64,000 bases of DNA from assembly GCA_028870995.1 (NCBI GenBank), contig JAGWOI010000002.1, positions 110,463 through 174,462 on the forward strand, read 5' to 3'. The stretch comes from Candidatus Omnitrophota bacterium (GTDB lineage: Bacteria; Omnitrophota; Gorgyraeia; Zapsychrales; Fredricksoniimonadaceae). The translations under genes were made by a program, and so were the position numbers. Under the pieces are notes generated by a model. The model was not told the origin of the DNA and ran no database searches. It was given only the letters and a program-made list of their open reading frames with translations. How positions within the stretch are numbered: the first letter of the stretch is position 1; the number at the start of each line of letters is the position of its first letter. Shown here in pieces: positions 1-64,000 of the stretch.

Positions 1-38
1 AACAAGCCTTTAATCCGGCCCCAGCCAAGGCAGATACT

Positions 39-3000
39 ATGCCCAGGCAAGGCATTGAGTACCAGCAGCCGATCCAGCCTGAGAAGTCCAGGCAGCCATT
101 TACGAACAGCCCGCAGAACCATAAAGATCCGTTTACCGGCCCGGTGACGCCTTATACGCCGCCGGCGCCTCCGGCACCGCAAACACCGCCTCCGACACCA
201 CCGACGCCGCCAGCACCGCCCACGCCGCCTCCGGCGCCGCCGAGCCCTGGCCCGACGCCGGCTGTGCCTCCTGTGCCTGATGGCAATGGTCCCGGGAATA
301 TGCCTGAGCCGACACCGTTGGCGGGTGGCGGGGGTTCAAGCAGCGGGAATGCGCCCATAGTGGCCCCGGCACCTCCTACAGCACCTATATTCTGGCAAAT
401 GGCCTTATTAGAAGAAGGGCCTAATAAGAACATTAATTTGGATAAGTCTAATATATTTGAAGGAAATAATACGGAGGGTAAAGTTTCGGCAACTTCGCCG
501 AGGACGTATATTCCGGTCCTGACTCTCTCTGCCAGCCGTTCCCTCAACGGCTCAGGCAGAGGAAATGAAGGAGACGAGGGAAATAGTAATGTAACAGAAG
601 TTGTTAGCAGTGATGAAGTTGCAGCAAATAGTTCAGTTTCTGGCAGTTTGCAGGAAAGTGGCTTAGCGCAAGCTCTGACCACTGAGAATCAAGAAGCAGA
701 AGCAAATGAAGCAGGCAGTATCAGCAGTGAAGAAGTAAGAAGTGCGGCAGTTGCAGTCAATGAAGTAAGAAGCACCGTAGTCAACAGCAGTGAAGTTGGT
801 AGTGTTGTACCTGGCAGTTCAAGCAGGAACGAAAGTGCAGCAAATGCAGTACATAATGAAATAAGCAGTACCACCGGCGTGGTGAACGCTGGTGCTATAA
901 GCGAAGCAGCAAGAAGTGCAGTAATAGAAGCAGGCAATACTCGTTCTCGTGTCCCGGCGGTTTTGGGCACGCTTATAGCAGTAATGGCTGCGTTCTCCCT
1001 AATAAGGAAACGCAACCGTGAAGATGTAAAGAAAGCGAATCTAGCCGGAAACGGCGAAGCTGAAAGAGGTGTGCGAGTTGCAGAAAGTGCGCCTAAGACA
1101 GCGGCCACCGTTGAAGGCATAAGCGCTCGAGGTGCGGAAGCTGTAGGAGGATCAGAGACCACAGCGGCTGCACAACTTCCGGCAACCTGGACGAAGTCTG
1201 AAGGCAGACTGGAAGATTCGAGTGGCGCCGTAAACGCTCAAACGACATATAGCGTCAGTTCGAGGACTGTATCTCGAAATGACGAACAGATATTACCTCA
1301 AGGTGTATGGACTGCGTCCGCGGAACGTCGCGAGCATCCGGAAGGTTCTAGAAGTCCGGAAATAAGCGATAAATTCCAGGCGCAAGAAGTGTTTGTTGAC
1401 CAAGCAAACACGACCGCCACAGCTGTTTCCACCGGCTTGCCCAAGGTGCAAAACAGAGGTGGATGGACTGCATCCTTAAAGAGGATCTTCGCCATAGGGA
1501 CCGTAACCACTGGTCTCTTCCTAGGTGCCCTTGGTGTATCTCCTGCCCTCGGGGCTGAACTGCCTGGTCCTATGCTGACCAGCGCACCTGCCCTGAGTGT
1601 GCCTTTGCGCGCGCAGAAGGCCATCGAACTATTTGGCGATCAAGGCTACCCGACTGCCGTTGTAACCAAGTCCATGGAAGGCCCGCAAGCGGCCATCTTC
1701 GGGCGGCTGGATAATGGCAAGTATTTCGAAGCCACAGTCAACAACACCAATGTCCTCGGCACCGATGAATTGCCTCCGCAAAACATCCAAGAAGCCCTCA
1801 GGGACAATCAGCTGGTTTGGACCATCGAAAGAACCTCTACGCTGCAGGCCTTCAGAGCCCTCCAAGACAATGACGTGGCCAAGGTGCGCCAATACAACAA
1901 GCAATATCAGAGACTTTTGAATAATGCCCGGATCTCCTTATTTAATCAAATCCCCAGGACCGTCATTTTCACCCTGTTTGATCCTGATACCCCGCAGGAG
2001 CGATTGCTTGATGCCAACGGAGAGATTTCACCCGTCAAGCTGGCCATGGTCAACCTGACCAACGCTGAGAAGGAGGCTGCGGCTAAACCTGCGGCAATGC
2101 AACCCACCAAGACAGCAACCGATGGATTGGTCCAGGCCGCCATCCAGAATCAGGTCATTTCCAATGCTGTGGCCAAGGCAAGTACGGACCATGTTGGGCC
2201 GCAGGTGGCACCGAGTAAAGAGCAATACAGCTCTATTAAGAAAGAATTGGATACAGAAAAAGCGTTGTTCTTAAACAAGAACATCTCCACCGATGAGACC
2301 AATGCTGTATTAGCAGAAACGATTTCCAGTAATTATGCCAAATTGGATACGGAAATGTGGGTCAATGAGAAATATGTGGCGGTTATCTATTCCTTTAAGA
2401 TGGATAAGAAGATGTTCACCGTCCTGCCCGGGGCTACATTCACCAATTATACCGGCTTCAATGATCAGGCCCTTAACTGGTTCTTAAATCAGCCTAATGT
2501 TCATACAGAAATTTATGAAAAGCCCCTGGATGCCAACCGCATTACCGACATCTCCCATATCAAAGAGTGGAAGCGTTTATGGAACGGGATGGATATTTTT
2601 GATGCCTTGAAACACAACCGGTCCTATGAAGTGCTGGTCAAATGGACCGATAAGAATGGTTCCCATGAAGGGGTGTTGAAGGCCGGCAGACGCGCGGTCG
2701 ATGCCCAAAGCACCATGGCCTTCGATAATTGGAAAGGTTCTCTCCTGTTGCAGGCCGGTCTGCAGTTGACGGATTTCAACACGTCCGCGGTTGATCAGGG
2801 CAGGGAATTGGAAGCTCAGAGAGCCAAGCTGAATACGATGTTCGGCGAGCTTAAGGACAAGACCCTGCTTCCTTCAAGCATCACCACGGTCAGCAATTAT
2901 CCGGCCACCTTCTTTAGGGTCAATCGCGATCAATCCGGCAGCATCACCAACATCACCGGGTTCTATGATAACTCCAGACTTGTGTATAAGAGGATAACCT

Positions 3001-6000
3001 TGCCCAGCGGTGAACAAATTGTTGTTCAGGCTTTTAAAGATACCGATGGAAAAGAACACACATTAAAATATTGGCCTATGAGAGATGACCAGCCGGTGAA
3101 AGCGTACAGCTTGCTGACGCCGTTGGAAGAAGCCCGCTTGAGGAACGGAGACAAGACCGTTTTGACGGCATACACCCTGCTCGATAACGGCAAGCCCGTT
3201 AATCCTTATACCCGCGGTGAAATCGTCCTCGGCAACAATGCCAACTGGGATGAATTGTTGGATGCCGCCACCTTGAAGATGGTAACCGACAACGAGGCCA
3301 GGGCCATCAAGTACAATGCCCAGACGCTGAAAGGGAAATTAGCCCTCAACGTGGCCCTGATTCCTCTGGATTTTGTGAACTTTACAGGATCAGGCGCCAT
3401 CACGCCGGGACTCAACCTTATTTATGATATCGAAAGAAAGGCTTCTGAGCCGGTCGTCAAGGCGCCTACAGCCGAACAGATCAGCGAATTCTGGGTCCCG
3501 TATTTGAAGGCCCGGGATGCCAATAATCAGGCAGCTTTAAAAACCAATGATTATTTCGCCGAGGCCAGGGACTTTGTCGCCTCCGTCCATTCCGACGAAG
3601 AATTAAAGGAGATGTATGGTTATTTGACCCAGCAGCATAACCAGGGTGTGGCGATGTTCATTTTGAACGAAACCGCCCAGCTGGCCAGCATCATGGAACC
3701 GGCAGGCGCGTTGCCGACCAAGCAGCACATTGAAGGATCTTACCAATGGCCCGTGGCTCGTTACCAGTGGCTGAATGATGTGCTTTCTCAGCGGTATTTC
3801 TCCTTTGGGGGCGAAGCCAATCCCGCCAACCTTATCTCGCTGGCGGTCCAGGGCCGCGCCTTGCAGTCGGTGCCTGCCAAGGACATCGGCAGCAGCGCTT
3901 ACCCGGTGGCTGATCAGATCTTCAGTATGGTTGGCTTTGGCGTGGATGTGCCGTCCATGATTAATGAATGGCATATGAAGGTCACCAATGATCCCTTGAC
4001 GGTTCCGTTTAAGAATTCACCTGAAAAGACCAGGATCAATATTTACGCACTGGGCTTCCCGCTCAATCTTATTTGGGATGCCCAGGATGCCAACACATTG
4101 AAGGCCATTGTCACCAACCAGGGTGTAAGGGACGATGATCACAAGTTTGATGCCTATAGGGTCGTTGACACGCACTTCCGCAGCAAGCCCTTCGGATTTA
4201 CCCGTCAACAGGTTGAAGAATTATTACAAACACCCGGCGTGGCCAGGGTGCCCGCCATGGTGAGAATGCATGTGGGCGGCGGTTACCTTCCTGTTCCTGT
4301 ATATCTTATCGAAGACGGCAACGGCGCCCGGAGCGTGCTTATTTTGACTTCGACCGGCGTGGAGCATTTGATTAACGAAATCAAGCAGGACATCCAGAAT
4401 TACGATAACTTCAAGAAGGCCATGGATGAGGGCGGATACAGGATCGATTACGGCGCTCAAGGCGGCACCTTTGATCAGAGGATTTGGAGCGGATTATTCG
4501 TCAGCCATGATTGGGATACCGACGTCTTCTTCGCCGGAGCCTATGGCTGGGATCAATACAACATGTTGGTGTATGCCTTGCATTCCGGCAATGACGGCAT
4601 TGCGAAGGGCATCTTGGACAAATATGAGTCCATCTATAAGACCGAGACCAAGGGCGGCCGGCCCTTTGGCGGATTTACAACGGTCATCGATGCGTACAGA
4701 GGAACGGTCACCGGGCAGAGAGATACGGCCGTAAGCGCTGCCATTGCCAACGGTGTCCTGGCGTATGAACAAGTCCATCAGGGCGACAAAACCTATGATG
4801 ACATGCTCAAGGCCACGGCCAAGTGGCTGTACAGCGTCTACGAGAAGAATGGTTACGGCGGCTTGTCTAATGTTGCCGGCAGCAAGGAAAGATTTGCCGA
4901 ACCTAATGCTGTTATTGCCGCCTTCTTTGAGAACTACGGCACCTTAAAGCATGAACATAAATTTACGGAAGCTTCGCAGAACATCACTACCTGGGCTTTT
5001 AAGAAACTTTGGGACGGCAACATGATAAAGGCCAAGGAAGGTCAAAACGGCTATTCCGCCGATGCCCAGACCCGCTGGTTGAAGTTCTTAGGACCTGAAA
5101 GATTTGCCCAGCATGCCTTTGGCGGCAATCAGAAATCCCAAGAGCAGATTAATCAAGACTTTTTGCAGTATCTCAAGAACATTGATACCGCCTTTGGTGT
5201 TGATGTCAACGGCGGCAGGATGCTTGATCTGGCGGACAAAGATTATGCCGCTTCCCGCGCCTTGACAGGCGACAAGCAGCATTTCGGTGTTCTTGAAGTC
5301 ACGGCCGAAGCCACAGAAGTGTTCACGCAAGCTCAATCTTATCTGAAGGGGAACCCTGATCTTGAAAAACTGATCAAAAAGTACACCGAGGGCATCATGG
5401 CCTATCGCGATAAGGAAACCGATACGGCCAACAGCAAGGTTGTCTATCTGCCTTATGCCACCGCACAGGATCAGGATACAGGGTTTGGCTACCGTACGCC
5501 TAAGGGCAAGGTCTCCTTGGCACCGACTTTAGAATTTGCCTTTAGCCAAAACGGCATTAACTCTTTAAGACCGTGGGCCACCAATTCCGCCCTTCCCCAT
5601 ATCCAGCGCCCGGCCGAGACCCTGACTTGGGACCAAGTTGTCAACAGCACCAGGGTTGAAGCCGGCGGCGCTAAATACCAGGATATGCGCGTTTTGATTA
5701 CCCGGTTGAAGCAGCAATACGATATGCGTCATTCTGATGAGCCATTGACTGCGGATCAGCAAAAGCTGCTCAATCAGGTAGATACCGAATTAAAGGGAAA
5801 ATCGAAAGAAACCATCTATGCCAATCCTAACGGCCAGGAAACTGTCTTCGTCACGCCTGCCGGTTTGGCTGAGCACATTATTCTTCTGGCTTCCGTTGAC
5901 CAACAGCATGAATTCCGTCAATTAGTAGCCAATCAATTAAGCAACTCTCAATTGATGAAAAAAGCCAAGACCGGCGCTCCCGGCTTTGAGATCGGCGGTG

Positions 6001-9000
6001 TGGCCTTTATGGATCCGATCACAGGAAGCCGTATCGGCGATATTCGCGGCAGCGACGAAGTCAGAAAGGTCTTTGAGGCCATCAGCAGGATGCCGGCCAA
6101 GGAACAATACTTTATTGATAAGGGCAACTACAACGGCTTTTTGATCAAGGGCTTTATTATTGACGGCCAAACCAGGAATGTTATGGCCAATGTCTTCTTC
6201 CCTTTAAACAAGGTGGTTGTTTCCCCAGCCTTGCCGGATTATCAGAACGGCGGCCAGACCAACAGTTATGTGTTTGAAAATAATAAGCTTCAATTCAAGG
6301 TGACGGACCAGACGGTGACCGTCTTCGAACATGAGGCCAAGACCGGTATTGTTTCCGACGCCAAGACATATGTCAATCGTGTCGGCAGCATTCAGGGAGA
6401 AGTCAAGGCATTGCTTGGACAGGCGGACCTTGCGGCCAGAAAGGCCTTGTTCACCAAGGAGGTGCCGTTGAAGGAGTCAGTCACCGTTAAGAGCGTCTTT
6501 GTTGACCCGACCACGCTAACACCATCGACCCTCGATGCCAAAAAAGTGACCCAGGTCAATCTGACGGCGGATTACCATACCGGTGTCATCAGTACGGAGA
6601 GCTATAGCATTTTTGCCAGACCGATAAAGGAGGCAGATAAATTTAAGGCGACAGACAATAGTTATAACGACTACGGCCAATTCCAGAGGTCCCAAGTTTA
6701 TGACAATGACGGCACGCTGCAGGCACCCAAGGAAGGCCAGTTTAGATTCATCAATACGACGGATGTCGGCCCCGGCTTGCGCGATTTAAGAGACCTCGGC
6801 CGCGGCAATTTCAGCTATGTGCTAAACCATGATGTGATCAAGGGCACAGATCGTGTCTTCGTGTTTGACAATGCCCGTCAGGGCCGCAAAGTTGGGTCTT
6901 TCGCAGTTGAACATTTAACCAAGCCGGGCTTATACGATTGGAATCTGATCCATACTTCTATCTTTGGTTATCAGGCCAATTTCTTTGGCGGGGAAATTCC
7001 AATTAAAACAGAAAGCGCCGTTAACGGCGTCTCAGAAAAAACAATCAATACCACAGGGTATAATCCGTTGACCGGAGAAACAACAGCCAAGCAGACTGAT
7101 CATTTCAATGCGGATTTGCAGACAACTCTCAAATGGAAGCCGCAATTCGAAAATCCTGTAGAGTTGCAGACTACGGATAAGCAGGGCATTGCCTGGACTA
7201 CGACAAACAAACCCAACAGGGACGAGACCATCATTGATTCCAGCACGACCATGAGTAAGGATGGCCAGACCGCCGGGGCCGCTACCGCCAGCAGTAAGTA
7301 TGAGGGCGGACAATGGACGGGTCTTAAGGTTAATCATTTAGGCCCGAATGCCAAGACCGATTGGTTGACAATCAAGCAAACCCAGAATGACTTTGGACAC
7401 CTGCTTGGTTCCGACACCCTGTATAGCGATCATTACGATGTTACGAATACGCCGGTTTACAATTCTTTAGGCCAGGAGACCAAGGCAGAGCAGGTTAAGC
7501 ACAATGATGCTGCGGGCTTCAAGAAGACGATCTATACATTTGATAACTATGGCCATAACCGTACTGATGGCCTGTTGACCCGCGTTCGCCATGATGCCGA
7601 GAGGACGCCGGACATGGTCAACAAGGACGTGACAGAGACCATTGATCTGGCCAGCGGGCTGACAATTAACGAAGATACGCCTAACGCTGATTTCCGTGAT
7701 GCGCAAGGAAATACCTATATCGGTACAGCCCATGATCAGTATGGATACGATGTCAAGCACCTGATGTTACCGGCAACAACAACCACCACCATGGATGTAG
7801 GCCGGGTGATGGGAACCATCCCCGGACAATTGCTGCCGTTGCCGCAAGCAGCCGTAAAGGTTTCCGATACAACCGCAGAGATTAAGGACGGCAAAGTGAC
7901 AAACACGGTCACGGATTCCCTGAGAAACGAGACCAGACATGAGACGGTTCTTCCTGATTTGCGCAACCGCGTGGCCGATATCACTAAGCATTTCGACGCG
8001 CAGGGCAAGAATACGGCCGCGCTAAATCAGGTCAAATTCACCACAGTCAACAGCATGGCCTATCCAGACGGTGAAGACCACAAGGCGAATAAAACCTCCT
8101 TTGTTACCCTTGATGTCAACAATGATTATGTCCTTCAACGTGAAAAGCCGGAATTTGCACCGCAAAGCGACCTTTGGCAGGACAATCACGCGGCTGTGCA
8201 AAGGAACACCCTCGAATTTATGGATGGCGCAAGACGGGTAAAGGCCGATATTTTCGACAGTACGCGCATTCCGGACGGCCGCGTGGAAAGACAATTTTTC
8301 GCCTATGCGGAAGATAATAACGGAGTCATGGGGCAGGCCGCCCAGTTCTACATGTCCCCGGTGCTGGAGATTAATCCGAAAACCGAGGAATTGACAAAGC
8401 TTTACGATGGGCGGGTTACCATCGGCTGGCCGTGGATGACCGGGCCTCGTCCAAGTTTTTACTTTAATCATGCCGGCAACGAGTACAGGCTTTATAACAT
8501 TAATAGAGAAGAACTCAGGTCTGGCATTAATGTTTTTGATTTCAATATTTCTAAGCCGACAGCGGTCATCAGCTTTAACGGCACGGTTAACTTTGAAGGC
8601 CATACTTACGGTATTTGGTCTCAAATCGACCGTAAAACCGGTGCCTTTGCCGGCGGTTGGATGCGCTCAGCCGGCATCAATGGCGCCCAAGATAATGAAA
8701 TTTTGTTTATCGCTTATAAGAACGGAACCATCGAAGTGGATGCGGCGGACAATAGCACCCAGCCCCGCACGGTCAGAAGCGGTACCATAGCCCTTAAGAA
8801 TAGCGAAGAACTCAAGAACTTTAAGCTGGAAGCCAGTGTCTTTAAACTTATTAAGTGGGATGCCTACGGCATAGTTTCCCGGAATGCCGACGGCCTTGCC
8901 AATACCCGTCTCTATGCCTTAAATGACATTGATATACAGCGGTTTTTGGATAGCAGTCCTAAGGGTAAGAGTATTGTCGATCAATTGAAACAGGCAGGCA

Positions 9001-12000
9001 TCTTGGAACAGGTCCCAGGAGCCAATAAGGTTCATTTGAAACAGGAGAACAATGGCACCGCTGAAACCCCCACCGCGGCCATCAATGCTTTGGAAACCCG
9101 CTTAAGCGCCATAGCAGGTCAAGATGCTGATAAGGTCCTGGAGATTTTGAGGCCCGGCAAAATCGTCGAAGGTTCACGAGAAGAGAATACTATTTATAAG
9201 ATTGATGAAAAATTGAATGCCAACAAACAATTCAGCCATATCGCCACGGTCCAGATGCAAGGTGATCCGGTTGCTGTCAGCTATACCCAGACCCAAGAGG
9301 GGGGCAAGCCTGACCTGCCGACGACCATTGTATTTGATTCCCAGAAACATGAACCGAATGTTTCCTTGTATACAGGCACCGGGGATGCCATTGCCTTGCT
9401 CAAGAGCATACATCCTAAGGAAGATACGGATGAGGTAGCTATTCTGTCCTTTGCCAGCGGTTTTTATACCCCGCGTACAGAGATTTACGAAAACGGCAAA
9501 GAGATTGTCCTGGCCTGGGGCTTTGAAGGGTATGCGGCCTCCTATAGCGGCGCTCCTGAATTGAAGAACCGCATCAATTCAGACCTTTGGCGAGCATTAA
9601 AGATACACTTTGCCGGCGACAATACGATTGAAAATGTCAAGTTTAAAGACATTAAGTCGCGTCTGGATGTCAATTTACAGCCTTTAACATATAGGAATAC
9701 GCTTGTATCCATGCCGGCTTTATATGATTATCTCAATACGGCTGATTTGCCTTGGCAGGTAAAGCCGCACGCTTCGGCCCGGATTGCTGCTACCAGCTTT
9801 TCCTTCAGGCAGGTTCCCGCCAATGTGCCTTATTATTTGGATGCTCAAGCCAAACTACCGCCGACGCAACCTGGTTTAACAACCAGCTTCGGCCTGGATG
9901 TTTCCCGATTTGCCGATACGAAATCCGTTTCCCAAATCATTCGCGCCTGGGATGCGCGGGGCTTACATAACGATGCCGCGGCCGCCTTAAGGTTTTATTG
10001 GGATGTCACCCAAGGCGGGACCAAGGATGTCAACGATTCTTATGACCGCGAGTTAGGCAGTCCCTTAATGTTCATCCCCGGCTTTAAAGCGCCCTCCTAT
10101 GCTCCGGCGAGTGCAGGTTCAGCCATTGCCGTGGCCCAGGCCGCCTGGGAGCACGCTAAGGTCAAGGGTATTCCTGCTCAAGAAGCTCTTTATGCCCGAG
10201 ATTTGACGGTCAACATCCTTAAGCATTTGGTTGGCAGCAATAATCCTGATCCCAACAAACAAAATGTATCTAAATACAGCGGGTACCGCAATATCGGCGT
10301 TTTGGCCGCACGCGCTCACGAAAAATGGGAAATTGACGGCATTGTGTTCTGGCCGGAGGCAGAGAGATTTATGACCGCTGACCAACTTAATCTTTACCTT
10401 TTGGCCGATGATATGGTCAAAGATGCCCAACTTAAGAGCTTTGCTGAAGATATACGGGCCAGGGAATCAAGGTGGATTGATACATTTATTACCAACGATG
10501 ATGTCCGCATGGGGGCCTTTGAAGTCCAGAACATTACTGATAAGAAGAACGGGACGGTTGTCTTTGCGCCGATGCCTTCAGTGACGCCTCAGGACATGCT
10601 TTTATATCTCCAGGTAGAACATACCCTCGGCCGCAGTGATGCTGAACTCCAAAAGATTTTTGACAGAACATCCAAAGCCTTCATGGTCGAGGTCAACGGG
10701 AAATGGGGGTTTGACTGGAACATCCCCAGAGGCCGAACCGATGCTATTTCAACAGAAGTCACGGCGCTGGCTTTCCGTACAGCCCAGAAAATTAATTACA
10801 CCGTACCCGCCCGAGTGCTTGCTGATCAACTGGCCAGAATTACAGCAGAAAACCAAGGCACGCTACCGGAGGCTGTAACGCCTGCCGGATACCGTACGGA
10901 TGACAAAGGGCTTATCACCGGACAAAATAATTACAGCATCATCCAAGACAAAGACGGCCGCTGGAGCCGTTCACCTGCGGCAGAAGCTTATTTGATCGAT
11001 CGTCCAGGGATTGGTCCTGTGCAACAACAACCGCAAACCATCAGCATTAAGAATGATAAGACCATTATTTTCAGTTGGAGAATTTTCAAATGGTTGGTTG
11101 GCGGATTCTTCGGTCTGGCCCTGGCCATCAGCGGAATGGGGGTCGGGATATGGCTGGTCCATCGCCGCAAGGTACGTAAAGTCCTTGAGGACAAAAAAGG
11201 TCTGTGGACAGATGAACTGACGGCCAAGGCAGCTGAGGAAGTTTATGCCCGCGATGTTCTGGGCGCCATTTCCAAACAGGCTGTACCGTTTGGCACCATC
11301 ACCTTAGGGAACAGCCCAATTGAAATCAACTTTGATACTAAATTGCGCGCCATCTATAAACTAGTCGCCGGCTACGTCCTTCGTCAGGGGATCGATATCC
11401 TATCCTGGAGAAAAGCTGTTGAAGAGATAGGCAGGACAGAACAACGAATTGAGCGGCCTTTAACCGCAACTGAAAAAGAAACCATCGTGTCCAAGCTGGC
11501 GCTGCAGGACAGTAAATACATGAGAGGATTAAATGAGTACCTGTTAATTGTTGCCTTTTTTGCCCGTCGCCTTATCAAGGACGGGGCAAAGGATGCGGGC
11601 AAAGGTAAGACCAGGACTTATGACAGCAATCACATTTGGAGCCGGTTGTTGATGTACCACGATGCCTACTATGACCGGTTCACGGCAGCCTTGGCCGATG
11701 GGGGGCAGGATAAATTTGATCTGGTCTTTAACGATATGGGCGCGCGCAAAAGAGAGGACCAGCCGGTAGATCTTAATGACAAGGCCGCTCCCATGCCGGT
11801 GAAAGGCATTCTTCTAACAGCCCTCGAACGCATGAATCTTATTCAGAACGTGATCCAGAATAATTCCCGTACGGCCAAGGAAAAAGTCATTCTTGAAGCC
11901 TTTGGGGTCAAAGGCGGCGTCAGGGACAATGGGGCTAAAAATGAGGAGGTTTATAATTATAAGAGAGTAACTTTGCCGATCGTTTTGGATGTTATTAGAT

Positions 12001-15000
12001 CCGCCATGCGTTCGCCTGCTGAAAGGGAACCTGTGAATCCGCAGGTGGACATCTTTATCAATAAATTCAATCAATTCATGAAAACAGAGAACCTCAAGCC
12101 CCGCCATCCCCGCGTATTAAGGTGGACAAAGATGCTGCCTATATTATTTGCCGGGAGTCTCTCAGGGGTCGTTAGCCTGGATGCAGCAATTGGCAGCGGG
12201 CATTTATTCACCTATTTCTTGTATAAGATGGTGCCGGCTTTGGTGGCTTCTCCCCATTTCTGGTTGGCGGCCGGTTTATTTGGCGCGGCCACGCTTTTGT
12301 GGATCATCCAGAAGAATTTAATTGAAACCTATCGCTTCAAAAATAATTACACTTCATCAATTAAGAACGGCTTGGTCTGGAACTGGAATATTTGGGAATA
12401 CAGCCGCCATATGATGCGGGCCATTGCCTCCATGATCTTCATTGGCGCCATTCTTCACCTGCCCGGCGTGGAAGGAACGGTGGAATTCTTTAAATACACC
12501 TTGGCAGTGCCGTTTGTATTTGAAATTTACGGGGCTATTTATCCGATGATGCAGACAACCATCAGCAGGATCACCCAAGTTGCGGCCGTGTTTGAAAATA
12601 CAACACAGCAACGCAGCGCTTCCGCAGCATTGAAACTATTGTTTAGAGGAAGATTCTTAGAGGCCTGGTACAACTTATCGCCTTTCACTTTTTCCTTACT
12701 GACCAGACTTAATAAACATAATTTCTTTGAATCCCGGTCCACTTCCGTTATCGGTGAATCTTTGCGGCTGACCTTCAGCCTGTCTGGTCCAAGCGGGGAT
12801 ATCTATGGTTGGATCATGTCAAAGTTCGTTTATGCGGGGATGGTTCTAGGGTTTATGGGCCTTGCATCTACCTTTATGGGCGTGCCGGTCATTGGCGGGT
12901 GGTTCTATAACAACTATTTGATCCATTCTTCCGTGCCGAAGATGATTTTTGCCATTATCGCTTATGGGACTGCCCTTATATTGGCCCGCCAGGCCATGTC
13001 ACAAATTGTTGGTTCCATCGGCAAGGTGATCAGCGCTTGGCCCTTGATGGCGGCAGCCATTGGTATAGAGATAGCCACGGTTAAAATGGTCACTCCCATG
13101 CTGTTGGGTATGGGGGTGGCTCATCCAACAGCATTGCTTATCAATGGATTGGTTACAGGCATCTTGATGGGAATGGTCTTATTGGATAAACCGTTACGTA
13201 AATGGCTTGATGATCGTGAAATCAAGAACATTAAGAAGGAATACGAAACGATCAAAGCCGAGCAAGACAGCGCGGGAGAATCTCATAGGATAGGAATCAT
13301 TTACCAGGGAGGAGACGCGCTCGGTGCCGTTAAGAGATTGGCTCAAAAACAAACCTTGGAACGTTGGGAGTACTTCAGAACGCATGATCCAAAATCCGCC
13401 AAAGCGTACTTAAAAGCATTTGGTTGGAGTTCTCAAGAAGCAACCAGATGGCTTAAGAGGCTGCATGAACGGGAAGACCATTCTAAGGTGACCTTGTGGT
13501 TCCCGGGACAAATCGAAGCTGGTGTTATTCCGGATGTTGCCGCCGTCAACGACAACAATGAAAAGGTTTATGTTGAGCAAGACGAGAAACAAAATATCCT
13601 CAATGCCTTGCAATTGAGATTGTTCCTGGTGGCCATGCTTTCCGGCGGCGGCCAGTCGCAAGATACAGGGGTGGCTTTGCTCAATATGGTCATGGCCATT
13701 AAAGAGGCCGGGATGCAGGATGAAGTGGTGCTGAACATCATGGCCAACAAGTTTAATGACGCCTCTTCGATTCCCACGGAAGAAAATTGGAAATGGGATA
13801 CGGACCTAGGGCAGAGGATTAAACTCGCACATTTAATTGACCGGTATTCCGACGTGAAGGTCAATATTATCCATGACTGGACCCCATTTGGCGCCAAGGC
13901 CACGGCCATGACCGGTATAGACCTTGTGCCGGGCATCCTTTCGGGCCAGCAGACCCGCCCTACCAATGATTACGATTTTATGCTGATCATTGATCGCAAT
14001 GCGGTGGTGAACAACATGAAACTTTTTGTCCATGATCTGCGCCGGGCCAGGGTCGATCCCAACACTGTTATCATCGTTACCAGCCGGGGCACCACCAATG
14101 TGCTCATGCCCATGGGGCAGGCTTCCATGAGCATCGAGGAGGGACATCGCGCTGCCATTGCCGGCTCCATGCTCACCGGCGGTTCCGCCGGTGAAGCTAC
14201 GGGTACAGGCTGGGGGAACATCTTGCGCAACACCTATTGGCCCACTCAAATGGCCATGATGCACAAGGATTTTCCGATCAAGCCTCTGACTTCTTCCGGA
14301 CGTCGTCAGCGTGGATTCTTGCGCAGCTTGTGGCATGGTCAATTCGGCCTTATTGGGTTTGCTCCCAATGCGGTGGGTATCAGCGAGGACATTTGGGCTG
14401 TGCAACAAGCTGCCCACAACTTAATGGCCATGGGCTATATGCCGGTGTTTAAACGCGGCAGATCCTTCTGGCATAAATTGCGTGAGACATGGAGCCAGCC
14501 TGATTGGATGGCGGCCATGCCGCGTTGGGCCGGCGGCTATATCCAGAAGATGGGGGACCTTGTCATGCAGGAAGCTTGGGACTTCGGCCCATTCTCATTG
14601 GATGCCAAGGAAATCCGCGAAAACAATGGAGACTTCTTCTTCAATGCCCGCCTGGGTCTTCTGAACGTGGTTCTTACACCGTTGGCCATTAAGTTCGGCG
14701 TGCTGCCATTCGTTGGGGTCAATGTTATCTTGTGGCTCATCGGCTTTATTTTTAACCAGGTACTTACAGTCAATGGTTTGTTGGCCCATATGGAAGGCCG
14801 CGGCTTCAATAGGCCGGCTGCCTTCTTCGGCGCTGCCATTGGGGCCGTGGCAGGCCTGATGGGTGGGGCAACAATGTCAGGGATATCCATAGCTCCTGTT
14901 ACTGCCTTTGCAGGGTTTATTATCGGCGGATTTGTCACGGCCTTTGCTCAATGGATCAAGACCCGCGGACGTGATTTCTTATTGTTTGCTCCGCTGCTTG

Positions 15001-18000
15001 TCATCCACGTGCTTGGGCAAACTAAACGCCAGACCCTGGAATTCGTCCCATCCAAAACCTCGGAAGATTGGCATAAAGCGGATATCCGTTTCTATATCGG
15101 CCGCGTAGAGAACGATTTCCTATCCTTCAAGATGGTGAGCCTCATAGGGGTGTCGATGCTGGCCATGAACATATGGCTCATGACAAACTACCTGGACATG
15201 CTTAATATCATTTTATTGTTCCCCACCTTGTTATTTAACGTTGGTCTTGTGATAGGACCGTTTGTTATGAGGACCATTCCCGGCAAGCATATCAATCCGT
15301 TGTTAACGTATTTGGCAGCCGTTGGCGGGTTTGCCGGAGCCGGTCTGGTCTATTGGGGCATGACTATCCTGGCAGGTGTTAATTTCTATGCCGTTGTAGG
15401 AGTTGGCATCTATACGGCGCTGGCATTGATCGGTTGGGTGTTAAAAGGAAGAGTGCTGTCCCATTTGAGAAACAATGGTGTTAAGGAAATTAAGGGCAAG
15501 GATATAGGTGCAGTCATTAGCGAACAAATTACCTTAACCGACGCCGTTACCGCCTTCAACAAGCGTTGGGAAAGTATAAAAGGAGATTATAAGAACAACA
15601 AGATATCCGTTGGTCAAGCGGTCTGGCAGTCGGTTTGGAATGCGGCCCTCTTGGCCTTGACGGCGGTATCCGCACCTTTGGCCAAGCCTCTTGATACCTT
15701 GAACATAAAGGCCCTTAATTTCAAGAACCAGAAAATCACACGCTTCGTATCTGTGAGCATGCGCGGCTTTGTCATCGGCATGGGGGTGCTTTTCTGGTTT
15801 TTCATCGTCCCGGTGCCAGGCCTGTTGTTCCTGGAAACTCAACAGGCCCATGTTGTGCTTCAGTTTATCGATTTGTTCAAAGACGCTCTGTGGGTCTTTG
15901 GCGGCGTATCAATGCTGACAGCAGCAGGTCTTTTAACTTCATGGATCGAGCGCGAAGGGTTTGTGCAGAAAGCCCTTAATTACATGAGAATGCCGCAAAC
16001 TGTATTTAACATTAAATTGTTCCGCGACGGCAGTCAGGTGAGGTTCGGCGTGCTTTATCGCTTCCTGACGGAATACGAAGAAATGGTGCAGAAGGATAAC
16101 ACCCTTACCGATGAGCAGCGGCAAAGAGCAACTCATAGATTTGCCAAGATCCGGGGTCTCTTTGCGGACGCAGGGATTTATATCCATCAGGCCCAAGAAG
16201 AGTACATCCAGAAGACCTTGGATGATGTCGAGTATCTTTTAAAGGAAGTCGGTCCGGACCGTTTCGAGCAAGAGTACGCGAACCATTACAAGAGGATTGT
16301 ACAGGATAACCTGATCTACGATCATTCGGCGGCATACAAAATAATAACTGACAATACCAGCAAGATTGTGAAAAATTTGGATGTGCCCGGGAAGCAAGAC
16401 GTTGTCAGAGAAATAATGGCAAGCCACGACATTATTGTTAACAGGGGTCGGGTTTGGGGTTGGATAGTGCCGGGCTTACAGCAGGCATTCTATTCTGCTA
16501 ATTCAGGTGATGCCGTTCAGGCCAAGAACCATTTAGTAGAAGTTTTGATTCTGGAAATGAAGGCTCGTGCCAATAAATTGATAGCCGATAAGAAAGAAGA
16601 AGTTTTCAGGCGTCTTGATACCGCTGCAGGAAGAGCAGCTGTTGGAGCTGCCATTGCCGGCCAGCAGGCTGCCTTAAACAAAACAGTCGTTTGGGGCTGG
16701 ATCTTGTCCATCAATGGTTTGCAAGAGGCCTTTGAGATAGTCAACAACGGTAATGAAGAAAAGGCCAAGGGCCAATTGGTTGCAATACTGTTCGAAGAGT
16801 TAACGGCGCGCGCCAATAAACTAATAACCGAGAAGACCGACGCAATCACTAGTCATTTAAATAACTCTGGGGGCAGAACAGCCGTTGAAGAGGCCCTTGC
16901 CGGTCAGAACACAGGTCACAACAAGAATGTGATTTGGAACTGGGTAGGACAAGTGGAAGCGCCTGCTGACGCGCTGAATGTGCAGGAAGCGTTTACAATT
17001 ATCAGTGGATTTAATGAGAGCAAAGCTAAAGATCATGCCTTGAAGATTTTGGCCGATGAAATATTTAAGCGCAGCATCGGAGATTTTGCGAGAGCCTATA
17101 AGACCATCATCGAAAATTTTGATGATGTTCAGAAAGTGGAAGTGGTTTTAAGGGCGTTGGCCCTAGAGCAAGAACTGGCCGTACTTGACAGGAGCGCCGG
17201 CGATGCCGTTTCTGTACGACAGCGTCAGACTCGCCATCAGATGAGAGAAGAGATCAAAGATGTCATGTGGAAATGGCTTTCACCTGAGCTGAAAAAAGTT
17301 ATCATAGGCATAAATAAAGTTTCAGAGCAAGATGCCAAAGACATCGCATTTTCCATCTTTGTGGCCGAATTGCCAACAGCCGTTATCCAGACGAAGTCTT
17401 CAAGGAAGGCGCGGGGGATCACCATGTTATTAACGGCATTGTTGACTGGAACGGCTGTGAAGGTGCTGAAGAAAGACCAGATTTTCCCGCCCGCCGCAAT
17501 GCCAAAGGGAGGCATAACAACAGGGGTGTCGGCTAAAGCCGATACTCCTGTTGGACGCGGCATCTTAACCAGGGTTGTTGTCATCTCTTCGGCTGTCTTT
17601 GCCGCCGGGGTTGCTGCTGTTAAAATTTTGCATTGGATTTTCACGAGAACGCATCGGCTGCCGGTCAAAGGCCCGGTGACCTCATGGGATCCGCTGGTTG
17701 TTCTGACGATGGGCGTTCTAGCCGGATTAAGTATTTATGGAATTATGAGTCTCGTTCGGTTCTTTAAAGATCAGCGTAAGATGGAGCGCGTTCATTTATA
17801 TGGAGAGGAATGGACTGAATCCTGGCAAAAATTGGCGGTCGAGGCAAGAGCTGTCATAGAGAAATTCAAGGCTTTGCGCCGTGGACAGACGGCAGGGACA
17901 ATGCCGGACGGAAAGTCGGAGAACAAGCCGGCAAATACAAATACGCCTGAACAAAGAAGTCTGAATATTGCCAATGATAAGCCAGATGCAGGCACACCTG

Positions 18001-21000
18001 CAGAGACAGCGCAAATAACCGCGAAATCAACCCAAGCCGCCATGCCTGAAACGCCGGCGGCGGCTGTTGCACAGCAGATCCTTAACAATATTCACAACCT
18101 CGCACCGCCGGTCCAGGAAGGCGATACAGTTGTTATCACGCTCTCCCAGCAGAAAGTCGAGAAGTCCCTGCAGTTTGAAGTTGCCAAAATACTCAAGAAT
18201 TCCATCGAAATCAAGGCCCAGAAACGCGACGGTACGATCACAACGGTGCCCGCCGATCAAATCACCATCCGCTTTGCCAGCGTACATGTTGATATTTCCA
18301 GAACAACCTTAAGAGACGCTGTTAAAGTGATCTTTGAAACCGCCTCCTATTCAAAAACATTTGAATTAATGGCCGATCAAATTTCTGTTGGGGCAAAGAA
18401 TGGCATGATCGCAAAGGCCGCGATTGGAACCGCTCTATTCTTTGTTGGTGTTGCGGACGTTCCTGCCGCCAGCAGGGTGTGGCACATGTTGGCTTCCTGG
18501 GATTGGGTGGACCGGACAGGTATTCTGGCGCTGGGTCTTTTAGGGTTTTACGTGACCTGCCTTATCGGCCATCATTTCTATGCTCAACGCCGCGACGAGC
18601 GCAATGAAGAACGCGACAAGCAGAAAAACGGAAACGATCTCATCGGCTTCTGCGGCAACGCCACCGATCCTGCCAAGCGCGCCTTTGCCCAGGGCATCAG
18701 GGAAGGCAAGATCAAAGAAACACGGATCGCGGGTTATAAGATCGACCGCCGCAGAGTTCCTGCCGAGTTGAAGCAGTTCTTCAACAAGACCGAAACGGAA
18801 TTTTATGAATTTGATTTCGACCGGATCATGGCCGATTTGCAAAGCGGTGCCCTGGACAAAGACACCTATGGTGCCATGAACGATCTTCAGGAAACCACCA
18901 TCTTTGCCACCGAACAGGCAGTCGACGGCAAGAAAAAGAAGATCATCAGGAAGGTTCATTTCTCCGCCATGGCCCGCAAAGTATTCGACGAGCTGTTCCC
19001 TGACGATAATCCGCAGGACAAGATGGTCGCCTGCACCAGCATCGATGTGCATGAGGCGGTTGAGCTCGATGGCACAAGTCATCCTCATGCCGTGGATTTG
19101 CAAAAGACGGTCAAGGGATACCGGGATAACGGGGTGGGCAGCCGCCTGGAGCGATTGCAGGATCTTGAGGTCGTTATCATCCCGATCGCCGACAACGGGA
19201 TCAAGGCCGAAAACGTTTACGGCCGTATTATTACCGAAGAGCGAAAAGGTTTCCCGCAGGAGAAGCTGGAACTGGCCTTTGCCGACCGCAACCTCACCCA
19301 TATTGTCGCGGCCATCCGCGAGATCGACAGCCACATTAGGAGAAACCCGCTGACCTGGCTGTTCCAGTCACGTCCCCATGAAGTGGCGGATATCATTGAG
19401 CAAGTCCACCAGGCGCTCATTAAGGAACAGGGGCGGATTTCGCCCACCACCAGCGTTCAGCAGTTGTTCGAAAATCTCATGAACGAAACCCTCAGCGATG
19501 ACCAAATCAAGAAGCTGGATGAGTGGGGCGTTGACGGTGCAGGGGAGGTGGTCAAGGTCAATAAGGGCGAAGGCACCATTCATGATCTTATCTACAAGAG
19601 CCTGGATGAAGGCGAAGGTCTGTATTTCATTCCGCTTATCGGCAATCCTTCGGCTGTTTATGAGACGGAGGTCAGGAGACTTTTGGGTGAGACTTCCCGC
19701 CCAGGCGCCCTTCCCCGTCCTGGAGCTCTTCAAACCATATTGAATCCCTTCCTGCGGGCTATCCGCCGCTCGAACCGTTCCATGGAATACGTGTACCAAT
19801 ATATGATCCAGGAAGAGCTTCCTTACCAGGCGGGCTTTGCCGGGGCCCTGACGAAGAATTCCTTTGGCGGGAAGCTGGATTTCCCCAAGATATTCGCCGC
19901 AGCGGCAGCCAAAGGGTACGTCATCGCCTTTGATCACCAAAAGATCAAAGGGTTTGTCAATCCCCGCTTCAATGGACTGGACGAGGAATTCAAGTCCATG
20001 GTCAGGACCGACCATCCGGAATATACCGAGGAGCAATTCATCCAGATCGAAGCCGTCTTTAGCCAGACCTTGAACTCCATGAAATGGGCTGAGGCCATGG
20101 TCTTTGACATCATGAAACATTGCGAAGCGTTCATTCAGAAGCAAGAAGAGAAGTTCAGGGAAATGAGGAAGGACGGCAAGACGATCTCCGACCTGCAGAA
20201 AAAGCCATTGGAAATGCATTCCGAGGCCCATAGCGTTTATGAGGAGATCGCCTGGGAGCTCATCATGGATTATTCCTACCGTTTCCAGGAATCGCGCGAA
20301 GTCATCCAGCAGCATATCGTCTCCGTCAAACTGGGCGCCATCCAGAATGTGATCAAAGATTTAATAGATTATATCAATGCCCGGGAGGGTATGAGCGTCT
20401 TGCCCGGTCTCATGAACGAGCAAGCGGCCCTGTACCTTGGCCTGGCCAGGCAGGCTGTCGAAAAAATCGTCAACGGGCAATCGGATTATTTGAGTTACCG
20501 CCGGGCCTTGAATGAGGCGGTGGACGCTGCCCTCAACGACGAGCAGTTTGAACGGGGGATATTGCCTCGCATGACGGTCATTTATGAGAGTTTTTATATC
20601 AACATAGCCGGAAAGGCCATTGCCCCCGATCAATTGGCCGATCAGGTCCGTCTGGAGAGCCGCCGCTATTTTGAGAACATAGCGGATTACATTGTCCAGG
20701 AAGCTGACCGCAGGATCCGCGAGAAGAGCGTCCAGATCGACGAAGACGCCAAGGTCATTATTTTGTTCGACCGGGTGCCTACACCGATCGAGTTTTCCAA
20801 CATACTGGGCTTTTACCGGCAGACCTTCCGGGGGGCGCTCAACTCCAAAGGATCGGTGAGGACTTCGCATTACAGCAACGTGGCCAAGAGCGCCCGCAAG
20901 CCGCTGTTGAATATCCGGCCTGAAGACAAAGGCAGTTTTAAGAAGAGGCAGCTGGTTTTGATCAGCCGGGGCAAGATTTATATTAATCCGGACCATGAAA

Positions 21001-24000
21001 CCAGACAACAGGCTCGTGCCGCCGAGAGGATGCAGAAAGCCTATGAGAGATATTGCCAGGTTTTGGCCAAAGGTTCTGCAGCGAAGGCGGGGGCCAATGC
21101 GGATACGGCTGAAGAGTTTAAGACGGCCGTAATCCAGTACGGTGCCGGCTTTATCGGCTTGCGCCGTTCTGAGAACGGCTACGAAACCATAGTGTTCCGT
21201 TCCAAACGCGAGCAGGAGATAAAGGACGAGGCCATGTACGAGAATGCCCAGGGCCGCAACAGCACGGCGCGATTTATCGATTACGCGTTTGCTAATGACA
21301 AAAAACCGCTGTGCCTTGAGCACATCGAATACAGCGGCGAGAAAGGCTGTTTGGAGCATCCCCTCGTCTGGGCCCTGGCCGTCGAACAGGCCGTCAGCTG
21401 GGGGAAAATCAGCAACAAGGAGACCGTGAAATCCTTCCGTGCCATGTTCCCCATGATCGAGACCGTCGAAGATTTTGACCGGGCCTTGGGCCTGGTGGCG
21501 GAAGCCATGAACTCCGCCGGATTGGATCCGCGCGGATTCATGAGGCAGATAGGCTCCATGCTCGAGACGCCGCAGGCCCTGGCCAACATGGAACTCCTGA
21601 TGCAAAAGGTGTTATTTTTCAGTGTCGGGACCAATGACCTTATCGCCAAACTGTATAAGGTCGACCGTTCCAATCCGAATCAAAGCGCCAGTTACTATAA
21701 GAACGTGCGGGTGTGGGCCACAACCCTGATCAGACAGGCCGTGGGCAAATCCAATGATGAGGGCGTTGACATTTCCATTTGCGGGGACTTGGCGGCCATG
21801 AAGAGATTCTGGTTTGTGTGGCACAACTGGGAAAGCCGCGGGTTCGAGGTGGGATTAAGCATGCCGGCGCCGATGATACCGGAATTCAAAGCCTGGATCA
21901 AGGTCCTCAAAGGGCTTGAATGTCCCGAACTGGATCAAATCAACCGGGCCATTGACCAGGCGCTTTGCGAAATGGAGGCCTTCCTGGCTGAAAACCACAC
22001 CAGGGAAGAGATACTGGCCAAGGATGGGGAACTCACCGAAAGACTTAATAAAACTTTTGACGAAACCCGTGTAGAGGAAAAACTGGAAAGGCTGATCCAT
22101 ATTAAGGCTTTAAGATGGACAGACAAGCAGGACGAGCAAACGCCGCAGGCCCGCCGGGTCTTAGGCTGGCTGCCCTACCTGCCGGCGCTGGTTTATCATC
22201 ACGGCTGGCGGGTGGTCCTGGCCCTGTTGCAATCCGATTATTACATTATCCGGGCATTCTTAAAGGTTTACGGAAAGTTTAAAGGCATCTTGAAATTCAT
22301 CGCTCACGGCGGGGTCGCCGCCTGGGCCAGTAATTTCGAACGCTCCCGCATATTGGAACAGATTCCCGACCTGCAGCGTCATGCCATCATCGCCCATGAG
22401 ATGACGCACCGACGTTGGTATGCACCGGAAGCAAAGGCTTACTTTGTAGAAGGGAAAATACTTTTGGAAGGTTTCACGGCACCCTTGAAGGCCGCCAAGA
22501 GCATTCTCCACGAACAAGTCATTCCTCTTTTAAACGAATCCCATTTGGAAGAACTGGCCACCGGCCAAGTGAGCCTGACCTATGATCCCAAGGTGCCGTA
22601 TACCGTCTTTTATATTACGCCCGATGTGCTGGCCATTAATTTGAAATGGCTGGAAAACGACGGCACCATCAACGCGTTAAGGACGACCTTCTTTTATCAC
22701 ATCATCTTGAATTATCTCGAGAATACCCCCGATAACGTGATCCGCAGATCGATGCATATGCCCGCAGGGTCCAGGGCCGGCGACAAATATTTCAGCGCCG
22801 GCGCCTTCGACAGTTCCTTCTTAAGAGACATCGACTTGCTGCTTATCGAGGACAGGTTGAAGAAAGTTTTGTCGGAACGCGCGGCGTACCGCCTCTCCTT
22901 CGACCGCGAGTTGATCGCCATCGGTATCCAGCGCCGTAATCGCGGTTCGTGGCGCAGGGTCAGGGGCAGGCCGTCGCGTACCGTGGTTTTGGAAATTGCG
23001 GCCCGGGCAGCCATTGCGGAGGCCACCGGATATGCCGTTGATGAAGACGAAGATCTAAAGAACCTGCTTGGCTATGCGCTCAGGCACAATGACAAGGAGT
23101 ATTTTCAACGCCTTAAAGAAGAATTGAAGAAGTTTTATTTGTCGATCGAATTCAATAATGAGTTTTCGCTGCGCGAAATATCATTGGAGGAATTCAGGAA
23201 GATGAATCCGCTGGCCAGGCTTGCCTATGTTTATTCCTACGAAGGGCTGGGGATCATTCCCCCGGGGATGACGGACAATTTACGTGCCGCGCTGGAAGCG
23301 GCCGGCCGCGTGCAGCACCAGTACCTGGGTCTTTTGGCCGAAATGCCCATGATCGTCTACCGGTGGGCCGAGATCGACAAAAGGGACCTCTTTGCCCTGG
23401 ATGCCATCAAGGCAGTTTTGAAAACCATGGGGGTCAATGACAAGGATGAGATCGACAGGCTGTCCACCAATATTTGGAAAGGCCAGTGGGACAATATCCG
23501 CCTCCAGGAAGAGGCCAGCCGGCTTCCGGGCTCTGATATCAAATCGGAATCGGAGATAGTTCCCTTTAAAACCACACGGCAGTTGCGCGAAACCTGGGAA
23601 TATTATTTTAATGCGGATAAAACTCCGGCGGAACGGGCGCAGGATTTCTATCGATTTTATAAGAACATCATCGATGCCATATTAAACGGCACCTGGACAC
23701 CGGAACTTTACAAAAAACTGTGGGAAGAAACCAAGAAAATCCTGGAGGAGTTTAGAAGCATGGCTCAAAGCGCGCCCGAAGGCAGCCTGAGTCAGGAGGA
23801 AAAGGCCAAGACCATATTGGAACGTATCTTTGCCGCCAAACCTTATGTGCCGGCTTCTTCGGGCCTGTTCTTTTTCAAATACATCCACGGCGGATTATCC
23901 ATTTTTGATATTTTCCCGCCCGATTCATACCTGAACAATATTTATTACACCTTGCGTGGGATCATCGAGAAAAAATCCACCCGGTTCGAAATATTGTTCC

Positions 24001-27000
24001 AGGCCTATGACATGCGCAGCCGCATGTTGTTCCTGAAACAGCACGGATGGGTGACGGACAAGCCTTATGAACAGCTGACCATTGAAGAGAAGTTGTATGT
24101 GGACGGCATTTATCAGCGGGTCAGCAAGAACGAGGTACAAAAAGCCAACCAGCGCTTGAGGGCTGCAGGGATGCCGGCCGACACCCGTGTGGTGGTCATG
24201 TATAAAATGATGGTTGAGGAACAAGACCGGCTGGTGGAAAAGGTGACCATCGAAAAGGGGCTCTCGCTGGGAGATTGGGCGCGAAGTTTGACTAATAAAG
24301 AAGTGGTTTACCCGCCGCATTTCGATCCGGAACATGTGCCGTCATCCAAGGTGCTCATCAACAGCGAGGAACTATTCAGGTACGTGCTTTACAGTCTTTT
24401 ACAGAAGTCCGGGACATCCCTCAGCAGGGAACAACAGGAATTGATCCGTGCGGTTGAAGCCAAAGAATCCTTTAGCGAGATGAAAAAGATAATACATCTT
24501 CCTAATGGTCCCAGGTCTGGTCCGTCGAATTCCGGCGGGACAGCTGCATCCAGTATCGCGGGCGCAGCCGTGTTGAAGGGAGGCTTGATCAAGGCGGGAG
24601 GAGCAGCAGCCGTTAAGGCAGGTCTGTCGGCCGTCCTTGTCTCTGCTGCCGCGCTTCTCGTGGCCGGCATGGGGGTTTTGGCCGTCTGGGGTATCAGGAA
24701 GTTTCTGGCCCGAAAACAAAATTCGGAGAATCCGAGTGTTCCGCAAGAGGCAGCTTTTGCCGCTCCTGCCGAAATCCCGCCGGCCTTGCGCCCGCGCAGC
24801 GCCAAGGAACAGTCCAAATTCGAACTTTCCCTGAAGCTTTTGCAGGACCTGAAGCATCCCACACGAGTTCTGTTCGTGGTGCCCATGTACAAAGAAATGA
24901 AGCGTTTAAGCCCTGAGGGTGAAGATGCGCTGCGCATGAAGGTGGCCCAGATGCTGTATTTAAAACAAAACAGCGTGTTTTTCGACGGCAGGCTGTTGTT
25001 CATCGACGATGGGACCCCGCAGATGGCTTCCCGTCAGGCCGTAGAACGGTTGTGGAACGAAATCCGCGGCGAGTATGCGGCCCAAGGCATGGTTCTTGAT
25101 GAAAAAATGGTCGAGGTCATGGAAGTGTCCGGGCAGGAGAAGAAAGCGACCGGAAGCCGCAAAGGTTACGCGGTCAAAAAGGCCATGCGCCGGGCGTTGG
25201 CGGAGGGCTGGGCACAGTTTATCGGCTATACTGATGTGGACATATCTACCAACCTGGTGCAGGTCCCGCTTTTGCTTTTCCCTCTGCTTTCCGGTCAGGC
25301 TGATGCCGCCATCGGCTCCCGCTATGCCGCTGACGCTGAATCCCGGGGCGTTTCCACGGAGCGGGTCAAGTCCTCCCGGCAATACCTTACGGCGGTGCAT
25401 ACCATCTTGCCGCCGTTGAAGGGGATTTCAGACACCCAGCGCGGCTTCAAATTATTCGACCGCGGCCTCCTCGAATTCATTCTCGCCTATTCGCATGACC
25501 AGAACGCCTTTAAATATGCCCAAGAACCGGGGCTTTCATTCGATACCGAGCTTTTGCTGTTGACCAAGCTGGCCAGGGGCAAGATCGCCGAAGTTTCCAT
25601 CGCCTGGTTCGATTCCGCTGAAGAAAGCACGATCAATCTCGGCAAGGACGCGTACAAGATGCTGCTGGGGGTCGTAAAGCAAGCCCGCTTATGGATCAAT
25701 CCAGTGACGGTGCTGCGCTTAAGGGAGTTCCACCGCAGCGGCCCGACTGCACCCGGCATCTTGACGACGCATTTCTGGGCCTGGGTGAAGGCAGAGATCG
25801 CCGCCGGACGCATGGTGGACATCATGCTTAAACCCGAAGTGATGGCCTGGGCCAAGCGGCCCGACGGAGAGACCTATCATGACTTTATTTTGCGCCGCTT
25901 AAAAGAGGAGGGATATGAATATTACCTCCTGCCGCAGCTTGACTTGGGTCTTCAAGGGGCATTCGAATTCTACGGCCGTGATCATCTTTGGGGCACGGGG
26001 GGCAAGCCTGCACCGAAATTGAACAAGCAGGGCAGCTGGTATCTGTTCGATGACATTCTTCCCTATATGGCCTCTGGACCGGTCAGGCCGGTGCTGGTCT
26101 ATCGCCGGCAAGGCATCAAGATAGAAGAATTAAAGACCGTGGTGATCGCCGGTATCCGCAAAGACCTTAACGCCGGGCTGGTTGAAAACAGGATCCACAG
26201 CGCCGACAGCATGGAAAGTGCCCAACAGGACATCAAGATCCTCTCCCAATATTACTTGAGGGATGCCGTTCATGTGCACAGCGCGCTCGATAAAATCTTT
26301 TTTAAGTACAGGACATTGATCGTTGCCGCGGACAAGGACAAGACCCTGACGGAATCTCATGAAGATTTGCCTCCGGGAACCGCGGCATTGATCGCCGGGA
26401 TCATCAAGTTGGGCGGTGCCTTTATTCTGGCCTCCGGATCAGGCATAGAGCGCCTGGAGAAGGAATTTATCAGCCAGCTGCGTGCAGCAATGGGCGGCGA
26501 GATCAAGGCTAACGACCTCCTTTATGTGATCTGTAACAACGGCTCTGCGGTTTATGAAATACGGCTGGCCGACGGCAGGCGCAAGAAAATTTATGAGGAC
26601 AACCTGGAAGAGATCGTAGGCAAGGGCAAGTTCCCGCTGGTTGAAAAGATCCTTAACGAATTTGTCAGCGAGCAGGAGGAAATAAGAACGCTTAAAATCA
26701 TGATGGAGGACCTTGAGGCCAAAGGCAAAATCAGCCGGGGCGCGTCCAGGCAGGTGAGGGTCACGCATTTGAGGGCCAATTTACAGATCCTGGGCGATCT
26801 GGGTGAAGAGTTTAAGGCGCTCCGGAATAATTTTGATCCACAACGCCAAAAACGCCAGCCCTGGGCCAGGATCATCCAGCAGCGATTGGATGAGGCCGGG
26901 ATACCGCTCAAGGCAGAGGTTTCCGGGACATCGACCATCAACATCCTGCCCAAGAACGTCAATAAGGGCAGCGGCATGATGCTGCTGCTCAAACATTTGA

Positions 27001-30000
27001 AGGCTGACAAGGAGCAGGTGGTTTATTTAGGAGATGAGTTCCTTGAAGACGGCAACGACCATGCGGCAGCGGCTCTCGGGATAGGGCTTACCATTAATGT
27101 GGGACATCGGGAGGCGGAAAAAATCCCGGAACCCTTCATCAATTCCACCATATTGGGTCCGAGAGCGGGCATAGAGTATCTGATGATCATCAGGGACGTC
27201 CTGCCCGCCGAGAAAATCTGGAGGCTGTCATGGCTGCGTAAATTTGCGGGAAGCCTGATGATCATCGTGATCTTGACCTTGAGCGCCGCCTCAGTCCAGG
27301 CAGCGGTGATCGATGATCTTATTGCCAGCCAAAATCCCCGCACAGGGATGGTCGTCAGTTATCAGGGGACAACCAACGCTTATAATATCAACCAGGCCTA
27401 TGCTTATGACAATGCCGAAGCGCTCGAGTCCATGCTGTCGGCAGGCAGGACCAACGAAGCCAAAAGATTGTTTTATGCCTTCTTTGATGTTTATAAGGAC
27501 AACGCAGTTAATTTTGACGGTTTCGATAATTCTTACAACGTTACCAATGGCGCTGTGGGCAATGAAAATTACCCGACGGCAGGGCCCAACCTGTATTGGG
27601 GGATCGCAGGCATCGATTATGCCGCAGCGATGCAGGACACCAACGGCATTGTCCTTGCCGAGGCTGTCTTTCATTGGACCCATGGGCTCAGGCATCTCAA
27701 CGGCGCCATTGCCTTCGGCAACAGCGGCATTTGGCCGGGGATTTTCTCGACAGAGCACAGTATCGATAATGTGGGTTTCCTGCGTAAATTCCTGCCGTTG
27801 GCCTCAGGCGTCGAGGCGGCGTCAGCCGAAAACGATCTAAATGCGGCGAGGAACTGGTTAAGCACCACGGCCTTTGACAGGGCAGCGGGCCTTTTCAACA
27901 GCGGCCTCAATGCCGCAGGCATCGACAATACCCGTGCGGCGGATACAACCAGCCTGTCCATTCTTCTTGGGACCGATGAGGTGCGCCGTTGGGGCATGGA
28001 TCCTGATGTGCTTTTTGCCAAAAGCGTTGTTGTTTTTGCCGCAGGAGACCGGGGATTTGATATTTCAGATGCGTTCAATGCCTTGCGCGTGCCGCGTGGC
28101 ATGTATCCCTTCGGCGAATTCACGGCCCAAATGTCCCAGGCGTATGCGTTGATGGCCCAGGATGCTTTGCAGCAAGGGCACGCCGCGCAGGCGGATCTTT
28201 ATGCCGTGGAGGCAGCCCGGTACCTCTATCTTTTGACGGCAACGAACACCTATCCGTATTGTCCCGCCGTTGGTATCCAGGTTTTTTGGAATAATCCTTC
28301 TTTTAAGACCGTTAACGGCAGATCCGCTGCCGTGATGGCAAGGATCGTTCAGTCGGCCGATGGGTATAACCCATTCGATGTGATGCCGTCCTTAAATCTG
28401 ACCGTGGGGATTTCGCAGAAGACCAATATTTTCCTTCAGATCATCCGCAATGATCCGCGGCTGATCAGAGGCGTGGTGCAATATTCGACAAATTTGATCG
28501 ATTGGTTGCCGTTGAGCACCAATAGCCTGTCCTCGCGGACCAATTCCTGGATGGACAAGAATGCCGTCAAACAGCATCCTAAAAAGTTTTACCGCGTCAC
28601 AGCGCCGCAGCCGCTATCGTCCAATAACTCCACCCTTCCTGTGACCATGGCCATGGCAGGAGCGGTTGTTCTCTGGAAGAGGCGAAAGATTTTGACGGCG
28701 CATGCTTATCCGGCCAGGGGAACGGATCGCGGCCCGACGGATCATCGGATAAAATCCGGAGAGGATGATAAGGGGGTGCCGATGGGCCTGGCCACCTTTG
28801 TCCCGACGGACTTGGCAGAAAGATACCGGTTTGCCGCGCAGGCCCATCAGCAGGACTTGGTACGCGAACTGCGGGAAAAATTCGGTGCGTATGGTTTCAC
28901 ACGATTGGTTTATCCGGCGGCGGGCGGCGATCACATGACGGTATTGTCTGCCTTAAGGATCTGGCCGAACATCGAGGAATTGCATTTCATTGACCCCGTG
29001 CTGGATGAGCAGTCGATCAGGCAATGGCAGGACAATCTCGAGACCCAAGGCGGTCTTTGGGGCCTTGCCGACGTGCCGGAGGCGACCTTCATCACCGGGG
29101 ATTATAGAGCTAATCCGCCGCTTGGCCCCACCACGGGACGAACCTTATTTATCGATAAAACTCCCGGACAGAAAGGGTGCTTAAGGCAGGACCCGCAGTG
29201 GGTGAAGGCCCTTTTGAGGGATGCCCGTGCCGGAGACGCCATATTATCGCTGAATATTATTTCGAATCCGGTGTTAAATATCGCTGGTGTACAGCTGGGG
29301 CCGCTGACCTTGCCGCATGACTATGATCATCAACAGCAATGGTGGTTGACCCGATTGCCTGCGGCAGTGGAGAAGAATGGCTATAACGGGTTTAAGTTCA
29401 GGCGGGGATATAACGGACCTGCGGTATTGCCTGGTGTGCTGGATGATAAGTCAAGGCCGTGGCTGCTGGCCCAAGGCTCCTGGGGCAAGGTGGAAAGAAC
29501 ATCAGGATCGAGCCTTACCGAAGAAGAACTGGCGGAAATCAATGCCCAATTGACCAGGCAGAGACAGGCCCTGCTGCAGGATGCCGTATTCCGGGAGTCA
29601 CAACTGTGCATCGTTTCGCCAGCCCGTACTGCCGCCCACTTTGAAACCCGCGGCAGGCAAGTGCCCCGCATCGCTCTCGACACCCGGACCTTTATCAATC
29701 CTGATCTCTTGCGGATAGTTCTAAGTCATGAATTCAAGGATTTATATTACCAGGCAAAGTATCCCCAAATCCCCATGATCGTCAGGGAAATGCTCAGTCA
29801 TCTGACGGTTGATGTCCGGGAATTCATGGCGCTGGTGACCAAAGACCGCCGCCGGGCCCGAAAACTCCTCGAGGATTACCGCCAATTAGCCGATGTCAAC
29901 GGCATGTACAGGATCTATTCCCTTATTTACAACAACCGCTATGAAGGGCCGCTGGGCCTGGCCGGGGAGGTTTATTACATGCTGACCCGTGAGCCGCTTT

Positions 30001-33000
30001 ATTTCCAGAGCCAGCGTGAAGCCATGGCCAAACTTTCCCTCTCCCAGGTGCTGGCGCATGAAATTTTCAAGAAGGAAATCCAGGCCGGGAGCATACGATT
30101 CAATGACCAAGACCAGGGAGAGATGGGCTTTACAAAGGATATACCCGTTACCGAAAGACCGCGTAAAGCATTCTCTTGGGGCAGGCCATGGCAGGAGCCT
30201 GAAGGACGCCAGATGGATCTGGGCCTGGATATTAAATCTTTTACAGGGTTCTTGCTTCTTATGGCCGCAAGCCTTTCGTTGACCGGCTGCAGCAGTCATC
30301 ACGCAGCAGCCGCTGTGGCCGACCTTGCGGCGGGCGTCATGATGGCCGTCGCAGGGACCCTGTTTTCCATGACGGTCTTGCTGCGTCCCCAATCCCGCTT
30401 TATGAAATGGCTGCTGACCGTATCAACCACACGTTGGCACGACCGGTTTAAGATGAGGTTGTTTGAATGGATTTCCCTGGGCCTGCCTTCCATCAAAAAA
30501 CATTTGCAGATCAACATCGTTTTGCCTGGCTCCGCGTCTTTAAGAGCAAACCATGCTGTTTCGCTGCCGCCGGACGTGGCCATGAAAACGCTGGCCATGA
30601 AAGAATCCCAGGAAAATATTTTGCGGATACAACAAAAAGGCTGGGCCCTGAATAATTTTACGGGAGTGCTCCATCCGCAGAATCCTCAAATGCAGCGGGG
30701 ATTGGAATCAGCGACAGCTGGAGATCTGCAGGGCGAGGGGAATCAATACATGCCCGGGACGGCCGAGGCACCGGTGGTTTTGACCTTTGACGGGAAAAAG
30801 ATATGGCAACGCCTGCCATTAAACGGACGTTCAGAGCTTGCACCGGGCAGCGTTGTTTATGCCGTTTGGCATCACCCGAAAGACCCGAATCAATACATGG
30901 AAGGCGTTTTGTCCTTGCAAGATGACAGCCGGAATAAGGTCATCCCCAGGGTACATGAGGGCAGTTGGGAAATCCTCACCGCCCATGACCACCAGGACTA
31001 TGTGAGACTGCGCCCCAACTTGCTGGCCGTGGTTCCGGTCACCGACGTCTACCATAGACAGAGACAGGCGGTGGGTGCTTTTCAAGGAAGCCACGGAGTA
31101 TTTTTGTTGGGGCCTGGCCTGGATCGCCGGGAAGCACTGGAGCGCATGACCAGGGGGCTGGTCCTGGCGGGAATCCTCGGTGAGAGCGGCAAGCTGATTG
31201 TCAGCAGCCGCCGGCAAAGCGACAACACCGACATATCCACTATCCAGGAGGCGGCACTGGCCTGTGCCGGCACCGTAAGGCAAAAGGAAATTTTCACTAT
31301 TGGCCGTAACGGCGACACCATATCCGGAAACGGCGCCGGGCCCATTAAAGGCCTGTGGGTTTGGTTCAACAATCCGCATGCGCGTAAGATTTATTTCGAA
31401 GGCAAGAGAATCGATTCGTTGAGAATTTGCCTGTTCGGCTTTCCGGGCGAACCCCTGGCCCACCTGGTTTCCGGCGCCTACAGCCAGTTTTCCGTTACAG
31501 GGCTTATCGGCCTCTCGGATGCCGACGGTTCCTTCAGCGAACTGGCGGCAACTCAGGCCGGAAGGCTTTCTTCCGGACTTTGCCAGGTTCTGGCCCAACG
31601 GCCCATTCCTTTAAAACCCGAAGGGTTAATAAACCTGTTGGAACGCTACAAGCAGGCGGTCGATTATTATGCCTCCCAAGGCGGACGGTTGGGCGACGCC
31701 TTAAAGCAGGCGGATGCCGTTATCGCGGGAGGGAAACAGGGATCCTTCAGCCGCGATTACGCGGAGAAATTCGCCGGGTACATTGTTGTCGAGTCATCGC
31801 CCGGCGCTATCACGGCGGAGGCCAGGGACCATTTGCTGGCCAAGGGCATTTTTGTATTGGGTAACTCTGTCGTTGAGATCGGGCCGTCCCTGGCAGCCAA
31901 AACAGGGTATATCAGCGCCAAAAAAGGGACAGCGGCTCCCCCCGAAATGCTTTTGCAGGACAGGATGTTCTTTGAAATGATGGTCCGGCTCATGAACGAC
32001 CTTGAAGCTGCCGCCAGGAAGTTTGATAAGACACCGACGGAATTTGGGCAAGCCTATCAGGACATCGTTCTTCAGGGGGAAGAGTCTTTTAATAAGACAA
32101 TAACCCAGTTGAGCGGGGCTTCGGTCGCCGCCTTGCGGTCGCTGGCTTTGGTCAAAGGCGATGCTCCGCTATGGAATAACCGGACCTACGAGGCGCTTTT
32201 GGCCCTGCGCCGGTGGGACGTGCTCGATCAGTCCATGCAAACCCTGGCTGCCGTCCGCCAGAGGATAAAGATCCTGGTCGGGGAGCAGCGGGAAGGCATA
32301 GTGTTTGTTGATCTGGCCGCGGCCCGGGAAGATGAAGCCAAGATCGAAAAAAGGATCCCTGAAGAAAAGAAAGATTATGAAAAAGACCTTAATGGACTGC
32401 CTCCTTCCCTGCGGTCAGGGTTTGAGACGTTCCTGGCCGGGATCAAGGGGACACCGGAATTAAGGGTCTTGAAGCGTCTGGCCTACAATATTTTTATCGT
32501 GAACCTGCCGTTTAACCTGGCGTTCCACTTCGCTGTTTATGACGAGGCCTACCGCGGCAGGCTGTTGTCCTACCGTTCTCAAGATCAATGGATGGAACTT
32601 TTAATGCGCTGTTCTCAGGAAACCAAACCGTTGGATACCATTAATGCCATCTTTGCCCTCTCTCACCTGGAGCTTCCGCCGGCCATAAGGGGAGAGATCG
32701 TTTCCATGATGGACCAGATGTTCTCCTTGAGCCTGAGGGCTGATCCGGTCAGCAAAAGCCTTTCGACCAGCGCCTTAAAGACATTAAGCGTTTCCCAAGC
32801 CATCGTGGTGACCAACAAGGAAAGGACAGAGCGCCTCCTTAACGCGGTTTGCATGATGGCTCTGGAAAGGATGAACATTACCTCGGCGGGTGACACGCTC
32901 CTCAATCAGATGGCCAATTACAGCCAAATGGATGTGACCGTGCAGAAGTGGTTTGAATTTGCGTTGAGCCAGTATAGTCCGCCCTGGCGGGAGCTTTATG

Positions 33001-36000
33001 ATGAGGCGTACGAAAAGATCGAGCGCTGGCGCGGCTATTTCAGGATGCAGGGCTGGCTTGACGATGAAGGGTTCCATCCTGAGAAGGCGGCGCATGGGAG
33101 CAAAATACAGTCAGATTTTGTCACGGCGGCCGGCGATTTCCGTTCCTGTGCGGTCTTAAGCGAGATGTGGGCCCGGACCCTGGAAGAGCACGCCGGAACT
33201 CCCGAATGCCCGGAAAGGACGCGAAAACACCTGTTGGAATCGGCCCAGGCCCTCAAGAGGCAAAAGCAGCGGCACTATGAATTTGCCGCACGCCTGGCCG
33301 ATGCTTCACGCCTGGAAGGGACCGTGCTGGCCATGTTTCGCCCCAAAGAGGCCTGGCCGCTTTGGATGAAGGCCGGGGACATGCGCCAGGCGCGTCTGGC
33401 CCTCTCTTCCATGATTTCCTGGCGCGAGGCAGGCAAACGTTGTGCCAAACAAGAGGTGCCGGACGGCCAGGCCCCTTGTCTGGTCAACCTGGCGCAATAT
33501 GTCACAAGGCCCAACGTGCTTACGCATACTTTTATGGGCATCTTCATGACCAACAGCCTGACACAGAACCATCAAACTGATATGGCCGAGGTTTACGATA
33601 CATCTTTTGATTTGGGAAGCACGCTGTCACGGTATGTCAATGAGCACCGCGAATTCATGGAAGGGGTCATCACGCGCGAATCGTTGAATAAGCTCGGCGC
33701 AGAGGCGTTCCTGCAATTGACCGACGGGCAGAATGGCCTTCTAAAGGCGGTTTCACCCGGCCTGCTGCGTTTCCGCAAGGAAATGAACCAGGTCTCTCTG
33801 GGACAAATGCGTGAGGTCTTTGGCGGCCAATATGAAGACGTCCTGGCAGCTTTGAACCAAAAGCAGGCGTCCTTGACCCTGGAAGAAAAGACACCTGTCG
33901 CCCGGGCCATTATCGCGGACTTTGCCGCCTCTTCGCACCGGCTGGCCCTGCTGAACAACAGCATTTATCTTGAGCACGAACGCCTGTATGTGTGGGTCCT
34001 TCTTAGTGTTTTCGGGCTCTATTTTACCGATGAGAGGATGGACCGTTTTGTGCGCAACATGGTCGTCAGCGGCCAAGGCGGGGGCATTTCGGGGCAGGAC
34101 ATGCAGGCCCATGTGGCTGCCGTCGAAAAAACGATGGACCTGGAGCTGGGCAGGAGCCAGGCCTTTATGACGGCCGGGACCGAAGCCATGAGGCTGTGGC
34201 TCTCGAGCAAGGTCCATGAAATCAAACAGGGATTCAGCTGCGGGATGGGGACGGTTGAGGGCAACAGCATGAGCAAGCAAGCTGAACACCTGACCCGCCA
34301 GGCACTAAGCGACGGGAAATTGGTAAGATTCAATGAATTCAAGCCTGCGACTCCGGGGCCTTATGACCCCCTCGCTGCCGCACTTCTGGAAGACGAGCGG
34401 GTGCGGCTATTTATCCCCGCTGTGAGCCTTGATGGCCGCGGCCCGCCGTATCTTTGGTTTAAATCAAAAGAACATTTCCTGGTTTCCTGTGTCCTGGACG
34501 GCCATATCATAGTTCCTGTAGGCCTTCTGGATAATCCGCATTTACTGGAAGTTTTGCGTTTTGAGATGGCCAATCTTATTTCCGGTGAAGAGACCGTCCG
34601 GGAATCTGCGCTGTTGGCAAGCAAGGTTTTATCATCCGCGGCCGGTGATTTCACCGGCAGGACTGATTTGGACCGGCGGATCATCCAGCGTGTCCGGCAG
34701 TTGGAACGAAATTTTCGGCGTCAAAAGGCGGCTGACGCCAATACGCCAACCATCTTGAACTATATTTTCTCGCGGACCCGTTATAAGAAGGGCCGTTTTG
34801 TCGTCCATCCTCTTGAAAAATTAAAGGGACATACCCGCACGCACCGCCTCCGAGGTTCTGATTCAAGCCCGAGGCCGTACATGCCGGGCGAGGCGATTGA
34901 GTTTCTGGAAGAGGAGATCATTGCGCGTCTTCAGATTTTGGGCATGGAGGCGGACATCGTGGTGAATGCCAATCCGGCGGCCGAAGGCCATTTTATGATC
35001 ATGCCCCGGCGCGGCGCGCATTTGCCCCAGTATCTTGACAGCCCCGAATACTTGAAGGCGGCTTTAACTATTTTAAGATCTTCACGGCGTAAAAATTTAA
35101 AGATCACGTTCGGCAGTAAGTACACGGCTTCCATCGACCACCTGCATTTTAATGCTTTTTATTATGGCGGGGCCGGGTTGGGGCTGGGTTTATTCTGGCC
35201 TTTGTTTAACGCGGGCAAGCTTCCTGCGGAGAAGGCGGCCCGGCAGGTTTTATTTGAACGCCGGACAGTGACAGTCATGGGCCTGGAAGATTATCCGGTC
35301 AAGGGTCTTGTCTTTTCATCGCAGGACGACGCTGCCCTGACCGAGGAGATATTTAACTATATTCAAATCCTGAACCGTCGCAAGATCGCCTATAACCTGT
35401 TGATGACGAAAAGCGGCACCTATGTATTTGTCATGAACGGCAACCGGGTCAACCGGTTCCACATGAAGATCACCTCCATTGCCGTGGCCGGAGAATATAC
35501 GATGCGGTCCCATCACAGGCGAGGCCTGATGGAGAAGGACATTGCCGGGGATTTAATGGGCTTTTCCGTTGACGGCAAAACGTTCGATGAAACGGCCGAA
35601 GAGCTGGCCCATGGACCCCAAGACCGCACGTTTAAAAGACGCGTTGATTTGAAATTCCTGGTCACTGAAGAAGAGGCCCAAAGGTTCCGCGGCGTTATTT
35701 TAGCCCAGGGAATGTTGCTGGATGAATACTGTGCAAGGGGGCCTTATTTTATTGACAGTGTTTATTGGGACAGCCCTGAGTGGCGGCTTTGGCATGAGGA
35801 AGACGGAGGGAACGCGGGTGTTCCCAAGTTGAGGATGCGTTCCTATGATTCAAGGCATGTTTTATTTTTTGAGATCAACGAACGCAGCCAGGCGAACGTT
35901 AAAACAAAACAACGCACGCCGGTGACACCCGCGGGGGCGCGGGCTGTCTTTAACGGCGAACTGCCGGGCGATGATGATATTTTGGCCGAAGACAAGGCCC

Positions 36001-39000
36001 AGGGACGGGCGGCGCTGGGAGTGTTTGTGCAATTGGTTAAAGAGAAGGCTCTTGAGCCCAGGGTCCGGATTTCTTATCTGAGGGAGGCCTATTTATCGGC
36101 GGATGATGCCTTAAGGATAAGTTTTGACCGCCGGGTGAGCGCTGCCTTTGAAAAAGAACCTTTGGCTGCTGCGGAGCCGGGAACCCTGGTGGACATCTAC
36201 AGCCCCAAGGTCGTGGTGGAGATTAAATTTAAAGAGGAGCTTCCAGAGTGGGTTTCTTCGCAAATAACACGGCCGTTAAATTTAGCGCCCCAAGAAGTGC
36301 ATAAATTTTTGGACGCGGTGAGAAAATTACGCGCAGATCCTGCGCCGCTCGCCCTGCTCCTTCCCACTGCAGAGAATAAGAGCGATCTGGCTGTCCTGCT
36401 GTCCTTAAAGGATTCAAGGGCCCTGCTCGAGTTTTTATACGAGAAAGCCCGTCAAGAGAGGGACATCATCATGAGGGAAGGGTCATCGGGCCTTGCCCTG
36501 CGCCACACGGAGGCTTTCGACGGAAAAAAATGGGTTGTGACCACACCCGCGCAGCGGCTGGCGATGATGTATGAAATGGACAGGTGGAACGATCCTGTGG
36601 AGGACCACGTCCAATGGCAGATGAATGTCTTTGGCCCCATTCTTGATGAATGGGCGGAAGGCAAATTCGGCAGCCGCGGAGAAGGAAATTTTGCCGAACT
36701 CATGACCCTGGGAACAAGATGGACTCCGGAGATCAGCGGTCAAATGATAAGGCTGCAGGAGCTTTTGGAGAAGGCCGTAGAGGCGGATGAAGCGCAGAGA
36801 CGGAGATTCGAAGATTTGCTGGCCTATGTGCAATTAGAACGCAAACAAGGGGACGGCTTCCTCGATCTCGATGATCCCGCAGCCAGATTCGATGAAGAGC
36901 TGGATATTTCCGTGGCGGCGGACAGGGTTTTAGAAAGTTTTCTGGCCTCTGTCCAAAACCCTCACGCCATCGGAGAGGTTGTGGACATATATGATGAAAT
37001 TGATTTCATGAACCACCCGTCCTTGCGCGCCTATATCCAAAAACTTGTCAGTGGCGCCTTACAATTGACCCGGCGGCGTCCTGGGCGAGCCCCAATACAT
37101 CCGTCTGACAGCAAAGACCATGCCGCCAATGGTGCGACCCGAACACAAGTTGTCAAAGAATTGATGCGGTTGAGGGGGCTGCCGCCGGGCTGGAGGTGGA
37201 ACAAAATACCTTCAGGCGGCAAGGAAATCGACAAGGGCGTCAAGCTGTACCTGCAGTTGACCGGGAAAAAACGATTGGCCCCTTCCTGTGAAGTCATTTT
37301 TCTGCGCGCGCCTCCCCAAAGCCGTTACAGAGCATTTTGGCTGGACGAATTCCCCGGGCATATCGATATTTATTTAAGGCAGGACGCCACCGGCTGGGAC
37401 GTGGCCCACGAATTACTGGCGGCCTTTGAGAACACCACCCACTCACAAAATGAATTCTTCTGCAACGATGGCCATTCGATGGCATATCGGCGGCTTGTCT
37501 TTGATATCCTTCGTCCGTATGTATCCCGCTGTCCCGTTGATCACAGTGCCGCAACAATTGAACTCCAACTCAATACACTCAAGATGCAGGCCAAGGCTTT
37601 GCTGGCGCATCGTGAAAATCCCGGCAACGAGCACTGGAGCAAATTTTTACTGGCGGTGACCCAATATCTCAGGACTGATCCATATGATTTTGTTCTCTAT
37701 CTGATGCAGAAAGATCCCCAGCAGGCATTGTCGGGGAAAGCCGGGGATACGCCCAAGGTATTTTTGGCAAGAGTCCTGGCAAATGTCGCTGACAGGCTTG
37801 CTGTTTTGATCGTCCGTTACCGGGACCTGTCAAACCGCTTTCTCTATGGCAGCCTCAAAGCGGAAGAGAAAGAACACCTTTTCAGCCTGGCCGCAAACAT
37901 CCTTGATTATGCACCGCCAACGGAAGAGGAAACTCCTGTCCCAGAGGCCTTTCAGGTCCCATCCAAGGCACAGATTCAGGGGGCGGCTGTAAAGCTAGAA
38001 AAAGAAATATGGGATCTGATGGCCAGGCCGTTGAATGAAAAGGCTTACGGCAGGATGGTCCTCCTTTATCAGCAATCGGAAGAATTGAGAAAGCCGTTGA
38101 AAATGCCGCCGGAGTCTAGGGCGCTGCCTGCCTGGGTCAACATTCGAAAATTGCTAGAGGAAGACGATATCATCCCGGCCCTTGACCTCATGCTTTTGCC
38201 CGAGGCAGCTTTAAGTAAAACCAAAACGCAAAAAATGAAGGCGGTATGGGATGAGGCGGCTGAAAGAGTTATTGCTAAGTCGGATAGCCTGACCAAGGCC
38301 AACCGTAAGAAGGAAGCGCGCGAGATTTTACAAAAGGCAGAACGACTGTTGGTTTCCACCGAAGTTTATCCGGTTTACCAAAATCTTGCCCAAGAACTGC
38401 TTGCTCTCATCAATCAAAAACATCCCAGCGCCTTGAAGGCGCAGAGACTGCTGGAGGAGCACGCCGCTTATTGGTCAGATAACCGTATTGCCAAACAATT
38501 CCTCGAGGCCATGGCCGCCGAACGGCCGTATGGGAACATGGATAAGCTGCCCAAGCAATTGGCCCATATGTCGGGCTACCTGGTGGGGGAATTGGAAGGA
38601 TTAATTGCAGAATATGAGAAACTTTACCGCCCCTTGAGCATGACGCCGGAAAGCCAGAAGCAGTTCAAGATTTGGCAGGCCGAACACCCGGATCCGGGCG
38701 ACGAAGAATTGTGGGAAGAGCTGTACGGCCTGGCCCTGGTGGAAGAAAAAGATCTGCCTTACTCAAGCCGCGATCATTATGAGGTGCTTGAAAAAGTCTT
38801 TGAAACGCATCCCAAGGTTTTGAACGCTCAAACAGGTCAATCAGAGGATTTCGACGAGCAAAAGCACGGCAGGGACCTGGGGGGCGGTATTTATTTGCGG
38901 CTCATGAAGTACAGCATGGCCCATGATAGCGTTCTGCGCCTACTGATGCAGGGAACAAGGGGTCCTGCTTGTTCTCCCGACATCTCGCTGTTCCTTTGGT

Positions 39001-42000
39001 ATGCCCATGAAAGGGGCCTTATAGCCGCCGCTGAAGCCCATGCCGATATTAATTTTGAGGCGATTAAAGGCCGCAACGGATACCTGTCCATGACGACGGG
39101 TGAAGATAAGCAGTGGAAAGCCGGCCGCCCTGCGGTGCCGGATGTGTTGGGAATGTTGTACGACGAACAGGCGCCAACCATCGAGGCGCTTTTGAACAGC
39201 GGGTCGGCATACTTAAGGAGCATCGCCCTGGAGTTTATCGACGAGGCGGTGGTGAAGGAAGAAACTTCCTATGTTAGAGAAGACGGCCGCCGCCGCAGCC
39301 GGCTGTGGGTCTTGTTGAAACACCGCAAGGTGCTGGTTTACGACAACGCCCGCTGGAGGTGGTCCTTTATCCTTTGGGCGCCGCATCCTTTTAAAACCAT
39401 CCGTCAATTATGGCACCAGGCCACCAATAGCCTTAAGGCCTACGGACGGGGCTACCGTTTGAGTCAGGACCATTATCCGGGCCGTCTTGATCTGGCCATC
39501 AAGAGCGGTTTGAGCAAGGCCGTCGAAGGTCATTGGGAATTCGACTGCTCCGCAGTTAAGCGCAGCCGGGTCGATGGCCTCAGCCAGGTTCCCGATGTGC
39601 TGGGCCTGCCTTATGAGGCCCGCCGGCTCCCTGGGGGAAGGGACCTTTTGGCAAAGCAGCCCCTGAATGCCCTCTCGACGATGTTTATTTCGCAGGTCAA
39701 GGTTTTTACGATCATGGGTAAGCCGGGCGGCGGCAAGGGAGAATTGTCCAGGTGGATCATTAAACAGCTCAATGAATTGCTGCCCGAAGGGCGCGGGTAT
39801 GAAACCTTTGTCCTGGGGGATTATTTCAGGGGCATCAAGAGGGTCAAGATGGACCCCGCTTCAGCCAGTGCCCAAGACCTGAAAAAGTATGGGCCCTTTG
39901 TTTCGCTGGTGACTGAAGAGGACCTGGCCCGGATGAAGGAGCGCCAATTGATCAGCGACCAGACGGTCATTAACATCATCACGGCCGTCTTGGAAACAGA
40001 GCCCTATAAGAACGCCTTTGGGTTGTTCCTCGACGGGTTCCCTAGGAATTTGGAGCAGGCCAGGCTTCCTTTGGAGAAAATTACCTGGCGGGGCGCGCCC
40101 CTGGCCATTGATCTATATGTTTATCTGGACATACCTAATGAAAAGAACGCTGTTTTCTATGAACGGGCCAGCCATCGAAAGGCCCAGGCGGTCCTCAACA
40201 ACGAAAAGCCGCGTGAAGATGACGAGCCGGAAACAGTGGCCAAAGGGTTAAAGACCTTTGATGAGGAAACCCGTCCGGGTATCGAGTATGTCTTGACCCA
40301 ATTTGCAGGAAAATCATTTAAGATGCAGGGCACGACGGAAGGGATGCGTGAGGACAGCATTGCCATGGACAGGGTCAATTTCATGGCCGGCTGGGCAGAA
40401 CATTTGGAGCGCCACCACAAGCGCCCCGTTATTCTGGCCCTGCCGTTCTTGCCGGCCATACAACAGGTCATGGACCAGGGATTAAGGACGTCAGATGCCC
40501 GCAGGAATTGGGACGCCATCCGGAGGGCAACGAACCTGGAATTGCGATGGGCTTTTAAGCGGGGCTCTCCCATGCCGGAAGAGGAGTTTATCAAGGCGCA
40601 TCAGGAAGTATTTGATGTGGGCCTTCGCACATGGCGCAAACCCCGTCAGGAGGAGCTTGAGGCGATCAGGCTGATGTACAGGGAAGCTTGCCGTACCTAC
40701 GACAATCATTATTGGGCCTATTTGGGTGACATCGCGCCCGGGCCGGGCTTGGTCGGCTATTTAAGGGAAAAAGGCGGGGAAGCGCATAAGCTGGCGCTTG
40801 TCGAAGCAGGTAAAATATTTTTTAAATTTCAAGCCGAGGCTTGGAAAAACCGGCAGGGCATTTTGGCGCTGCCGCCCATCCCAACGGCGATGAGTGAGGA
40901 ATTCCGGCCGGCAGGGTTAAACTTGTTGGCCCAGCATGCGCAGCTCAAGCCGCAGGCGTTCACTCAAGACTTCATTCATTCGATTCCCTCAAAGCACTGG
41001 CAGCTCTTGGACATTTATTATGGCCTTCATCAGGCGCCTGTCGCTGAGTTAAGAACTATCCATAAAAAATTACGCTCCAAAGGAATGGCTTACGGCAATT
41101 TCCGCTGGATCGCCATGATGCGCCGGTGGGTGGTCAAGAATTTGAAGAAAGTGCGGATCGGCCGTCAACAGCTGGCCTCCTTGCTTAAAACGGATGTTAA
41201 GAAAATCACCGCTGACATGATCGAGGGTTTGCCTGAAACCCATAAGACGGTCATCCGTATTAATTTTGGTATAGGCGTGCACCGGCCTTTGCAAAAAAAT
41301 TTGCTTCAAGAGGTCAGAAAGGCCCTGAAGAACGAAAAACTGACCATTGAGCAGCTGGATACCTTGCGTCAGGAAGCCGTTGAGCGTCTTGACTGGGCTG
41401 TTAGATACGGGCTTCATCAGAAATTTTATAAAAATGCGCCTGCACGGCTGCAAAGGAAAGCTCCGGTCAATAACAGCGGCCTGGAAGTACTGGCCTACGA
41501 TTTAAATATATCCGCAGTGCCATTGACCGAAGAAGTTTTACAGCAGCGGTTGAATATGATCGCTCCCAGGGCCAGGGAAGCGGTGGTCCAATATTATTGT
41601 TTGGACGGCCGGCAGCGGACATTGATGCAGATAAGCCGTCATATGGCATCTAAACGGTTCCGGGACCTGCGCAGCAATCCGTCGGCACTGACGATTCCGA
41701 ATCTGAGCCTTTTGGTCAAAAATGCGGTGAACCACATGAGGCGTTATAAGGGAGGGTTTGACTGGCTGACCCAGGAACTTAGGCTTACTCCTGAAAGGGT
41801 GCGGTCCAATTGGATGAAACTTGCCATCCATGAGGCGGCGGCATTGATTCTGCATTACGGGATCGGCACACCGCGGTTGGCGGATGATGCAGCCATAGCC
41901 GCTTTCTTTGAAAGAAATAAAATATCCGGCCTGCAGCGCACGGTCAGCACGCATGAAATAAGGCACTTGCGCATCAAGGCCAAAGAACGGCTGACCGGTG

Positions 42001-43232: not shown

Positions 43233-43248
43233 AAAGGAAGGAGAGCGT

Positions 43249-43614
43249 ATGAACGAACGCAGGCAATTGCCGCGGTGGGAGATCAAAAAAAGCTCCCGGG
43301 TATGGATGCCGCAGGTGCAAAGCTTCAGTCAAGGGTTTATCGAGGATATGCATTTAAAAGGGATGTGCATATCTTTTGAAAAGCCGGTTTTCCAGCAGGA
43401 AACGGTTAATATTTATTTTACGATCGGTGAAGATAATTTGGATTTGATCAAGGTGGAAGCCCAGGTTCCCTGGACAAAGCAGGAAGCGGACAGGTGTGTT
43501 TACGGGCTGTTTTTTAGCCAGATCCGGGACGATTACAAGGACAGGATCTCCGAATACATTAATACCAATTGTTTTGACCAAATCAGGAATAATTGGTGGC
43601 AGCAGAGCGCCTAG
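43249..43614 (+). CDS. Small PilZ-domain-like protein (121 aa)
   Basis: RBS gaaaggaaggag, 6 nt before the ATG. N-terminal 'RRQLPR' (RxxxR) and 'EDMHLKGMCISF' (degenerate DxSxxG) resemble the two c-di-GMP-binding PilZ motifs. The match is partial. Confidence 0.4.
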   Translation: MNERRQLPRWEIKKSSRVWMPQVQSFSQGFIEDMHLKGMCISFEKPVFQQETVNIYFTIGEDNLDLIKVEAQVPWTKQEADRCVYGLFFSQIRDDYKDRISEYINTNCFDQIRNNWWQQSA

Positions 43615-45368
43615 GTACGTAGAAATTGGCGGTCCAGGAAATCCTGGGTGACTTCGATAAGTGTAGGCCGGCCATGAGGGCAGGTGAACGGGTCCCGGCA
43701 GTCGAGCAGCTGCCGGCGCTGATAATCGGCTTGAGAGGCATCCAGTTTGTCGCCTGCGACGATCGAGGCCTTGCAGGCGCGGCGGGCCAGGGTCTCCTTA
43801 TCCAGGCGGGGAACAGCATTACCGGCCAATAAGGAACGCACGACCGCCTCCATGTTTTTAAGCAATAAAGGCTGGGTCTGCACCGCAATGGTGTCTTCAT
43901 CGAATTGGGTGGTTTCGATTCCCAGCGCACTCATCTTCTCTTGAGCTTCTTCCCAAGCGATTTTTTCCTGCGGTGTTAATTTGACCAGCAGAGGCGTCAG
44001 CAAAGGCTGGGTTTCCACTGCGGCCTTTTCAATCTGGTTCTTGAATTTCTCGAACATAATGCGTTCCTGGGCGGCATGTTGATCGACGATCAGCAGGGAC
44101 TGGTCCGCCTCAAAGATCAGAAATTTCTGCAGGAAATGACCGATGAAGCGTGCCCTTTGGAACTTGGAGCGCAGGGTGTCTTCCTGGCCGAAGAGATGAA
44201 AATCCAAAGGTAGGGGATCGCCTTCGGTTGGGCACGTGTCCTGGGATGGCCTGAAATAGGAAGATGTCCCTATGTTAGGAAATGACAGGCTGGGCTGCAC
44301 CTGCCCCGGGGCGAAAACCACCTGGTCAGCCGACAGCCCGTTTTCCAGTACCGAAGAGGCTGGTTGCCTGGGGCGGCCTTTGTGCATCAACTGGTATTCC
44401 GTCATGCGGCGCAATAGGCTGATGATCCTGGCTTCGTCCTTGAGCCGCACCTCGCGCTTGGTGGGGTGGATATTTACGTCCACATTGGCTGGATCCAGCA
44501 TAATATTGATGATAAAGGCGCCGTACACTCCCGGCGGCAGGATCAGTTTGTAGACGTCATTAAGATTGAAGCTCAGGTTTTTGCTTTCGACGGGACGGTT
44601 GTTGATGAAAATAAATTGCAAATCCCGGCGCGGCCGCTGCACATTGATGTTGCCCAGGACCATTTTAATGCGGATCTTTTCCTGGGGATATTCCTGGTCA
44701 CACTCCAGCCAGTGTTCCATGTTGACGTTTAACGCCGCGGCGGCCCTGTCTACGGCAGACGGCGAGGGTTTCAAATCCAGGAGGGCACGGCCCGCATGGG
44801 TCAGCGCCAGGCGCAGCTGCGGATAAATCAGGGCATAGGGCATGACCACGTTAAGGATTTGATGCAACTCCGAGGCGTTATTTTTAAGGAATTTCCGACG
44901 GGCCGGGGTATTGAAAAAAAGTTCAGCCACCTTGATGTCGGTGCCGGCGCTGCTTAAGGCTGCGGGCTGCAGATCCTGCCTGGTACCGGCCCGCCAATGG
45001 ATTTGCCAGCCGTCTTGGGGCCCCGTGCGTGTCGTCAGGGTGACATCGCTGACCGCAGCGATGGAGTAGAGCGCTTCCCCGCGGAAACCCATGGAAGAAA
45101 GCCTCTCCAAATCTTCAATGGAGTTGATCTTGCTGGTGGCATGGCGCTGGAATATTCTTTCCAGATTGTCCCTGGAGATGCCGCTGCCGTTGTCCCGCAG
45201 GTGGATAAGTTCCTTGCCGGCATCTTTAAGATGAATGTCGATGGCGGTTGCACCGGCATCGAGGGCGTTTTCCAGCAGTTCTTTGACGACCGCCGCCGGG
45301 CGGTCCACGGCTTCTCCGGCGGCGATTTTGGCAATGACGTCTGCAGCTAAAACATGCACTTTATTCAT
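43611..45368 (-). CDS. mutL: DNA mismatch repair protein MutL
   Basis: N-terminus 'MNKVHVLAADVIAKIAAGEAVDRPAAVVKELLENALDAGATAIDIHL' is the canonical MutL GHKL ATPase start. The ORF track extends to a TTG at 45377; the ATG at 45368 is preferred. Its stop overlaps the PilZ-like stop (ctag). Confidence 0.93.
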   Translation of the reverse strand: MNKVHVLAADVIAKIAAGEAVDRPAAVVKELLENALDAGATAIDIHLKDAGKELIHLRDNGSGISRDNLERIFQRHATSKINSIEDLERLSSMGFRGEALYSIAAVSDVTLTTRTGPQDGWQIHWRAGTRQDLQPAALSSAGTDIKVAELFFNTPARRKFLKNNASELHQILNVVMPYALIYPQLRLALTHAGRALLDLKPSPSAVDRAAAALNVNMEHWLECDQEYPQEKIRIKMVLGNINVQRPRRDLQFIFINNRPVESKNLSFNLNDVYKLILPPGVYGAFIINIMLDPANVDVNIHPTKREVRLKDEARIISLLRRMTEYQLMHKGRPRQPASSVLENGLSADQVVFAPGQVQPSLSFPNIGTSSYFRPSQDTCPTEGDPLPLDFHLFGQEDTLRSKFQRARFIGHFLQKFLIFEADQSLLIVDQHAAQERIMFEKFKNQIEKAAVETQPLLTPLLVKLTPQEKIAWEEAQEKMSALGIETTQFDEDTIAVQTQPLLLKNMEAVVRSLLAGNAVPRLDKETLARRACKASIVAGDKLDASQADYQRRQLLDCRDPFTCPHGRPTLIEVTQDFLDRQFLRT

Positions 45369-45512
45369 AATCTCCAATCCTTGAGTCTTTGGAATTCTCG
45401 GACCGTTTCTAGCAAAGCCTTAGAGCCACAAAAGGTTACAATAGAACTGGTCCAAAACGTATTAATAATGAAAGGGACACTTCTGTCATAAGTCTTTATT
45501 TTTCTAGGGGCA

Positions 45513-48032
45513 TTATAGAAACGGTCCAAGCTTTATTTTTAATTCATCCAGCTTTTTTAAAGCTTCGATGGGGGTCAGGGAATTGATGTCGATTTCTTCT
45601 AGCGCGGCGCGCAGCTCGTCCGGTAGGGACGGGCTGTCGGCTGCACCGAAGAGGTTTAATTGCTTGTCCTGTTTTTTAAAGGGGTGGGGCGTCCCGATTT
45701 CAAGTTCGGAGAGGATTTCCTTGGAGCGCTTGATCACCGCCTCCGGAATGCCCGCCAACTTGGCGACATAGATGCCGTAAGAATCATCGGAGCCGCCGGG
45801 CACAATTTTGTGCATAAAGATGATCTTGTCCTTCCATTCGCGCACCGCGACGTTGTAGTTTTTGGTGCCCTTAAACCGGTCGGCCAGGGCGGTCAGTTCA
45901 TGGAAGTGCGTGGCAAAGAGGGTGCGTACTTTCTGGGCATGCATGTGCTCGGCCAGGGCCCAGGCCAGGCTTAAGCCGTCGGAGGTCGAGGTGCCGCGGC
46001 CTATCTCATCCAGGATGACCAGCGACCGGGGCGTCAGGTTGTTGAGAATGTCGGCGGCCTCCGTCATTTCCACCATGAAGGTGCTTTGGCCCTTGGCGAT
46101 ATCATCGTGAGCGCCGATACGGGTGAAAATTTTATCGACCACCCCGATGGTGGCGGCCGCGGCCGGAATGGGGGCGCCCATCTGGGCCATGATGACAAGG
46201 CAGGCGTTCTGACGGATATAGGTGGATTTGCCGGCCATATTCGGCCCGGTGAGAACGATCAATTGGTTTTCATCGGTATCCAGCAGCAGGTCGTTAGCGA
46301 TGAAATTATCCGTGACTGTCTTTTCAACCACCGGATGGCGGCCTTCCTTGATTTCCAAGACCGTAGAGGCATTGACCTGCGGGAAAATATAGCGGTCCCA
46401 GCCTGACAATCGTCCCAGGGCCTGCAGGCAGTCGATGTTCGCTATTTGGGCGCAGAGTTCATGCAGGCTGCCGGCCTGGGCCAGGAGGGCCTTTTCTATT
46501 TCCCCCAGGAGGCGTTTTTCGATGGCCAAAATTTTATCCTGGGCGGTGAGGAATTTTTCTTCATATTCCTTAAGTTCTTGGGTGATATAACGCTCGCCGT
46601 TGACCAGGGTTTGCTTGCGTACGTAGTGGCCGGGCACGCTGCTTTGGCGGGATTTGGAAACTTCAAGATAGAAACCGAAAACATTGGTGAAACCAACTTT
46701 CAAGGACGAGATGCCTGTTTTTTTGATCTCTTCAGCCTGGTATTGGGCCAGCCATTGCCTGCCGTTTTCCAGGATATTCTTAAGCTCATCTAATTCGGGG
46801 TCGATTCCCGGCAGGATCATTTTACCATCGGGTTTGGCCAGGGGCGCGTCGGGGTTGATGGTTTTCGTCAACAATTCCCGTAAAGCCGCCAGATCTTCGA
46901 TTTTTAAAAGCGGGTTGGAAGGGCCGGCCAGGCATTCGGCGATCAAGGGCACGCGCAGCAGGGCCTGGCGGATATTCAAAAGGTCCTTGATGGAGCCGCA
47001 GCCGCAGGAAAGCCTGGAGAGGGCTTTTTGCAGATCAGGCATATTTTTGAGGCATTCTTCCAGACGGTCGTTGCCGGCCAGGGACCTGGCCGCCTCCTGC
47101 CGGGATTGAATGCCCGGAATATCCTTGAGCGGATGGTACAGCCAAAAGCGGAAAGCACGTTTGCCCATCGGGGTGGCGGTCAAATCAATGGCAGACAGCA
47201 GTACTTCCAACTCCAGGCCATAATGGGCGGCCGGCGAAATGAAGGCATGATCATCCTGGGCATAAAGGCGCATGCGGTCGATGTGTTTAAGGCCGGTCTT
47301 GTTCATGGTCTTTAAATATTCCAGCAGCGCACCGGCCGCGCCCTGTGCCAGGGGCAGTTCATCGACGCCGAACCCCCGCAGCGTCTGCGTGCCGAAATGA
47401 GCGCAGAGGCTTTGGCGGGACATCTCCTGGTTAAAGGCCCAGTCACCCAGGGGGCTTAAGGTGATGGCGCGCATTTTGACTAAGGGGTGGGAAAAAAGCT
47501 CCTTGATCTTTTCTTCCTGGGCCTCGGGATAAAGGCACTCGGAAACCGGCAGTTTAGCCAGAAGCTCAACAGCCTGGTGCAAAGAAAATTCATTGGCAAA
47601 AATGGTGCCGCCGGCATTGTCGATGAAGGCCGCCCCGAAAGTTTTTCCGGAACAAATACTCAACAAGTAACGGGAGTCGACGGACTCATCCAGGTAGGTT
47701 CCGGCGCTGATGATGCGGATGACATCGCGTTTGACCAGTCCTGCGGCGGCGGCCGGGTCTTCGACCTGTTCGCAGATGGCCACTTTTTGACCGGCCTTGA
47801 TGAGCTTGGCGATATAATTATCGCTGGAGTGATAGGGAACCCCGCACATGGGGATCTTGCCTGAGGCATCCTGGCCGCGGGAGGTCAGGACAAGGTCCAG
47901 GAGGGACGAGGCAAGGGTCGCGTCTTCAAAGAACATTTCGTAAAAATCGCCCAGACGGAAAAAGAGGATGGCATCCTTATGTCTGGCCTTGATGTCCCGG
48001 TATTGTTTGAGCATGGGGGTTGGAGCGTGCAT
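45513..48032 (-). CDS. mutS: DNA mismatch repair protein MutS
   Basis: 'MHAPTPMLKQYRDIKARHKDAILFFRLGDFYEMFFEDA' (mismatch-binding domain). Walker A 'GPNMAGKSTYIRQ'. 'ILDEIGRGTSTSDGLSLAWA'. The ATG at 48032 is preferred over the TTG at 48035. Confidence 0.95.
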   Translation of the reverse strand: MHAPTPMLKQYRDIKARHKDAILFFRLGDFYEMFFEDATLASSLLDLVLTSRGQDASGKIPMCGVPYHSSDNYIAKLIKAGQKVAICEQVEDPAAAAGLVKRDVIRIISAGTYLDESVDSRYLLSICSGKTFGAAFIDNAGGTIFANEFSLHQAVELLAKLPVSECLYPEAQEEKIKELFSHPLVKMRAITLSPLGDWAFNQEMSRQSLCAHFGTQTLRGFGVDELPLAQGAAGALLEYLKTMNKTGLKHIDRMRLYAQDDHAFISPAAHYGLELEVLLSAIDLTATPMGKRAFRFWLYHPLKDIPGIQSRQEAARSLAGNDRLEECLKNMPDLQKALSRLSCGCGSIKDLLNIRQALLRVPLIAECLAGPSNPLLKIEDLAALRELLTKTINPDAPLAKPDGKMILPGIDPELDELKNILENGRQWLAQYQAEEIKKTGISSLKVGFTNVFGFYLEVSKSRQSSVPGHYVRKQTLVNGERYITQELKEYEEKFLTAQDKILAIEKRLLGEIEKALLAQAGSLHELCAQIANIDCLQALGRLSGWDRYIFPQVNASTVLEIKEGRHPVVEKTVTDNFIANDLLLDTDENQLIVLTGPNMAGKSTYIRQNACLVIMAQMGAPIPAAAATIGVVDKIFTRIGAHDDIAKGQSTFMVEMTEAADILNNLTPRSLVILDEIGRGTSTSDGLSLAWALAEHMHAQKVRTLFATHFHELTALADRFKGTKNYNVAVREWKDKIIFMHKIVPGGSDDSYGIYVAKLAGIPEAVIKRSKEILSELEIGTPHPFKKQDKQLNLFGAADSPSLPDELRAALEEIDINSLTPIEALKKLDELKIKLGPFL

Positions 48033-48059
48033 CAAGGGAGATTTATAGCATAAAAAGAG

Positions 48060-48914
48060 GTGACAGGCACGATTTTTTATTTTACCATGCAGGATATCAT
48101 GAGAAATCTATGCTTGTCGCTGCTGTTACTTCTCACCGGGACTTGCCTGTCGTGGGGCGATCCGGCCCCGTCCCTGCCTTATTATAAGACCATCATGGAG
48201 ATCATGGCTCCTTTGAGGTATTCGGGAGTTCCGGTGATGGTCAAGCCGCAGGTTTATTTGAGCCTCGATTTTGCCAAGAGGACCTGGACCATCCACAACA
48301 TCCATGAATATGACCAGAAGGGCAACATTATCCTGGCCCAGGGACGTTACGGGCTTTGCGCGGAATTGGCCACCTACTTGTTCGAGAAGATAAAGCCCTT
48401 TATTGACAACAAGCGTTATGATCTTAAATTTGCCATGGTGACGGAATCAGACTTTTTTTCATCACGCCAGTCCAACCATATCGTTTTGCTGCTGGCGGAC
48501 AAATCCAACGGTGAGGTTTATTTAATCGACCCCAGTTTTCACAGATACGGCCGGCTTAAGGACCTCCCTGAATATAAAGTCCTCAATGTTCAAGACACCC
48601 TTTCCTTTGTCCAGGACAAGTCCCACGACGTTTTTTTCAGCGTCAACCAGGCCATGCCGCTGTACATCAAAAAGGATTATTTGCTGTCTTTCGCGGTGAC
48701 CTCGGTGGACGGCAAGTTCGACAAGGACAATTTCATTTTTGTGATTTCGGCCAACCGCCGGTACAAATTCAGCGGGCATGATATTGTGCTCATCGGACGG
48801 CGGCATAAGGAGTTTGTGGATCTGGAAGACAAGACCTTGCTTAACAAGATACTGACTCAGGATGAGATCAGCACCCTTTTCGATAGGTTAAAGATATGGC
48901 TTCAACCCGCCTGA
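48060..48914 (+). CDS. Secreted hypothetical protein, possibly transglutaminase-like (Cys-His-Asp) fold
   Basis: Signal peptide 'MRNLCLSLLLLLTGTCLSWG'. The true start is probably the ATG at 48087 or 48099. 'GRYGLCAELATYLFE' (GxC..A core), then 'SNHIVLLLADKSNGEVYLIDPS' (His ... Asp-Pro spacing) resemble transglutaminase-like cysteine peptidase cores. Confidence 0.4.
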   Translation: MTGTIFYFTMQDIMRNLCLSLLLLLTGTCLSWGDPAPSLPYYKTIMEIMAPLRYSGVPVMVKPQVYLSLDFAKRTWTIHNIHEYDQKGNIILAQGRYGLCAELATYLFEKIKPFIDNKRYDLKFAMVTESDFFSSRQSNHIVLLLADKSNGEVYLIDPSFHRYGRLKDLPEYKVLNVQDTLSFVQDKSHDVFFSVNQAMPLYIKKDYLLSFAVTSVDGKFDKDNFIFVISANRRYKFSGHDIVLIGRRHKEFVDLEDKTLLNKILTQDEISTLFDRLKIWLQPA

Positions 48915-49417
48915 CCCATGCAGGTCAATTGTGACGGCGTCAACAGCCAGTTGAGGACGGCATCGGGATCGTCCCAAGGCTCATGCAGGCTCAAGGAGCA
49001 AAGACCGCCTTTTTTTAAATCGATCATCAGCTCCTTACCGCTTTCTAAAAAGCTGGAGATCAGCTCCGTCAGGTGCGGTTCGTGCCCGACCAGCAAAAAA
49101 TGTTCTTTTTTGGGGAAGCGGCGGCGGATCTCGGCCAGCAGCTCCTTGGCGCAGGCGGGTTCAAGCAGGTTTTCGGTCAGGTGGATATCTTCCTTTTTTA
49201 TGTTGTAGATTTTGGCAACGGTCTCGGCGGTCTGCCTGGCCCGCAGGTAGGGGCTGCTGAGGATGCAGTCAAATTTTAAATCCAAGGCCTTCATCCCCAG
49301 GCTTTCCCGGTGCATTTTTTCTACACCTTCGGCCGTGAGGGGGCGGAGGCTGTCGTCTTTATACTTGGGATCACCGTGTTGGCCGGCAAGGCCGTGCCGC
49401 AAAAAATAAAGTTCCAT
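48902..49417 (-). CDS. Histidine phosphatase superfamily protein (SixA-like phosphohistidine phosphatase)
   Basis: N-terminal 'MELYFLRHGLA' (RHG catalytic motif), '...LSSPYLRARQTAE', and a downstream His in 'LVGHEPHL'. Confidence 0.7.
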   Translation of the reverse strand: MELYFLRHGLAGQHGDPKYKDDSLRPLTAEGVEKMHRESLGMKALDLKFDCILSSPYLRARQTAETVAKIYNIKKEDIHLTENLLEPACAKELLAEIRRRFPKKEHFLLVGHEPHLTELISSFLESGKELMIDLKKGGLCSLSLHEPWDDPDAVLNWLLTPSQLTCMGQAG

Positions 49418-49540
49418 AGGAAACCCTCCTTCCTCAAGGTGCCGATTTCCTTTAATTTATTAGTGGAAAAAATCGGCCCAAAGCTATTATAATGAAAAAC
49501 CTTTGATTAAGGAAGACCGCTAAGGAAGGAGCCTTGGGTT

Positions 49541-49945
49541 ATGCGTTTTGTCTTGATGACGTTGTTGAGCTTAGGCCTGGCAGGCTGCGCCTCGGCACCG
49601 GTGTACAATCCCATGCAGGTGGCTGTCCAGCAGGAGCTGTTGCTGAATGAGAACGGCCTGAAGGCATTACAGAACGGGATGACCGTCGACCAGGTGCATC
49701 AAATCATGGGGCAACAATTGGTGATCGGCTATAAATACCAGGCCCCTGATTACAAGCCGTTGACCATCCCCAATCCGTATAAAAGCGAGACGGTCAAAGG
49801 GTCCGGTTATTTGATAGAGTATTATGTCCAGGCCGTCATACAGCCGGATGGCGCCGTCCATGACAACGAACTGATGCCCCTGGTTTTTAAGGACGGCAAA
49901 CTTGTCGGGCGCGGCTGGCCTCTGGCGCATTCTTTGGAAAAATGA
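49541..49945 (+). CDS. Lipoprotein, BamE/SmpA-OmlA-like
   Basis: Lipobox 'LAGC' in 'MRFVLMTLLSLGLAGCAS'. 'LQNGMTVDQVHQIMGQ' resembles the BamE 'GMTxxQVxxxLGxP' motif. RBS aaggaaggag upstream. Confidence 0.5.
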   Translation: MRFVLMTLLSLGLAGCASAPVYNPMQVAVQQELLLNENGLKALQNGMTVDQVHQIMGQQLVIGYKYQAPDYKPLTIPNPYKSETVKGSGYLIEYYVQAVIQPDGAVHDNELMPLVFKDGKLVGRGWPLAHSLEK

Positions 49946-50871
49946 AGGCCTTTTACGTTTCGTTAAAGCCATTCTTGAATCACGGCCGCCTCTCCCGGCC
50001 GGCGGATTGGAACAAAATCTTCGGCAATGATTTTCCGCTGATCGTCGAGATAGGTTTTGGCAACGGGGAGTACCTGGCCCGGCTGAGCGCGCAGCATCCC
50101 GGGACGAATTTTATCGGATTTGAACAATATTGCGACCGCATCAACCGCACGCTGCGCAAGTTAAGCCGTACGGCCTTGGACAATGTGAGGGTCTTAAGGC
50201 TGGATGCCAGGGCAGGCTTTGAACGCTACCTGAAACCCAAAACAGTCGCCGAAGTCCATTGCCTTTATCCGCCGCCCTGGCCCAAGAAATCGGATGCCAA
50301 ACACCGGCTTTTTACGGCGGGTTTCTTAAAGCTTGTCAACAGCCGGCTCGTGGACGGCGGCATTTTGAAAATAGTCACCGATCATTGCCCTTATATCGGC
50401 TGGGTCCAAGACAATATCCCGTCAACGGGATTCGGCGTCGAATTCAAAAAGATCCGGGCGGATTACGGCACTAAGTTTGAGAAAAAATGGGTCGACGGCG
50501 GCCAGAGCGAATTCTACCAGCTGCTGCTTAAAAAAGAGCAGCACCAGCCCGTGGGGCTTGTGGAGGATAGGTTCATGCAAAGTTATTGCACCGAGCGGTT
50601 TGATCCCGACAAATTTAGGTTTAAAGACTATTCCCAGGACGGTATTGCGGTGTCCTTCAAGGACATGTTGTACGATGCCAAAAAGAAAGTCGCCCTGGTG
50701 CATGTGATGGCCTGCGACGGACCCATGGCCCAAAACATCCGTATTGTCATAAGCCTCACGGAGAAGGGCTGGCGCATCAATCTGGCGGAAGGGACCATGC
50801 TGATGCCAACCCAGGCCGTGGCCCAGGCCCTTGATTGCGTGTATCAGGCGGCCCTGGCCAGCAGCCCTTGA
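49942..50871 (+). CDS. trmB: tRNA (guanine46-N7)-methyltransferase TrmB (with a C-terminal extension)
   Basis: 'FPLIVEIGFGNGEYLARLSAQHPGTNFIGFE' (SAM-binding EIGFGxG motif) and 'LKIVTDHCPYIGW'. Overlaps the upstream stop by 4 nt. Confidence 0.8.
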   Translation: MKAFYVSLKPFLNHGRLSRPADWNKIFGNDFPLIVEIGFGNGEYLARLSAQHPGTNFIGFEQYCDRINRTLRKLSRTALDNVRVLRLDARAGFERYLKPKTVAEVHCLYPPPWPKKSDAKHRLFTAGFLKLVNSRLVDGGILKIVTDHCPYIGWVQDNIPSTGFGVEFKKIRADYGTKFEKKWVDGGQSEFYQLLLKKEQHQPVGLVEDRFMQSYCTERFDPDKFRFKDYSQDGIAVSFKDMLYDAKKKVALVHVMACDGPMAQNIRIVISLTEKGWRINLAEGTMLMPTQAVAQALDCVYQAALASSP

Positions 50872-50900
50872 GTTCGCTGCAAAAATTTGCCAATTAAGTA

Positions 50901-51779
50901 TTGTGTCCTTCGTCTTCCTCGAGTATATTGCCATTTATGCTTAAAATCTTTCGCAGCATTTTGATCGGCCTCCTGGTCGTCGCCTGGGTGGCCCCCGGGG
51001 AAGGTTTGGCTTATCACCGCCTGGCGTTCCGCCGCCACGGCCCGTACCATCTGACCGCCAATACGGCGCTTTTGTGGGACCCCGCCCGCAATCAAAATTA
51101 CTTCGCGCAAGGCGCGGATCGGGAGGTTTATCCCGCCTCCACGACCAAGGTGTTGACCGCGATCCTTGTTTTAGAGAATCTTCCTTTGGACAAGCAAGTG
51201 ACGGTGCCGGCGCAGGCGGCTTTGATGCCGCAGACAAAGCTTGGTTTGAGGCCCGGCGAAGTCTGGCGGGTCAGGGATTTGCTTTACGGCATGCTGCTTC
51301 ATTCGGCCAACGACGCCGCCGTGACCCTGGCCGTGGCCGTGGCCGGGTCCCAGGAAAAATTCGTCGATATGATGAATGCCCGCGCCAGGCAGCTGGGGGC
51401 CCTGCACAGCCATTTCGCCAATCCTGACGGCTTGCCGTCCACCGGCCCGCAATTCACCACAGCGGCCGACATGAGCCGGATATTCCTCCAGGCCCTCAAG
51501 AATGATTTTTTCCGGCAAGCCCTCACCTATAAGTACATGACCATCTCTTCCGTTGCAGGCCGGCGTCTTTTTCTGAAATCGTTCAACAAGACCTTGTTTT
51601 TTAGCTGGAGACGGCAGGTGTTCGGTAAAACCGGGTATACTAGAGAGGCCCGGTATTGTTTTGTCGGCTATATCCCAAGGGGGAAGGAAGACATGCTGGT
51701 TATAGCGGTTTATGGATGCCGCCGCCGCTGGACGGACATGAAGTATATCATTGAACATTACGGCCATATTATGTTATGA
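50901..51779 (+). CDS. D-alanyl-D-alanine carboxypeptidase (peptidase S11, DacA-like)
   Basis: SxxK 'ASTTKVLTA', SxN 'HSANDAA', and a signal/TM 'ILIGLLVVAWVAPG'. Likely start is the ATG at 50938 (MLKIFRS...). Confidence 0.8.
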   Translation: MCPSSSSSILPFMLKIFRSILIGLLVVAWVAPGEGLAYHRLAFRRHGPYHLTANTALLWDPARNQNYFAQGADREVYPASTTKVLTAILVLENLPLDKQVTVPAQAALMPQTKLGLRPGEVWRVRDLLYGMLLHSANDAAVTLAVAVAGSQEKFVDMMNARARQLGALHSHFANPDGLPSTGPQFTTAADMSRIFLQALKNDFFRQALTYKYMTISSVAGRRLFLKSFNKTLFFSWRRQVFGKTGYTREARYCFVGYIPRGKEDMLVIAVYGCRRRWTDMKYIIEHYGHIML

Positions 51780-51807
51780 TTTGAATATTCACTCACGGAG
51801 GGTTCTT

Positions 51808-52620
51808 ATGGAAAATAAAAATGACGTTATTGCCATTCTCTTGGTTGTTCTGATCGCCGTTATCGCCATGGTCGGTATCCAAGTCAGCGTTAAAAACGGC
51901 GTCCAGGTCGCCCTTTCTCCCGTAAAACAGCAGCTTGACGGTATCGGGAAACAGGAAAGGAATATCTTAAACCAATTGAACGGCATTCATAGGGAACTGA
52001 ATCAGATGAGAAACAAGGTCAATTCCATGGGCAACGGCGTCCCTCGATTCCAGCCGCAGCCTCAACTGCCGCCCCCGGAAGACATGAATAAGGTTTATAA
52101 CATCCCGGTTGGCGACTCCGCCGTGCTGGGCAACAAGAATGCGCCCGTAACCATCACGGAGTTTTCGGATTTTCAATGCCCGTTCTGCGCCCGTTTCTAT
52201 CCGGTCATCAAGCAGGTATTAGCGGCTTATCCGGATAAAGTCAGGGTTGTTATCAAGAATTTTCCGCTGGCGTTTCATCCTAATGCCCTTCCGGCTGCTA
52301 AGCTGGCCATGGCAGCCAATGAGCAGGGCAAGTTCCAGGGGATGATGGAGTCTCTGCTCGCCAATGGCGGGGACGTATCCGACGCCAAGATCAAGGAATA
52401 CGCCCAGAATTTGGGGCTGAATTACAACAAGCTGATGGCGGATTATAAAAATCAGGACGCGCGCTGGACAAAACAGATCGACGATGACCTGAAGCTTGGC
52501 GCTGATGTGGATGTGCGCGGTACCCCGACATTTTATCTTGACGGCCGCAAGACCAATGCCAGGGACTTGGAAAGTTTTAAAGCCCAGATAGATCCCATCC
52601 TGGCAAACAAAAATAAATAG
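51808..52620 (+). CDS. DsbA-family thiol:disulfide oxidoreductase (membrane-anchored, thioredoxin fold)
   Basis: RBS cacggaggg. N-terminal TM 'VIAILLVVLIAVIAMVG'. Coiled segment. Thioredoxin active site 'FSDFQCPFCARF'. The track ORF starts at 51751, but the ATG at 51808 with its RBS is preferred. Confidence 0.8.
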   Translation: MENKNDVIAILLVVLIAVIAMVGIQVSVKNGVQVALSPVKQQLDGIGKQERNILNQLNGIHRELNQMRNKVNSMGNGVPRFQPQPQLPPPEDMNKVYNIPVGDSAVLGNKNAPVTITEFSDFQCPFCARFYPVIKQVLAAYPDKVRVVIKNFPLAFHPNALPAAKLAMAANEQGKFQGMMESLLANGGDVSDAKIKEYAQNLGLNYNKLMADYKNQDARWTKQIDDDLKLGADVDVRGTPTFYLDGRKTNARDLESFKAQIDPILANKNK

Positions 52621-52647
52621 CGTGTACACCGCCCAAAGAGACACAAA

Positions 52648-52678
52648 GGGGACACTTTAAAGTGTCCCCTTTTTTTTA
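52648..52678 (+). terminator. Rho-independent terminator after the dsbA-like gene
   Basis: Perfect 22-nt palindrome ggggacacttt|aaagtgtcccc followed by an 8-T run (52670-52678). Confidence 0.8.
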
Positions 52679-52700
52679 GGCCTTTTAGCGGAATTGACCT

Positions 52701-55043
52701 ATGGCTGACGAGCAGTACGAGTTAAATATCATTTTACCGGTATTTAACGAAGCCAGGAATATCGAGGGCGTTCTTCGAGACGCCTGCGCGTTCATCCGGC
52801 GTGAGGGGACCAGGGCCCGTATTATCGTGATAGACGATGGCAGCAGCGACGCCACACCGCAGGTCCTGGAAGCGGCGGCCCTCTCCTGCCCGTACCTGCA
52901 GGTGATAAGACACCTTGAAAACCAGGGATACGGCGCCGCCTTGAGAAGCGGCATCAAAGCCGCCCAAGGCCGGTGGGTCCTTTTGATGGATGCCGACGGC
53001 CAGTTTGAGACAGGTTCCCTGAAAGACATCTGGCCCTGCAGGGCCCGGGCTGATTTTTGGCTGGGATACCGCAGGCAAAGGAAGGACAGTCTCTACAGAA
53101 AGTTTCTGGGCAGAGTCGGGAATGGGCTGGCTTCAGTCTTTTTGGGCCGTTCCATCCGCGACGTTAACTGCGGTTTTAAATTGTTTAAAAGGGAGCTTGT
53201 CCAAGACCTGGACCTGGCAGTCGAGGGCGGGGCCGTCAATTTCGAGATCCTGCAAAAGCTTTTTAAGACCCACCCTTCGGCGGTCATGCGGCAATTTGCG
53301 GTGACGCATCATCCCCGCCATTCAGGACTGTCCACCGGAGGCCGCCCGCAGGTCATTTTTAAGATCATCAAGGAGGGGGCGGGCATGCTGTTAAAAGAGA
53401 AGGGGATGGTTTTGGAGGGCCTCATTTTGATGGTCCTGCTCGCGGTACTGGCCGAGATTTCTTACAGCCATGCCGGAGAGGGGATTTCTGTTGTCAAATA
53501 TCATCTGCAATGGGGATCGGTCAATTTGTTGAAGAACTACGCCTTGTACCAGCATTCCTTTAGGGATTTTATATACCGCGGCTGTGCTTTTCATCAGGGC
53601 AATTCCGAAGCAGAATGGCGGACCGCGTTCTACCTGCTGCCGCTTTTCATTTTTTGCAGCTTTCTTGGGGGCTTGAGCCTCAAGACCATGTGCTGTTTTA
53701 CCATCACCGTTTCCCTTGTGACCCTGGTTTTGTTTTATGCCTGGGTCAGGACAATCTGGGGCAGGCAGGCCGCTTTTTTTGCCGCCCTGCTTTTCGGCTT
53801 TTCCGCGGTGTTCCAGGAGATCGCTAGGTCCGGCAGTTATGAGGCCTACAGCCTTATGGCGGCCATGGTCTGGATACTATATTTTTTCCGCATGAGCGCC
53901 TCCCCAAGCCCTGCCGGTTATCTAGGATTCGGCCTGATCACGGGATGGACATGGTACGGCTATGGCATCCTAAGGTGCCTGACGCCGGCAGCCCTGATTC
54001 AACTGCTGTCATTTAAGGATGAAAAGAAATGGAGATCGGTTGCGCTTTTTTTATCAGGCATGCTGGTTGTCATCGTACCGGGATTTTTGGTGATGTTAAG
54101 GATTTATCATAATGAGATCCCGCAGCGTCCTTTCAGTAGGTTGTTCTTTGACAGGGAAAACATCCACCGCTTTAAAGAGCTTGTGCTAAACCTCCAGTCC
54201 TTTGCCGGCTGCATGCTGGGCAGGGACCATTATATCGAACCTTTTGTCCGCGACACCTTCCATGCCCATTTTTGGAGCCCGTGGCTGGTTGTTCCCCTGG
54301 TGATGGGCATGGCAGCGGCCTTCAGGCAGCGCCGCCAGGCGGCCGGCCGGTCATTGCTGATATTGAGCGCCGTCATTTATCTGACCATGCCGCTGCTGAC
54401 ATCCCACATCGGTTATTGGCAGGCCAGGCGGTCACTGCTGTATGTTTTGCCCTCCTATTGCTTTATAGGGCTGGGGATGAAGCAGATTTTCGACGGGATA
54501 ATTCGCGTCGGCGGCCGGATCAAATGGACGGGAACCATTATTTTGGCCGGTGCCCTTGGCCTTATTCTTATATCAGAGGGAGGTATACTTCGCGGGCGCA
54601 TTCTGACGCGGCAGGACATAGGCCTTTTGCCTTTGGCCGAAAAGATCAGGGAGATGGGCCTTGAGGGTGATTTGTATTATGTGGAAAGAAAAAACCCCGG
54701 GTATTACACCAAGATGGGCGATGTGAGCATGGCTAGAGGAATAAATTCTTTATATGAGGCGGACTTTGAAAGCGATGTATTGAGCCTGGCGTTGATGGAT
54801 CACGGACAAACCCTGCCCACGGTCCGCGGTTTGGGCGTCAAAAGCCCTTTGCCTGCCGCCGCCCCTGCCCATTTTTATATTGTGCAAAGCCCCCTGGTCG
54901 CCGGGAATGAGTTTGAGCGCTGGTGTTCACGCAACCGGATCAGGCACCGCCTTATATTTGAACTTAAGCCGGTTGACCTGCCCCGGGGAGAAGCCCGGCT
55001 GGTCTGCGGCCCTTTCAAGCTTTTTGACGCCATCCGTGGGTGA
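52701..55043 (+). CDS. Fusion of a GT2 (polyprenyl-phosphate glycosyltransferase, DPM1/GtrB-like) domain to a large polytopic membrane domain (~12 TM). Possibly GT-C-like.
   Basis: N-terminal 'LNIILPVFNEARNIEGVL', 'IIVIDDGSSDATPQVL', 'LENQGYGAALRSGIKAA', 'LLMDADGQF' and 'NCGFKLFKREL' are classic GT2 motifs. After aa ~240 come about 12 hydrophobic helices. The N-terminus is paralogous to the GT2 gene at 58980..59690. Confidence 0.8.
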   Translation: MADEQYELNIILPVFNEARNIEGVLRDACAFIRREGTRARIIVIDDGSSDATPQVLEAAALSCPYLQVIRHLENQGYGAALRSGIKAAQGRWVLLMDADGQFETGSLKDIWPCRARADFWLGYRRQRKDSLYRKFLGRVGNGLASVFLGRSIRDVNCGFKLFKRELVQDLDLAVEGGAVNFEILQKLFKTHPSAVMRQFAVTHHPRHSGLSTGGRPQVIFKIIKEGAGMLLKEKGMVLEGLILMVLLAVLAEISYSHAGEGISVVKYHLQWGSVNLLKNYALYQHSFRDFIYRGCAFHQGNSEAEWRTAFYLLPLFIFCSFLGGLSLKTMCCFTITVSLVTLVLFYAWVRTIWGRQAAFFAALLFGFSAVFQEIARSGSYEAYSLMAAMVWILYFFRMSASPSPAGYLGFGLITGWTWYGYGILRCLTPAALIQLLSFKDEKKWRSVALFLSGMLVVIVPGFLVMLRIYHNEIPQRPFSRLFFDRENIHRFKELVLNLQSFAGCMLGRDHYIEPFVRDTFHAHFWSPWLVVPLVMGMAAAFRQRRQAAGRSLLILSAVIYLTMPLLTSHIGYWQARRSLLYVLPSYCFIGLGMKQIFDGIIRVGGRIKWTGTIILAGALGLILISEGGILRGRILTRQDIGLLPLAEKIREMGLEGDLYYVERKNPGYYTKMGDVSMARGINSLYEADFESDVLSLALMDHGQTLPTVRGLGVKSPLPAAAPAHFYIVQSPLVAGNEFERWCSRNRIRHRLIFELKPVDLPRGEARLVCGPFKLFDAIRG

Positions 55044-55123
55044 TCCCCAAGAATTTTCCTTTGCAAAAAAAACATTTTAGTGTATAGTGTAGCCTCTTTG
55101 AAGAAAGGGAGGTTTTTAAACAT

Positions 55124-55369
55124 ATGGGTGGTCGCGTAGGTGGAATTACAAGTAAATATTATTACGAAACCGCAGGCATCAAGGTCTCTGGGGGCCAGAA
55201 GGTCAAAGCCGGGACTATTTTGACCCGTCAAGGCAACCAGTGGAAACCCGGCCTTAACGTGATCGGCCGCAGTTCATTGACGGCTGCGTGCGATGGCGAA
55301 GTTTATTTTACCCGCCGTAAAAACAGTTATAACAAGGTCATCACGCTCATTAACGTTAAGCCTTCGTAA
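55124..55369 (+). CDS. rpmA: Ribosomal protein L27-like protein (divergent N-terminus)
   Basis: RBS aagggagg. 'GIKVSGGQKVKAGTILTRQGNQWKPGLNVIGRSSLTAACDGEVYF' aligns with L27 '...[48 protein letters not shown]'. It lacks the conserved AHKK N-terminus, and no L21 gene lies upstream. Confidence 0.55.
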   Translation: MGGRVGGITSKYYYETAGIKVSGGQKVKAGTILTRQGNQWKPGLNVIGRSSLTAACDGEVYFTRRKNSYNKVITLINVKPS

Positions 55370-55399
55370 ACGTTCGTCTACTTCAAGAATCAAATACCT

Positions 55400-57229
55400 A
55401 TGTGCGGGATTGTCGGCTACGTCGGAAATAAGGACGCTGTGCCCATATTGCTCGAGAGCCTCAAAAAACTCGAGTACCGCGGGTATGACTCCAGCGGTGT
55501 GGGGTTTTTAGACCATGATGCCCGGCTGATCGTCCATAAATCCAAGGGCAAGATCCGCAATTTGGAAGAGTTGCTGGCAAGCCACACCCTGCCTCTGGCC
55601 CATGCCGGCATTTCGCATACCCGCTGGGCCACCCACGGCCTTCCCTGCGACACCAATGCCCATCCGCATACAGACAGCAAACATACCATTGCCGTTGTTC
55701 ATAACGGTATCATTGAGAATTATCAGGAACTCAAAGCGGAATTAAAGAAAAAAGGCTGCCACTTTACCTCCGAGACGGATTCGGAAGTCGTACCTCAGCT
55801 GATCGCCCATTTCTATAAAGGGGACTTGCTGGCCGCCGTGCGTCAGGCCATTGCCAAATTAAAAGGCACCTTTGCCTTGGGGATCATCAGCCGGGAGCAT
55901 CACGGCTTGCTGATCGCCGCGCGCGTGGGGTCGCCGCTGATCGTCGGCATCGGGGACAACGAGAATTTTATTGCTTCGGACGTGCCGGCCATCCTGGAGT
56001 TTACCCGCCGGGTGATTTACCTGAAAGACCGCCAGATCGCGGTCTTGACCAAGGACAAGGCGGAAGTCTACAGCTTTGAAGGCAAAAAAGCCACCCCCGT
56101 CATCGACACGGTTTCCTTTAACGTGACCGCGGCCCGTAAGGACGGCTTCGCACACTTTATGCTCAAGGAGATCCATGAGCAGCCGGAAGTGCTTGCACAG
56201 ATGCTGGCCCTGCGGTTGAAGAACAAGCAGCTATCGCTGGAAGGTCTTCAGCTTCCTGATGCTGTGTTAAAGCGGACGGCGAAGGTTGTGGTGGTGGCTT
56301 GCGGCACCGCCTATCATGCAGGCCTTGTGGGTAAATATATCATCGAGACCCTGGCGCGCCTCCCGGTCGAATGCGACACCTCCAGTGAATTCCGTTACCG
56401 TAACCCCATCATCGACAAGAACACCCTGGTCATTGCCGTCAGCCAGTCAGGGGAGACCGCGGATACCCTGGCGGCCGTGCGTGAAGCGCGCGCGAAGGGT
56501 GCTAAAGTGATTGCCATTTGCAACGTGGTGGGATCGTCTCTGGCACGCGAGTCCGACAGTATTCTGTACACCTATGCCGGCCAGGAGATCGGGGTTGCGT
56601 CCACCAAGGCCTATACCGCCCAACTGATGATGTTTTACCTGCTGGCCTTGAAATTGGCCCAGGTGCGCAAGACCTTAAAACCTCAAGAGTGGAAAAGTTT
56701 GGTCAATCATTTGGTGCGCGTACCGTCCTTATACAAGACCATCTTGAAGGGTATCCACCATATTCAAAAGGTGGCGGAGGCCAACTCGCATTTTGGCTGT
56801 TTCCTGTTCTTAGGCCGTCATGTGAATTTTCCCTCGGCCTTGGAAGGCGCCTTGAAGCTCAAGGAAATTTCCTACGTCCCGGCGGAAGGCTACGCGGCCG
56901 GCGAGATGAAGCACGGCCCCATCGCCTTGATCGATGAATACCGTGCCGTGGTATGCATCAATCCCAAATCCCATGTCCATGAAAAGATGTTTTCCAACAT
57001 CCAGGAGATCAAGGCCAGGCGCGGCAACATCATCGCGATTGTCACCAAGGGCGATAAGGAAATCAAATCCCATGCCGACTTTACCATCGAAATGCCGGAC
57101 ATCCCCGAGCTTTTAAGCCCGCTTTTGGCGGCGTTACCGCTGCAGATGCTGGCCTATTTCATTGCCGTCAAACGCGGCTGCGATGTGGACCAACCGCGTA
57201 ACCTGGCGAAATCTGTGACGGTGGAATAA
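55400..57229 (+). CDS. glmS: Glutamine--fructose-6-phosphate aminotransferase (isomerising) GlmS
   Basis: 'MCGIVGYVG' Ntn-amidotransferase start. Two SIS domains. C-terminal '...AKSVTVE'. Full length at 609 aa. Confidence 0.95.
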   Translation: MCGIVGYVGNKDAVPILLESLKKLEYRGYDSSGVGFLDHDARLIVHKSKGKIRNLEELLASHTLPLAHAGISHTRWATHGLPCDTNAHPHTDSKHTIAVVHNGIIENYQELKAELKKKGCHFTSETDSEVVPQLIAHFYKGDLLAAVRQAIAKLKGTFALGIISREHHGLLIAARVGSPLIVGIGDNENFIASDVPAILEFTRRVIYLKDRQIAVLTKDKAEVYSFEGKKATPVIDTVSFNVTAARKDGFAHFMLKEIHEQPEVLAQMLALRLKNKQLSLEGLQLPDAVLKRTAKVVVVACGTAYHAGLVGKYIIETLARLPVECDTSSEFRYRNPIIDKNTLVIAVSQSGETADTLAAVREARAKGAKVIAICNVVGSSLARESDSILYTYAGQEIGVASTKAYTAQLMMFYLLALKLAQVRKTLKPQEWKSLVNHLVRVPSLYKTILKGIHHIQKVAEANSHFGCFLFLGRHVNFPSALEGALKLKEISYVPAEGYAAGEMKHGPIALIDEYRAVVCINPKSHVHEKMFSNIQEIKARRGNIIAIVTKGDKEIKSHADFTIEMPDIPELLSPLLAALPLQMLAYFIAVKRGCDVDQPRNLAKSVTVE

Positions 57230-57234
57230 ACAGG

Positions 57235-57256
57235 AAAAAGGGGACTGTCCCTTTTT
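57235..57256 (+). terminator. Terminator-like hairpin after glmS, directly abutting the rsmI start codon
   Basis: aaaaaggggactgtcccttttt: stem AAAAGGGGA/UCCCUUUUU with a U-run. Shares the GGGGAC...GUCCC core with the terminator at 52648. Confidence 0.5.
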
Positions 57257-57916
57257 ATGCTTTATATTGTTTCTACTCCCATCGGCAACCTTAAGGACAT
57301 CACTTTAAGGGCCATCGAAACCCTTAAATCCGTTGACCTGATCGCCGCCGAAGACACCCGCCACACCAAGATCCTTCTTGATACCCATCAAATCCAAAAA
57401 CCCCTGACCTCCTTTTTTGAACACAATCAGCTTAAGAAAGCCGCACAGCTGATCGGCCTGCTCAAGGAAGGCAAGGCCGTTGCCCTGGTCACGGATGCCG
57501 GCACACCGGGCATCAGCGATCCTGGTTTTTCGCTGGTTCGCCTGGCCATGGAGAATGCTATTCCCATTACCGTCGTTCCCGGCGTCAGCGCCTGTGTTGC
57601 GGCCTTGACAGCATCAGGCTTGCCGTCGCACCGTTTCCTTTTCGAGGGGTTCCTGCCGCCCAAAAGCGGCAGCCGGCGCAATAAGCTGCTGGCTTTAAAA
57701 GATTTTGAGGGAACGGTTGTCTTTTATGAATCGCCCCACCGCCTGTTGAAGACGCTGGAGGATATGCGCCAGGTTTGGGATGACCCGGTCATCGTCGTGG
57801 CCCGCGAGCTTACCAAGAAATTTGAAGAGATCCGCCGGGACAAAGCCAGCGGCCTGCTGGAACATTTTCATGCCCATCCGCCCAAAGGCGAATTTGTTTT
57901 GTTGAGAAACGCCTAA
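57257..57916 (+). CDS. rsmI: 16S rRNA (cytidine1402-2'-O)-methyltransferase RsmI
   Basis: 'MLYIVSTPIGNLKDITLRAIETLKSVDLIAAEDTRHTKILL' is the canonical RsmI tetrapyrrole-methylase-fold N-terminus. Confidence 0.9.
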   Translation: MLYIVSTPIGNLKDITLRAIETLKSVDLIAAEDTRHTKILLDTHQIQKPLTSFFEHNQLKKAAQLIGLLKEGKAVALVTDAGTPGISDPGFSLVRLAMENAIPITVVPGVSACVAALTASGLPSHRFLFEGFLPPKSGSRRNKLLALKDFEGTVVFYESPHRLLKTLEDMRQVWDDPVIVVARELTKKFEEIRRDKASGLLEHFHAHPPKGEFVLLRNA

Positions 57917-57929
57917 GGCTCCTGCCCGA

Positions 57930-58421
57930 TCAATAACTGCACAAGACTGAGGAGTAAACGTTGGTGGTGGCCGAAGATTGGAAGGAGTCCACAAGGTCAG
58001 AGTTGCTTACGCTGCTGCTGGTGCCGCCGCCGGTTGTTAAATATGCATACCCGGTCGGGAGAGTGGTGGGCAGGCAGCTAAGGTTGCCTGGGGTGGGGGT
58101 ACAATCGGAAGAACACGAAAACGGGGAGATGTTCCCTGTGCAGAAATAGTTATAACATTGCTGGGGATAAATGCTGGGCGTGCCGCCTTTACAGACATAG
58201 ATCGTTCCCGACGTGTCCGCGAAAAGCATGCCGTCGGGATTGCCGGTACAGGCATTGGAAACATTGGGAGCCGGAAAGGTATGGGATAATTTGATCATTT
58301 GATAATTCGATGAGGGCGCGGGATAGTAGGTGGTCAATTGGGTGGATCCTGTGCCGGCAAACGCAAAACCGGCAGGTGTAATGCCTAAACCGAGAATAAC
58401 AACCAGGGCGTATTTTTTCAT
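57930..58421 (-). CDS. Secreted Cys-rich protein, paralog family member P1 (163 aa)
   Basis: Signal peptide 'MKKYALVVILGLGITPAGFAFA'. Conserved motif 'TYYPAPSSNYQMIKLS' shared with the ORFs at 58418..58882 and 60094..62304. Ten Cys residues. Confidence 0.65.
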   Translation of the reverse strand: MKKYALVVILGLGITPAGFAFAGTGSTQLTTYYPAPSSNYQMIKLSHTFPAPNVSNACTGNPDGMLFADTSGTIYVCKGGTPSIYPQQCYNYFCTGNISPFSCSSDCTPTPGNLSCLPTTLPTGYAYLTTGGGTSSSVSNSDLVDSFQSSATTNVYSSVLCSY

Positions 58422-58882
58422 GGTTTCACCGTTGAGCCGGAAGTGCAGCAGACGATGGAATAAATATTGGTGCCATTCGATGTGAAGGTGTCGTAGTTAT
58501 TTGATGCTCCATTGATGCTTGCCAGGGCAAATCCTGTGGGGCACGGATTAGGAGAACCGGTGGTAAATTTACTGTTGCAGCTGGCATCAGTACTGGAGCA
58601 ATACCGGTTAAAACAAGTTTCATTGTAAGGAACAGACACATGGCTTGCCCCGTTGGAGGCGCATAAAATCAAGTCGGATCCATTTTGGTAAACAACGCCT
58701 TTATTGGTAGCTGACGTGCAGTCTGGTGCCGATGGGGGAGCAGACAGGGTGAGCTTGTTGTAGCTGCCCACTGGAGCAGGGTAATTGGTATTATAGATCA
58801 AATTGCCGGCAAGGGCATCGGCCGCAGCTGTGCAAAGGCACAGGATCAAGGCAAGCGAGAAGTTTTTTATAGTCCAAAACAT
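58418..58882 (-). CDS. Secreted Cys-rich protein, paralog family member P2 (154 aa)
   Basis: Signal peptide 'MFWTIKNFSLALILCLCTAAADALA'. Motif 'TNYPAPVGSYNKLTLS'. Its stop overlaps the P1 start (ATGA), implying a co-operon. Confidence 0.65.
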   Translation of the reverse strand: MFWTIKNFSLALILCLCTAAADALAGNLIYNTNYPAPVGSYNKLTLSAPPSAPDCTSATNKGVVYQNGSDLILCASNGASHVSVPYNETCFNRYCSSTDASCNSKFTTGSPNPCPTGFALASINGASNNYDTFTSNGTNIYSIVCCTSGSTVKP

Positions 58883-58979
58883 GCCAATTTAAATATATAT
58901 CATCCTATCACCCCGCGCAACCCAAATTCCGGGTATTAGGTTTATTTTTAATAAAAATTAAATATAATAAGAAGCGTTG

Positions 58980-59690
58980 ATGGACAACCCCAAAGATAAT
59001 GAGCTAAGCATCGTCCTGCCGGTCTTCAATGAGGAGGATGTCATTGAAAGAACCATCCGGGAGATAGAAGCCTACACCCTTCGTTTTATAGGTAAGGCGG
59101 AAATTATTGCTGTCAATGACGGCAGCACCGACGGCACCGCGAAGGTTCTGGATAGGTTAAGCCGCACGCTGCCTAATTTGAAAGTAGTCACGCACGAGCA
59201 GAATAGAGGATATGGGGGCGCTCTTTATTCCGGCATTAAAGCGGTGAGCAGTCACTGGATGCTGCTGATGGACCCGGATGGACAATTCCATATTGATTCA
59301 TTAAATGAGATATGGCCGCATAGACATGATCACGAAGTGCTGTTAGGGTACCGGCAAAAAAGAGGGGACAACCTGTACCGGGTTGCCCTGGGCAGGTTGT
59401 CCAACACCATTTTAAATTCATTTTTGAGCCGCCATATAAACGATCTCGATTGCGGTTTTAAAATTTTTAAGAGCGACCTTATCCGGGAAGTGCCTTTATC
59501 GTCAAGAGGCGGAGCAATCAACTTTGAAATAATCCACTATCTCCTAAGAAAATTTCCATCCATTAAGATTTATCAATATCCGGTAAGGCATTATCCTCGC
59601 GAAACGGGCAAGGCCAAAGGAGGTACGCCTAAAAAAATATTGAGGATGGCTTTCGAGGGTTTAAGGATCGTTTTTAGAACAAGAGGCTAG
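58980..59690 (+). CDS. GT2 polyprenyl-phosphate glycosyltransferase (GtrB/DPM1-like), stand-alone
   Basis: 'LSIVLPVFNEEDVIERTI', 'IIAVNDGSTDGTAKVL', 'HEQNRGYGGALYSGIKAV', 'LLMDPDGQF' and 'DCGFKIFKSDL'. Paralog of the N-terminal domain of 52701..55043. The track starts at a TTG (58977); the ATG at 58980 is preferred. Confidence 0.85.
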   Translation: MDNPKDNELSIVLPVFNEEDVIERTIREIEAYTLRFIGKAEIIAVNDGSTDGTAKVLDRLSRTLPNLKVVTHEQNRGYGGALYSGIKAVSSHWMLLMDPDGQFHIDSLNEIWPHRHDHEVLLGYRQKRGDNLYRVALGRLSNTILNSFLSRHINDLDCGFKIFKSDLIREVPLSSRGGAINFEIIHYLLRKFPSIKIYQYPVRHYPRETGKAKGGTPKKILRMAFEGLRIVFRTRG

Positions 59691-59697
59691 GGGGCTC

Positions 59698-59970
59698 ATG
59701 TATTTCTACAATTTTCATATTGATGCTTGGACAATCATAGGCCTGGCCGGCCAATTTTTGTTTTTCCTGAGTTTTGCGGTTCAATGGTACCGCTCCGAAC
59801 AGGCCAAGCGCAGCATCCTGCCCCAAGAATTTTGGCTGTTGCGATTGATTGCGTCATTGCTTTTGATCGCATATGTCCTGCATCGACGGGATATTGTCTT
59901 TTTAATAGCCGCCATTCTTCAAATTATTTTTTATTTGAGGAATATTATTTTGATAAAAGGGCAGGAGTAA
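59698..59970 (+). CDS. Small membrane protein with lipid-A-biosynthesis N-terminal (LAB_N)-like domain, GT2-associated
   Basis: RBS gggggctc. 'WTIIGLAGQFLFFLSFAVQWYRSEQAKRSILPQEFWLLRLIASLLLIAYVLHRRDIVFLIAAI' matches the W..IG..GQ..F..RF..QW..SE..K.S..P..FW..SL.G..LL..Y...R.D.V consensus. This family is typically encoded next to GT2 polyprenyl-P glycosyltransferases. Confidence 0.6.
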   Translation: MYFYNFHIDAWTIIGLAGQFLFFLSFAVQWYRSEQAKRSILPQEFWLLRLIASLLLIAYVLHRRDIVFLIAAILQIIFYLRNIILIKGQE

Positions 59971-60093
59971 CGCCTCATTATTTCCCCGCAAGGCCCGCAA
60001 TGCAATAATACCCGCCTTTTAGAAGTTAATTCAGCTGTATTTTTCTTGAAATTTAAGAACAACAGAGGAAGGTTTTAAGAAAATTTTGGATTG

Positions 60094-62313
<2,220 letters not shown>

Positions 62314-62380
62314 TTAAAGCCCATTTTATGATACTGATTAAAGTATAAAATATAAGAATAGTTTAATCAAACAAGAATTT

Positions 62381-62797
62381 TTAATTTTGAAGAGTATTCA
62401 TAATCTCTGTATTATCGAAAGTTTGGCCATTACCTGAAGGGCTGACAACGGCATTATCGCCTATGAAGGTCCCGGTATCCGTAAGGTTGGCGGGTCCTTG
62501 GTTATCGGTGGAATCAGTGGAGATGTCTGCGGGGGTATTGTCTGTGGAAGTGTCGGTATTGGCGGGGGCAATGTTGGCATCCATTGAAGGGACGCGGGTG
62601 TCCGGGACGCTGGAGTCCACGGGATTGGCGGCCGAGTTGTCCGTGGCCGCCTCGGTGTCCGCCGGCAGAGAGGCGGTGTTTACAGCCGCATTATCTACCG
62701 CATCAGCTGCATCTTCCGGGGTTTGCGCATGCGCGGCAAGGGCCGGTAAAAAGGCGAAGCCCAGGCAAAGAACGATATGGACAAAAGATTTTTTCAT
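62381..62797 (-). CDS. Secreted acidic low-complexity protein (D/T/N/A/S-rich)
   Basis: Signal peptide 'MKKSFVHIVLCLGFAFLPALAAHA', then repetitive 'DAADAVDNAAVNTASLPADTEAATDNSAANPVDSS...TDTSTDNTPADISTDSTDN'. The track ORF starts at a TTG (62818). Confidence 0.5.
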   Translation of the reverse strand: MKKSFVHIVLCLGFAFLPALAAHAQTPEDAADAVDNAAVNTASLPADTEAATDNSAANPVDSSVPDTRVPSMDANIAPANTDTSTDNTPADISTDSTDNQGPANLTDTGTFIGDNAVVSPSGNGQTFDNTEIMNTLQN

Positions 62798-62858
62798 TAG
62801 CGCAAGATTATAAACCAAGTAAAATCCGGAATCAATGTAAATGTTCCAAGGACCACCC

Positions 62859-62887
62859 TTGACATAAACGCTTGAGAGTGATATATT
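62859..62887 (+). promoter_or_regulatory. Sigma-70-type promoter of the pyrR-pyrB operon
   Basis: -35 TTGACA (62859-62864), 17-nt spacer, extended -10 TGaTATATT (62879-62887). Confidence 0.6.
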
Positions 62888-62904
62888 TTAAAAAATTTGT
62901 TAAA

Positions 62905-62935
62905 CCTTTAATCCGGCCCCGCGAGGCTGGAAAGG
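62905..62935 (+). promoter_or_regulatory. PyrR-binding-loop-like RNA hairpin in the pyrR leader (anti-antiterminator element)
   Basis: 'UUUAAUCCGGCCCCGCGAGGCUGGAAAGGG': stem UCCGGCC/GGCUGGA with the UCC...GAGGCU signature of PyrR binding loops (consensus ARUCCNGNGAGGYU, here with an enlarged loop). Located between the promoter and the terminator hairpin. Confidence 0.55.
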
Positions 62936-62956
62936 GAATATGAACAGCTTCTTTAG

Positions 62957-63607
<651 letters not shown>

Positions 63608-63679
63608 AAACTTTTTAAGGAAGCGGCACCGTTCTAGTATGAAAAAATTATTAGTTTCGTGGAAGGGAGGCATGAACGT

Positions 63680-64000
63680 ATGAGCTGGAAACACAAGCAC
63701 TTGTTGGGCCTTCAGGATTTAAGCCGTCAGGATATCGAACTTGTCCTGGAGACCGCTAAATCCTTCAAGGAGGTCTCCAGCCGCGACATCAAGAAGGTGC
63801 CGGCCCTGCGCGGCAAGACGGTCGTGACCCTCTTTTTTGAAGCGTCCACCCGCACGCGCATTTCCTTTGAACTCGCGGCCAAGCGCCTTTCGGCGGACAC
63901 GCTTAACATCGCCGCCAGCGTTTCCTCAACGAGTAAGGGCGAGACCCTGCTGGACACTGCCCGCAACATCGAAGCCATGAACGTGGACGCCATGGTGGTG
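63680..64000 (+). CDS. pyrB: Aspartate carbamoyltransferase catalytic subunit PyrB (5' part; continues beyond the window)
   Basis: RBS ggaagggagg. '[31 protein letters not shown]...[28 protein letters not shown]' carries the STRTR carbamoyl-phosphate-binding motif. Confidence 0.9.

Follow-up and report, generated by a model that had tools for sequence, protein, structure and literature searches.

A giant reading frame of an uncultivated PVC bacterium and the predicted cellulose-synthase-like fold of its conserved membrane core

At one edge of the DNA analyzed here (64,000 nucleotides of a contig assigned to Candidatus Omnitrophota, henceforth the window) lies a reading frame of 14,397 codons, which raises the question of whether so long a frame is one gene and, if so, what kind of protein it specifies. 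The initial annotation had held that the frame could not have arisen by chance, and the stop-codon counts bear this out. Base composition predicts ~660 stops (log10 P = -293.5) against the single terminal stop observed; in our translation, the other two forward frames of this region carry 623 and 808 stops and the three reverse frames 279, 482, and 797, the longest open stretch among these being 416 codons. When codon usage in the neighboring housekeeping genes is taken as the reference, frame 0 is preferred in 29 of 29 tiles of 1.5 kb, and the coding signal is weak only in the proline-rich first tile. As the neighboring genes end in TAG, TAA, and TGA alike, reassignment of a stop codon does not explain the open frame. 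The frame is confirmed as genuine and non-random (Table 1). In-frame nucleotides 3-38 are likewise free of stops, reading QAFNPAPAKADT-M..., and the true start may therefore, as had been anticipated, lie upstream, beyond the 5' edge of the window. The accompanying claim that the product is among the largest bacterial proteins described was overstated: a recent preprint (Nielsen & Lui 2026, 10.64898/2026.06.07.730766) reports 5,761 proteins of at least 10 kaa in its Omnitrophota data sets, the longest of 147,155 aa, and proteins of at least 10 kaa have been reported from further PVC phyla as well. The product is a variant of the giant mosaic proteins already known from PVC bacteria.

Table 1. 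Features of the giant reading frame and its visible flank, in nucleotides of the window (aa, residues of the giant protein; TM, transmembrane helix)
Feature	Residues (aa)	Nucleotides	Strand	Basis or remark
Giant ORF		39..43232	+	14,397 codons plus TAG stop; ATG start; zero internal stops
Pro-rich low-complexity N-terminal stretch	~37-100	147..338	+	Holds the only tandem-repeat signal of the ORF
TM1, ~160-aa loop, TM2	304-322 (then RKRNRED); 483-501 (after SLKR)	948..1541	+	Hydropathy, flanking charges
Predicted extracytoplasmic region (~3.2 kaa)	502-3685	1542..11093	+	Cysteine-free; unmatched by sequence in Pfam, NCBIfam, and PDB
TM3, chain predicted back to cytoplasm	3686-3706 (then HRRKVRK)	11094..11156	+	Hydropathy, flanking charges
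Conserved synthase-like core (TM bundle, alpha/beta GT-A-like domain, TM bundle)	4251-5420	12789..16298	+	Segment modelled
GT-A-like domain, putatively cytoplasmic	~4415-4850	13281..14588	+	AF2 model, family-conserved motifs
D4652-R-N motif		13986-14003	+	Family-conserved
RxTT motif (SRGTTN)		14082-14099	+	Family-conserved
EEGHR motif		14133-14150	+	Family-conserved
GTGWGN motif		14202-14219	+	Family-conserved
GISED motif	4780-84	14376-14396	+	Family-conserved
PRW motif	4828-30	14517-14537	+	Family-conserved
C-terminal extension (~9 kaa)	5421-14397	16299..43229	+	Composition like flanking genome
PTS Enzyme I-like module	6826-7321	20514..22001	+	Pfam PEP-utilizers_C 7.5e-27; TIGR01417 7.9e-24
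NDK-like segment (weak)	8668-8735	26040..26243	+	Pfam E=0.022; PDB E=0.0023; NCBIfam E=0.0016
HAD-IIB (Cof-type) hydrolase module	8762-9020	26322..27098	+	TIGR01484 52.4 bits, cut-off 41.8
VTC domain	11868-12095	35640..36323	+	PF09359 2-232 of 235, E=2e-27
Adenylate kinase module	~13224-13423	39708..40307	+	P-loop GKPGGGKG, LDGFPRN, REDDEPETV
C-terminal hydrophobic cluster	~14065-14353	42231..43097	+	TM hairpin, Trp-rich segment
mutL		43611-45377	-	Convergent with giant ORF
mutS		45513-48035	-	Convergent with giant ORF

About 90% of the giant protein has no Pfam or NCBIfam family match; in one catalogue of giant mosaic proteins, 137 of 916 are without any database match. Self-BLASTP found no internal repeats, and the sole tandem-repeat signal returned by TRF is the proline-rich stretch at nt 148-241. 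Word-indexed searches with 1,500- and 2,300-aa queries missed even the VTC and adenylate kinase domains, and their negatives were discarded as evidence of orphan status, since long queries saturate the prefilter of 8,000 candidates. An exhaustive HMMER search of 1.84 billion representatives recovered a rare family of 160 clusters (90 at E<1e-30), whose homology covers aa ~1960-2500 and ~3070-5420. Nearly all members are parts of very long proteins, and those that carry an organism name come almost entirely from Omnitrophota and Verrucomicrobiota; the nearest named relatives, 39-45% identical, come from Candidatus Omnitrophota MAGs. Complete close relatives are ~4.3 kaa long, with a C terminus that corresponds to aa ~5404-5420, and the minimal homologue (P0018) has 1,658 aa. 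The family also occurs in split form: in one relative (L085), an outer-domain ORF of 2,489 aa and a core ORF of 1,658 aa overlap, and in two others (L083 and L086), the N-terminal module lies in a divergently oriented ORF, which argues for modules that are separable but work together. The name "MFS transporter," carried by two family members at NCBI, found no support.

The order of parts proposed in the initial annotation is recovered here, with amendments. The proline-rich, low-complexity N terminus is followed by two TM helices; the polytopic membrane block that comes after the dark stretch has a cellulose-synthase-like predicted fold; the tail contains Enzyme I-like, HAD, VTC, and adenylate kinase modules; and mutS and glmS do lie downstream. 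The ~3,000 aa that had been called familyless indeed have no Pfam or NCBIfam family, but the part from aa ~1960 to ~2500 and that from ~3070 onward fall within the conserved family described above.

An AF2 model of the core built on a 51-sequence alignment (pLDDT 75.6, pTM 0.80) places a GT-A-like fold between TM bundles, with ~12 TM helices around it; a cytoplasmic orientation of this domain is suggested by charge bias and TM parity. In Foldseek searches with this model, the top ~25 matches are all membrane GT2 synthases, and BcsA is the best by a clear margin (E=1.1e-5, probability 1.0). The 482 residues aligned with BcsA far exceed the GT-A domain alone, and thus the TM and interface helices superpose as well. 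The conserved motifs were matched to GT2 signatures by their order and secondary-structure element, and on this basis three of them, each kept in at least 90% of 34 family sequences, would take up signature positions: D4652-R-N lies at the C-terminal end of a strand, at the DxD position, with the second Asp of DxD replaced by Asn; GISED lies at a helix N terminus, at the TED/finger-helix position; and PRW lies in the helix after GISED, at the QxxRW position. Sequence comparison gives this relationship no support. The core and 50 relatives had no Pfam match (E<=0.01 to 1), NCBIfam gave none either, and the family profile found no synthase among solved structures; the glycosyltransferase assignment rests on predicted structure. 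A GT48/FKS-like core had also been considered, on the strength of a "SEDIW" motif that we take to be a GT48/FKS sign; the sequence profile gave this lead no support, and the fold searches led to GT2-type synthases, with FKS absent among the listed matches. We conclude that the core is predicted to fold like the processive membrane glycosyltransferases of the cellulose synthase type.

The core shares the predicted arrangement of TM bundle, cytoplasmic GT-A domain, and TM bundle with BcsA, CesA/CslF6, and the hyaluronan, chitin, and cyclic beta-1,2-glucan synthases, and, like processive GT2 synthases, it keeps acidic and RW residues where the TED and QxxRW motifs would be expected. Like the giant protein, Cgs (~2.8 kaa) has a synthase fused with further large domains in one chain. 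In contrast to these enzymes, the core is only ~10% identical to them in structural alignments, with sequence similarity that is undetectable; it has DRN at the DxD position and no PilZ domain, and the giant protein carries ~3.7 kaa before and ~9 kaa after it. Neither a nucleotide-sugar pyrophosphorylase nor PilZ or another classical synthase partner was found in the giant ORF or its visible flank. The D-R-N at the DxD position, together with the failure of every GT2 sequence model to match, could also fit a non-processive core, that is, a membrane glycosyltransferase whose acceptor is a lipid carrier or a protein (in the manner of DPMS, ArnC, GtrB, or PcManGT), or else a catalytically dead scaffold or sensor. 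We consider this unlikely in view of the extent and margin of the BcsA match, the number of TM helices around the domain, and the conservation (at least 90%) of residues at the putative TED and QxxRW positions, which are hallmarks of processive enzymes; the last of these also argues against a dead domain.

On the N-terminal side, the positive-inside rule suggests that the loop between TM1 and TM2 is cytoplasmic, and the chain would then cross to the outside after TM2 and return at TM3. Positive-inside charges stand next to TM1-3, and the TM counts are even on either side of the GT domain; in all, the giant protein has numerous TM helices, with ~20 or more hydrophobic segments along its length. 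Cysteine is absent from aa 1-6173, with the first at aa 6174 (the neighboring genes encode 1.7% Cys), and the composition shifts from T/N/D/K-rich in the outer part to L/A/E/R-rich in the inner part. The ~3.2-kaa cysteine-free region is thus probably outside the cytoplasm. Within it, the core family shares two conserved stretches, aa ~1960-2500 and ~3070-3685; a single-sequence AF2 model of aa 1601-2500 reached a pLDDT of 31. No relatives of aa 1-1950 were found; the N-terminal 2,000 aa had zero matches in GTDB genomes, and the N-terminal 1,500 aa returned nothing useful from JGI metagenomes. An (alpha/alpha)6 barrel at aa ~3250-3650 is no more than a guess, for which a 7-sequence profile had no PDB match.

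An outer domain of this size and composition could alternatively belong to an Archaeovorin-like attack or adhesion protein, which would bind another cell in predation or episymbiosis and degrade or remodel the partner's envelope, with no part in building the producing cell's polysaccharide. Giant proteins of Omnitrophota have been linked to predation in published work, and the core family is common to very large Omnitrophota MAG proteins. Glycoside hydrolase genes (GH5 and GH42-like) lie directly downstream in two of the four relatives examined, and aa 1758-1825 give a weak hint of the Ntox50 toxin domain (Pfam E=0.001, under the cut-off). Nevertheless, we regard this explanation as improbable: the giant ORF has no detectable glycoside hydrolase, peptidase (C39 and S8 included), dockerin, TSP3, lectin, or adhesin repeat, no SecA_DEAD domain, and no repeats of any kind; no secretion-system genes were found in the visible flank; and the predicted fold of the conserved part is synthase-like, not degradative.

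The C-terminal extension is, by these searches, unique to this lineage: against 150 family homologues it showed no real similarity, with one marginal match, and aa 6001-8000 found no relatives in JGI metagenome contigs. The Enzyme I-like module scores 84 bits against a TIGR01417 equivalog cut-off of 341.7 bits (NCBIfam). It aligns with residues ~75-570 of Enzyme I (EI) structures and keeps the phospho-His motif RTSH (aa 6941-6944), the PEP/Mg2+-site motifs, and the catalytic Cys in SICGD (the Cys502 equivalent), with GLRRSE, MFPMIE, SMLETP, and FFSVGTNDL conserved as well. Among database sequences it is best matched by PtsP-type (EI-Ntr) proteins and ordinary EI, at 24-30% identity; unlike these, it sits inside a 14-kaa chain, with no HPr/EII partner detected in the giant ORF (phmmer with E. 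coli HPr as the query found no HPr domain). Judged by its motifs and score, it is EI-like and no canonical PtsI. The HAD-IIB module has DKDKT as motif I and GDEFLEDGND as motif IV, and its best solved relative is alpha-phosphoglucomutase (4bnd). The VTC family is the catalytic domain of Vtc4-type polyphosphate polymerases; the domain found here has no PDB match by sequence. The adenylate kinase module scores under the NCBIfam cut-off, and the nucleoside-diphosphate-kinase-like identity of the NDK-like segment is tentative, with NRIHSADS where the catalytic His would be. The Enzyme I-like, HAD-IIB, and adenylate kinase modules, and the weak NDK-like one, all retain intact catalytic motifs. The extension is probably cytoplasmic; if the hydrophobic segments at aa ~8202, 9073, and 10096 are real TM helices, some of the ATP-using modules would lie outside the cytoplasm. 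In the C-terminal cluster, the TM segment at aa 14213-14231 is very hydrophobic.

The loss of family similarity at the equivalent of aa ~5420, where close relatives stop, invites the suspicion that a synthase-family gene was joined in frame with another organism's large cytoplasmic gene during assembly, or that indel errors hide stops. The composition could be read in the same sense, with GC3 at 0.562 upstream of codon ~6140 and at 0.641 downstream (2*deltaLL = 92), and with a tetranucleotide signature of nt 39-18400 that reaches only 0.79-0.82 against the rest, compared with 0.91-0.94 between the C-terminal half and the flanking genome. The affiliations also diverge: the core's nearest named relatives are from Omnitrophota, and the only close MutS relative found, which is syntenic and 57% identical, belongs to a MAG labelled Planctomycetales. 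Such an artefact is nonetheless very unlikely. The shift in synonymous codons amounts to about +-0.035 nats per codon, which is small, and it proceeds gradually over codons ~5750-6750, with no step; frame 0 is preferred in all tiles under the neighbors' codon usage; no repeat is present as an assembler cross-over point; and the difference in amino acid composition between the outer and inner parts can cause much of the difference in signature. Moreover, long unrelated C-terminal extensions are also found in other core-family members, and in the closest genome found (L001), mutS-mutL is followed by a convergent very large ORF (at least 2.7 kaa) in the same arrangement, which has no sequence similarity to this giant ORF or to the core-family set. 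Of the two flanks that the initial annotation described as ordinary compact genes, the window shows the 3' one only (mutL, mutS ... glmS), the 5' side being the window edge. Rfam and tRNA scans of the whole window were empty. Internal initiation or proteolysis could instead yield several distinct products, such that the giant chain never exists whole; this would accord with the processing proposed for giant proteins of Omnitrophota and with the same modules being genes of their own in L085, L083, and L086, yet it is very unlikely given that no C39, S8, or other peptidase domain was detected in the giant ORF and that selection has kept 14,397 codons stop-free, as a single translated frame predicts.

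The reading that we prefer, and that we hold to be evenly balanced between acceptance and doubt, is of one genuine giant gene of an uncultivated PVC bacterium, encoding a mosaic cytoplasmic-membrane protein in three parts. The low-complexity N terminus and the first two TM helices would lead to the cysteine-free domain, probably outside the cytoplasm. The second part, aa ~3686-5420, would be a TM/GT-A/TM module with the fold of cellulose, hyaluronan, chitin, and cyclic-glucan synthases. It would draw on a nucleotide sugar to build a glycan polymer on the cytoplasmic side of the membrane and pass the polymer through a TM channel of its own to the large outer domain, and this domain might hold or process the polymer at the cell surface. 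The glycoside hydrolase genes beside two of the four relatives offer an indirect hint in the same direction. The third part, the tail, would tether phosphoryl-transfer enzymes (the Enzyme I-like, HAD-IIB, VTC, adenylate kinase, and possibly NDK modules), among which the HAD-IIB module may be a sugar-phosphate phosphatase or mutase-like and the Enzyme I-like module PEP dependent. It could thereby bring nucleotide and energy-phosphate turnover beside the synthase, and probably a PEP-sensing phosphorelay too. Other synthases are controlled through appended regulatory domains, which is comparable to the role proposed for the tail. A more far-reaching version, possible and at present doubtful, is that the core represents an unrecognized, PVC-restricted family of processive polysaccharide synthases with a BcsA-like fold and no GT2 sequence similarity, set in a self-contained "polymer factory" in which PEP-, polyphosphate-, and adenylate/NDP-kinase-based phosphate turnover would take place beside the active site and the 3-kaa outer domain would take the product.

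Among described giants, the protein falls in with the Class 1 multi-enzyme giants of 10.64898/2026.06.07.730766, a descriptive class and not a homology family, in having at least 10 kaa, TM helices, a HAD hydrolase, and several enzyme families (PEP-utilizers_C, Hydrolase_3, VTC, and ADK, with NDK weak), each once and with no repeats. Most members of that class are sequence singletons. In contrast, the main text of that preprint contains no set of Enzyme I-like, VTC, ADK, and NDK-like modules like that found here, nor does the preprint describe a comparable synthase-like core; its nine multi-enzyme examples of at least 80 kaa carry 21-50 Pfam families each, against 5 modules in 14.4 kaa here. 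With the Archaeovorins and Dockerin-type giants (West-Roberts et al. 2023, 10.1101/2023.11.21.568195), the protein has in common that it is very long, membrane associated, and mosaic, with an N-terminal region lacking identifiable domains, and its core has its nearest named relatives in the phylum of such giants, Omnitrophota. However, that study used >30 kaa, against 14.4 kaa here, and the downstream neighbor of the giant ORF is mutL and not pilZ genes. No tile of the giant protein matches the SecA_DEAD or SecA preprotein-binding domains in Pfam, even at E<=1, and neither Pfam nor NCBIfam finds a GT1/GT5, GH, C39/S8 peptidase, methyltransferase, NUDIX, dockerin, or TSP3 domain, the sole GT-like element being the Pfam-dark core. 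The kinship with Omnitrophota giants suggested at the outset therefore holds for the core and its nearest named relatives (39-45%) but not for the defining domains of the published giant types, which are absent.

Catalogues list giant mosaic proteins from PVC bacteria by the thousand, yet what these proteins do is opaque. The present analysis gives at least one dark block that Omnitrophota, Verrucomicrobiota, and this lineage share in their very large proteins a testable predicted fold, that of a cellulose-synthase-like membrane glycosyltransferase; the 1.6-kaa minimal homologue and the conserved D, ED, and RW residues offer an experimental handle. If the core family is indeed one of synthases, part of the dark giants would serve as surface-glycan machinery, and not as adhesins or lytic weapons, in Omnitrophota, Verrucomicrobiota, and related lineages. 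To our knowledge, the combination of Enzyme I-like, VTC, adenylate kinase, and HAD modules with a synthase in one chain has not been described. Searches of 10.64898/2026.06.07.730766 and 10.1101/2023.11.21.568195 did not find it, and the fusion is relevant to possible ways in which cells link energy status to polymer export. A candidate design rule would pair a conserved membrane core with an outer domain and a cytoplasmic enzyme tail that both vary. The tails of other core-family members contain HPr plus DUF218, DUF218 plus radical SAM, or HEAT, and by their predicted domains, variable enzyme or regulatory tails are a theme across the family.

The ORF listing of the window gives a single forward-strand ORF at nt 39-43232, starting with ATG and encoding 14,397 aa, as the initial annotation had claimed. 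In our own translation its frame holds the terminal stop only, whereas the other five frames carry 623, 808, 279, 482, and 797 stops over the same span, with a longest open stretch of 416 codons; base composition predicts ~660 stops in 14,397 codons (log10 P = -293.5). Recoding does not explain the ORF, because the neighboring genes end in TAG, TAA, and TGA alike. When 29 tiles of 1.5 kb were scored against codon usage taken from eight housekeeping genes of the flank, frame 0 was preferred in every tile (-3.88 to -4.09 versus -4.36 to -4.72 nats per codon out of frame), and frame discrimination was weak in the first, Pro-rich tile only. The suggestion that the 5' end may lie farther upstream is likewise upheld: nt 3-38 are open in the same frame, so that translation may begin outside the window, and within the window only the 3' flank is seen.

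The composition of the ORF changes along its length. GC3 rises from 0.562 (up to codon ~6140) to 0.641 (beyond it). In tetranucleotide signature, nt 39-18400 and the rest are correlated at 0.79-0.82, and the C-terminal half correlates with the flanking genome at 0.91-0.94. That the halves differ in both measures, and that the C-terminal half matches the flanking genome, would favor a chimeric join of two pieces. Under a purely synonymous codon model the shift is small, about +-0.035 nats per codon, and gradual over codons ~5750-6750 (nt ~17,250-20,300), with the synonymous usage of the flanking genes resembling that of the tail. We consider such a join improbable; instead, the difference may reflect differing amino-acid composition and possibly also an ancient event that fused an acquired core with a native gene.

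An exhaustive HMMER search of 1.84 billion representatives with aa 4201-5400 as the query recovered a family of 160 clusters (132 at E<1e-10, 90 at E<1e-30), with identities of 30-45% and nearly all in proteins of 3,000-7,700 aa or their fragments. Word-indexed searches with long queries were not counted as negatives, as through prefilter saturation they missed the VTC and adenylate kinase (ADK) domains too. Local BLASTP against 150 listed relatives places the homology at aa ~1960-2500 and ~3070-5420 of the giant; among these relatives, aa 1-1950 have no match and aa 5431-14397 no real similarity (one marginal match). Searches with the N-terminal 2,000 aa found no relative among 185,579 GTDB species genomes or in JGI metagenome contigs, and aa 6001-8000 likewise had none in JGI metagenomes. 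A set of methionine-started relatives of 4.2-4.6 kaa stops exactly at the C-terminal boundary of the core. In P0008, a relative of 4357 residues, the part matching giant aa 3064-5404 is residues 2087-4357; in its contig, the only one examined for this set, the gene is complete and is followed by further genes. The restriction of homology to this region indicates that the giant consists of a family core with a lineage-specific N-terminus and a ~9-kaa C-terminal extension. The ~3,000 aa earlier described as lacking a recognizable family indeed match nothing in Pfam or NCBIfam, yet aa ~1960-2500 and the part from ~3070 onward belong to this conserved family. Roughly 75% of the chain is without relatives or a model, chiefly the first 1,950 aa and the stretches of tail that separate the modules; a single-sequence AF2 model of aa 1601-2500 reached a pLDDT of 31.

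The three named, listed relatives closest to the giant (P0002, P0003, and P0025) all come from Candidatus Omnitrophota, as do P0027, P0035, and P0045. Further members are from Verrucomicrobiota (P0005, P0007, and P0020), and one (P0022) is a 2.7-kb contig labeled Chloroflexota. No Pfam or NCBIfam model matches the core of the giant or the scanned family members, and complete members have no Pfam match at all. Other members have tails of their own, combining HPr with DUF218, DUF218 with radical SAM, or carrying HEAT repeats. In P0041 (2,061 aa), the tail holds a PTS HPr domain (residues 1249-1329, E=2.4e-17, with a GLH motif) and a DUF218 domain; together with the Enzyme I-like module of the giant, this suggests that PTS-type signaling or phosphorelay parts are a recurring partner of the family. 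A split form is seen at locus L085, where an ORF for a 2,489-aa outer-domain homologue (2572-10041) overlaps the start of a 1,658-aa core gene (P0018; 10001-14977). At two other loci, a module of ~900 aa is a separate gene divergent upstream of the core gene (L083, 98-2710, minus strand; L086, 7011-9869, minus strand; 39% identical to each other), and by our reading of the sequences it would correspond to the N-terminal fused part of the 4.3-kaa members. Directly downstream of and convergent with the core-family member, two of the four contexts examined have a glycoside hydrolase gene: a GH5 "Cellulase" (L081, 13357-15225, minus strand) and a GH42-like gene for 1,397 aa (L086, 20301-24494, minus strand). 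In this small sample, these recall the endoglucanases of cellulose-synthase operons.

Profiles of the core family and of an outer-domain segment found no match among solved structures. The predicted structure of aa 4251-5420, built from a 51-sequence alignment (pLDDT 75.6, pTM 0.80), has a six-stranded alpha/beta domain set between two helical bundles, the second of them the larger. The top Foldseek match in the PDB is the cellulose synthase BcsA of bacteria (E=1.1e-5, probability 1.0), followed over the next ~25 ranks by BcsA, hyaluronan synthase, cyclic beta-1,2-glucan synthase, plant CesA, and chitin synthase; two independent comparisons, this one included, concur on the likeness. In a 34-sequence family alignment, the residues that are at least 90% conserved would fall at the signature-motif positions of these synthases. 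D4652-R-N, directly after a beta-strand in the model, lies at what we take to be the DxD position; GISED 4780-84, at a helix N-terminus, presumably occupies the TED position on the finger helix; and PRW 4828-30, on the next helix, would be at the assumed QxxRW position. These placements draw on the known layout of BcsA and on the secondary structure of the model. RxTT, EEGHR, GTGWGN, and WxKxRE are motifs specific to the family. Thus, the core has a synthase-like predicted fold but is not a GT2 member by sequence, and the model leads us to conclude that it would work like a membrane-embedded glycosyltransferase, probably a processive one. The name "MFS transporter" given by NCBI to two relatives (P0002, MBF0490321.1; P0043, MFH1282160.1) looks unfounded, given the lack of Pfam and NCBIfam matches and the GT2-type synthases indicated by the comparison of folds.

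Pfam scans of the whole protein in long and 1,000-aa tiles, down to E<=1, detected five modules only, all within the C-terminal 60%, and an NCBIfam scan of the protein found no module beyond these. The enzyme modules anticipated for the long tail are therefore present, and all five belong to phosphoryl-transfer chemistry. The Enzyme I-like module scores 7.9e-24 against TIGR01417, far under the equivalog cut-off, and retains the motifs RTSH (phospho-His), GLRRSE, MFPMIE, SMLETP, FFSVGTNDL, and SICGD. The database relatives closest to it, at 24-30% identity, are ordinary Enzyme I and PtsP proteins, and none lies in a giant protein. The best solved relative of the HAD-IIB module is an alpha-phosphoglucomutase; the VTC module has no match in the PDB by sequence. 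Since their catalytic motifs are present, the four modules alignable to solved structures (Enzyme I-like, the weak NDK-like, HAD-IIB, and ADK) look catalytically competent.

Features of the giant protein (aa) and of the genes downstream of it (nt)
Feature	Position	Strand	Remarks
TM1	aa 304-322		basic residues after
Loop	aa 323-482		predicted cytoplasmic
TM2	aa 483-501		basic residues before
Outer domain	aa 502-3685		predicted outside cytoplasm
TM3	aa 3686-3706		basic residues after
Pre-core stretch	aa 3707-4266		predicted cytoplasmic
TM cluster	aa 4267-4382		four TM helices
GT-like domain	aa ~4415-4850		predicted cytoplasmic
TM cluster	aa 4866-5263		about eight TM helices
Further TM pairs	up to aa ~6180
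Tail	aa ~6180-14064		predicted cytoplasmic
PTS Enzyme I-like	aa 6826-7321		PEP-utilizers_C 7.5e-27; aligned to EI residues ~75-570
NDK-like (weak)	aa 8668-8735		Pfam E=0.022; PDB E=0.0023; NCBIfam E=0.0016; motif NRIHSADS
HAD-IIB	aa 8762-9020		TIGR01484 52.4 bits, over 41.8 cut-off; motifs DKDKT, GDEFLEDGND
VTC	aa 11868-12095		Pfam E=2e-27, near full length
Adenylate kinase	aa ~13224-13423		ADK 5.4e-13; motifs GKPGGGKG, LDGFPRN, REDDEPETV
C-terminal hydrophobic cluster	aa 14065-14353
mutL	nt 43611-45377	-	convergent with giant ORF
mutS	nt 45513-48035	-	convergent with giant ORF
TrmB-like methyltransferase			downstream of giant ORF
S11 D-Ala-D-Ala carboxypeptidase			downstream of giant ORF
DsbA-like thioredoxin protein	nt 51751-52620		fused N-terminal DUF948-like segment
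GT2-PMT_2 fusion, 780 aa	nt 52701-55043		GT2 domain + PMT_2 membrane domain
glmS			downstream
TP_methylase-family (tetrapyrrole methylase) protein			downstream
Collagen-repeat ORF, 736 aa	nt 60094-62304	-	Pfam Collagen E=3.4e-58; mostly G-X-Y repeats

Hydropathy and flanking charges were used to predict the topology. By the parity of the TM count, the GT-like domain and the ATP- and PEP-using tail would both be cytoplasmic, a sensible arrangement biochemically. The hydrophobic segments that stand alone at aa ~8202, 9073, and 10096 could be buried helices; the tail would have a more complicated topology if they were real TM helices. The first 6,173 aa (nt 39-18560), TM and GT-like parts included, contain no Cys; the first is at aa 6174, and the tail has 36. 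Cys content in core-family members is 0-0.6%, against 1.7% in the flanking genes, and extracytoplasmic location alone is insufficient to explain the absence in aa 1-6173. The outer domain also has a match to the Ntox50 toxin domain (aa 1758-1825, nt 5310-5513; E=0.001, 20.2 bits versus a 22.2 cut-off), which is probably due to chance.

We infer a mechanism in which the core would polymerize a glycan from a nucleotide sugar; the glycan would leave through a channel of the core itself and reach the large outer domain. Beside this synthase, the tail would maintain ADK and possibly NDK for nucleotide turnover, VTC for a polyphosphate-type energy store, HAD-IIB for sugar-phosphate chemistry, and the Enzyme I-like module for a PEP-dependent phosphorelay.

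PVC bacteria are already known to encode giant mosaic membrane-anchored proteins, the longest reaching 85,804 aa, and proteins of at least 10 kaa occur also in Planctomycetota, Verrucomicrobiota, and other PVC phyla (West-Roberts et al. 2023, 10.1101/2023.11.21.568195). In-house and NCBI Omnitrophota sets hold 5,761 proteins of at least 10 kaa, the longest of 147,155 aa; 80% of the sequence clusters are singletons, and a "multi-enzyme metabolic" class has been defined (Nielsen & Lui 2026, 10.64898/2026.06.07.730766). At 14.4 kaa, the present protein is thus not among the largest bacterial proteins, contrary to what had been supposed. Its assignment to the giant mosaic membrane-anchored proteins stands insofar as it fits the multi-enzyme class, which is descriptive, but it lacks every domain that defines the Archaeovorins and the Dockerin-type giants. 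Neither of the two studies mentions a BcsA-like core, and a literature search returned nothing on one. What is new, then, is a conserved Pfam-dark core, BcsA-like by its predicted fold and common to very large proteins of several PVC lineages, and its fusion to a unique phosphotransfer tail. Also new is the absence of repeats, unlike in the repetitive adhesin-type giants: self-BLASTP found no internal repeats, and Tandem Repeats Finder marked only the Pro-rich stretch at nt 148-241.

Among the matches listed from GTDB genomes, the closest MutS (57% identical) is at locus L001 (CAZAXH010000018.1), on a contig labeled "uncultured Planctomycetales bacterium"; the other listed matches are at most 44% identical and of mixed phyla. 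Omnitrophota do not figure among the matches listed, which is at most weak evidence against that phylum. There, mutS-mutL (MutL 50% identical to that of the window) is followed by a convergent ORF of at least 2,717 aa (14396-22546, minus strand) that runs off the end of the locus. It encodes a protein-kinase module and, ~900 aa before the C-terminus, an ADK/AAA_33 P-loop kinase module, and it ends in three exact copies of a 139-aa repeat. It has no sequence similarity to the giant ORF of the window or to the core-family set, and resembles the former in position and design. From the MutS match and this gene order, we place the source organism within the PVC superphylum, at no finer rank. The position next to mutS-mutL may be a hot spot of giant genes that evolve fast. 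Scans of the window for tRNAs and Rfam families found none, and an exact look-up of its GlmS gave no record. In the collagen-repeat ORF, several frames on both strands stay open owing to tandem arrays of 9, 18, 27, and 135 nt (nt 60110-61359), and other ORFs overlap it at nt 60075-61472.

Follow-up and report, generated by a model that had tools for sequence, protein, structure and literature searches.

A 14,397-residue Omnitrophota protein with divergent phosphate- and nucleotide-handling modules

Giant proteins of more than 10,000 residues have recently been described in Omnitrophota. One class combines clusters of sugar-metabolism and kinase/phosphotransferase domains with HIT domains and is mostly membrane-anchored (bioRxiv 10.64898/2026.06.07.730766), and the Archaeovorins carry glycosyltransferases (GTs), methyltransferases and NUDIX domains (bioRxiv 10.1101/2023.11.21.568195). 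Judged by its sequence, the 14,397-aa protein considered here is a further example of these multi-enzyme giant proteins. It is encoded by an uninterrupted 43-kb reading frame in the window, a stretch of 64,000 nt from contig JAGWOI010000002.1 of a Candidatus Omnitrophota bacterium (Table 1). GlmS likewise assigns the window to Omnitrophota: it shares 85% identity with its match in an Omnitrophota MAG, and nearly all of its top ~25 matches come from Omnitrophota MAGs or from unresolved "Planctomycetales" bins. A first-pass annotation had placed four phosphate-handling modules in this polypeptide: a phospho-His domain with a PEP-binding TIM barrel and its catalytic Cys, a possible HIT-like segment, a VTC-like domain and an adenylate-kinase-like P-loop. 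All four indeed lie inside the ORF, divergent but mostly intact, and every motif quoted for them is present in the translation where it had been placed. However, three more modules had been overlooked (GT2-like, probable NDK-like and HAD-IIB), and the combination is not without precedent: other long proteins of Omnitrophota carry subsets of it, always in the company of sugar-nucleotide enzymes, and giants with "kinase/phosphotransferase" and HIT content are known.

Domains of the giant protein

Table 1. Position of the giant ORF, its enzyme modules and its predicted membrane segments in the window.
Feature	Residues (aa)	Position (nt)	Strand	Basis
Giant ORF	14,397 aa	39..43232	+	Complete in window; ORF list, translation with single terminal stop
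Enzyme-I-like PEP-utilising module	6893-7298	20715..21932	+	Pfam PF02896, TIGR01417, PDB EI, PtsI profile, AF2/Foldseek
Predicted TM helix	8194-8219	24618..24695	+	Charge-free hydrophobic stretch, Kyte-Doolittle 2.53; crude predictor
GT2-like glycosyltransferase module	8253-8558	24795..25712	+	Transitive, through homologues; DDG, DVD, GSR motifs
Probable NDK-like domain	8590-8745	25806..26273	+	Pfam NDK, NF001908, Mimivirus NDK 3fbb
HAD-IIB hydrolase or phosphomutase-like domain	8762-9020	26322..27098	+	Pfam Hydrolase_3, TIGR01484, 4bnd
Predicted TM helix	9069-9091	27243..27311	+	Kyte-Doolittle 2.31
Two adjoining hydrophobic segments	10067-10094 and 10096-10115	30237..30383	+	Hydrophobicity; one TM helix or hairpin
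HIT-superfamily domain, GDP-hexose phosphorylase (GGP/GDPGP1)/Apa2 branch	11544-11856	34668..35606	+	Relatives and family profile
VTC/triphosphate-tunnel domain	11868-12095	35640..36323	+	Pfam PF09359, profile versus Vtc4
Adenylate-kinase-like domain	13224-13423	39708..40307	+	Pfam ADK, TIGR01351, PDB

All recognisable domains are confined to aa 6,893-13,423, the enzyme-bearing third of the protein, and appear strikingly uniform in being almost exclusively domains that handle phosphate (esters or anhydrides) or nucleotides. The rest of the protein, with the N-terminal ~6,800 and the C-terminal ~800 residues, gave no matches in a Pfam search, nor did aa 3,700-8,260 and 9,050-13,300 match anything in the PDB outside the recognised domains. 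No internal repeats were found in the 14,397 residues, and domain searches of the giant protein detected no SecA-like, methyltransferase or peptidase domain and no secretion or translocation domain.

Two parts make up the Enzyme I (EI)-like module: H6944 (nt 20868) belongs to its phospho-His swivel domain, C7248 (nt 21780) to its PEP-binding TIM barrel. Pfam PEP-utilizers_C (PF02896) matches aa 7003-7263 with E = 4e-27, a local PtsI profile aligns over its positions 151-554 with the whole module (E = 3e-40), and phmmer against the PDB retrieves Enzyme I (E = 1e-14), with RTSH aligned to its phospho-His. TIGR01417 matches with E = 1e-23, although the match reaches 83 bits and the cut-off is 342. 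According to the alignments, H6944, R7043, R7078, E7176, N7199/D7200, R7210 and C7248 are all kept. An AF2 model (pLDDT 78) has phospho-EI 2hwg as its best Foldseek match (TM 0.74). Profile searches detected neither the HPr-binding subdomain PEP-utilisers_N in this module nor an HPr-like domain in the giant protein.

The HIT-like domain is larger than the segment of about nt 34,900-35,190 first assigned to it. Although its direct match to Pfam HIT is insignificant (E = 0.23), a full HMMER search returned 119 relatives (best E = 7e-41), which match Pfam ATP_transf, DUF4922 and HIT, and the family profile covers yeast Apa2 (4i5t) from end to end (E = 5.5e-7). The segment also matches the motifs listed for plant GDP-L-galactose phosphorylase (GGP) in PMC11222470. 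HLHFQ is present in nearly all of the 119 relatives, and the giant protein has HLHFN (H11701-L-H11703-F-N11705). This is one of three departures from near-invariant positions (N → G at 11692, N → D at 11700, Q/H → N at 11705), and Asn at the Q/H position is absent from all other members of the family.

Only 12 residues further on begins the VTC domain, which is thus directly fused to the HIT-like domain. It matches Pfam PF09359 with E = 5e-28, and its profile (A2) prefers Vtc4 (3g3q, E = 6e-15) to Vtc2 (7e-4). Compared with the residue list for Vtc4 (bioRxiv 10.1101/2023.01.27.525886), equivalents of K200, R264, R266, Y359, R361, E426 and K458 are retained, whereas R280 is replaced by I, K281 by N and S457 by H; note that K281A impairs Vtc4 (same source). 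The adenylate-kinase (ADK)-like domain has a short LID and the P-loop GKPGGGKGE with its Lys (K13233). It matches Pfam ADK (E = 7e-13) and positions 3-190 of 212 of TIGR01351 (E = 4e-15; 56 bits, cut-off 168), and more than 60 adenylate kinases were matched in the PDB. Equivalents of R36, R88, Q92, R156 and the DD pair are retained; T15 is replaced by E and R167 by K.

The three additional modules form one compact block flanked by two predicted TM helices. For the GT2-like segment a direct Pfam search gave no match and the match to AglJ is weak (E = 0.006), but it has homologues in aa 63-390 of another long protein, P0019 (E = 2e-62), and, with E = 1e-46 to 1e-57, in ORFs of L083-L087, and these homologues match Pfam Glycos_transf_2. 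The NDK-like domain is probable, though weakly supported: Pfam NDK (E = 0.024) stays under its cut-off, NF001908 gives E = 0.0016, and the match to Mimivirus NDK 3fbb (E = 0.0024) brings the catalytic-His motif into register. K8598 and the catalytic-His equivalent H8720 (NRIHSADSMESA) are present, the Kpn-loop region is shortened, and a single-sequence AF2 model (pLDDT 44) was unusable. The HAD-IIB domain, with the nucleophile motif DKDKT (D8765) and GDEFLEDGND, matches Pfam Hydrolase_3 (E = 1e-11), TIGR01484 HAD-SF-IIB (52.7 bits, cut-off 41.8) and alpha-phosphoglucomutase 4bnd (E = 2e-7).

The predicted TM helices fall between enzyme modules. RKFLARK directly follows the first, the second has its positive flank on the N-terminal side, and a lipobox-like LTGC occurs in the hydrophobic segment aa 10067-10094. 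By the positive-inside rule the GT2-NDK-HAD block would be cytoplasmic, as far as helices from a crude predictor allow; for the modules as a whole, which the first-pass annotation had put on the cytoplasmic side, that location is conjectural.

Possible function of the modules

Other long proteins share parts of this set: HIT-like, HAD and EI-like domains occur together in P0009, ADK, fucose-pyrophosphorylase-like and HIT-like domains as a set repeated twice in P0112, and a HIT-like domain is accompanied by UDPGP in P0004, ROK in P0036 and GT2 in P0019. By their NCBI names, three of these five proteins are from Omnitrophota, P0112 not among them. The partners, GT2 and HAD-IIB here and UDPGP, fucose-pyrophosphorylase-like and ROK elsewhere, point to nucleotide-sugar metabolism, by guilt by association within a mosaic family.

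From the domain identities and retained residues we infer what follows on activities, substrates, coupling between modules and membrane side. The seven divergent modules (aa 6,890-13,420) may be autonomous, membrane-tethered enzymes that jointly serve nucleotide-sugar and NTP turnover, a reading to which we assign a probability of about 0.5. Together they would turn over sugar phosphates, NDP-sugars, NMP/NDP/NTP, tri-/polyphosphate and PEP beside a glycosyltransferase. Interconversion of sugar phosphates and NDP-sugars would fall to HAD-IIB and the HIT phosphorylase, GT2 would consume the NDP-sugar, and NDK and ADK would recycle the NDP and NMP released. The EI-like and VTC modules could connect the nucleotide-sugar pool to PEP and tri-/polyphosphate, the role of the former being vague because no acceptor was found. 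The scores of every module, far under the equivalog cut-offs, count against this proposal, as does the tentative NDK assignment. If the predicted TM helices alternated strictly, some nucleotide-dependent modules would moreover be extracellular.

The near-active-site substitutions (HxHxN for HxHxQ, ADK T15 → E, VTC K281 → N) count against it as well. Together with the missing R280 equivalent, the other two deviant HIT positions, the low TIGR01417 and TIGR01351 scores and the sub-threshold NDK match, they would fit degenerate, non-catalytic relics used for binding nucleotides, phosphate or sugars, or as structural parts. However, nucleophiles and most catalytic or ligand residues are retained in all six modules despite 20-30% overall identity, a pattern that points to active sites kept by purifying selection, and we consider such a loss of catalysis unlikely.

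The first-pass annotation had proposed a relay in which PEP would feed nucleotides and polyphosphate by way of a phosphoprotein, or an energy-buffering unit. In such a self-contained power supply of a giant membrane machine, phosphate would pass from PEP to H6944, then in cis to the NDK-like His, to nucleotides and through VTC to polyphosphate, with ADK equilibrating the adenylates. An EI-like module with all catalytic residues and with neither PEP-utilisers_N nor HPr detected, four covalent-intermediate enzymes on one chain and the HIT-VTC fusion would suit it, and the phosphotransfer networks of cells classically comprise PEP, ADK, NDK and polyphosphate. Nevertheless, a loosely defined energy- or nucleotide-handling unit on a membrane machine is the part of the proposal that fits; the directed relay is unsupported, because 1,000-4,000 aa and predicted TM helices separate the modules, whose order and adjacency are not conserved among relatives. 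Furthermore, the family of each module works alone on soluble substrates, ultra-small cells are not diffusion-limited, the partner domains indicate sugar-nucleotide metabolism, and P~His of EI is not known to hand its phosphoryl group to NDP or polyphosphate in any other system. A directed relay thus seems rather improbable.

We give still less credence to a polyprotein precursor cut into separate enzymes, in which the fusion would mean nothing mechanistically beyond co-expression: C39 or S8 peptidase domains have been proposed to process other giant proteins, but this one has no detected peptidase domain. Least probable is that part of the enzyme string lies outside the cell, or is delivered into host or prey and converts its PEP, nucleotides or NDP-sugars. 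In favour of this, alternating TM helices would expose one module block or more at the cell surface, Omnitrophota giants are tied to predation, and the majority of domains in those giants were predicted to be extracellular (predictions themselves called unreliable). Against it, the TM prediction used here is crude, the substrates are cytoplasmic metabolites, the GT2-NDK-HAD block would be cytoplasmic and no secretion or translocation domain was detected.

Comparison with known systems

Several phosphotransfer modules in one polypeptide or structure are also found in PTS multiphosphoryl transfer proteins, which are fused HPr/EI/EIIA modules, and in eukaryotic flagella with their anchored ADK/NDK phosphotransfer networks. 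There, however, the partners are known to exchange phosphate or to serve a defined ATPase, whereas coupling between the modules of the giant protein is hypothetical. Its EI-like module resembles PTS Enzyme I (PtsI/PtsP) in the TSH-bearing swivel domain, the TIM barrel and all catalytic residues, and is nearer to EI than to PPDK or PEP synthase by sequence and fold. It differs in its score, which reaches roughly one fourth of the equivalog threshold, in the undetected PEP-utilisers_N and HPr and in being embedded in a giant membrane protein. The HIT-like domain shares with GGP/GDPGP1 and Apa2 (GalT branch of the HIT superfamily) the two-lobed architecture, the motif series NxxPxxxGH...LPQ...S...A-S-I-x-H-L-H-F and the nucleophile His, but has HxHxN instead of HxHxQ/H, has lost Asn at two phosphate-binding positions (to G and D), and lies within a giant protein with no direct Pfam match above threshold. 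The VTC domain belongs to the VTC/TTM fold family of yeast Vtc4 polyphosphate polymerase and bacterial stand-alone VTC-domain proteins; it retains 7 of 9 triphosphate and metal ligands of Vtc4, among them K458, which separates active Vtc4 from Vtc2 and Vtc3. Unlike Vtc4, it has I and N for R280 and K281, has neither an SPX domain nor a Vtc1-type channel, and is fused to a HIT-type phosphorylase.

With the "multi-enzyme metabolic cluster" giants and the Archaeovorins the protein shares its Omnitrophota host, its size of more than 10,000 aa, numerous TM helices, long Pfam-less stretches, many varied enzyme domains with no dominant repeat, a poorly conserved mosaic sequence, and sugar-metabolism, kinase/phosphotransferase, HAD, GT and HIT content. 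It differs in that SecA-like, methyltransferase and peptidase domains went undetected in it, and in its adenylate kinase, VTC, NDK and PEP-utilising domains, which the main texts of the two preprints do not mention; in contrast to those giants, its recognisable domains appear almost exclusively devoted to phosphate and nucleotides.

The giant open reading frame and its neighbourhood

The giant ORF is uninterrupted, and the genes found downstream of it with Pfam are ordinary housekeeping genes: mutL and mutS on the minus strand come first, followed by trmB and the genes for a D-Ala-D-Ala carboxypeptidase, a DsbA-like protein, a GT2/PMT fusion, GlmS and RsmI. A 284-aa ORF without Pfam match lies between mutS and trmB. 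The ORF of a collagen triple-helix repeat protein, also downstream of the giant ORF, is overlapped, on either strand, by several long shadow ORFs of the kind that GXY-repeat DNA is expected to produce. There are no tRNA genes in the window. The GlmS encoded in the window is 85% identical to GlmS of an Omnitrophota MAG, and its best ~25 matches come nearly all from Omnitrophota MAGs or unresolved "Planctomycetales" bins; the window is therefore part of an Omnitrophota chromosome. An exact look-up of this GlmS sequence gave no record. This phylum is known for giant genes (bioRxiv 10.64898/2026.06.07.730766; bioRxiv 10.1101/2023.11.21.568195).

Coordinates of the giant ORF, the modules and hydrophobic segments of its product, and neighbouring ORFs (nt, window; aa, giant protein; TM, transmembrane)
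Feature	Position	Strand	Basis
Giant ORF, uninterrupted	nt 39-43232	+	ORF list and translation; 14,397 aa
Membrane block	aa 3685-6183		about 16 TM candidates, crude hydrophobicity scan
EI-like module	aa 6893-7298		positions 151-554 of a PtsI profile built from homologues, E 3e-40
TM candidate before the three-enzyme block	aa 8194-8219		crude scan
GT2-like glycosyltransferase	aa 8253-8558		DDG, DVD and GSR motifs; transitive assignment
Probable NDK-like domain	aa 8590-8745		three weak, concordant matches, all aligning the catalytic-His motif ENRIHSADSMESA
HAD-IIB domain	aa 8762-9020		TIGR01484, 52.7 bits (cut-off 41.8)
TM candidate after the three-enzyme block	aa 9069-9091		crude scan
Hydrophobic segments with lipobox-like LTGC	aa 10067-10115 (nt 30237-30383)		crude scan
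HIT-like domain	about aa 11544-11856		relatives and their profile
VTC domain	aa 11868-12095		PF09359, E 5e-28; 98.6 bits (gathering score 23)
ADK-like domain	aa 13224-13423		PF00406, E 7e-13; 49.3 bits (gathering score 26.8)
284-aa ORF	nt 48060-48914	+	
Collagen triple-helix repeat protein, 736 aa	nt 60094-62304	-	Pfam, E 3e-58

The giant protein contains five to seven distinct enzyme families, no internal repeats, and ~26 charge-free hydrophobic segments. Pfam gave no match in its N-terminal 6,800 aa and C-terminal 800 aa, and a PDB sequence search of aa 3,700-8,260 and 9,050-13,300 gave nothing beyond Enzyme I (EI). As no further domains were recognised in these stretches, essentially every recognisable domain acts on phosphate esters or anhydrides, which makes the clustering of phosphate-handling modules noted in the first-pass annotation a stronger observation than its author stated. 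Two sub-threshold Pfam matches, to Ntox50 (bacterial toxin 50, E 0.0044) and DUF7863 (E 9e-4), lie in otherwise unannotated parts of the protein (window ~5313-5516, aa ~1759-1826, and window ~23628-23762, aa ~7864-7908).

The enzyme modules

The peptide motifs quoted in the first-pass annotation for its four modules (PEP-utilising, HIT-like, VTC and adenylate kinase-like) are all present in the translation at the positions claimed. The PEP module matches PF02896 (PEP-utilizers_C, E 4e-27) and keeps the phospho-His and the catalytic Cys; PF00391 was not reported for it by hmmscan. In the PDB, phmmer matches it to EI (E 1e-14) with RTSH (H6944) aligned on the EI phospho-His, an alignment that the PtsI profile gives as well, and among the NCBIfam models those of EI (E 1e-23) score far above PEP synthase and PPDK. 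Besides H6944, the PEP-site residues R7043, R7078, E7176, N7199/D7200, R7210 and C7248 are kept. An AF2 model based on an alignment with 26 homologues has a pLDDT of 78 (about 85-95 in the barrel), and its best PDB match found with Foldseek is phosphorylated EI (2hwg, TM 0.74). A PPDK or PEP synthase identity was rejected, since the module matches EI models and structures with far better scores and lacks a nucleotide-binding ATP-grasp domain.

The matches start late in the EI models (position 155 of TIGR01417, position 151 of the PtsI profile), and the HPr-binding subdomain PEP-utilisers_N (PF05524) was not detected in the giant protein at E <= 5; with a long query, a weak phmmer extension aligns E. 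coli Enzyme I from residue 75. The TIGR01417 score is 83.5 bits against an equivalog cut-off of 341.7. Scans of the giant protein and of ten neighbouring ORFs gave no HPr or EII domain, and around the module no candidate acceptor, whether HPr-like, ATP-grasp or other, was found in Pfam, NCBIfam or PDB searches. Judged by its sequence, the module is an EI-like core and not a PtsI orthologue; such a core, with its HPr-binding part not detected, is unusual in its own right. Just upstream of it, a stretch at window 20517-20714 (aa 6827-6892) may be a remnant of the helical EIN subdomain (the PtsI-profile envelope begins at aa 6828).

Missing from the first-pass annotation was a compact block of GT2-like, NDK-like and HAD-IIB modules (window 24618-27311, aa 8194-9091), bracketed on both sides by strong predicted TM helices. 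The GT2-like module is homologous (E 1e-46 to 1e-62) to modules of the long protein P0019 and of the metagenome loci L083-L086, which match Pfam GT2. The matches of the NDK-like domain are weak (PF00334, 14.9 bits vs a gathering score of 27; NF001908, E 0.0016; PDB 3fbb, E 0.0024, in an alignment that covers ENRIHSADSMESA). The domain has K8598 and H8720, and a single-sequence AF2 model of the segment was unusable (pLDDT 44). The HAD-IIB domain has DKDKT (aa 8765-8769) as its nucleophile motif DxDxT and GDEFLEDGND (aa 8998-9007) as motif IV (GDxxxxxGND); its best PDB relative is alpha-phosphoglucomutase.

The possible HIT-like segment of the first-pass annotation is a real domain, although larger than the nt ~34,900-35,190 originally given. 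The direct Pfam HIT match has an E of 0.23, and phmmer found no significant match to the segment in the PDB. An HMMER scan of 1.84 billion representatives revealed 119 relatives at E <= 1e-3 (best E 7e-41), nearly all with HLHFQ(A/G)(Y/F). Pfam recognised ATP_transf in 5, DUF4922 in 4 and HIT in 1 of 43 short relatives, and the relatives' profile matched yeast Ap4A phosphorylase Apa2 (4i5t) over its full length (E 5.5e-7). Furthermore, the motif series NxxPxxxGH / LPQ / S...ASI-x-HLHF / YPV-x-G-x-VF is common to the domain and plant GDP-L-galactose phosphorylase (PMC11222470). The relatives, the Apa2 match and the plant motifs place the domain in the GalT/Apa2/GGP branch of the HIT superfamily. 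This branch was preferred to a canonical Hint/Fhit-type HIT identity on the evidence of the motif, the relatives' Pfam matches and the Apa2 profile. The motif of the domain itself reads H11701-L-H11703-F-N11705; both His residues (nucleophile H11703) are kept, and Asn occupies the Q/H position of HxHxQ/HxHxH, where it occurs in 0 of 43 aligned relatives. This is one of three changes at near-invariant sites (N->G at 11692, N->D at 11700, Q/H->N at 11705).

The proposed VTC domain was borne out by a match far above the Pfam threshold. Its nearest homologues are stand-alone bacterial VTC-domain proteins (30% identity), and a four-sequence profile matches the tunnel domain of yeast Vtc4 (E 6e-15) better than inactive Vtc2 (7e-4) or Vtc3. 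The nine triphosphate/Mn ligands of Vtc4 are K200, R264, R266, K281, Y359, R361, E426, S457 and K458 (bioRxiv 10.1101/2023.01.27.525886). Seven of them are kept, among them K458, by which Vtc4 differs from Vtc2 and Vtc3 (bioRxiv 10.1101/2023.01.27.525886); K281 is replaced by N and S457 by H. In the bacterial homologues K281 is conserved and S457 is not. The gene for the closest stand-alone homologue, P0158 (L081/L082, 6001-6879), lies directly upstream of genes for a P-type cation ATPase and a HAD-like protein, and shares 4 nt with the ATPase gene. The fusion of a Vtc4-like domain with a HIT phosphorylase is likewise unusual.

The ADK assignment holds as well. Dozens of PDB adenylate kinases match the domain, and TIGR01351 aligns at positions 3-190 of 212 (E 4e-15; 56 bits vs a cut-off of 168). 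The P-loop, GKPGGGKGE, keeps its Lys, with E in place of T15. Equivalents of R36, R88, Q92, R156 and DD are retained and R167 is K; the retained elements include the NMP-site Arg, DGFPR, Q92 and an R-x-DD in a short LID. Domain identities and residue retention are observations in all these cases. The substituted sites speak for a reading of the modules as pseudo-enzymes and the conserved catalytic residues against it; we regard it as unlikely.

Topology and relatives

TM helices were predicted crudely, by scanning for hydrophobic stretches free of charged residues. The enzyme modules are separated by the two candidates bracketing the GT2-NDK-HAD block and by the one at aa 10067-10115; a further three lie close to the C-terminus. 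By the positive-inside rule the GT2-NDK-HAD block is cytoplasmic; if so, and with strict alternation of the predicted helices, the other face would hold either the EI-like module or else the HIT-VTC-ADK stretch, and not all modules would lie on the cytoplasmic side as first annotated. At aa 10067-10115, a hydrophobic segment with a lipobox-like LTGC is directly followed by a second one. Whether the two form a hairpin or one TM helix determines on which face the HIT-VTC-ADK stretch lies. Similarly implausible topology predictions have been described for other giant proteins (West-Roberts et al., bioRxiv 10.1101/2023.11.21.568195).

The giant protein is nearly unique at the sequence level. For the HIT+VTC segment, a word-index homologue search gave nothing at E <= 1e-3, and pattern scans of genome and metagenome contigs gave no relatives. 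Clear homologues in other metagenomic giant ORFs were found for the GT2-like module alone, and these ORFs carry other partners (glycogen debranching enzyme, 4-alpha-glucanotransferase, HATPase_c, transglutaminase, methyltransferase); none of the phosphotransfer modules is shared at the GT2-sharing loci L083-L086. In published work, too, giant proteins are mosaic and mostly singletons (bioRxiv 10.64898/2026.06.07.730766). The GT2-sharing giant ORFs (L083-L086) also have sigma-70 region 4 matches.

The GGP/Apa2-like module, for its part, recurs in other long proteins beside related partners: with HAD and EI-like domains (P0009), in a duplicated cassette of ADK, fucose-pyrophosphorylase-like and HIT-like domains (P0112), with UDP-glucose pyrophosphorylase (P0004), with a ROK sugar kinase (P0036), and with GT2 and a methyltransferase (P0019). 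P0004, P0009 and one member of the P0036 cluster are Candidatus Omnitrophota by NCBI name. Subsets of the phosphoryl-transfer toolkit thus recur, and do so together with sugar-nucleotide enzymes. The duplicated P0112 cassette ends in a PHP-like DLHTHT motif.

A possible role of the module set

We propose, with a probability of about 0.5, that the modules are autonomous tethered enzymes which, within a multi-enzyme giant protein, would form a section for nucleotide-sugar metabolism and nucleotide recycling. Conversion between sugar phosphates and NDP-sugars would fall to the HAD-IIB and GGP-like phosphorylase domains, the GT2 would use up NDP-sugars, and NDK and ADK would recycle the resulting NDP and NMP. 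Through the EI-like and Vtc4-like modules, this pool may be linked to PEP and tri-/polyphosphate. Activities, substrates and any coupling are in this scheme what we infer from the domains.

The first-pass annotation had read its modules as a directed relay from PEP via a phosphoprotein to nucleotides or polyphosphate. The EI-like module with no detectable HPr-binding part, and with no acceptor identified, would leave room for such a relay; the modules are, however, far apart, predicted TM helices lie between them and their order is not conserved in relatives, so that the relay is left with no direct support. To our knowledge, transfer from the EI phospho-His to a nucleotide or polyphosphate has no known chemistry, which also counts against it, and we regard the relay as quite unlikely. 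Very unlikely is a tethered phosphotransfer network, in which the HPr-independent EI-like domain would take phosphate from PEP and, with the NDK-, ADK- and Vtc4-like domains, would regenerate NTPs or build and consume polyphosphate locally, a supply powering or feeding the giant membrane protein, possibly at a contact with host or prey. If true, this would be a self-powered giant protein, with no known bacterial precedent. Just as improbable is that the product of the uninterrupted ORF is a polyprotein, and a prey-directed function of the modules is the least probable of these readings.

Were the tethered enzymes active, these giant proteins would host energy and nucleotide-sugar metabolism of a housekeeping type at the membrane, besides having adhesion or lytic functions. 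The EI-like, NDK-like, HAD-IIB, GGP/Apa2-like, Vtc4-like and ADK-like modules are separately expressible and assayable. Adenylate kinase, VTC, NDK and PEP-utilising domains are unmentioned in the main texts of both giant-protein preprints, and PF00406, PF02896, PF09359, PF00334, PF09830 and PF16269 do not occur in one supplement of the 2026 preprint (bioRxiv 10.64898/2026.06.07.730766); this would be the first link of giant proteins to PEP, nucleotide or polyphosphate chemistry.

Most of the sequence of Omnitrophota giant proteins defies annotation, and the protein described here has an unusually coherent set of small enzyme modules. Giants of this phylum that carry numerous enzyme domains have been described as Archaeovorins (bioRxiv 10.1101/2023.11.21.568195), and the 2026 preprint distinguishes a class of "multi-enzyme metabolic clusters", mostly membrane-anchored, with sugar-metabolism and kinase/phosphotransferase clusters and HIT content (bioRxiv 10.64898/2026.06.07.730766). 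With its Omnitrophota origin, a length of at least 10,000 aa, many enzyme families without a dominant repeat and predicted membrane anchoring, the giant protein has the features of this class. As two preprints describe such enzyme-rich Omnitrophota giants, it joins a known class, in which its phosphate-centred domain set is unusually coherent.

What the first reader, a model, noticed from the sequence alone, without database searches (positions are those of the whole stretch)
27225..30300. Signal-peptide-like, anchor-like and lipobox-like segments inside the giant ORF suggest fusion of formerly independent secreted and membrane genes
Three segments look like termini of separate proteins.
- 'KFAGSLMIIVILTLSAASVQAAV' at ~27,240-27,305 looks like a Sec signal peptide.
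- About 460 aa later, 'STLPVTMAMAGAVVLWKRRKIL' at ~28,640-28,695 looks like a C-terminal membrane anchor.
- 'FLLLMAASLSLTGCSS' at ~30,241-30,300 is a textbook lipobox.
They sit tens of kilobases into the gene. In a fused protein they would act as signal-anchor and stop-transfer helices, placing some modules outside the membrane and others inside. This is a record of how giant genes accrete, and a predictor of complicated topology.
Basis: inference. Interest (0 to 1): 0.6.

Follow-up and report, generated by a model that had tools for sequence, protein, structure and literature searches.

The report
Export signals embedded in a giant gene
Inside a 14,397-residue membrane protein of an uncultured Omnitrophota bacterium, one internal stretch is a real signal-peptide look-alike sitting exactly where free-standing relatives of the next domain carry their true signal peptide; the "anchor" is weak and the "lipobox" is probably chance.

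Summary
All three segments exist where stated, inside one uninterrupted ORF (nt 39-43232, 14,397 aa) of a Candidatus Omnitrophota genome. Giant multi-transmembrane proteins are already described for this phylum.

- **SP-like segment (aa 9066-9089).** This is the strong part. It directly precedes a confidently modelled (alpha/alpha)6 glycosidase/epimerase-like domain. More than 100 homologues exist. Free-standing ones carry an N-terminal signal peptide in the same register. About 35 others appear to carry a transmembrane helix upstream instead. Another giant ORF fragment (P0004) has a complete Tat signal, initiator Met included, embedded at residue 1816 before the same domain.
- **Junction.** A complete HAD hydrolase unit ends about 10-20 residues upstream, as end-to-end gene fusion predicts.
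- **Age.** No recent fusion is visible: GC3 is continuous, there are no relic promoters or terminators, and no split orthologue was found.
- **Anchor-like segment.** It has only 14 hydrophobic residues plus KRRK and scores poorly as a helix. It is conserved in the one close relative and matches no sorting-signal family.
- **Lipobox.** It is a single regex match (chance about 5%), with an acidic n-region and a strong helix 12 residues later. It is most likely a hairpin turn.
- **Topology.** It remains ambiguous.

Verdict: partly supported; a new member of a known kind.

The parts
39..43232 (+). Giant ORF, 14,397 aa, with about 30-40 hydrophobic segments. Pfam finds PEP-utilizers_C, HAD (Hydrolase_3/S6PP), VTC and adenylate kinase domains.
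26307..27188 (+). Complete HAD-type phosphatase/phosphomutase-like unit (aa ~8757-9050). Motif I (DKDKT) lies at its start. Its end is ~10-20 aa before the SP-like segment.
   Evidence: Pfam Hydrolase_3 and S6PP. PDB 4bnd (253 aa) residues 5-233 align to aa 8761-9020.
27234..27305 (+). Embedded signal-peptide-like segment, aa 9066-9089: L-RK-FAGSLMIIVILTL-SAASVQA|AV. It has a basic n-region, a 13-residue h-core and a V-x-A c-region. It most likely acts as an internal signal-anchor that starts export.
   Evidence: Hessa-type sum -0.08. It aligns in register with the N-terminal signal peptides of homologues.
27309..28388 (+). (alpha/alpha)6-barrel glycosidase/epimerase-like domain (aa 9091-9450). 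No Pfam family matches it.
   Evidence: AF2 pLDDT >90 over residues 1-360. Foldseek PDB hits include 9ju0, 5z3c, 5zhb and GH76, E 3e-8 to 1e-5. More than 100 sequence homologues.
28389..28613 (+). C-terminal subdomain ending in ...KKFYRV (aa 9451-9525). It is conserved with P0005, P0003 and P0012 but modelled with low confidence.
28629..28694 (+). Anchor-like segment, aa 9531-9552: 14 hydrophobic residues (LPVTMAMAGAVVLW) plus KRRK. It is a possible stop-transfer, but marginal.
   Evidence: No sorting-signal HMM hit.
28806..29384 (+). Rossmann / class I methyltransferase-like domain (aa ~9590-9782, 'module 3').
   Evidence: AF2 model. Foldseek hits to ToxA, Dot1L, spermidine synthase and EgtD, E ~3e-4. 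Homologues include P0071, P0091, P0095, P0113 and P0136.
29451..30119 (+). Conserved domain of unknown function with a KHELTD-type motif (aa ~9805-10027, "module 2'"). It is common in other long multi-TM proteins. The ~600-aa free-standing versions have N-terminal signal peptides.
30213..30290 (+). Lipobox-like segment, aa 10059-10084: MDLGLDIKSFTGFLLLMAASLSLTG-C. It starts at an in-frame ATG. It has an 11-14 residue hydrophobic core and a net negative n-region.
30324..30380 (+). Strong TM helix, aa 10096-10114, followed by RPQSRFMK. It forms a hairpin with the lipobox-like segment and returns the chain to the cytoplasmic side.
   Evidence: Hessa-type sum 0.6; C-flank charge +3

Best explanation
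The window holds a complete giant gene of a Candidatus Omnitrophota bacterium. Its product is a polytopic inner-membrane protein built from full-size protein units strung end to end.

**SP-like segment.** The segment at aa 9066-9089 is a former N-terminal Sec signal peptide, or a faithful functional equivalent. It came in together with the (alpha/alpha)6 glycosidase/epimerase-like domain that follows it. It now works as an internal N-in/C-out signal-anchor. It re-initiates Sec translocation and places that carbohydrate-active domain outside the cytoplasmic membrane.

**Return to the cytoplasm.** The chain returns by one of two routes.
- (a) At the short hydrophobic-plus-KRRK 'anchor' (aa 9533-9552). 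The lipobox-like segment and the helix at aa 10096-10114 then form a hairpin.
- (b) Only at the helix at aa 10096-10114. In that case about 1,000 residues are exported and the two short segments do not span the membrane.

**Lipobox.** The lipobox match is most likely a coincidence at a hairpin turn, not a relic lipoprotein start.

**Shown:** the ORF, the segments, the fold, the homologue architectures and the register of signal peptides.

**Inferred:** the direction of evolution (capture of a free-standing secreted gene), the present function as signal-anchor, and the topology.
For: **Organism and gene**
- Window GlmS is 85% identical to a Ca. Omnitrophota MAG, and the top ~30 hits are Omnitrophota or mislabelled PVC MAGs.
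- Single 14,397-aa ORF.

**Domain after the SP-like segment**
- AF2 pLDDT is >90 over 360 residues.
- Foldseek hits are (alpha/alpha)6 glycosidases and epimerases.

**Homologue architectures**
- Exhaustive HMMER found 171 hits.
- Of 99 homologues that start with Met, 78 have a hydrophobic segment N-terminal to the domain.
- About 16 have the domain within 60 residues of the N-terminus, behind a classic signal peptide.
- About 35 have it behind a coiled coil at residue ~270-345. The two scanned have an N-terminal PilZ domain. Eight of the nine of this type examined have one TM at ~125-140.
- In-register alignment of the embedded segment with true signal peptides, including the A/V-x-A motif.
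- Free-standing genes verified on contigs.

**Embedded signals elsewhere**
- P0004: MLSRRQMLKGLVLAGMALPFMTSRAYA|DEP at residue 1816 of a >=2,121-aa open frame that also holds a Bac_transf domain.
- Internal Tat-like motifs in 24 long proteins: 2 observed against 0.10 expected (P=0.003). Both are in P0004.

**Junction and flanks**
- Complete HAD unit ends just upstream.
- Flank charges fit N-in/C-out for the SP-like segment (+3/-1). They fit C-in for the helix at 10096-10114 (+3 after it).
- Downstream domains (VTC, adenylate kinase) are normally cytoplasmic enzymes.

**Literature**
- Numerous TM helices, interleaved enzyme domains and a cellobiose-2-epimerase-like fold have been reported in Omnitrophota giant proteins.
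Against: **Resemblance may be functional only**
- A basic n-region, a hydrophobic core and small residues after it are expected of any N-in/C-out helix that precedes a large exported domain. The resemblance alone therefore does not prove descent from a signal peptide.
- The uncharged stretch is 23 residues, long enough for an ordinary TM helix.

**The embedding is old**
- The closest relatives of the domain (P0003, P0004, P0005; 33-52% identity) are themselves in long or truncated ORFs. The nearest free-standing one is at 37%. Whether embedding happened once or repeatedly is not resolved.
- There is no compositional discontinuity. There are no relic transcription signals. No orthologous locus with split genes was found.

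**Family is not uniformly exported**
- About 10% of family members show no export signal.

**Topology evidence conflicts**
- The methyltransferase-like fold of module 3 argues for a cytoplasmic location and supports route (a).
- Free-standing homologues of module 2' and contexts of module 3 have N-terminal signal peptides or an upstream TM and support route (b).

**Method limit**
- No dedicated predictor (SignalP, DeepTMHMM) could be run.
Confidence: 0.6

Rival explanations
1. **Polyprotein processing.** The embedded signal peptide is not just an anchor. Signal peptidase I cuts it after VQA (between aa 9089 and 9090). The giant translation product would then be split into separate membrane-anchored or periplasmic polypeptides. 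This is how internal signal sequences are cut in flavivirus polyproteins.
For: - The geometry is that of a cleavable signal: a 13-residue h-core plus a 6-7 residue c-region with V at -3 and A at -1.
- All three copies that sit inside, or at the cut start of, a long ORF keep an A/V-x-A motif in the same register as the free-standing homologues. These are the window, P0004 (embedded) and P0003 (at a contig edge). They are only 33-37% identical to the window domain.
- Uncleaved anchors are under no selection for that motif.
- The literature names cleavage of these giants, and the lack of known cleavage points, as an open question.
- From my own knowledge, not checked here: engineered internal cleavage cassettes are cut by E. 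coli leader peptidase.
Against: - There are no experimental data.
- A/V-x-A-like motifs are common by chance after Ala/Ser/Gly-rich helix ends. My rough estimate is ~0.25 per segment when a few registers are allowed.
- There are only three copies, and one (P0003) lies at a contig edge.
- Signal peptidase genes of this organism were not examined.
Confidence: 0.2
2. **One long exported loop.** The SP-like segment opens a ~1,000-residue extracytoplasmic region (aa 9091-10095). It closes only at the helix at aa 10096-10114. The anchor-like and lipobox-like segments are short hydrophobic patches that do not span the membrane. This differs from the reader's topology but is compatible with the capture scenario.
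For: - The anchor has 14 hydrophobic residues, and its 19-mer sum is >7.
- The lipobox core has 11-14 residues and scores 2.48.
- Free-standing homologues of module 2' (P0041, P0064, P0143, P0150) have clean N-terminal signal peptides.
- P0095 has an N-terminal signal peptide. P0091 has a sigma-70 region 4 domain, a TM helix, and then module 3.
- In P0024 and P0083 a hydrophobic segment lies just upstream of module 2'.
Against: - The KRRK cluster directly after the anchor is conserved as RRKWK in P0005. There it is followed by two further hydrophobic segments that obey the positive-inside rule.
- Module 3 has a SAM-methyltransferase-like fold, which would need a cytoplasmic cofactor.
Confidence: 0.35
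3. **Helices evolved in place.** All three segments are ordinary topogenic helices that arose within the giant gene. Their likeness to termini of separate proteins carries no historical information.
For: - About 30-40 hydrophobic segments occur in the protein.
- The lipobox is at chance level.
- No recent-fusion signals are present.
- SD-like motifs upstream of the candidate fossil starts are weak evidence. They precede ~6% of all codons, and most real genes in the window lack one.
Against: - The signal peptides are in register with those of free-standing homologues.
- The embedded Tat consensus with initiator Met in P0004 has no obvious role in an internal helix.
- Complete protein units abut with 10-20 aa linkers.
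Confidence: 0.2
4. **Nested genes.** Translation also starts internally, at CTG nt 27234 or ATG nt 30213. Free secreted or lipid-anchored proteins would then be made from within the giant ORF.
For: - GGAGG lies 9 nt before the CTG, and AAGGA lies 6 nt before the ATG.
- P0004 has GGAGA about 4 nt before its embedded Met.
Against: - SD-like 5-mers precede ~6% of all codons in the ORF.
- Only 2-3 of 16 real genes in the window have an SD.
- CTG is a poor start codon.
- No promoter-like excess was found.
- What follows the lipobox is a TM helix, not a lipoprotein body.
Confidence: 0.04

Closest known systems
Giant multi-transmembrane proteins of Candidatus Omnitrophota ('Archaeovorin'-type and related; West-Roberts et al. 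2023 bioRxiv 10.1101/2023.11.21.568195; 2026 preprint 10.64898/2026.06.07.730766)
   Same: - Omnitrophota host.
- A single ORF of more than 10,000 aa.
- Many predicted TM helices.
- Metabolic enzyme domains, including a PEP-utilising (PPDK-type) domain, interleaved with carbohydrate-active domains.
- A cellobiose-2-epimerase-like (alpha/alpha)6 fold and a SAM-methyltransferase-like fold that are visible only by structure prediction.
   Different: - Pfam at E<=0.01 finds no SecA-DEAD, HEAT, GT5/GT1, C39 or S8 domains here.
- Neither paper's text contains the word 'fusion'.
- The 2026 preprint explicitly discards internal signal-peptide calls as artefacts.
Internal signal sequences and stop-transfer sequences of polytopic proteins and viral polyproteins (signal-anchor / stop-transfer model; flavivirus polyprotein processing by signal peptidase). 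Cited from established knowledge, not tested here.
   Same: - A hydrophobic segment with a basic N-flank precedes a large exported domain.
- It is followed by a hydrophobic segment with a basic C-flank.
- A small-x-small motif is positioned for signal peptidase.
   Different: - This is a bacterial chromosomal gene.
- There is no evidence of cleavage.
- The stop-transfer candidate is unusually short.
Free-standing secreted (alpha/alpha)6 proteins, and the PilZ-TM-coiled-coil-(alpha/alpha)6 proteins found by the exhaustive search (e.g. P0006, P0037, P0111, P0010, P0036). This is an uncharacterised family without a Pfam model.
   Same: - Same domain: 25-37% identity, E down to 3e-28.
- Same placement of a signal peptide or TM helix N-terminal to it.
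   Different: - They are ordinary 370-800-aa genes with their own start and stop.
- In the window the unit lies 9,065 residues into an ORF.
Bacterial lipoprotein signal peptides (Lgt/Lsp pathway)
   Same: L-T-G-C matches the lipobox pattern after a short hydrophobic core, 26 residues after an in-frame Met.
   Different: - It is not N-terminal.
- The n-region is net negative.
- A strong TM helix follows 12 residues after the Cys.
- The occurrence is at chance level.

Membership tests
Omnitrophota giant membrane proteins (Archaeovorin-like) | Encoded in an Omnitrophota genome | tested here: met
   Window GlmS is 85% identical to Ca. Omnitrophota bacterium REEB160, and the best ~30 loci are Omnitrophota MAGs. 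An identical fragment lies in NCBI MAG GCA_028865175.1.
Omnitrophota giant membrane proteins (Archaeovorin-like) | Single ORF of more than ~7,000-10,000 aa | tested here: met
   14,397 aa, nt 39-43232, no in-frame stop.
Omnitrophota giant membrane proteins (Archaeovorin-like) | Numerous transmembrane helices | tested here: met
   About 30-40 hydrophobic segments by Kyte-Doolittle and Hessa-type sums. No dedicated predictor was available.
Omnitrophota giant membrane proteins (Archaeovorin-like) | Divergent SecA DEAD / preprotein-binding domains, HEAT repeats, GT5/GT1 domains | tested here: not met
   Pfam over the whole protein at E<=0.01 finds only PEP-utilizers_C, Hydrolase_3/S6PP, VTC, ADK and AAA_17, plus a sub-threshold DUF7863 match. 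Divergent copies could be missed.
Omnitrophota giant membrane proteins (Archaeovorin-like) | PPDK-type domain and structure-only carbohydrate-active or methyltransferase-like domains | tested here: met
   PEP-utilizers_C at E 8e-26. (alpha/alpha)6 fold. Methyltransferase-like fold.
Cleavable Sec (SPase I) signal peptide | Basic n-region, 7-15 residue h-region, small residues at -3/-1 | tested here: met
   RLSWLRK / FAGSLMIIVILTL / SAASVQA|A, read from the sequence. However, the uncharged run of 23 residues could also span the membrane.
Cleavable Sec (SPase I) signal peptide | Located at the N-terminus of the translated protein | tested here: not met
   It starts at residue 9066 of the ORF.
Cleavable Sec (SPase I) signal peptide | Followed by a domain that is exported in homologues | tested here: met
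   78 of 99 Met-start homologues have a signal peptide or TM N-terminal to the domain. The register is conserved.
Cleavable Sec (SPase I) signal peptide | Actually cleaved by signal peptidase | not testable with these tools
   This needs N-terminal proteomics or expression experiments.
Lipoprotein signal peptide (Lgt/Lsp) | Lipobox [LVI][ASTVI][GAS]C after a hydrophobic core | tested here: met
   LTGC at aa 10081-10084 after FLLLMAASLS.
Lipoprotein signal peptide (Lgt/Lsp) | N-terminal position and positively charged n-region | tested here: not met
   It is internal. MDLGLDIKS has two Asp and one Lys.
Lipoprotein signal peptide (Lgt/Lsp) | Occurrence beyond chance / conservation in relatives | tested here: inconclusive
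   P = 0.04-0.06 in this protein. P = 0.31 across 24 long proteins. No homologues of this stretch exist to test conservation.
C-terminal sorting signals (LPXTG-sortase, PEP-CTERM-exosortase and relatives) | Signature motif recognised by family models | tested here: not met
   No NCBIfam sorting-signal hit at E<=1. LPVTM lacks the Gly and is LPYIP in the relative P0005. There is no PEP motif.
C-terminal sorting signals (LPXTG-sortase, PEP-CTERM-exosortase and relatives) | Hydrophobic stretch plus basic tail at the very C-terminus | tested here: not met
   The hydrophobic-plus-KRRK pattern is present, but 4,845 residues follow it. In the relative L001 the ORF ends ~100 aa later, after two more helices.
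(alpha/alpha)6-barrel glycosidase/epimerase superfamily (GH15/GH76/AGE-like) | Six-hairpin barrel fold | tested here: met
   AF2 pLDDT 85 (>90 over 360 residues). 155 PDB matches at E<=1e-3, all of those listed being (alpha/alpha)6 enzymes.
(alpha/alpha)6-barrel glycosidase/epimerase superfamily (GH15/GH76/AGE-like) | Membership of a defined CAZy/Pfam family and catalytic residues | tested here: inconclusive
   No Pfam or NCBIfam hit. Invariant E149, D212, D251 and E270 in alignment A1 are candidate catalytic acids but were not mapped.

The most novel reading that the evidence does not exclude
Omnitrophota giant genes would be bacterial polyproteins, assembled by serial in-frame capture of whole genes together with their export signals. 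The retained Sec- and Tat-type signal peptides would still be recognised. Each would re-initiate translocation and be cut by signal peptidase. One 43-kb ORF would then yield a set of stoichiometric, co-localised membrane and periplasmic proteins. The A/V-x-A sites in front of the captured domains, here VQA|AV at aa 9089/9090, would be the long-sought cleavage points.
Probability: 0.15. Interest if true: 0.8.

Novelty: new member of a known kind. Interest (0 to 1): 0.4.

Why it matters
Published work on Omnitrophota giant genes leaves three questions open: how the genes grew, how such proteins are threaded through the membrane, and whether they are cut into pieces.

This locus gives a concrete, checkable example bearing on all three.
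- A full-size cytoplasmic enzyme unit is joined by a 10-20-residue linker to what looks like a complete secreted protein that still carries its signal peptide.
- Free-standing relatives show the same signal in the same register.
- A second organism's giant ORF embeds a textbook Tat signal before the same domain.

This points to whole-gene, in-frame accretion as one growth mechanism. It also nominates specific peptide bonds to look for in proteomic data.

It carries a caution for automated pipelines as well. Discarding internal signal-peptide calls as artefacts may throw away real information.

The lipobox part of the finding should not be built upon.

Tried and rejected
**Searches that found nothing**
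- Word-indexed homology searches with aa 9063-9560 and aa 10040-10560 returned nothing. Only the exhaustive HMMER run worked.
- Three scans found no relative of this part of the giant protein: a genome scan and a metagenome scan with aa 9063-9800, and a metagenome scan with a two-sequence alignment of the anchor region. The orthologous locus in related Omnitrophota could therefore not be examined for split genes.
- NCBIfam found nothing for the anchor or the whole 27.2-35.6 kb region. The LPXTG and PEP-CTERM readings of 'TLPVTM...KRRK' were dropped.
- The accession prefixes of the MAGs were not found in the paper library.

**Tests for relic gene boundaries**
- Relic promoters or terminators at the junctions: counts equal the shuffles.
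- Compositional step at the cassette: GC3 is 0.63 inside and 0.61-0.67 around it.
- Shine-Dalgarno relics: present before both candidate fossil starts. They are uninformative, because such motifs precede ~6% of codons and most genes in the window lack one.

**Alternative origins considered**
- Recent intragenic duplication as the source of the (alpha/alpha)6 domain: a second copy exists at aa 1484-1841, but only at profile level (i-E 2e-9). The duplication is therefore not recent.
- Assembly artefact: an identical 5,150-nt contig in an NCBI MAG is open throughout. Its independence is unknown.

**Reclassified hits**
- P0008's 'internal lipobox' is better explained by a mis-called start of an ordinary lipoprotein gene.
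- The KD peak at aa 8780-8798 lies inside the HAD domain match and was not counted as a TM helix.

Full report
**1. What is there**

The window carries one open reading frame from nt 39 to 43232 on the + strand. It has 14,397 codons and no stop. Ordinary housekeeping genes follow it: mutL, mutS, glmS, rsmI and pyrR.

The GlmS protein is 85% identical to that of 'Candidatus Omnitrophota bacterium REEB160'. Its best ~30 matches are Omnitrophota MAGs. A 5,150-nt contig of NCBI MAG GCA_028865175.1 is 100% identical to window 28530-33679 and is open throughout. The locus is therefore a complete giant gene of an Omnitrophota bacterium.

This phylum is already known for giant, multi-transmembrane proteins. 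These interleave metabolic enzymes with carbohydrate-active domains.

Pfam recognises only four kinds of domain in the whole protein:
- PEP-utilizers_C (aa ~7003-7263)
- a HAD hydrolase (aa 8762-9027)
- VTC (aa ~11868-12095)
- adenylate kinase (aa ~13298-13418)

**2. The observation**

All three strings are present at the stated places.
- The SP-like string is at aa 9068-9090 (nt 27240-27308).
- The anchor-like string is at aa 9531-9552 (nt 28629-28694).
- The lipobox-like string is at aa 10071-10086 (nt 30249-30296).

They are three of some 30-40 hydrophobic segments in the protein. I ranked the segments with a simple 19-residue sum of the Hessa biological hydrophobicity scale. The scale values are from memory, so this gives a ranking only.
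- The SP-like segment is among the three best in the protein (-0.08).
- The helix just after the lipobox (aa 10096-10114) is good (0.6).
- The lipobox segment itself is marginal (2.48).
- The anchor-like segment does not reach the listing threshold. It has only 14 hydrophobic residues flanked by polar and basic ones.

**3. The SP-like segment is the informative one**

*The domain that follows it.* A word-indexed search with the enclosed module found nothing. An exhaustive HMMER search with aa 9063-10262 found 171 relatives.

With an alignment of 28 of them, AlphaFold models aa 9091-9450 at pLDDT >90. The model matches (alpha/alpha)6-barrel enzymes at Foldseek E 3e-8 to 1e-5. These include dextran dextrinase, a GH-type glycosidase, cellobiose and glucose 2-epimerases, and GH76 mannanases. 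West-Roberts et al. recovered the same kind of fold from another giant protein.

*Architectures of the 110 homologues that cover this domain*:
- About 16 are 370-800-aa proteins in which the domain starts 30-55 residues from a Met, right behind a classic signal peptide.
- About 35 are ~630-710-aa proteins with the domain at ~270-345 behind a coiled coil. The two scanned have an N-terminal PilZ domain. Eight of the nine proteins of this type that I examined have one TM helix at ~125-140.
- Overall, 78 of 99 Met-start homologues have a hydrophobic segment N-terminal to the domain.
- About 10% have none.

*Free-standing genes confirmed.* Two free-standing members were checked on their contigs and are independent genes.
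- P0006 has its own start and stop, 1 nt after the preceding gene.
- P0037 lies among short-chain dehydrogenase and amidohydrolase genes.

*Register.* In a local alignment, the embedded segment of the giant protein lines up with these true signal peptides. This includes the A/V-x-A motif, which lies 16-22 residues before the conserved TG[LM] motif.

*Other giant ORFs.* The nearest relatives of the domain are themselves in long or truncated ORFs.
- P0004 is a 6,366-nt contig that is one open frame, with a Bac_transf domain upstream. At residue 1816 it embeds MLSRRQMLKGLVLAGMALPFMTSRAYA|DEP, a complete twin-arginine signal including a Met.
- P0003 is a 12,814-nt contig that is one open frame. 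It begins at the contig edge with SRRTFLKN...SARA|G.
- Across 24 long proteins, internal Tat-like motifs number 2 against 0.10 expected (P=0.003). Both are in P0004.
- A Tat consensus has no known use inside a helix, so it is best read as inherited.

*The upstream unit.* The unit upstream of the SP-like segment is a whole protein.
- The 253-residue alpha-phosphoglucomutase 4bnd aligns from its residue 5 to residue 233 with giant aa 8761-9020. The alignment starts at motif I, DKDKT.
- This puts the end of the HAD unit at aa ~9040-9053.
- That is 10-20 residues before the n-region of the SP-like segment.

Two complete units abutting through a short linker is what loss of a stop codon between neighbouring genes would produce.

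**4. Limits of the fusion reading**

Nothing indicates a recent event.
- GC3 of the cassette (0.63) equals that of its surroundings.
- Promoter-like and terminator-like matches equal the shuffled expectation.
- Shine-Dalgarno-like motifs occur before the candidate fossil starts (GGAGG before CTG 27234, AAGGA before ATG 30213). Such motifs precede ~6% of all codons, and most genes in the window lack one.
- A second copy of the same domain family lies at aa 1484-1841, but it is related only at profile level.
- No orthologous locus could be retrieved. Whether close relatives have the junctions split is therefore unknown.
- A basic n-region, a hydrophobic core and small residues are also what function alone would demand of an internal signal-anchor.

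The case for descent rests on the register, the Tat example and the unit boundaries.

**5. The anchor-like segment**

It matches no sorting-signal model. Its LPVT is not conserved: P0005 has LPYIP. The pattern '~14 hydrophobic residues then RRK' is conserved in P0005, which is 52% identical.

There it is followed by two more hydrophobic segments that obey the positive-inside rule, a 36-residue tail and a TGA stop. The next ORF starts 14 nt later in another frame and is unrelated to the window's downstream sequence. The cassette therefore occurs near a real or apparent C-terminus in one relative. That contig is short, and a frameshift error cannot be excluded.

**6. The lipobox**

LTGC after a hydrophobic run is unique in the protein, but expected by chance in 4-6% of randomisations. 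It is not enriched in the wider set of long proteins (1 observed, 0.38 expected).

Three further points argue against a relic lipoprotein start.
- The putative n-region (MDLGLDIKS) is net negative.
- A strong helix begins 12 residues after the Cys.
- What follows contains no further strong hydrophobic segment for ~3,900 residues and includes the VTC and adenylate-kinase domains.

No homologue covers this stretch. I read it as the turn of a helical hairpin.

**7. Topology**

Two models fit.

- The SP-like segment exports aa 9091-9530.
- The anchor returns the chain, leaving KRRK inside.
- Modules 3 and 2' are cytoplasmic.
- The lipobox segment and the helix at aa 10096-10114 form a hairpin.

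*Model (b).* One ~1,000-residue exported loop closes only at aa 10096-10114.

*Evidence for (a).*
- The conserved basic cluster.
- The methyltransferase-like fold of module 3. The AF2 model has pLDDT 76, and Foldseek matches ToxA, Dot1L, spermidine synthase and EgtD at E ~3e-4.

*Evidence for (b).*
- The poor hydrophobicity of the anchor.
- Free-standing homologues of module 2' have N-terminal signal peptides.
- Module 3 occurs behind a signal peptide or TM helix in P0095 and P0091.
- In P0024 and P0083 a hydrophobic segment lies just upstream of module 2'.

I cannot decide between the two without a dedicated predictor or experiment.

**8. Comparison with what is known**

The object is a new member of the published class of Omnitrophota giant membrane proteins. 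It shares host, size, many helices, a PPDK-type domain and structure-only carbohydrate-active and methyltransferase-like domains. Pfam does not detect the SecA-like, HEAT or GT domains typical of 'Archaeovorins', so I do not file it under that subtype.

Mechanistically, the arrangement works like the signal-anchor / stop-transfer logic of polytopic proteins and viral polyproteins. That comparison rests on established knowledge, not on a test here.

Neither paper's text contains the word 'fusion'. The 2026 preprint deliberately suppresses internal signal-peptide calls as artefacts. West-Roberts et al. list cleavage points and the origin of the genes as open questions.

**9. Verdict**

It is strong for the SP-like segment, as a captured or mimicked signal peptide in front of a normally exported domain.
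- It is weak for the anchor and unsupported for the lipobox.
- Interest is moderate. The general phenomenon is known. The in-register signal peptides and embedded Tat signal give a concrete handle on how these genes grew. They also show where the products might be cut.

Noticed in passing
L002 (ENA ERZ795054, NODE_8727), protein P0004 residues 735 and 1816: A second organism's giant ORF fragment (>=2,121 aa, with a Bac_transf domain) contains two internal twin-arginine-type motifs. One is NRRGFLK plus a hydrophobic run. The other is a complete MLSRRQMLKG...AYA|DEP signal with GGAGA about 4 nt before its ATG. Expected by chance in 84 kaa of long proteins: 0.10.
   Followed up: partly
window 60094-62304 (-), also 57930-58421 (-) and 58418-58882 (-): A 736-aa predicted secreted protein has a very long (GNT)n / (GAS/GAY-GNT)n collagen-like triplet-repeat tail. 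The repeats keep several frames open on both strands. Two small Cys-rich secreted proteins just upstream share its N-terminal 'YP(A/S)P..(N/S)Y..(V/I/L).LS' motif. DNA similarity to the closest relative (L006, REEB160) jumps from window 57911 to 63041, so most of the stretch between rsmI and pyrR has no detectable counterpart at DNA level in the part of that relative I hold.
   Followed up: no
window 4488-5561 (giant aa 1484-1841), weakly 10629-10994 (aa 3531-3652): A second, very divergent copy of the same (alpha/alpha)6 family (profile i-E 2e-9) lies between the hydrophobic segment at aa ~483-501 and the TM at aa ~3689-3707. A third weak match follows.
   Followed up: partly
window 39-1600 (giant aa 1-520): The giant protein begins with ~300 residues of Pro/Ser/Ala-rich low-complexity sequence. 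A helix with an RKRNR tail follows (aa 305-323). Another signal-peptide-like segment comes next (KRIFAIGTVTTGLFLGALGVSPALG|AE, aa ~481-508). So even the first export signal is embedded ~480 residues in.
   Followed up: no
L001 nt 700-760 (JGI 3300038463, Ga0436665_0027584): In the 52%-identical relative, the ORF carrying the (alpha/alpha)6 C-terminus and anchor stops at TGA 724-726. The next 1,169-aa ORF opens at nt 713 in another frame (TTG at 740). A single indel would join them. This is either a genuine gene boundary or a frameshift in a low-coverage contig.
   Followed up: partly
window 28806-30119 (giant aa 9590-10027): Two conserved modules of unknown function recur in many long multi-TM proteins. 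One is Rossmann / methyltransferase-like, with YPAAGxD...IDP...LIDK[FW]PG. The other has a KHELTD...P.IDPALRELFTL motif. They also occur in ~600-aa signal-peptide-bearing proteins and in a sigma-70-region-4 + TM protein (P0091). Neither has a Pfam model.
   Followed up: partly
window 24630-24686 (giant aa 8166-8216): A 50-residue Gly/Ala-rich hydrophobic stretch holds the strongest-scoring helix of this part of the protein (aa 8198-8216). It lies between the PEP-utilising and HAD domains. Whether it forms one helix or a hairpin decides whether those two normally cytoplasmic enzymes are on the same side of the membrane.
   Followed up: no

Follow-up and report, generated by a model that had tools for sequence, protein, structure and literature searches.

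Two glycosyltransferase (GT) modules lie close to genes for secreted Cys-rich and collagen-like proteins (P1, P2 and P3) in a 64,000-nucleotide stretch of DNA (the window), which raises the question of whether they form a glycosylation system and, if so, what such a system modifies. The window belongs to a 191-kb contig of a Candidatus Omnitrophota MAG. The sequence-only reading had named three elements, i.e. a GT2 fused to a membrane domain, a stand-alone GT2 with a small membrane partner, and glmS, and all three proved to be encoded where it had placed them. In our estimation the locus probably (about 60%) encodes parts of a periplasmic glycosylation system using a polyprenyl-phosphate-linked sugar, with P1-P3 as the most likely acceptors. 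Judged from its sequences, the system is predicted to be of the Gtr/Arn/Pgf type, in an unusual layout.

The first module is a single uninterrupted ORF of 780 aa on the plus strand (52701..55043), the product of which is public as MDE2221720.1 and annotated as 'glycosyltransferase'. Its N-terminal part (aa 1-235; 52701..53405, plus strand) is a GT2 domain, with Pfam Glycos_transf_2 (PF00535) spanning aa 10-169 (E 1.3e-24), a DAD motif and a C-terminal amphipathic helix. Its best relatives of solved structure are ArnC (E 8e-15), the Pyrococcus DPMS and GtrB, with which the D-x-D and the 'D..C(G/M)..(F/Y).R' region aligns, and the NCBIfam matches of the window GT2s are ArnC, PpgS, PgfS and AglJ. 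With ArnC, DPMS, GtrB, PpgS and PgfS as the nearest families, the earlier assignment of the GT2s as polyprenyl-phosphate glycosyltransferases stands; the fused domain is predicted to be a cytoplasmic polyprenyl-phosphate sugar synthase. Hydropathy analysis revealed no membrane helix within aa 1-235.

The membrane domain follows at aa 236-630 (53406..54590, plus strand). Pfam PMT_2, which we take to be the family covering ArnT-like enzymes, spans aa 326-459 with 33.2 bits against a gathering cut-off of 26.1, and is matched by 13 of the 17 members of this GT-C family (E up to 0.01). At least nine strong hydrophobic segments lie between aa 234 and 630, and the AF2 model of the GT-C part (pLDDT 80.6, pTM 0.83) contains approximately 11-13 helices and, after them, some 150 aa that form a soluble alpha/beta domain, in keeping with the approximately 12 TM helices first proposed. 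The best 30 Foldseek matches in the PDB are all GT-C enzymes, including STT3, ArnT, ALG9/12, AglB, PglB and AftD (E 1e-7 to 1e-4). Among the highest-ranked of these, ArnT has the best target-length TM-score (0.51), and ALG12, at rank 13, reaches 0.55. The search for GT-C families suggested with the sequence-only reading was therefore positive, and the PMT_2 match together with the GT-C-only fold matches rules out an acyltransferase or a flippase, i.e. the membership in a non-glycosyltransferase family that would have spoken against it. The domain has the GT-C fold and, on sequence and model, is predicted to be a glycosyltransferase of this type.

A conserved periplasmic-loop Asp/Glu had also been expected, and none was identified in the first loop across the 17-member family, where the best candidates (EL1) are kept in 7-13 members. 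The family motifs are FQEIARSGSY (with the invariant Glu373), LFFDRE and RRSLLYxxPxY; the first is the strongest and, by simple TM counting, may face the cytoplasm. These observations, and the lack of a TM helix in both window GT2s, would fit a membrane domain that is mainly an anchor or activator of the GT2, the sugar being used by GT-C enzymes encoded elsewhere. We regard this as quite improbable, as the full GT-C architecture is kept, including the conserved C-terminal soluble domain, and the invariant polar residues of the predicted periplasmic loops (D484, N497, R504, H521, R576/R577 and Y581, in fusion numbering) exceed the needs of an anchor. Moreover, among five stand-alone homologs two lack an adjoining GT2 that could be anchored, and in a local hhalign comparison with ArnT-like sequences (E 5e-4, with a weak probability of 30%) RRSLLY(346)xxP aligns with KLPGY(345)IVP of ArnT, the Tyr345 of which is presumably an undecaprenyl phosphate contact.

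The C-terminal alpha/beta domain (aa 631-780; 54591..55043, plus strand), delimited by AF2 secondary structure, has no match in Pfam and is kept in the stand-alone GT-C homologs. An odd TM count and a cytoplasmic N-terminus place it, by prediction, in the periplasm, and it is possibly the acceptor-binding part. The fusion had been seen as a complete one-protein system that makes the lipid-linked sugar and transfers it. This view has to be given up, because the fusion has one catalytic domain on each side of the membrane and contains no flippase part.

The fusion itself is exceptional for this GT-C family, which has so far turned up only in Omnitrophota-type genomes and in metagenomes, and of which no other member is known to be fused. 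The protein search gave 16 homologs (those with names being from Omnitrophota), and every one is stand-alone, as is the closest locus of the genome scan (L005, 54% identity). A GT2 of the same subfamily adjoins the stand-alone GT-C gene in three of the five genomic contexts; those of L001 and L002 share 41-45% identity with the fused GT2. In L002 the GT2 gene precedes the GT-C gene with a 4-nt overlap, and this is the arrangement preserved by the window fusion. Within the fusion ORF, just before TM1, an AGGAGG is followed after 8 nt by an in-frame ATG, Met229 (53371..53387, plus strand), and the stand-alone homologs begin at the equivalent position; this site is either the remnant of a once-separate GT-C gene or an alternative start for it.

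Such a well-placed Shine-Dalgarno sequence and ATG, the L002 overlap and the stand-alone state of all the homologs might also point to an artefact of sequencing or assembly, one indel where two overlapping genes meet having joined adjacent genes that are really separate. The junction is covered by a single assembly, as a second MAG of the same organism spans the last 224 aa only. Nevertheless, an artefact seems very unlikely to us: the ORF is uninterrupted, its GT2 part stops exactly where the paralog GT2b stops, the junction contains neither a homopolymer run nor an ambiguous base, and other lineages commonly have GT2-GT-C fusions, e.g. P0017, with matches to ArnC as well as to ArnT. If it were true, the layout would change and the function would not.

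The second module begins with GT2b (58977..59690, plus strand; 237 aa; PF00535, E 6e-27), for which NCBI gives the ATG at 58980 as the start. It shares 45% identity with the fused GT2 domain (E 2e-76) and 49% with the GT2 adjoining the GT-C gene in L001. Its match to the PgfS model (E 2e-15) falls far short of the equivalog cut-off, and its hydropathy profile shows no hydrophobic segment. The predicted small membrane partner is indeed present: an ORF beginning 7 nt downstream encodes a LAB_N protein of 90 aa with 3 TM helices (59698..59970, plus strand; PF07578, 77 bits, E 1e-21), modelled by AF2 as three helices.

LAB_N genes adjoin GT2 genes in all four lineages in which they were compared (window/L010, L011, L012-L014 and L023). 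Three of these clusters also contain GT-C genes, namely DUF2079 in L011, PMT_2 in L012, and three PMT_2-like genes plus DUF2079 in L023. The GT2 of L011 has TM helices of its own and still pairs with LAB_N. Among the nine largest LAB_N proteins of the top 150 representatives, seven are tandem LAB_N units fused to a GT87 or PMT-type GT-C enzyme. As LAB_N stands beside GT2 in every one of these lineages and forms such tandem fusions, it is a candidate for the flippase of the lipid-linked sugar or, alternatively, for a membrane partner of the GT2, and the flipping step that the fusion lacks is more likely supplied by LAB_N. On the other hand, fusions of LAB_N to LpxB and to a lipid A acyltransferase occur in other bacteria. 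They count against a flippase role, since both enzymes work at the cytoplasmic face and do not require one.

LAB_N is placed in the MtN3-like clan of Pfam together with the SWEET and PQ-loop transporters (PMC4499210). Like SemiSWEET, SWEET and PQ-loop proteins, it is built from a 3-TM unit that occurs in single-repeat (about 90 aa) and tandem two-repeat (about 200-240 aa) forms, and the MtN3_slv model also picks up one LAB_N member. In contrast to these transporters, its proposed substrate is a lipid-linked and not a free sugar, and a fold search with LAB_N gave no significant match (SemiSWEET at E 7.3).

The two modules lie 3.9 kb apart with housekeeping genes between them, and a scan of the window gave no evidence of their co-transcription. 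The close relative L016 keeps the gene order DsbA-L27-GlmS-RsmI-P1-P2-P3 as a conserved backbone in which both GT modules are absent; for this reason the modules look like cassettes that entered a housekeeping backbone at two places, flanking the P1-P3 genes. A terminator-like hairpin with a 12-bp stem followed by a T run (52645..52672, plus strand), located between the DsbA-like and fusion genes, marks the upstream edge of an inserted cassette, and sequence comparison did not find it in the equivalent DsbA-L27 spacer of L016. Two further relatives, L020 and L022, which cover only the GlmS-RsmI-P-gene stretch of the backbone (L022 through PyrR), have no homolog of the window GT2, GT-C or LAB_N within it.

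The ORF at 55400..57229 encodes GlmS, with SIS and GATase domains (Pfam). It had been counted as part of the system, but it is a backbone gene, conserved in L016 without either GT module, and is therefore a bystander, as are L27 and rsmI. The DsbA-like thioredoxin (51751..52620, plus strand; Pfam Thioredoxin_4 and DSBA) is likewise backbone and not a glycosylation component; its homologs adjoin P-type genes in L015 and L016, and it probably serves disulfide formation in the Cys-rich P family.

What, then, might the system modify? According to their translations, P1 (57930..58421) and P2 (58418..58882), both on the minus strand, are secreted Cys-rich proteins paralogous to the N-terminal part of P3. 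P3 (60094..62304, minus strand) combines a secreted Cys-rich N-terminal domain with collagen-like repeats (Pfam Collagen, E 3e-58), about 430 aa of GNT/GAT with 24% Thr and 107 GxT triplets. P1 and P2 are candidate acceptors, and P3, proposed earlier as an O-glycosylation target, is likewise a candidate, its glycosylation being inferred.

Gene neighbourhoods are consistent with this assignment. P2 is divergent from GT2b-LAB_N across a spacer of 94 nt, and a P gene diverges from a LAB_N/GT2 operon in three lineages (window, L023 and L012). P3-like genes adjoin LAB_N-GT2-PMT_2 in L012/L013, and both L015 and L023 have a DUF2079 GT-C gene as a neighbour of P genes (the two proteins being 50% identical). 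A lack of GT genes wherever P1-P3 homologs occur, which would argue against the link, is mostly not what was found: four of five informative lineages (window, L012/L013, L023 and L015) have P-type genes next to LAB_N-GT2 and/or GT-C genes. The exception is L016, with P1-, P2- and P3-like genes yet no GT genes within 15.6 kb. The GT-C types beside P genes in the other lineages (generic PMT_2 and DUF2079) belong to families other than that of the window. The link between GT and P genes is supported but not proven.

The same machinery could instead act on an envelope lipid or glycan, either as an ArnC/ArnT-like system for lipid A or the LPS core or as a Gtr-like one for polysaccharide side-chains, the proximity of P1-P3 then being incidental or regulatory. 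The sequence affinity of the GT2 to ArnC, the ArnT fold match, the LpxB and acyltransferase fusions of LAB_N and the solitary P genes of L016 all agree with such an acceptor. So do the nearest stand-alone GT-C homologs (L001-L004), near which no P genes were found; stand-alone homologs occur near MGDG-synthase-like and lipid A acyltransferase genes. We consider this possible but doubtful, as neither a deacetylase, a formyltransferase nor other Arn/Lgm accessory genes were found in the window, no equivalents of the key residues of ArnT could be traced except for the Tyr345-like motif, GT-C genes recur beside P genes in four of the five informative lineages, and LAB_N orthologs with at least 65% identity all adjoin P-type genes.

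With P1-P3 as the preferred acceptors, the following pathway can be proposed. By homology, the cytoplasmic-face GT2 of the fusion and/or GT2b would load undecaprenyl phosphate with a sugar taken from a nucleotide sugar, one GT2 being held at the membrane by fusion to the GT-C domain and the other encoded beside LAB_N. The lipid-linked sugar would then pass to the outer leaflet, for which gene context and domain fusions make a dimer of the 3-TM LAB_N protein, by analogy with SemiSWEET, the best candidate. There, the GT-C domain and the C-terminal periplasmic domain may pass the sugar to an acceptor, most likely, given the conserved neighbourhood, P1, P2 or the Thr-rich collagen-like P3. A comparable case would be the Pgf system of S. 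mutans, the genes of which adjoin those of the adhesins that it modifies.

Among known systems, the Arn pathway of lipid A aminoarabinose modification provides the nearest solved structure for the GT2, ArnC, and a top fold match for the GT-C, ArnT (5EZM), which shares with the window GT-C a C-terminal periplasmic domain of similar size and the Tyr345-like motif. However, identity to ArnT is about 12%, ArnT residues D55, K85, D158 and R270 have no mappable counterparts, the window has no ArnA, ArnB or ArnD genes, and the position of the SMR-type flippase ArnE/F is occupied by LAB_N. Nor is lipid A indicated as the acceptor. Public fusions of approximately 760-830 aa (P0017, P0023 and P0028) also carry GT2 before GT-C in one polypeptide, as do the GT2-GtrA-PMT_2 triple fusions P0026 and P0039, but the GT-C parts of the ArnC-ArnT-like fusions are clearly related to ArnT (5EZM, E 8e-32) and have a D/E-E motif in loop 1, whereas the GT-C of the window forms a family apart.

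Tethering of a TM-less polyprenyl-phosphate sugar synthase by a polytopic fusion or a small membrane partner, as may be the case in the window, also has precedents. In M. tuberculosis Ppm1 (Rv2051c), domain D1 anchors the catalytic domain D2, human DPM1 is anchored by DPM3, and split and fused versions of such synthases exist in related species. The partner domain of Ppm1 is Lnt-like and not a GT-C, and DPM3 is unrelated to LAB_N.

In the Pgf system, PgfS (GT-A) and PgfM1/PgfM2 (GT-C) glycosylate adhesins of the same cluster; in S. mutans, PgfS, PgfE and PgfM1/PgfM2 are encoded with the adhesin genes cnaB-cbpA-cnm (PMC12041528). The window resembles it in having a GT2 and a GT-C encoded beside secreted collagen-related proteins; Pgf O-glycosylates Ser/Thr-rich surface proteins of this kind outside the cytoplasm, and P1-P3 would be the corresponding candidates. 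It differs in its Gram-negative-type Omnitrophota host, the lack of an epimerase and a GT-C of a different family.

Three-component systems include GtrA/GtrB/GtrC of Shigella and Salmonella, CsbB/GtcA/YfhO of Firmicutes and the pentofuranose systems (Kelly et al. 2024, PMC11127046). In these, as is predicted for the window, one sugar is loaded onto undecaprenyl phosphate by a GT2 and transferred outside the cytoplasm by a GT-C, and a small membrane protein is encoded alongside. The window departs from them in the fusion of one GT2 to the GT-C, the presence of two GT2 paralogs without the C-terminal TM helices of GtrB, the separation into two cassettes, and a 3-TM protein of the MtN3-like clan in place of a GtrA-, SMR- or MATE-type flippase. 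The kind of system is already known, and its LAB_N partner may be the missing transporter.

The 780-aa protein encoded at 52701..55043 (+) joins a GT2 domain (Glycos_transf_2, aa 10-169) to a polytopic membrane domain, which matches PMT_2 at aa 326-459 (33 bits against a Pfam cut-off of 26.1). It corresponds to MDE2221720.1, labelled just 'glycosyltransferase' by NCBI, from a 191-kb contig of a Candidatus Omnitrophota MAG, and its sequence cluster is represented by a 224-aa partial protein. A search with the PMT_2-matching domain yielded 16 homologs of 465-572 aa (~40% identity), and those with a named source all come from Omnitrophota; beyond Omnitrophota-type sequences, this GT-C family has not been seen so far. 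PMT_2 is matched at E <= 0.01 by 13 of the 17 family members. The AF2 model of the domain, built from the 17-sequence alignment (pLDDT 80.6, pTM 0.83), was compared with the PDB using Foldseek, and all of the top 30 matches were GT-C enzymes (E 1e-7 to 1e-2, TM-score ~0.5), including yeast and human STT3, ArnT, ALG9/ALG12, AglB, PglB, AftD, AftA and Pmt4. The GT-C_A architecture, i.e. 11-13 TM helices, a long first external loop (EL1) and a C-terminal soluble domain, is present in the model and the hydropathy profile. The membrane domain is, as modelled, a GT-C glycosyltransferase-type domain, neither an acyltransferase nor a flippase. This is the outcome of the check proposed with the sequence-only reading, which was right about the enzymes. 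As the family profile found no match among PDB sequences even at E 10, it is the Pfam match and the fold that link the domain to GT-C enzymes of known structure.

The assignment to a known GT-C group was considered from several sides. Neither MIR nor PF02366 was matched in the domain and the DE motif is not conserved in EL1, which argues against GT39. Direct reading of the entire 780-aa sequence revealed no WWD motif, and the lack of WWDxG argues against GT66, making the resemblance to STT3/PglB/AglB one of fold only. The domain cannot be placed in any specific CAZy family. The conserved polar residues (fusion numbering) are Glu373, Asp484, Asn497, Arg504, His521, Arg576/Arg577 and Tyr581. Glu373 is invariant in the family and lies within the motif FQEIARSGSY, and Tyr581 belongs to RRSLLYxxP, a motif paired by hhalign with KLPGY(345)IVP of ArnT. 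For this comparison, ArnT residues 28-369 were rebuilt from a printed alignment and hhalign was routed through bridging ArnC-ArnT-like fusions; the family matched ArnT-like sequences with a local probability of 30% (E 5e-4); the global alignment (probability 0.3%) carried no meaning. From the key ArnT residues D55, K85, D158, R270 and Y345, a convincing alignment was obtained for the Y345-like motif alone, within a match that is itself weak (probability 30%), and the sequences suggest at most a weak kinship of the window GT-C to ArnT. No conserved acidic residue was identified in EL1 across the 17-member family. A co-varying 'SE' motif in EL1 and a D/E following SGSY were considered as a functional signal and rejected: they mark a single clade (7 of 17 members), therefore the signal is phylogenetic.

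There are two GT2 copies in the window, both assigned to Pfam PF00535: the fused domain and a stand-alone paralog, GT2b (58977..59690), the two being 45% identical. This identity and the Pfam matches bear out the earlier proposal of one GT2 fused to a polytopic domain and a second accompanied by LAB_N, a 90-aa small membrane protein. The closest solved relatives of the GT2s are three ArnC structures, the Pyrococcus dolichol-phosphate mannose synthase and GtrB. The D-x-D motif takes the form DAD in the fused domain (aa 97-99) and DPD in GT2b, and the acceptor-loop motif 'RDVNCGFKLFKR' pairs with 'GDYGCMLRAYRR' of ArnC. These sequence features suggest that both GT2 domains are synthases of polyprenyl-phosphate sugars. 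The NCBIfam matches (ArnC, PpgS, PgfS, AglJ and a haloarchaeal dolichyl-phosphate hexose transferase) all score far below their equivalog cut-offs and do not single out a particular sugar. No hydrophobic segment was found in GT2b, or in the fused GT2 before TM1 of the GT-C domain; in this respect they resemble the TM-less DPM1/Ppm1-D2 subclass, whereas the GtrB/ArnC subclass carries C-terminal TM helices.

In three of five contexts, a stand-alone GT-C homolog has a GT2 of this subfamily as its neighbour, with 41-49% identity to the two copies in the window. In two of these three it follows the GT-C gene, and in L002 it precedes it with a 4-nt overlap, i.e. in the same order as in the fusion. 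This gene neighbourhood indicates a functional coupling of GT2 with GT-C, in which the fusion keeps a former gene pair. An AGGAGG sequence with an in-frame ATG is located inside the fusion ORF directly before TM1 (53371..53387), and it is probably the old GT-C start. In L005 (54% identity), the nearest relative among the collected genomes, the GT-C is not fused, and within this GT-C family the fusion is so far unique to the window, with its junction seen in a single assembly. GT2-GT-C fusions are common elsewhere, e.g. ArnC-ArnT-like proteins (one of them, the public protein P0017, matches ArnT with E 8e-32), GT2-YfhO and GT2-GtrA-PMT_2 triple fusions. The view of the fusion as a self-sufficient, one-protein glycosylation system was an over-reading.

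Two thirds of the window are occupied by a single uninterrupted ORF of 14,397 aa (39..43232, +), directly followed by a gene for a small PilZ-domain protein (43249..43614). A very large ORF (>2,656 aa) is also present in L002, in homologous context, upstream of the GT2/GT-C pair. MutL and MutS are encoded next on the reverse strand, and between MutS and TrmB lie genes for a 284-aa hypothetical protein, a SixA-like phosphatase and a DUF3192 lipoprotein. TrmB and a D-Ala-D-Ala carboxypeptidase (Dac) precede a DsbA-like thioredoxin (51751..52620). A perfect 12-bp hairpin with a T run (52645..52672) stands exactly at the upstream border of the inserted cassette with the fusion gene, and no sigma-70-like promoter was found between this hairpin and the fusion start 28 nt downstream. 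Behind the fusion gene are the genes for an 81-aa L27-like protein (55124..55369, annotated by NCBI as L27), GlmS and RsmI, then those for the secreted Cys-rich proteins P1 and P2 (both on the reverse strand, between RsmI and GT2b), GT2b and, 7 nt further, LAB_N (59698..59970). The collagen-like P3 (60094..62304, -), another small secreted protein and PyrR follow. Against the L27 equivalog model (cut-off 90.35), the L27-like protein scores only 27.8 bits, and at the N-terminus it looks divergent from canonical L27; in the close relative L016 it is 89% conserved, and a promoter-like region of its own is conserved as well.

The comparison with L016 shows how the glycosyltransferase genes are placed in this backbone. 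L016, a metagenome contig, has the gene order of the window (MutS, the 284-aa hypothetical protein, SixA, lipoprotein, TrmB, Dac, DsbA, L27, GlmS, RsmI, P1-like, P2-like, P3-like), with identities of 83% for GlmS, 79% for MutS, 83% for RsmI and 89% for L27, and neither the fusion gene nor GT2b-LAB_N is present in it. The L27 promoter region ('ttttcctttgcaaaaaaa…gtgtata') is conserved, directly after the DsbA stop in L016 and after the fusion-gene stop in the window, and this shifted place indicates that ~2.4 kb, i.e. the strong hairpin and the fusion gene, was inserted. The P2 and P3 genes, 23 nt apart in L016, have GT2b-LAB_N between them in the window. Two further contigs cover just the GlmS-RsmI-P-gene stretch (L020) or extend from it to PyrR (L022), and no homologs of the window GT2, GT-C or LAB_N were found in these stretches. 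Both GT modules look like insertions into the backbone, and glmS, L27 and rsmI are bystanders. The suggestion that glmS supplies the sugar was not borne out, because glmS has the same position in relatives lacking the GT modules. The fusion gene is 3.9 kb away from GT2b-LAB_N, behind L27-GlmS-RsmI-P1-P2, and the two modules are absent together from L016.

The proposed association of the GT genes with the P genes is probably right, as glycosylation genes adjoin P genes in four of the five informative P loci, L016 being the exception. LAB_N homologs of 65-69% identity occur in two other lineages, where the LAB_N-GT2 operon is divergent from a P-type gene, as in the window. In L012/L013 the order is a P3-like gene, LAB_N-GT2 and a 468-aa PMT_2 GT-C. 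In L023 it is a DUF2079 GT-C, a P2-like gene, LAB_N-GT2, and then an ICMT-like protein, PA14 proteins and three PMT_2-type GT-C genes; L015 contains DsbA, a P2-like gene, a P1-like gene and DUF2079. The GT2s of L012 and L023 are 70% identical to each other and 26-30% identical to those of the window. The GT-C families beside the P genes differ between lineages, the partner genes vary, and no P genes are found near stand-alone homologs of the window's GT-C. The link between P genes and glycosylation genes is real, though not obligatory.

The ICMT-like protein of L023 is a 397-aa membrane protein with a weak match. In the same cluster (4577..7617, -), behind LAB_N-GT2, two PA14-domain proteins are encoded in between the GT-C genes. 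As PA14 domains bind carbohydrates, these two proteins may be further substrates or lectin-like partners.

In P3, the collagen-like GNT/GAT repeats extend over ~430 aa and contain 24% Thr, and the P3 counterpart in L016 has a GTT-rich tail at its end; judged by composition, both are plausible candidate O-glycosylation sites. In the Pgf system of S. mutans, GT-A and GT-C enzymes are encoded beside their adhesin substrates, which provides a precedent for the window's GT enzymes lying beside candidate P substrates (PMC12041528). The P3 region (60075..61472, both strands) also contains several ORFs of 445-465 aa that run in other frames or antisense to P3; these were rejected as genes, being triplet-repeat by-products of GNT/GAT (translations PATPAT…, VLPVLP…).

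P1-P3 have a common motif after the signal peptide, (T)TxYP[AS]PxGxYxxxxL, encoded at 58330..58350, 58780..58800 and 62200..62230, respectively, and it may direct sorting or anchoring. A similar sequence, GQTTLTTYYP[AS]PSGNY, opens otherwise unrelated secreted proteins on metagenome contigs L017, L020/L021, L024 and L025, at least some of which come from Omnitrophota relatives. One motif-bearing protein (L020, 281..1138) ends in a Peptidase_S74 (endosialidase-chaperone, tail-fibre-like) domain. A DsbA-like thioredoxin anchored in the membrane by its N-terminus neighbours the Cys-rich P genes in three lineages (the window; L015, 1257..2102; L016, 8515..9342), which suggests a dedicated oxidative-folding partner of the P proteins.

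LAB_N of the window matches PF07578 with 77.2 bits (gathering cut-off 26.7) and has three predicted TM helices. An exhaustive HMMER search yielded 1,601 cluster representatives of the family, and no functional literature was found by accession or family name. A possible membership of Bordetella LgmD in this family was considered; the literature showed only that the lgmD gene exists and is dispensable, and LgmD is not claimed as a LAB_N protein here. LAB_N adjoins a GT2 in all four independent lineages. One possible explanation is that it anchors a TM-less GT2 in the membrane. In L011, LAB_N is the last gene of a DUF2079-GT2-LAB_N operon and the GT2 there has two TM helices of its own, so LAB_N is not simply an anchor. 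Among the best 150 of the 1,601 representatives, 30 are single-repeat forms of ~90-130 aa; another 107 measure 135-299 aa and mostly contain two LAB_N repeats, a parallel to SemiSWEET and SWEET. The nine proteins of at least 500 aa in this set of 150 all join tandem LAB_N to a further enzyme, which is GT87 in four cases, PMT_2/PMT in three, and a lipid A acyltransferase and LpxB in one each. Since GT-C enzymes need no anchor, their fusion to LAB_N suggests that LAB_N takes part in handling the lipid-linked donor, and a flippase would be the obvious candidate. The fusions with LpxB and the acyltransferase agree with a broader function, i.e. binding or presenting lipid substrates.

Pfam places LAB_N in the MtN3-like clan together with SWEET and PQ-loop transporters (PMC4499210). 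Foldseek matches of the LAB_N model, derived from a shallow 3-sequence alignment, to SWEET and SemiSWEET had E 5.7-7.3, none significant. We hypothesize that LAB_N could be a SemiSWEET-like flippase/delivery module for polyprenyl-phosphate-linked sugars, which would make it the long-sought third component of many GT2/GT-C systems; in this lineage of Omnitrophota it would act in the O-glycosylation of the secreted Cys-rich/collagen-like proteins; this reading is tentative, with a probability of roughly one in three. The comparative data (GT2 neighbours, and GT-C fusions in other bacteria) make it a testable hypothesis, with the window as one concrete case.

Extracytoplasmic glycosylation via lipid-linked single sugars is widespread, being used in O-antigen seroconversion, lipid A modification, the glycosylation of teichoic acids and protein O-glycosylation. 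The window locus is a predicted lipid-linked-sugar periplasmic glycosylation system of this known kind, and it offers a candidate pair of enzyme and substrate for the glycosylation of proteins in Omnitrophota. What is new is the layout: one GT2 is fused to a GT-C, the other is paired with LAB_N, and the two modules form inserted cassettes set around a cluster of genes for secreted Cys-rich/collagen-like proteins. Among the ORFs from 43 to 64 kb of the window, no member of the GtrA, SMR (ArnE/F) or MATE flippase families was detected. The features of a Gtr-type system present in the window are a polyprenyl-phosphate GT2, recognized by homology, and a transferase of GT-C fold. Compared with these three-component systems, LAB_N occupies the position of the small flippase, a role suggested by its context.
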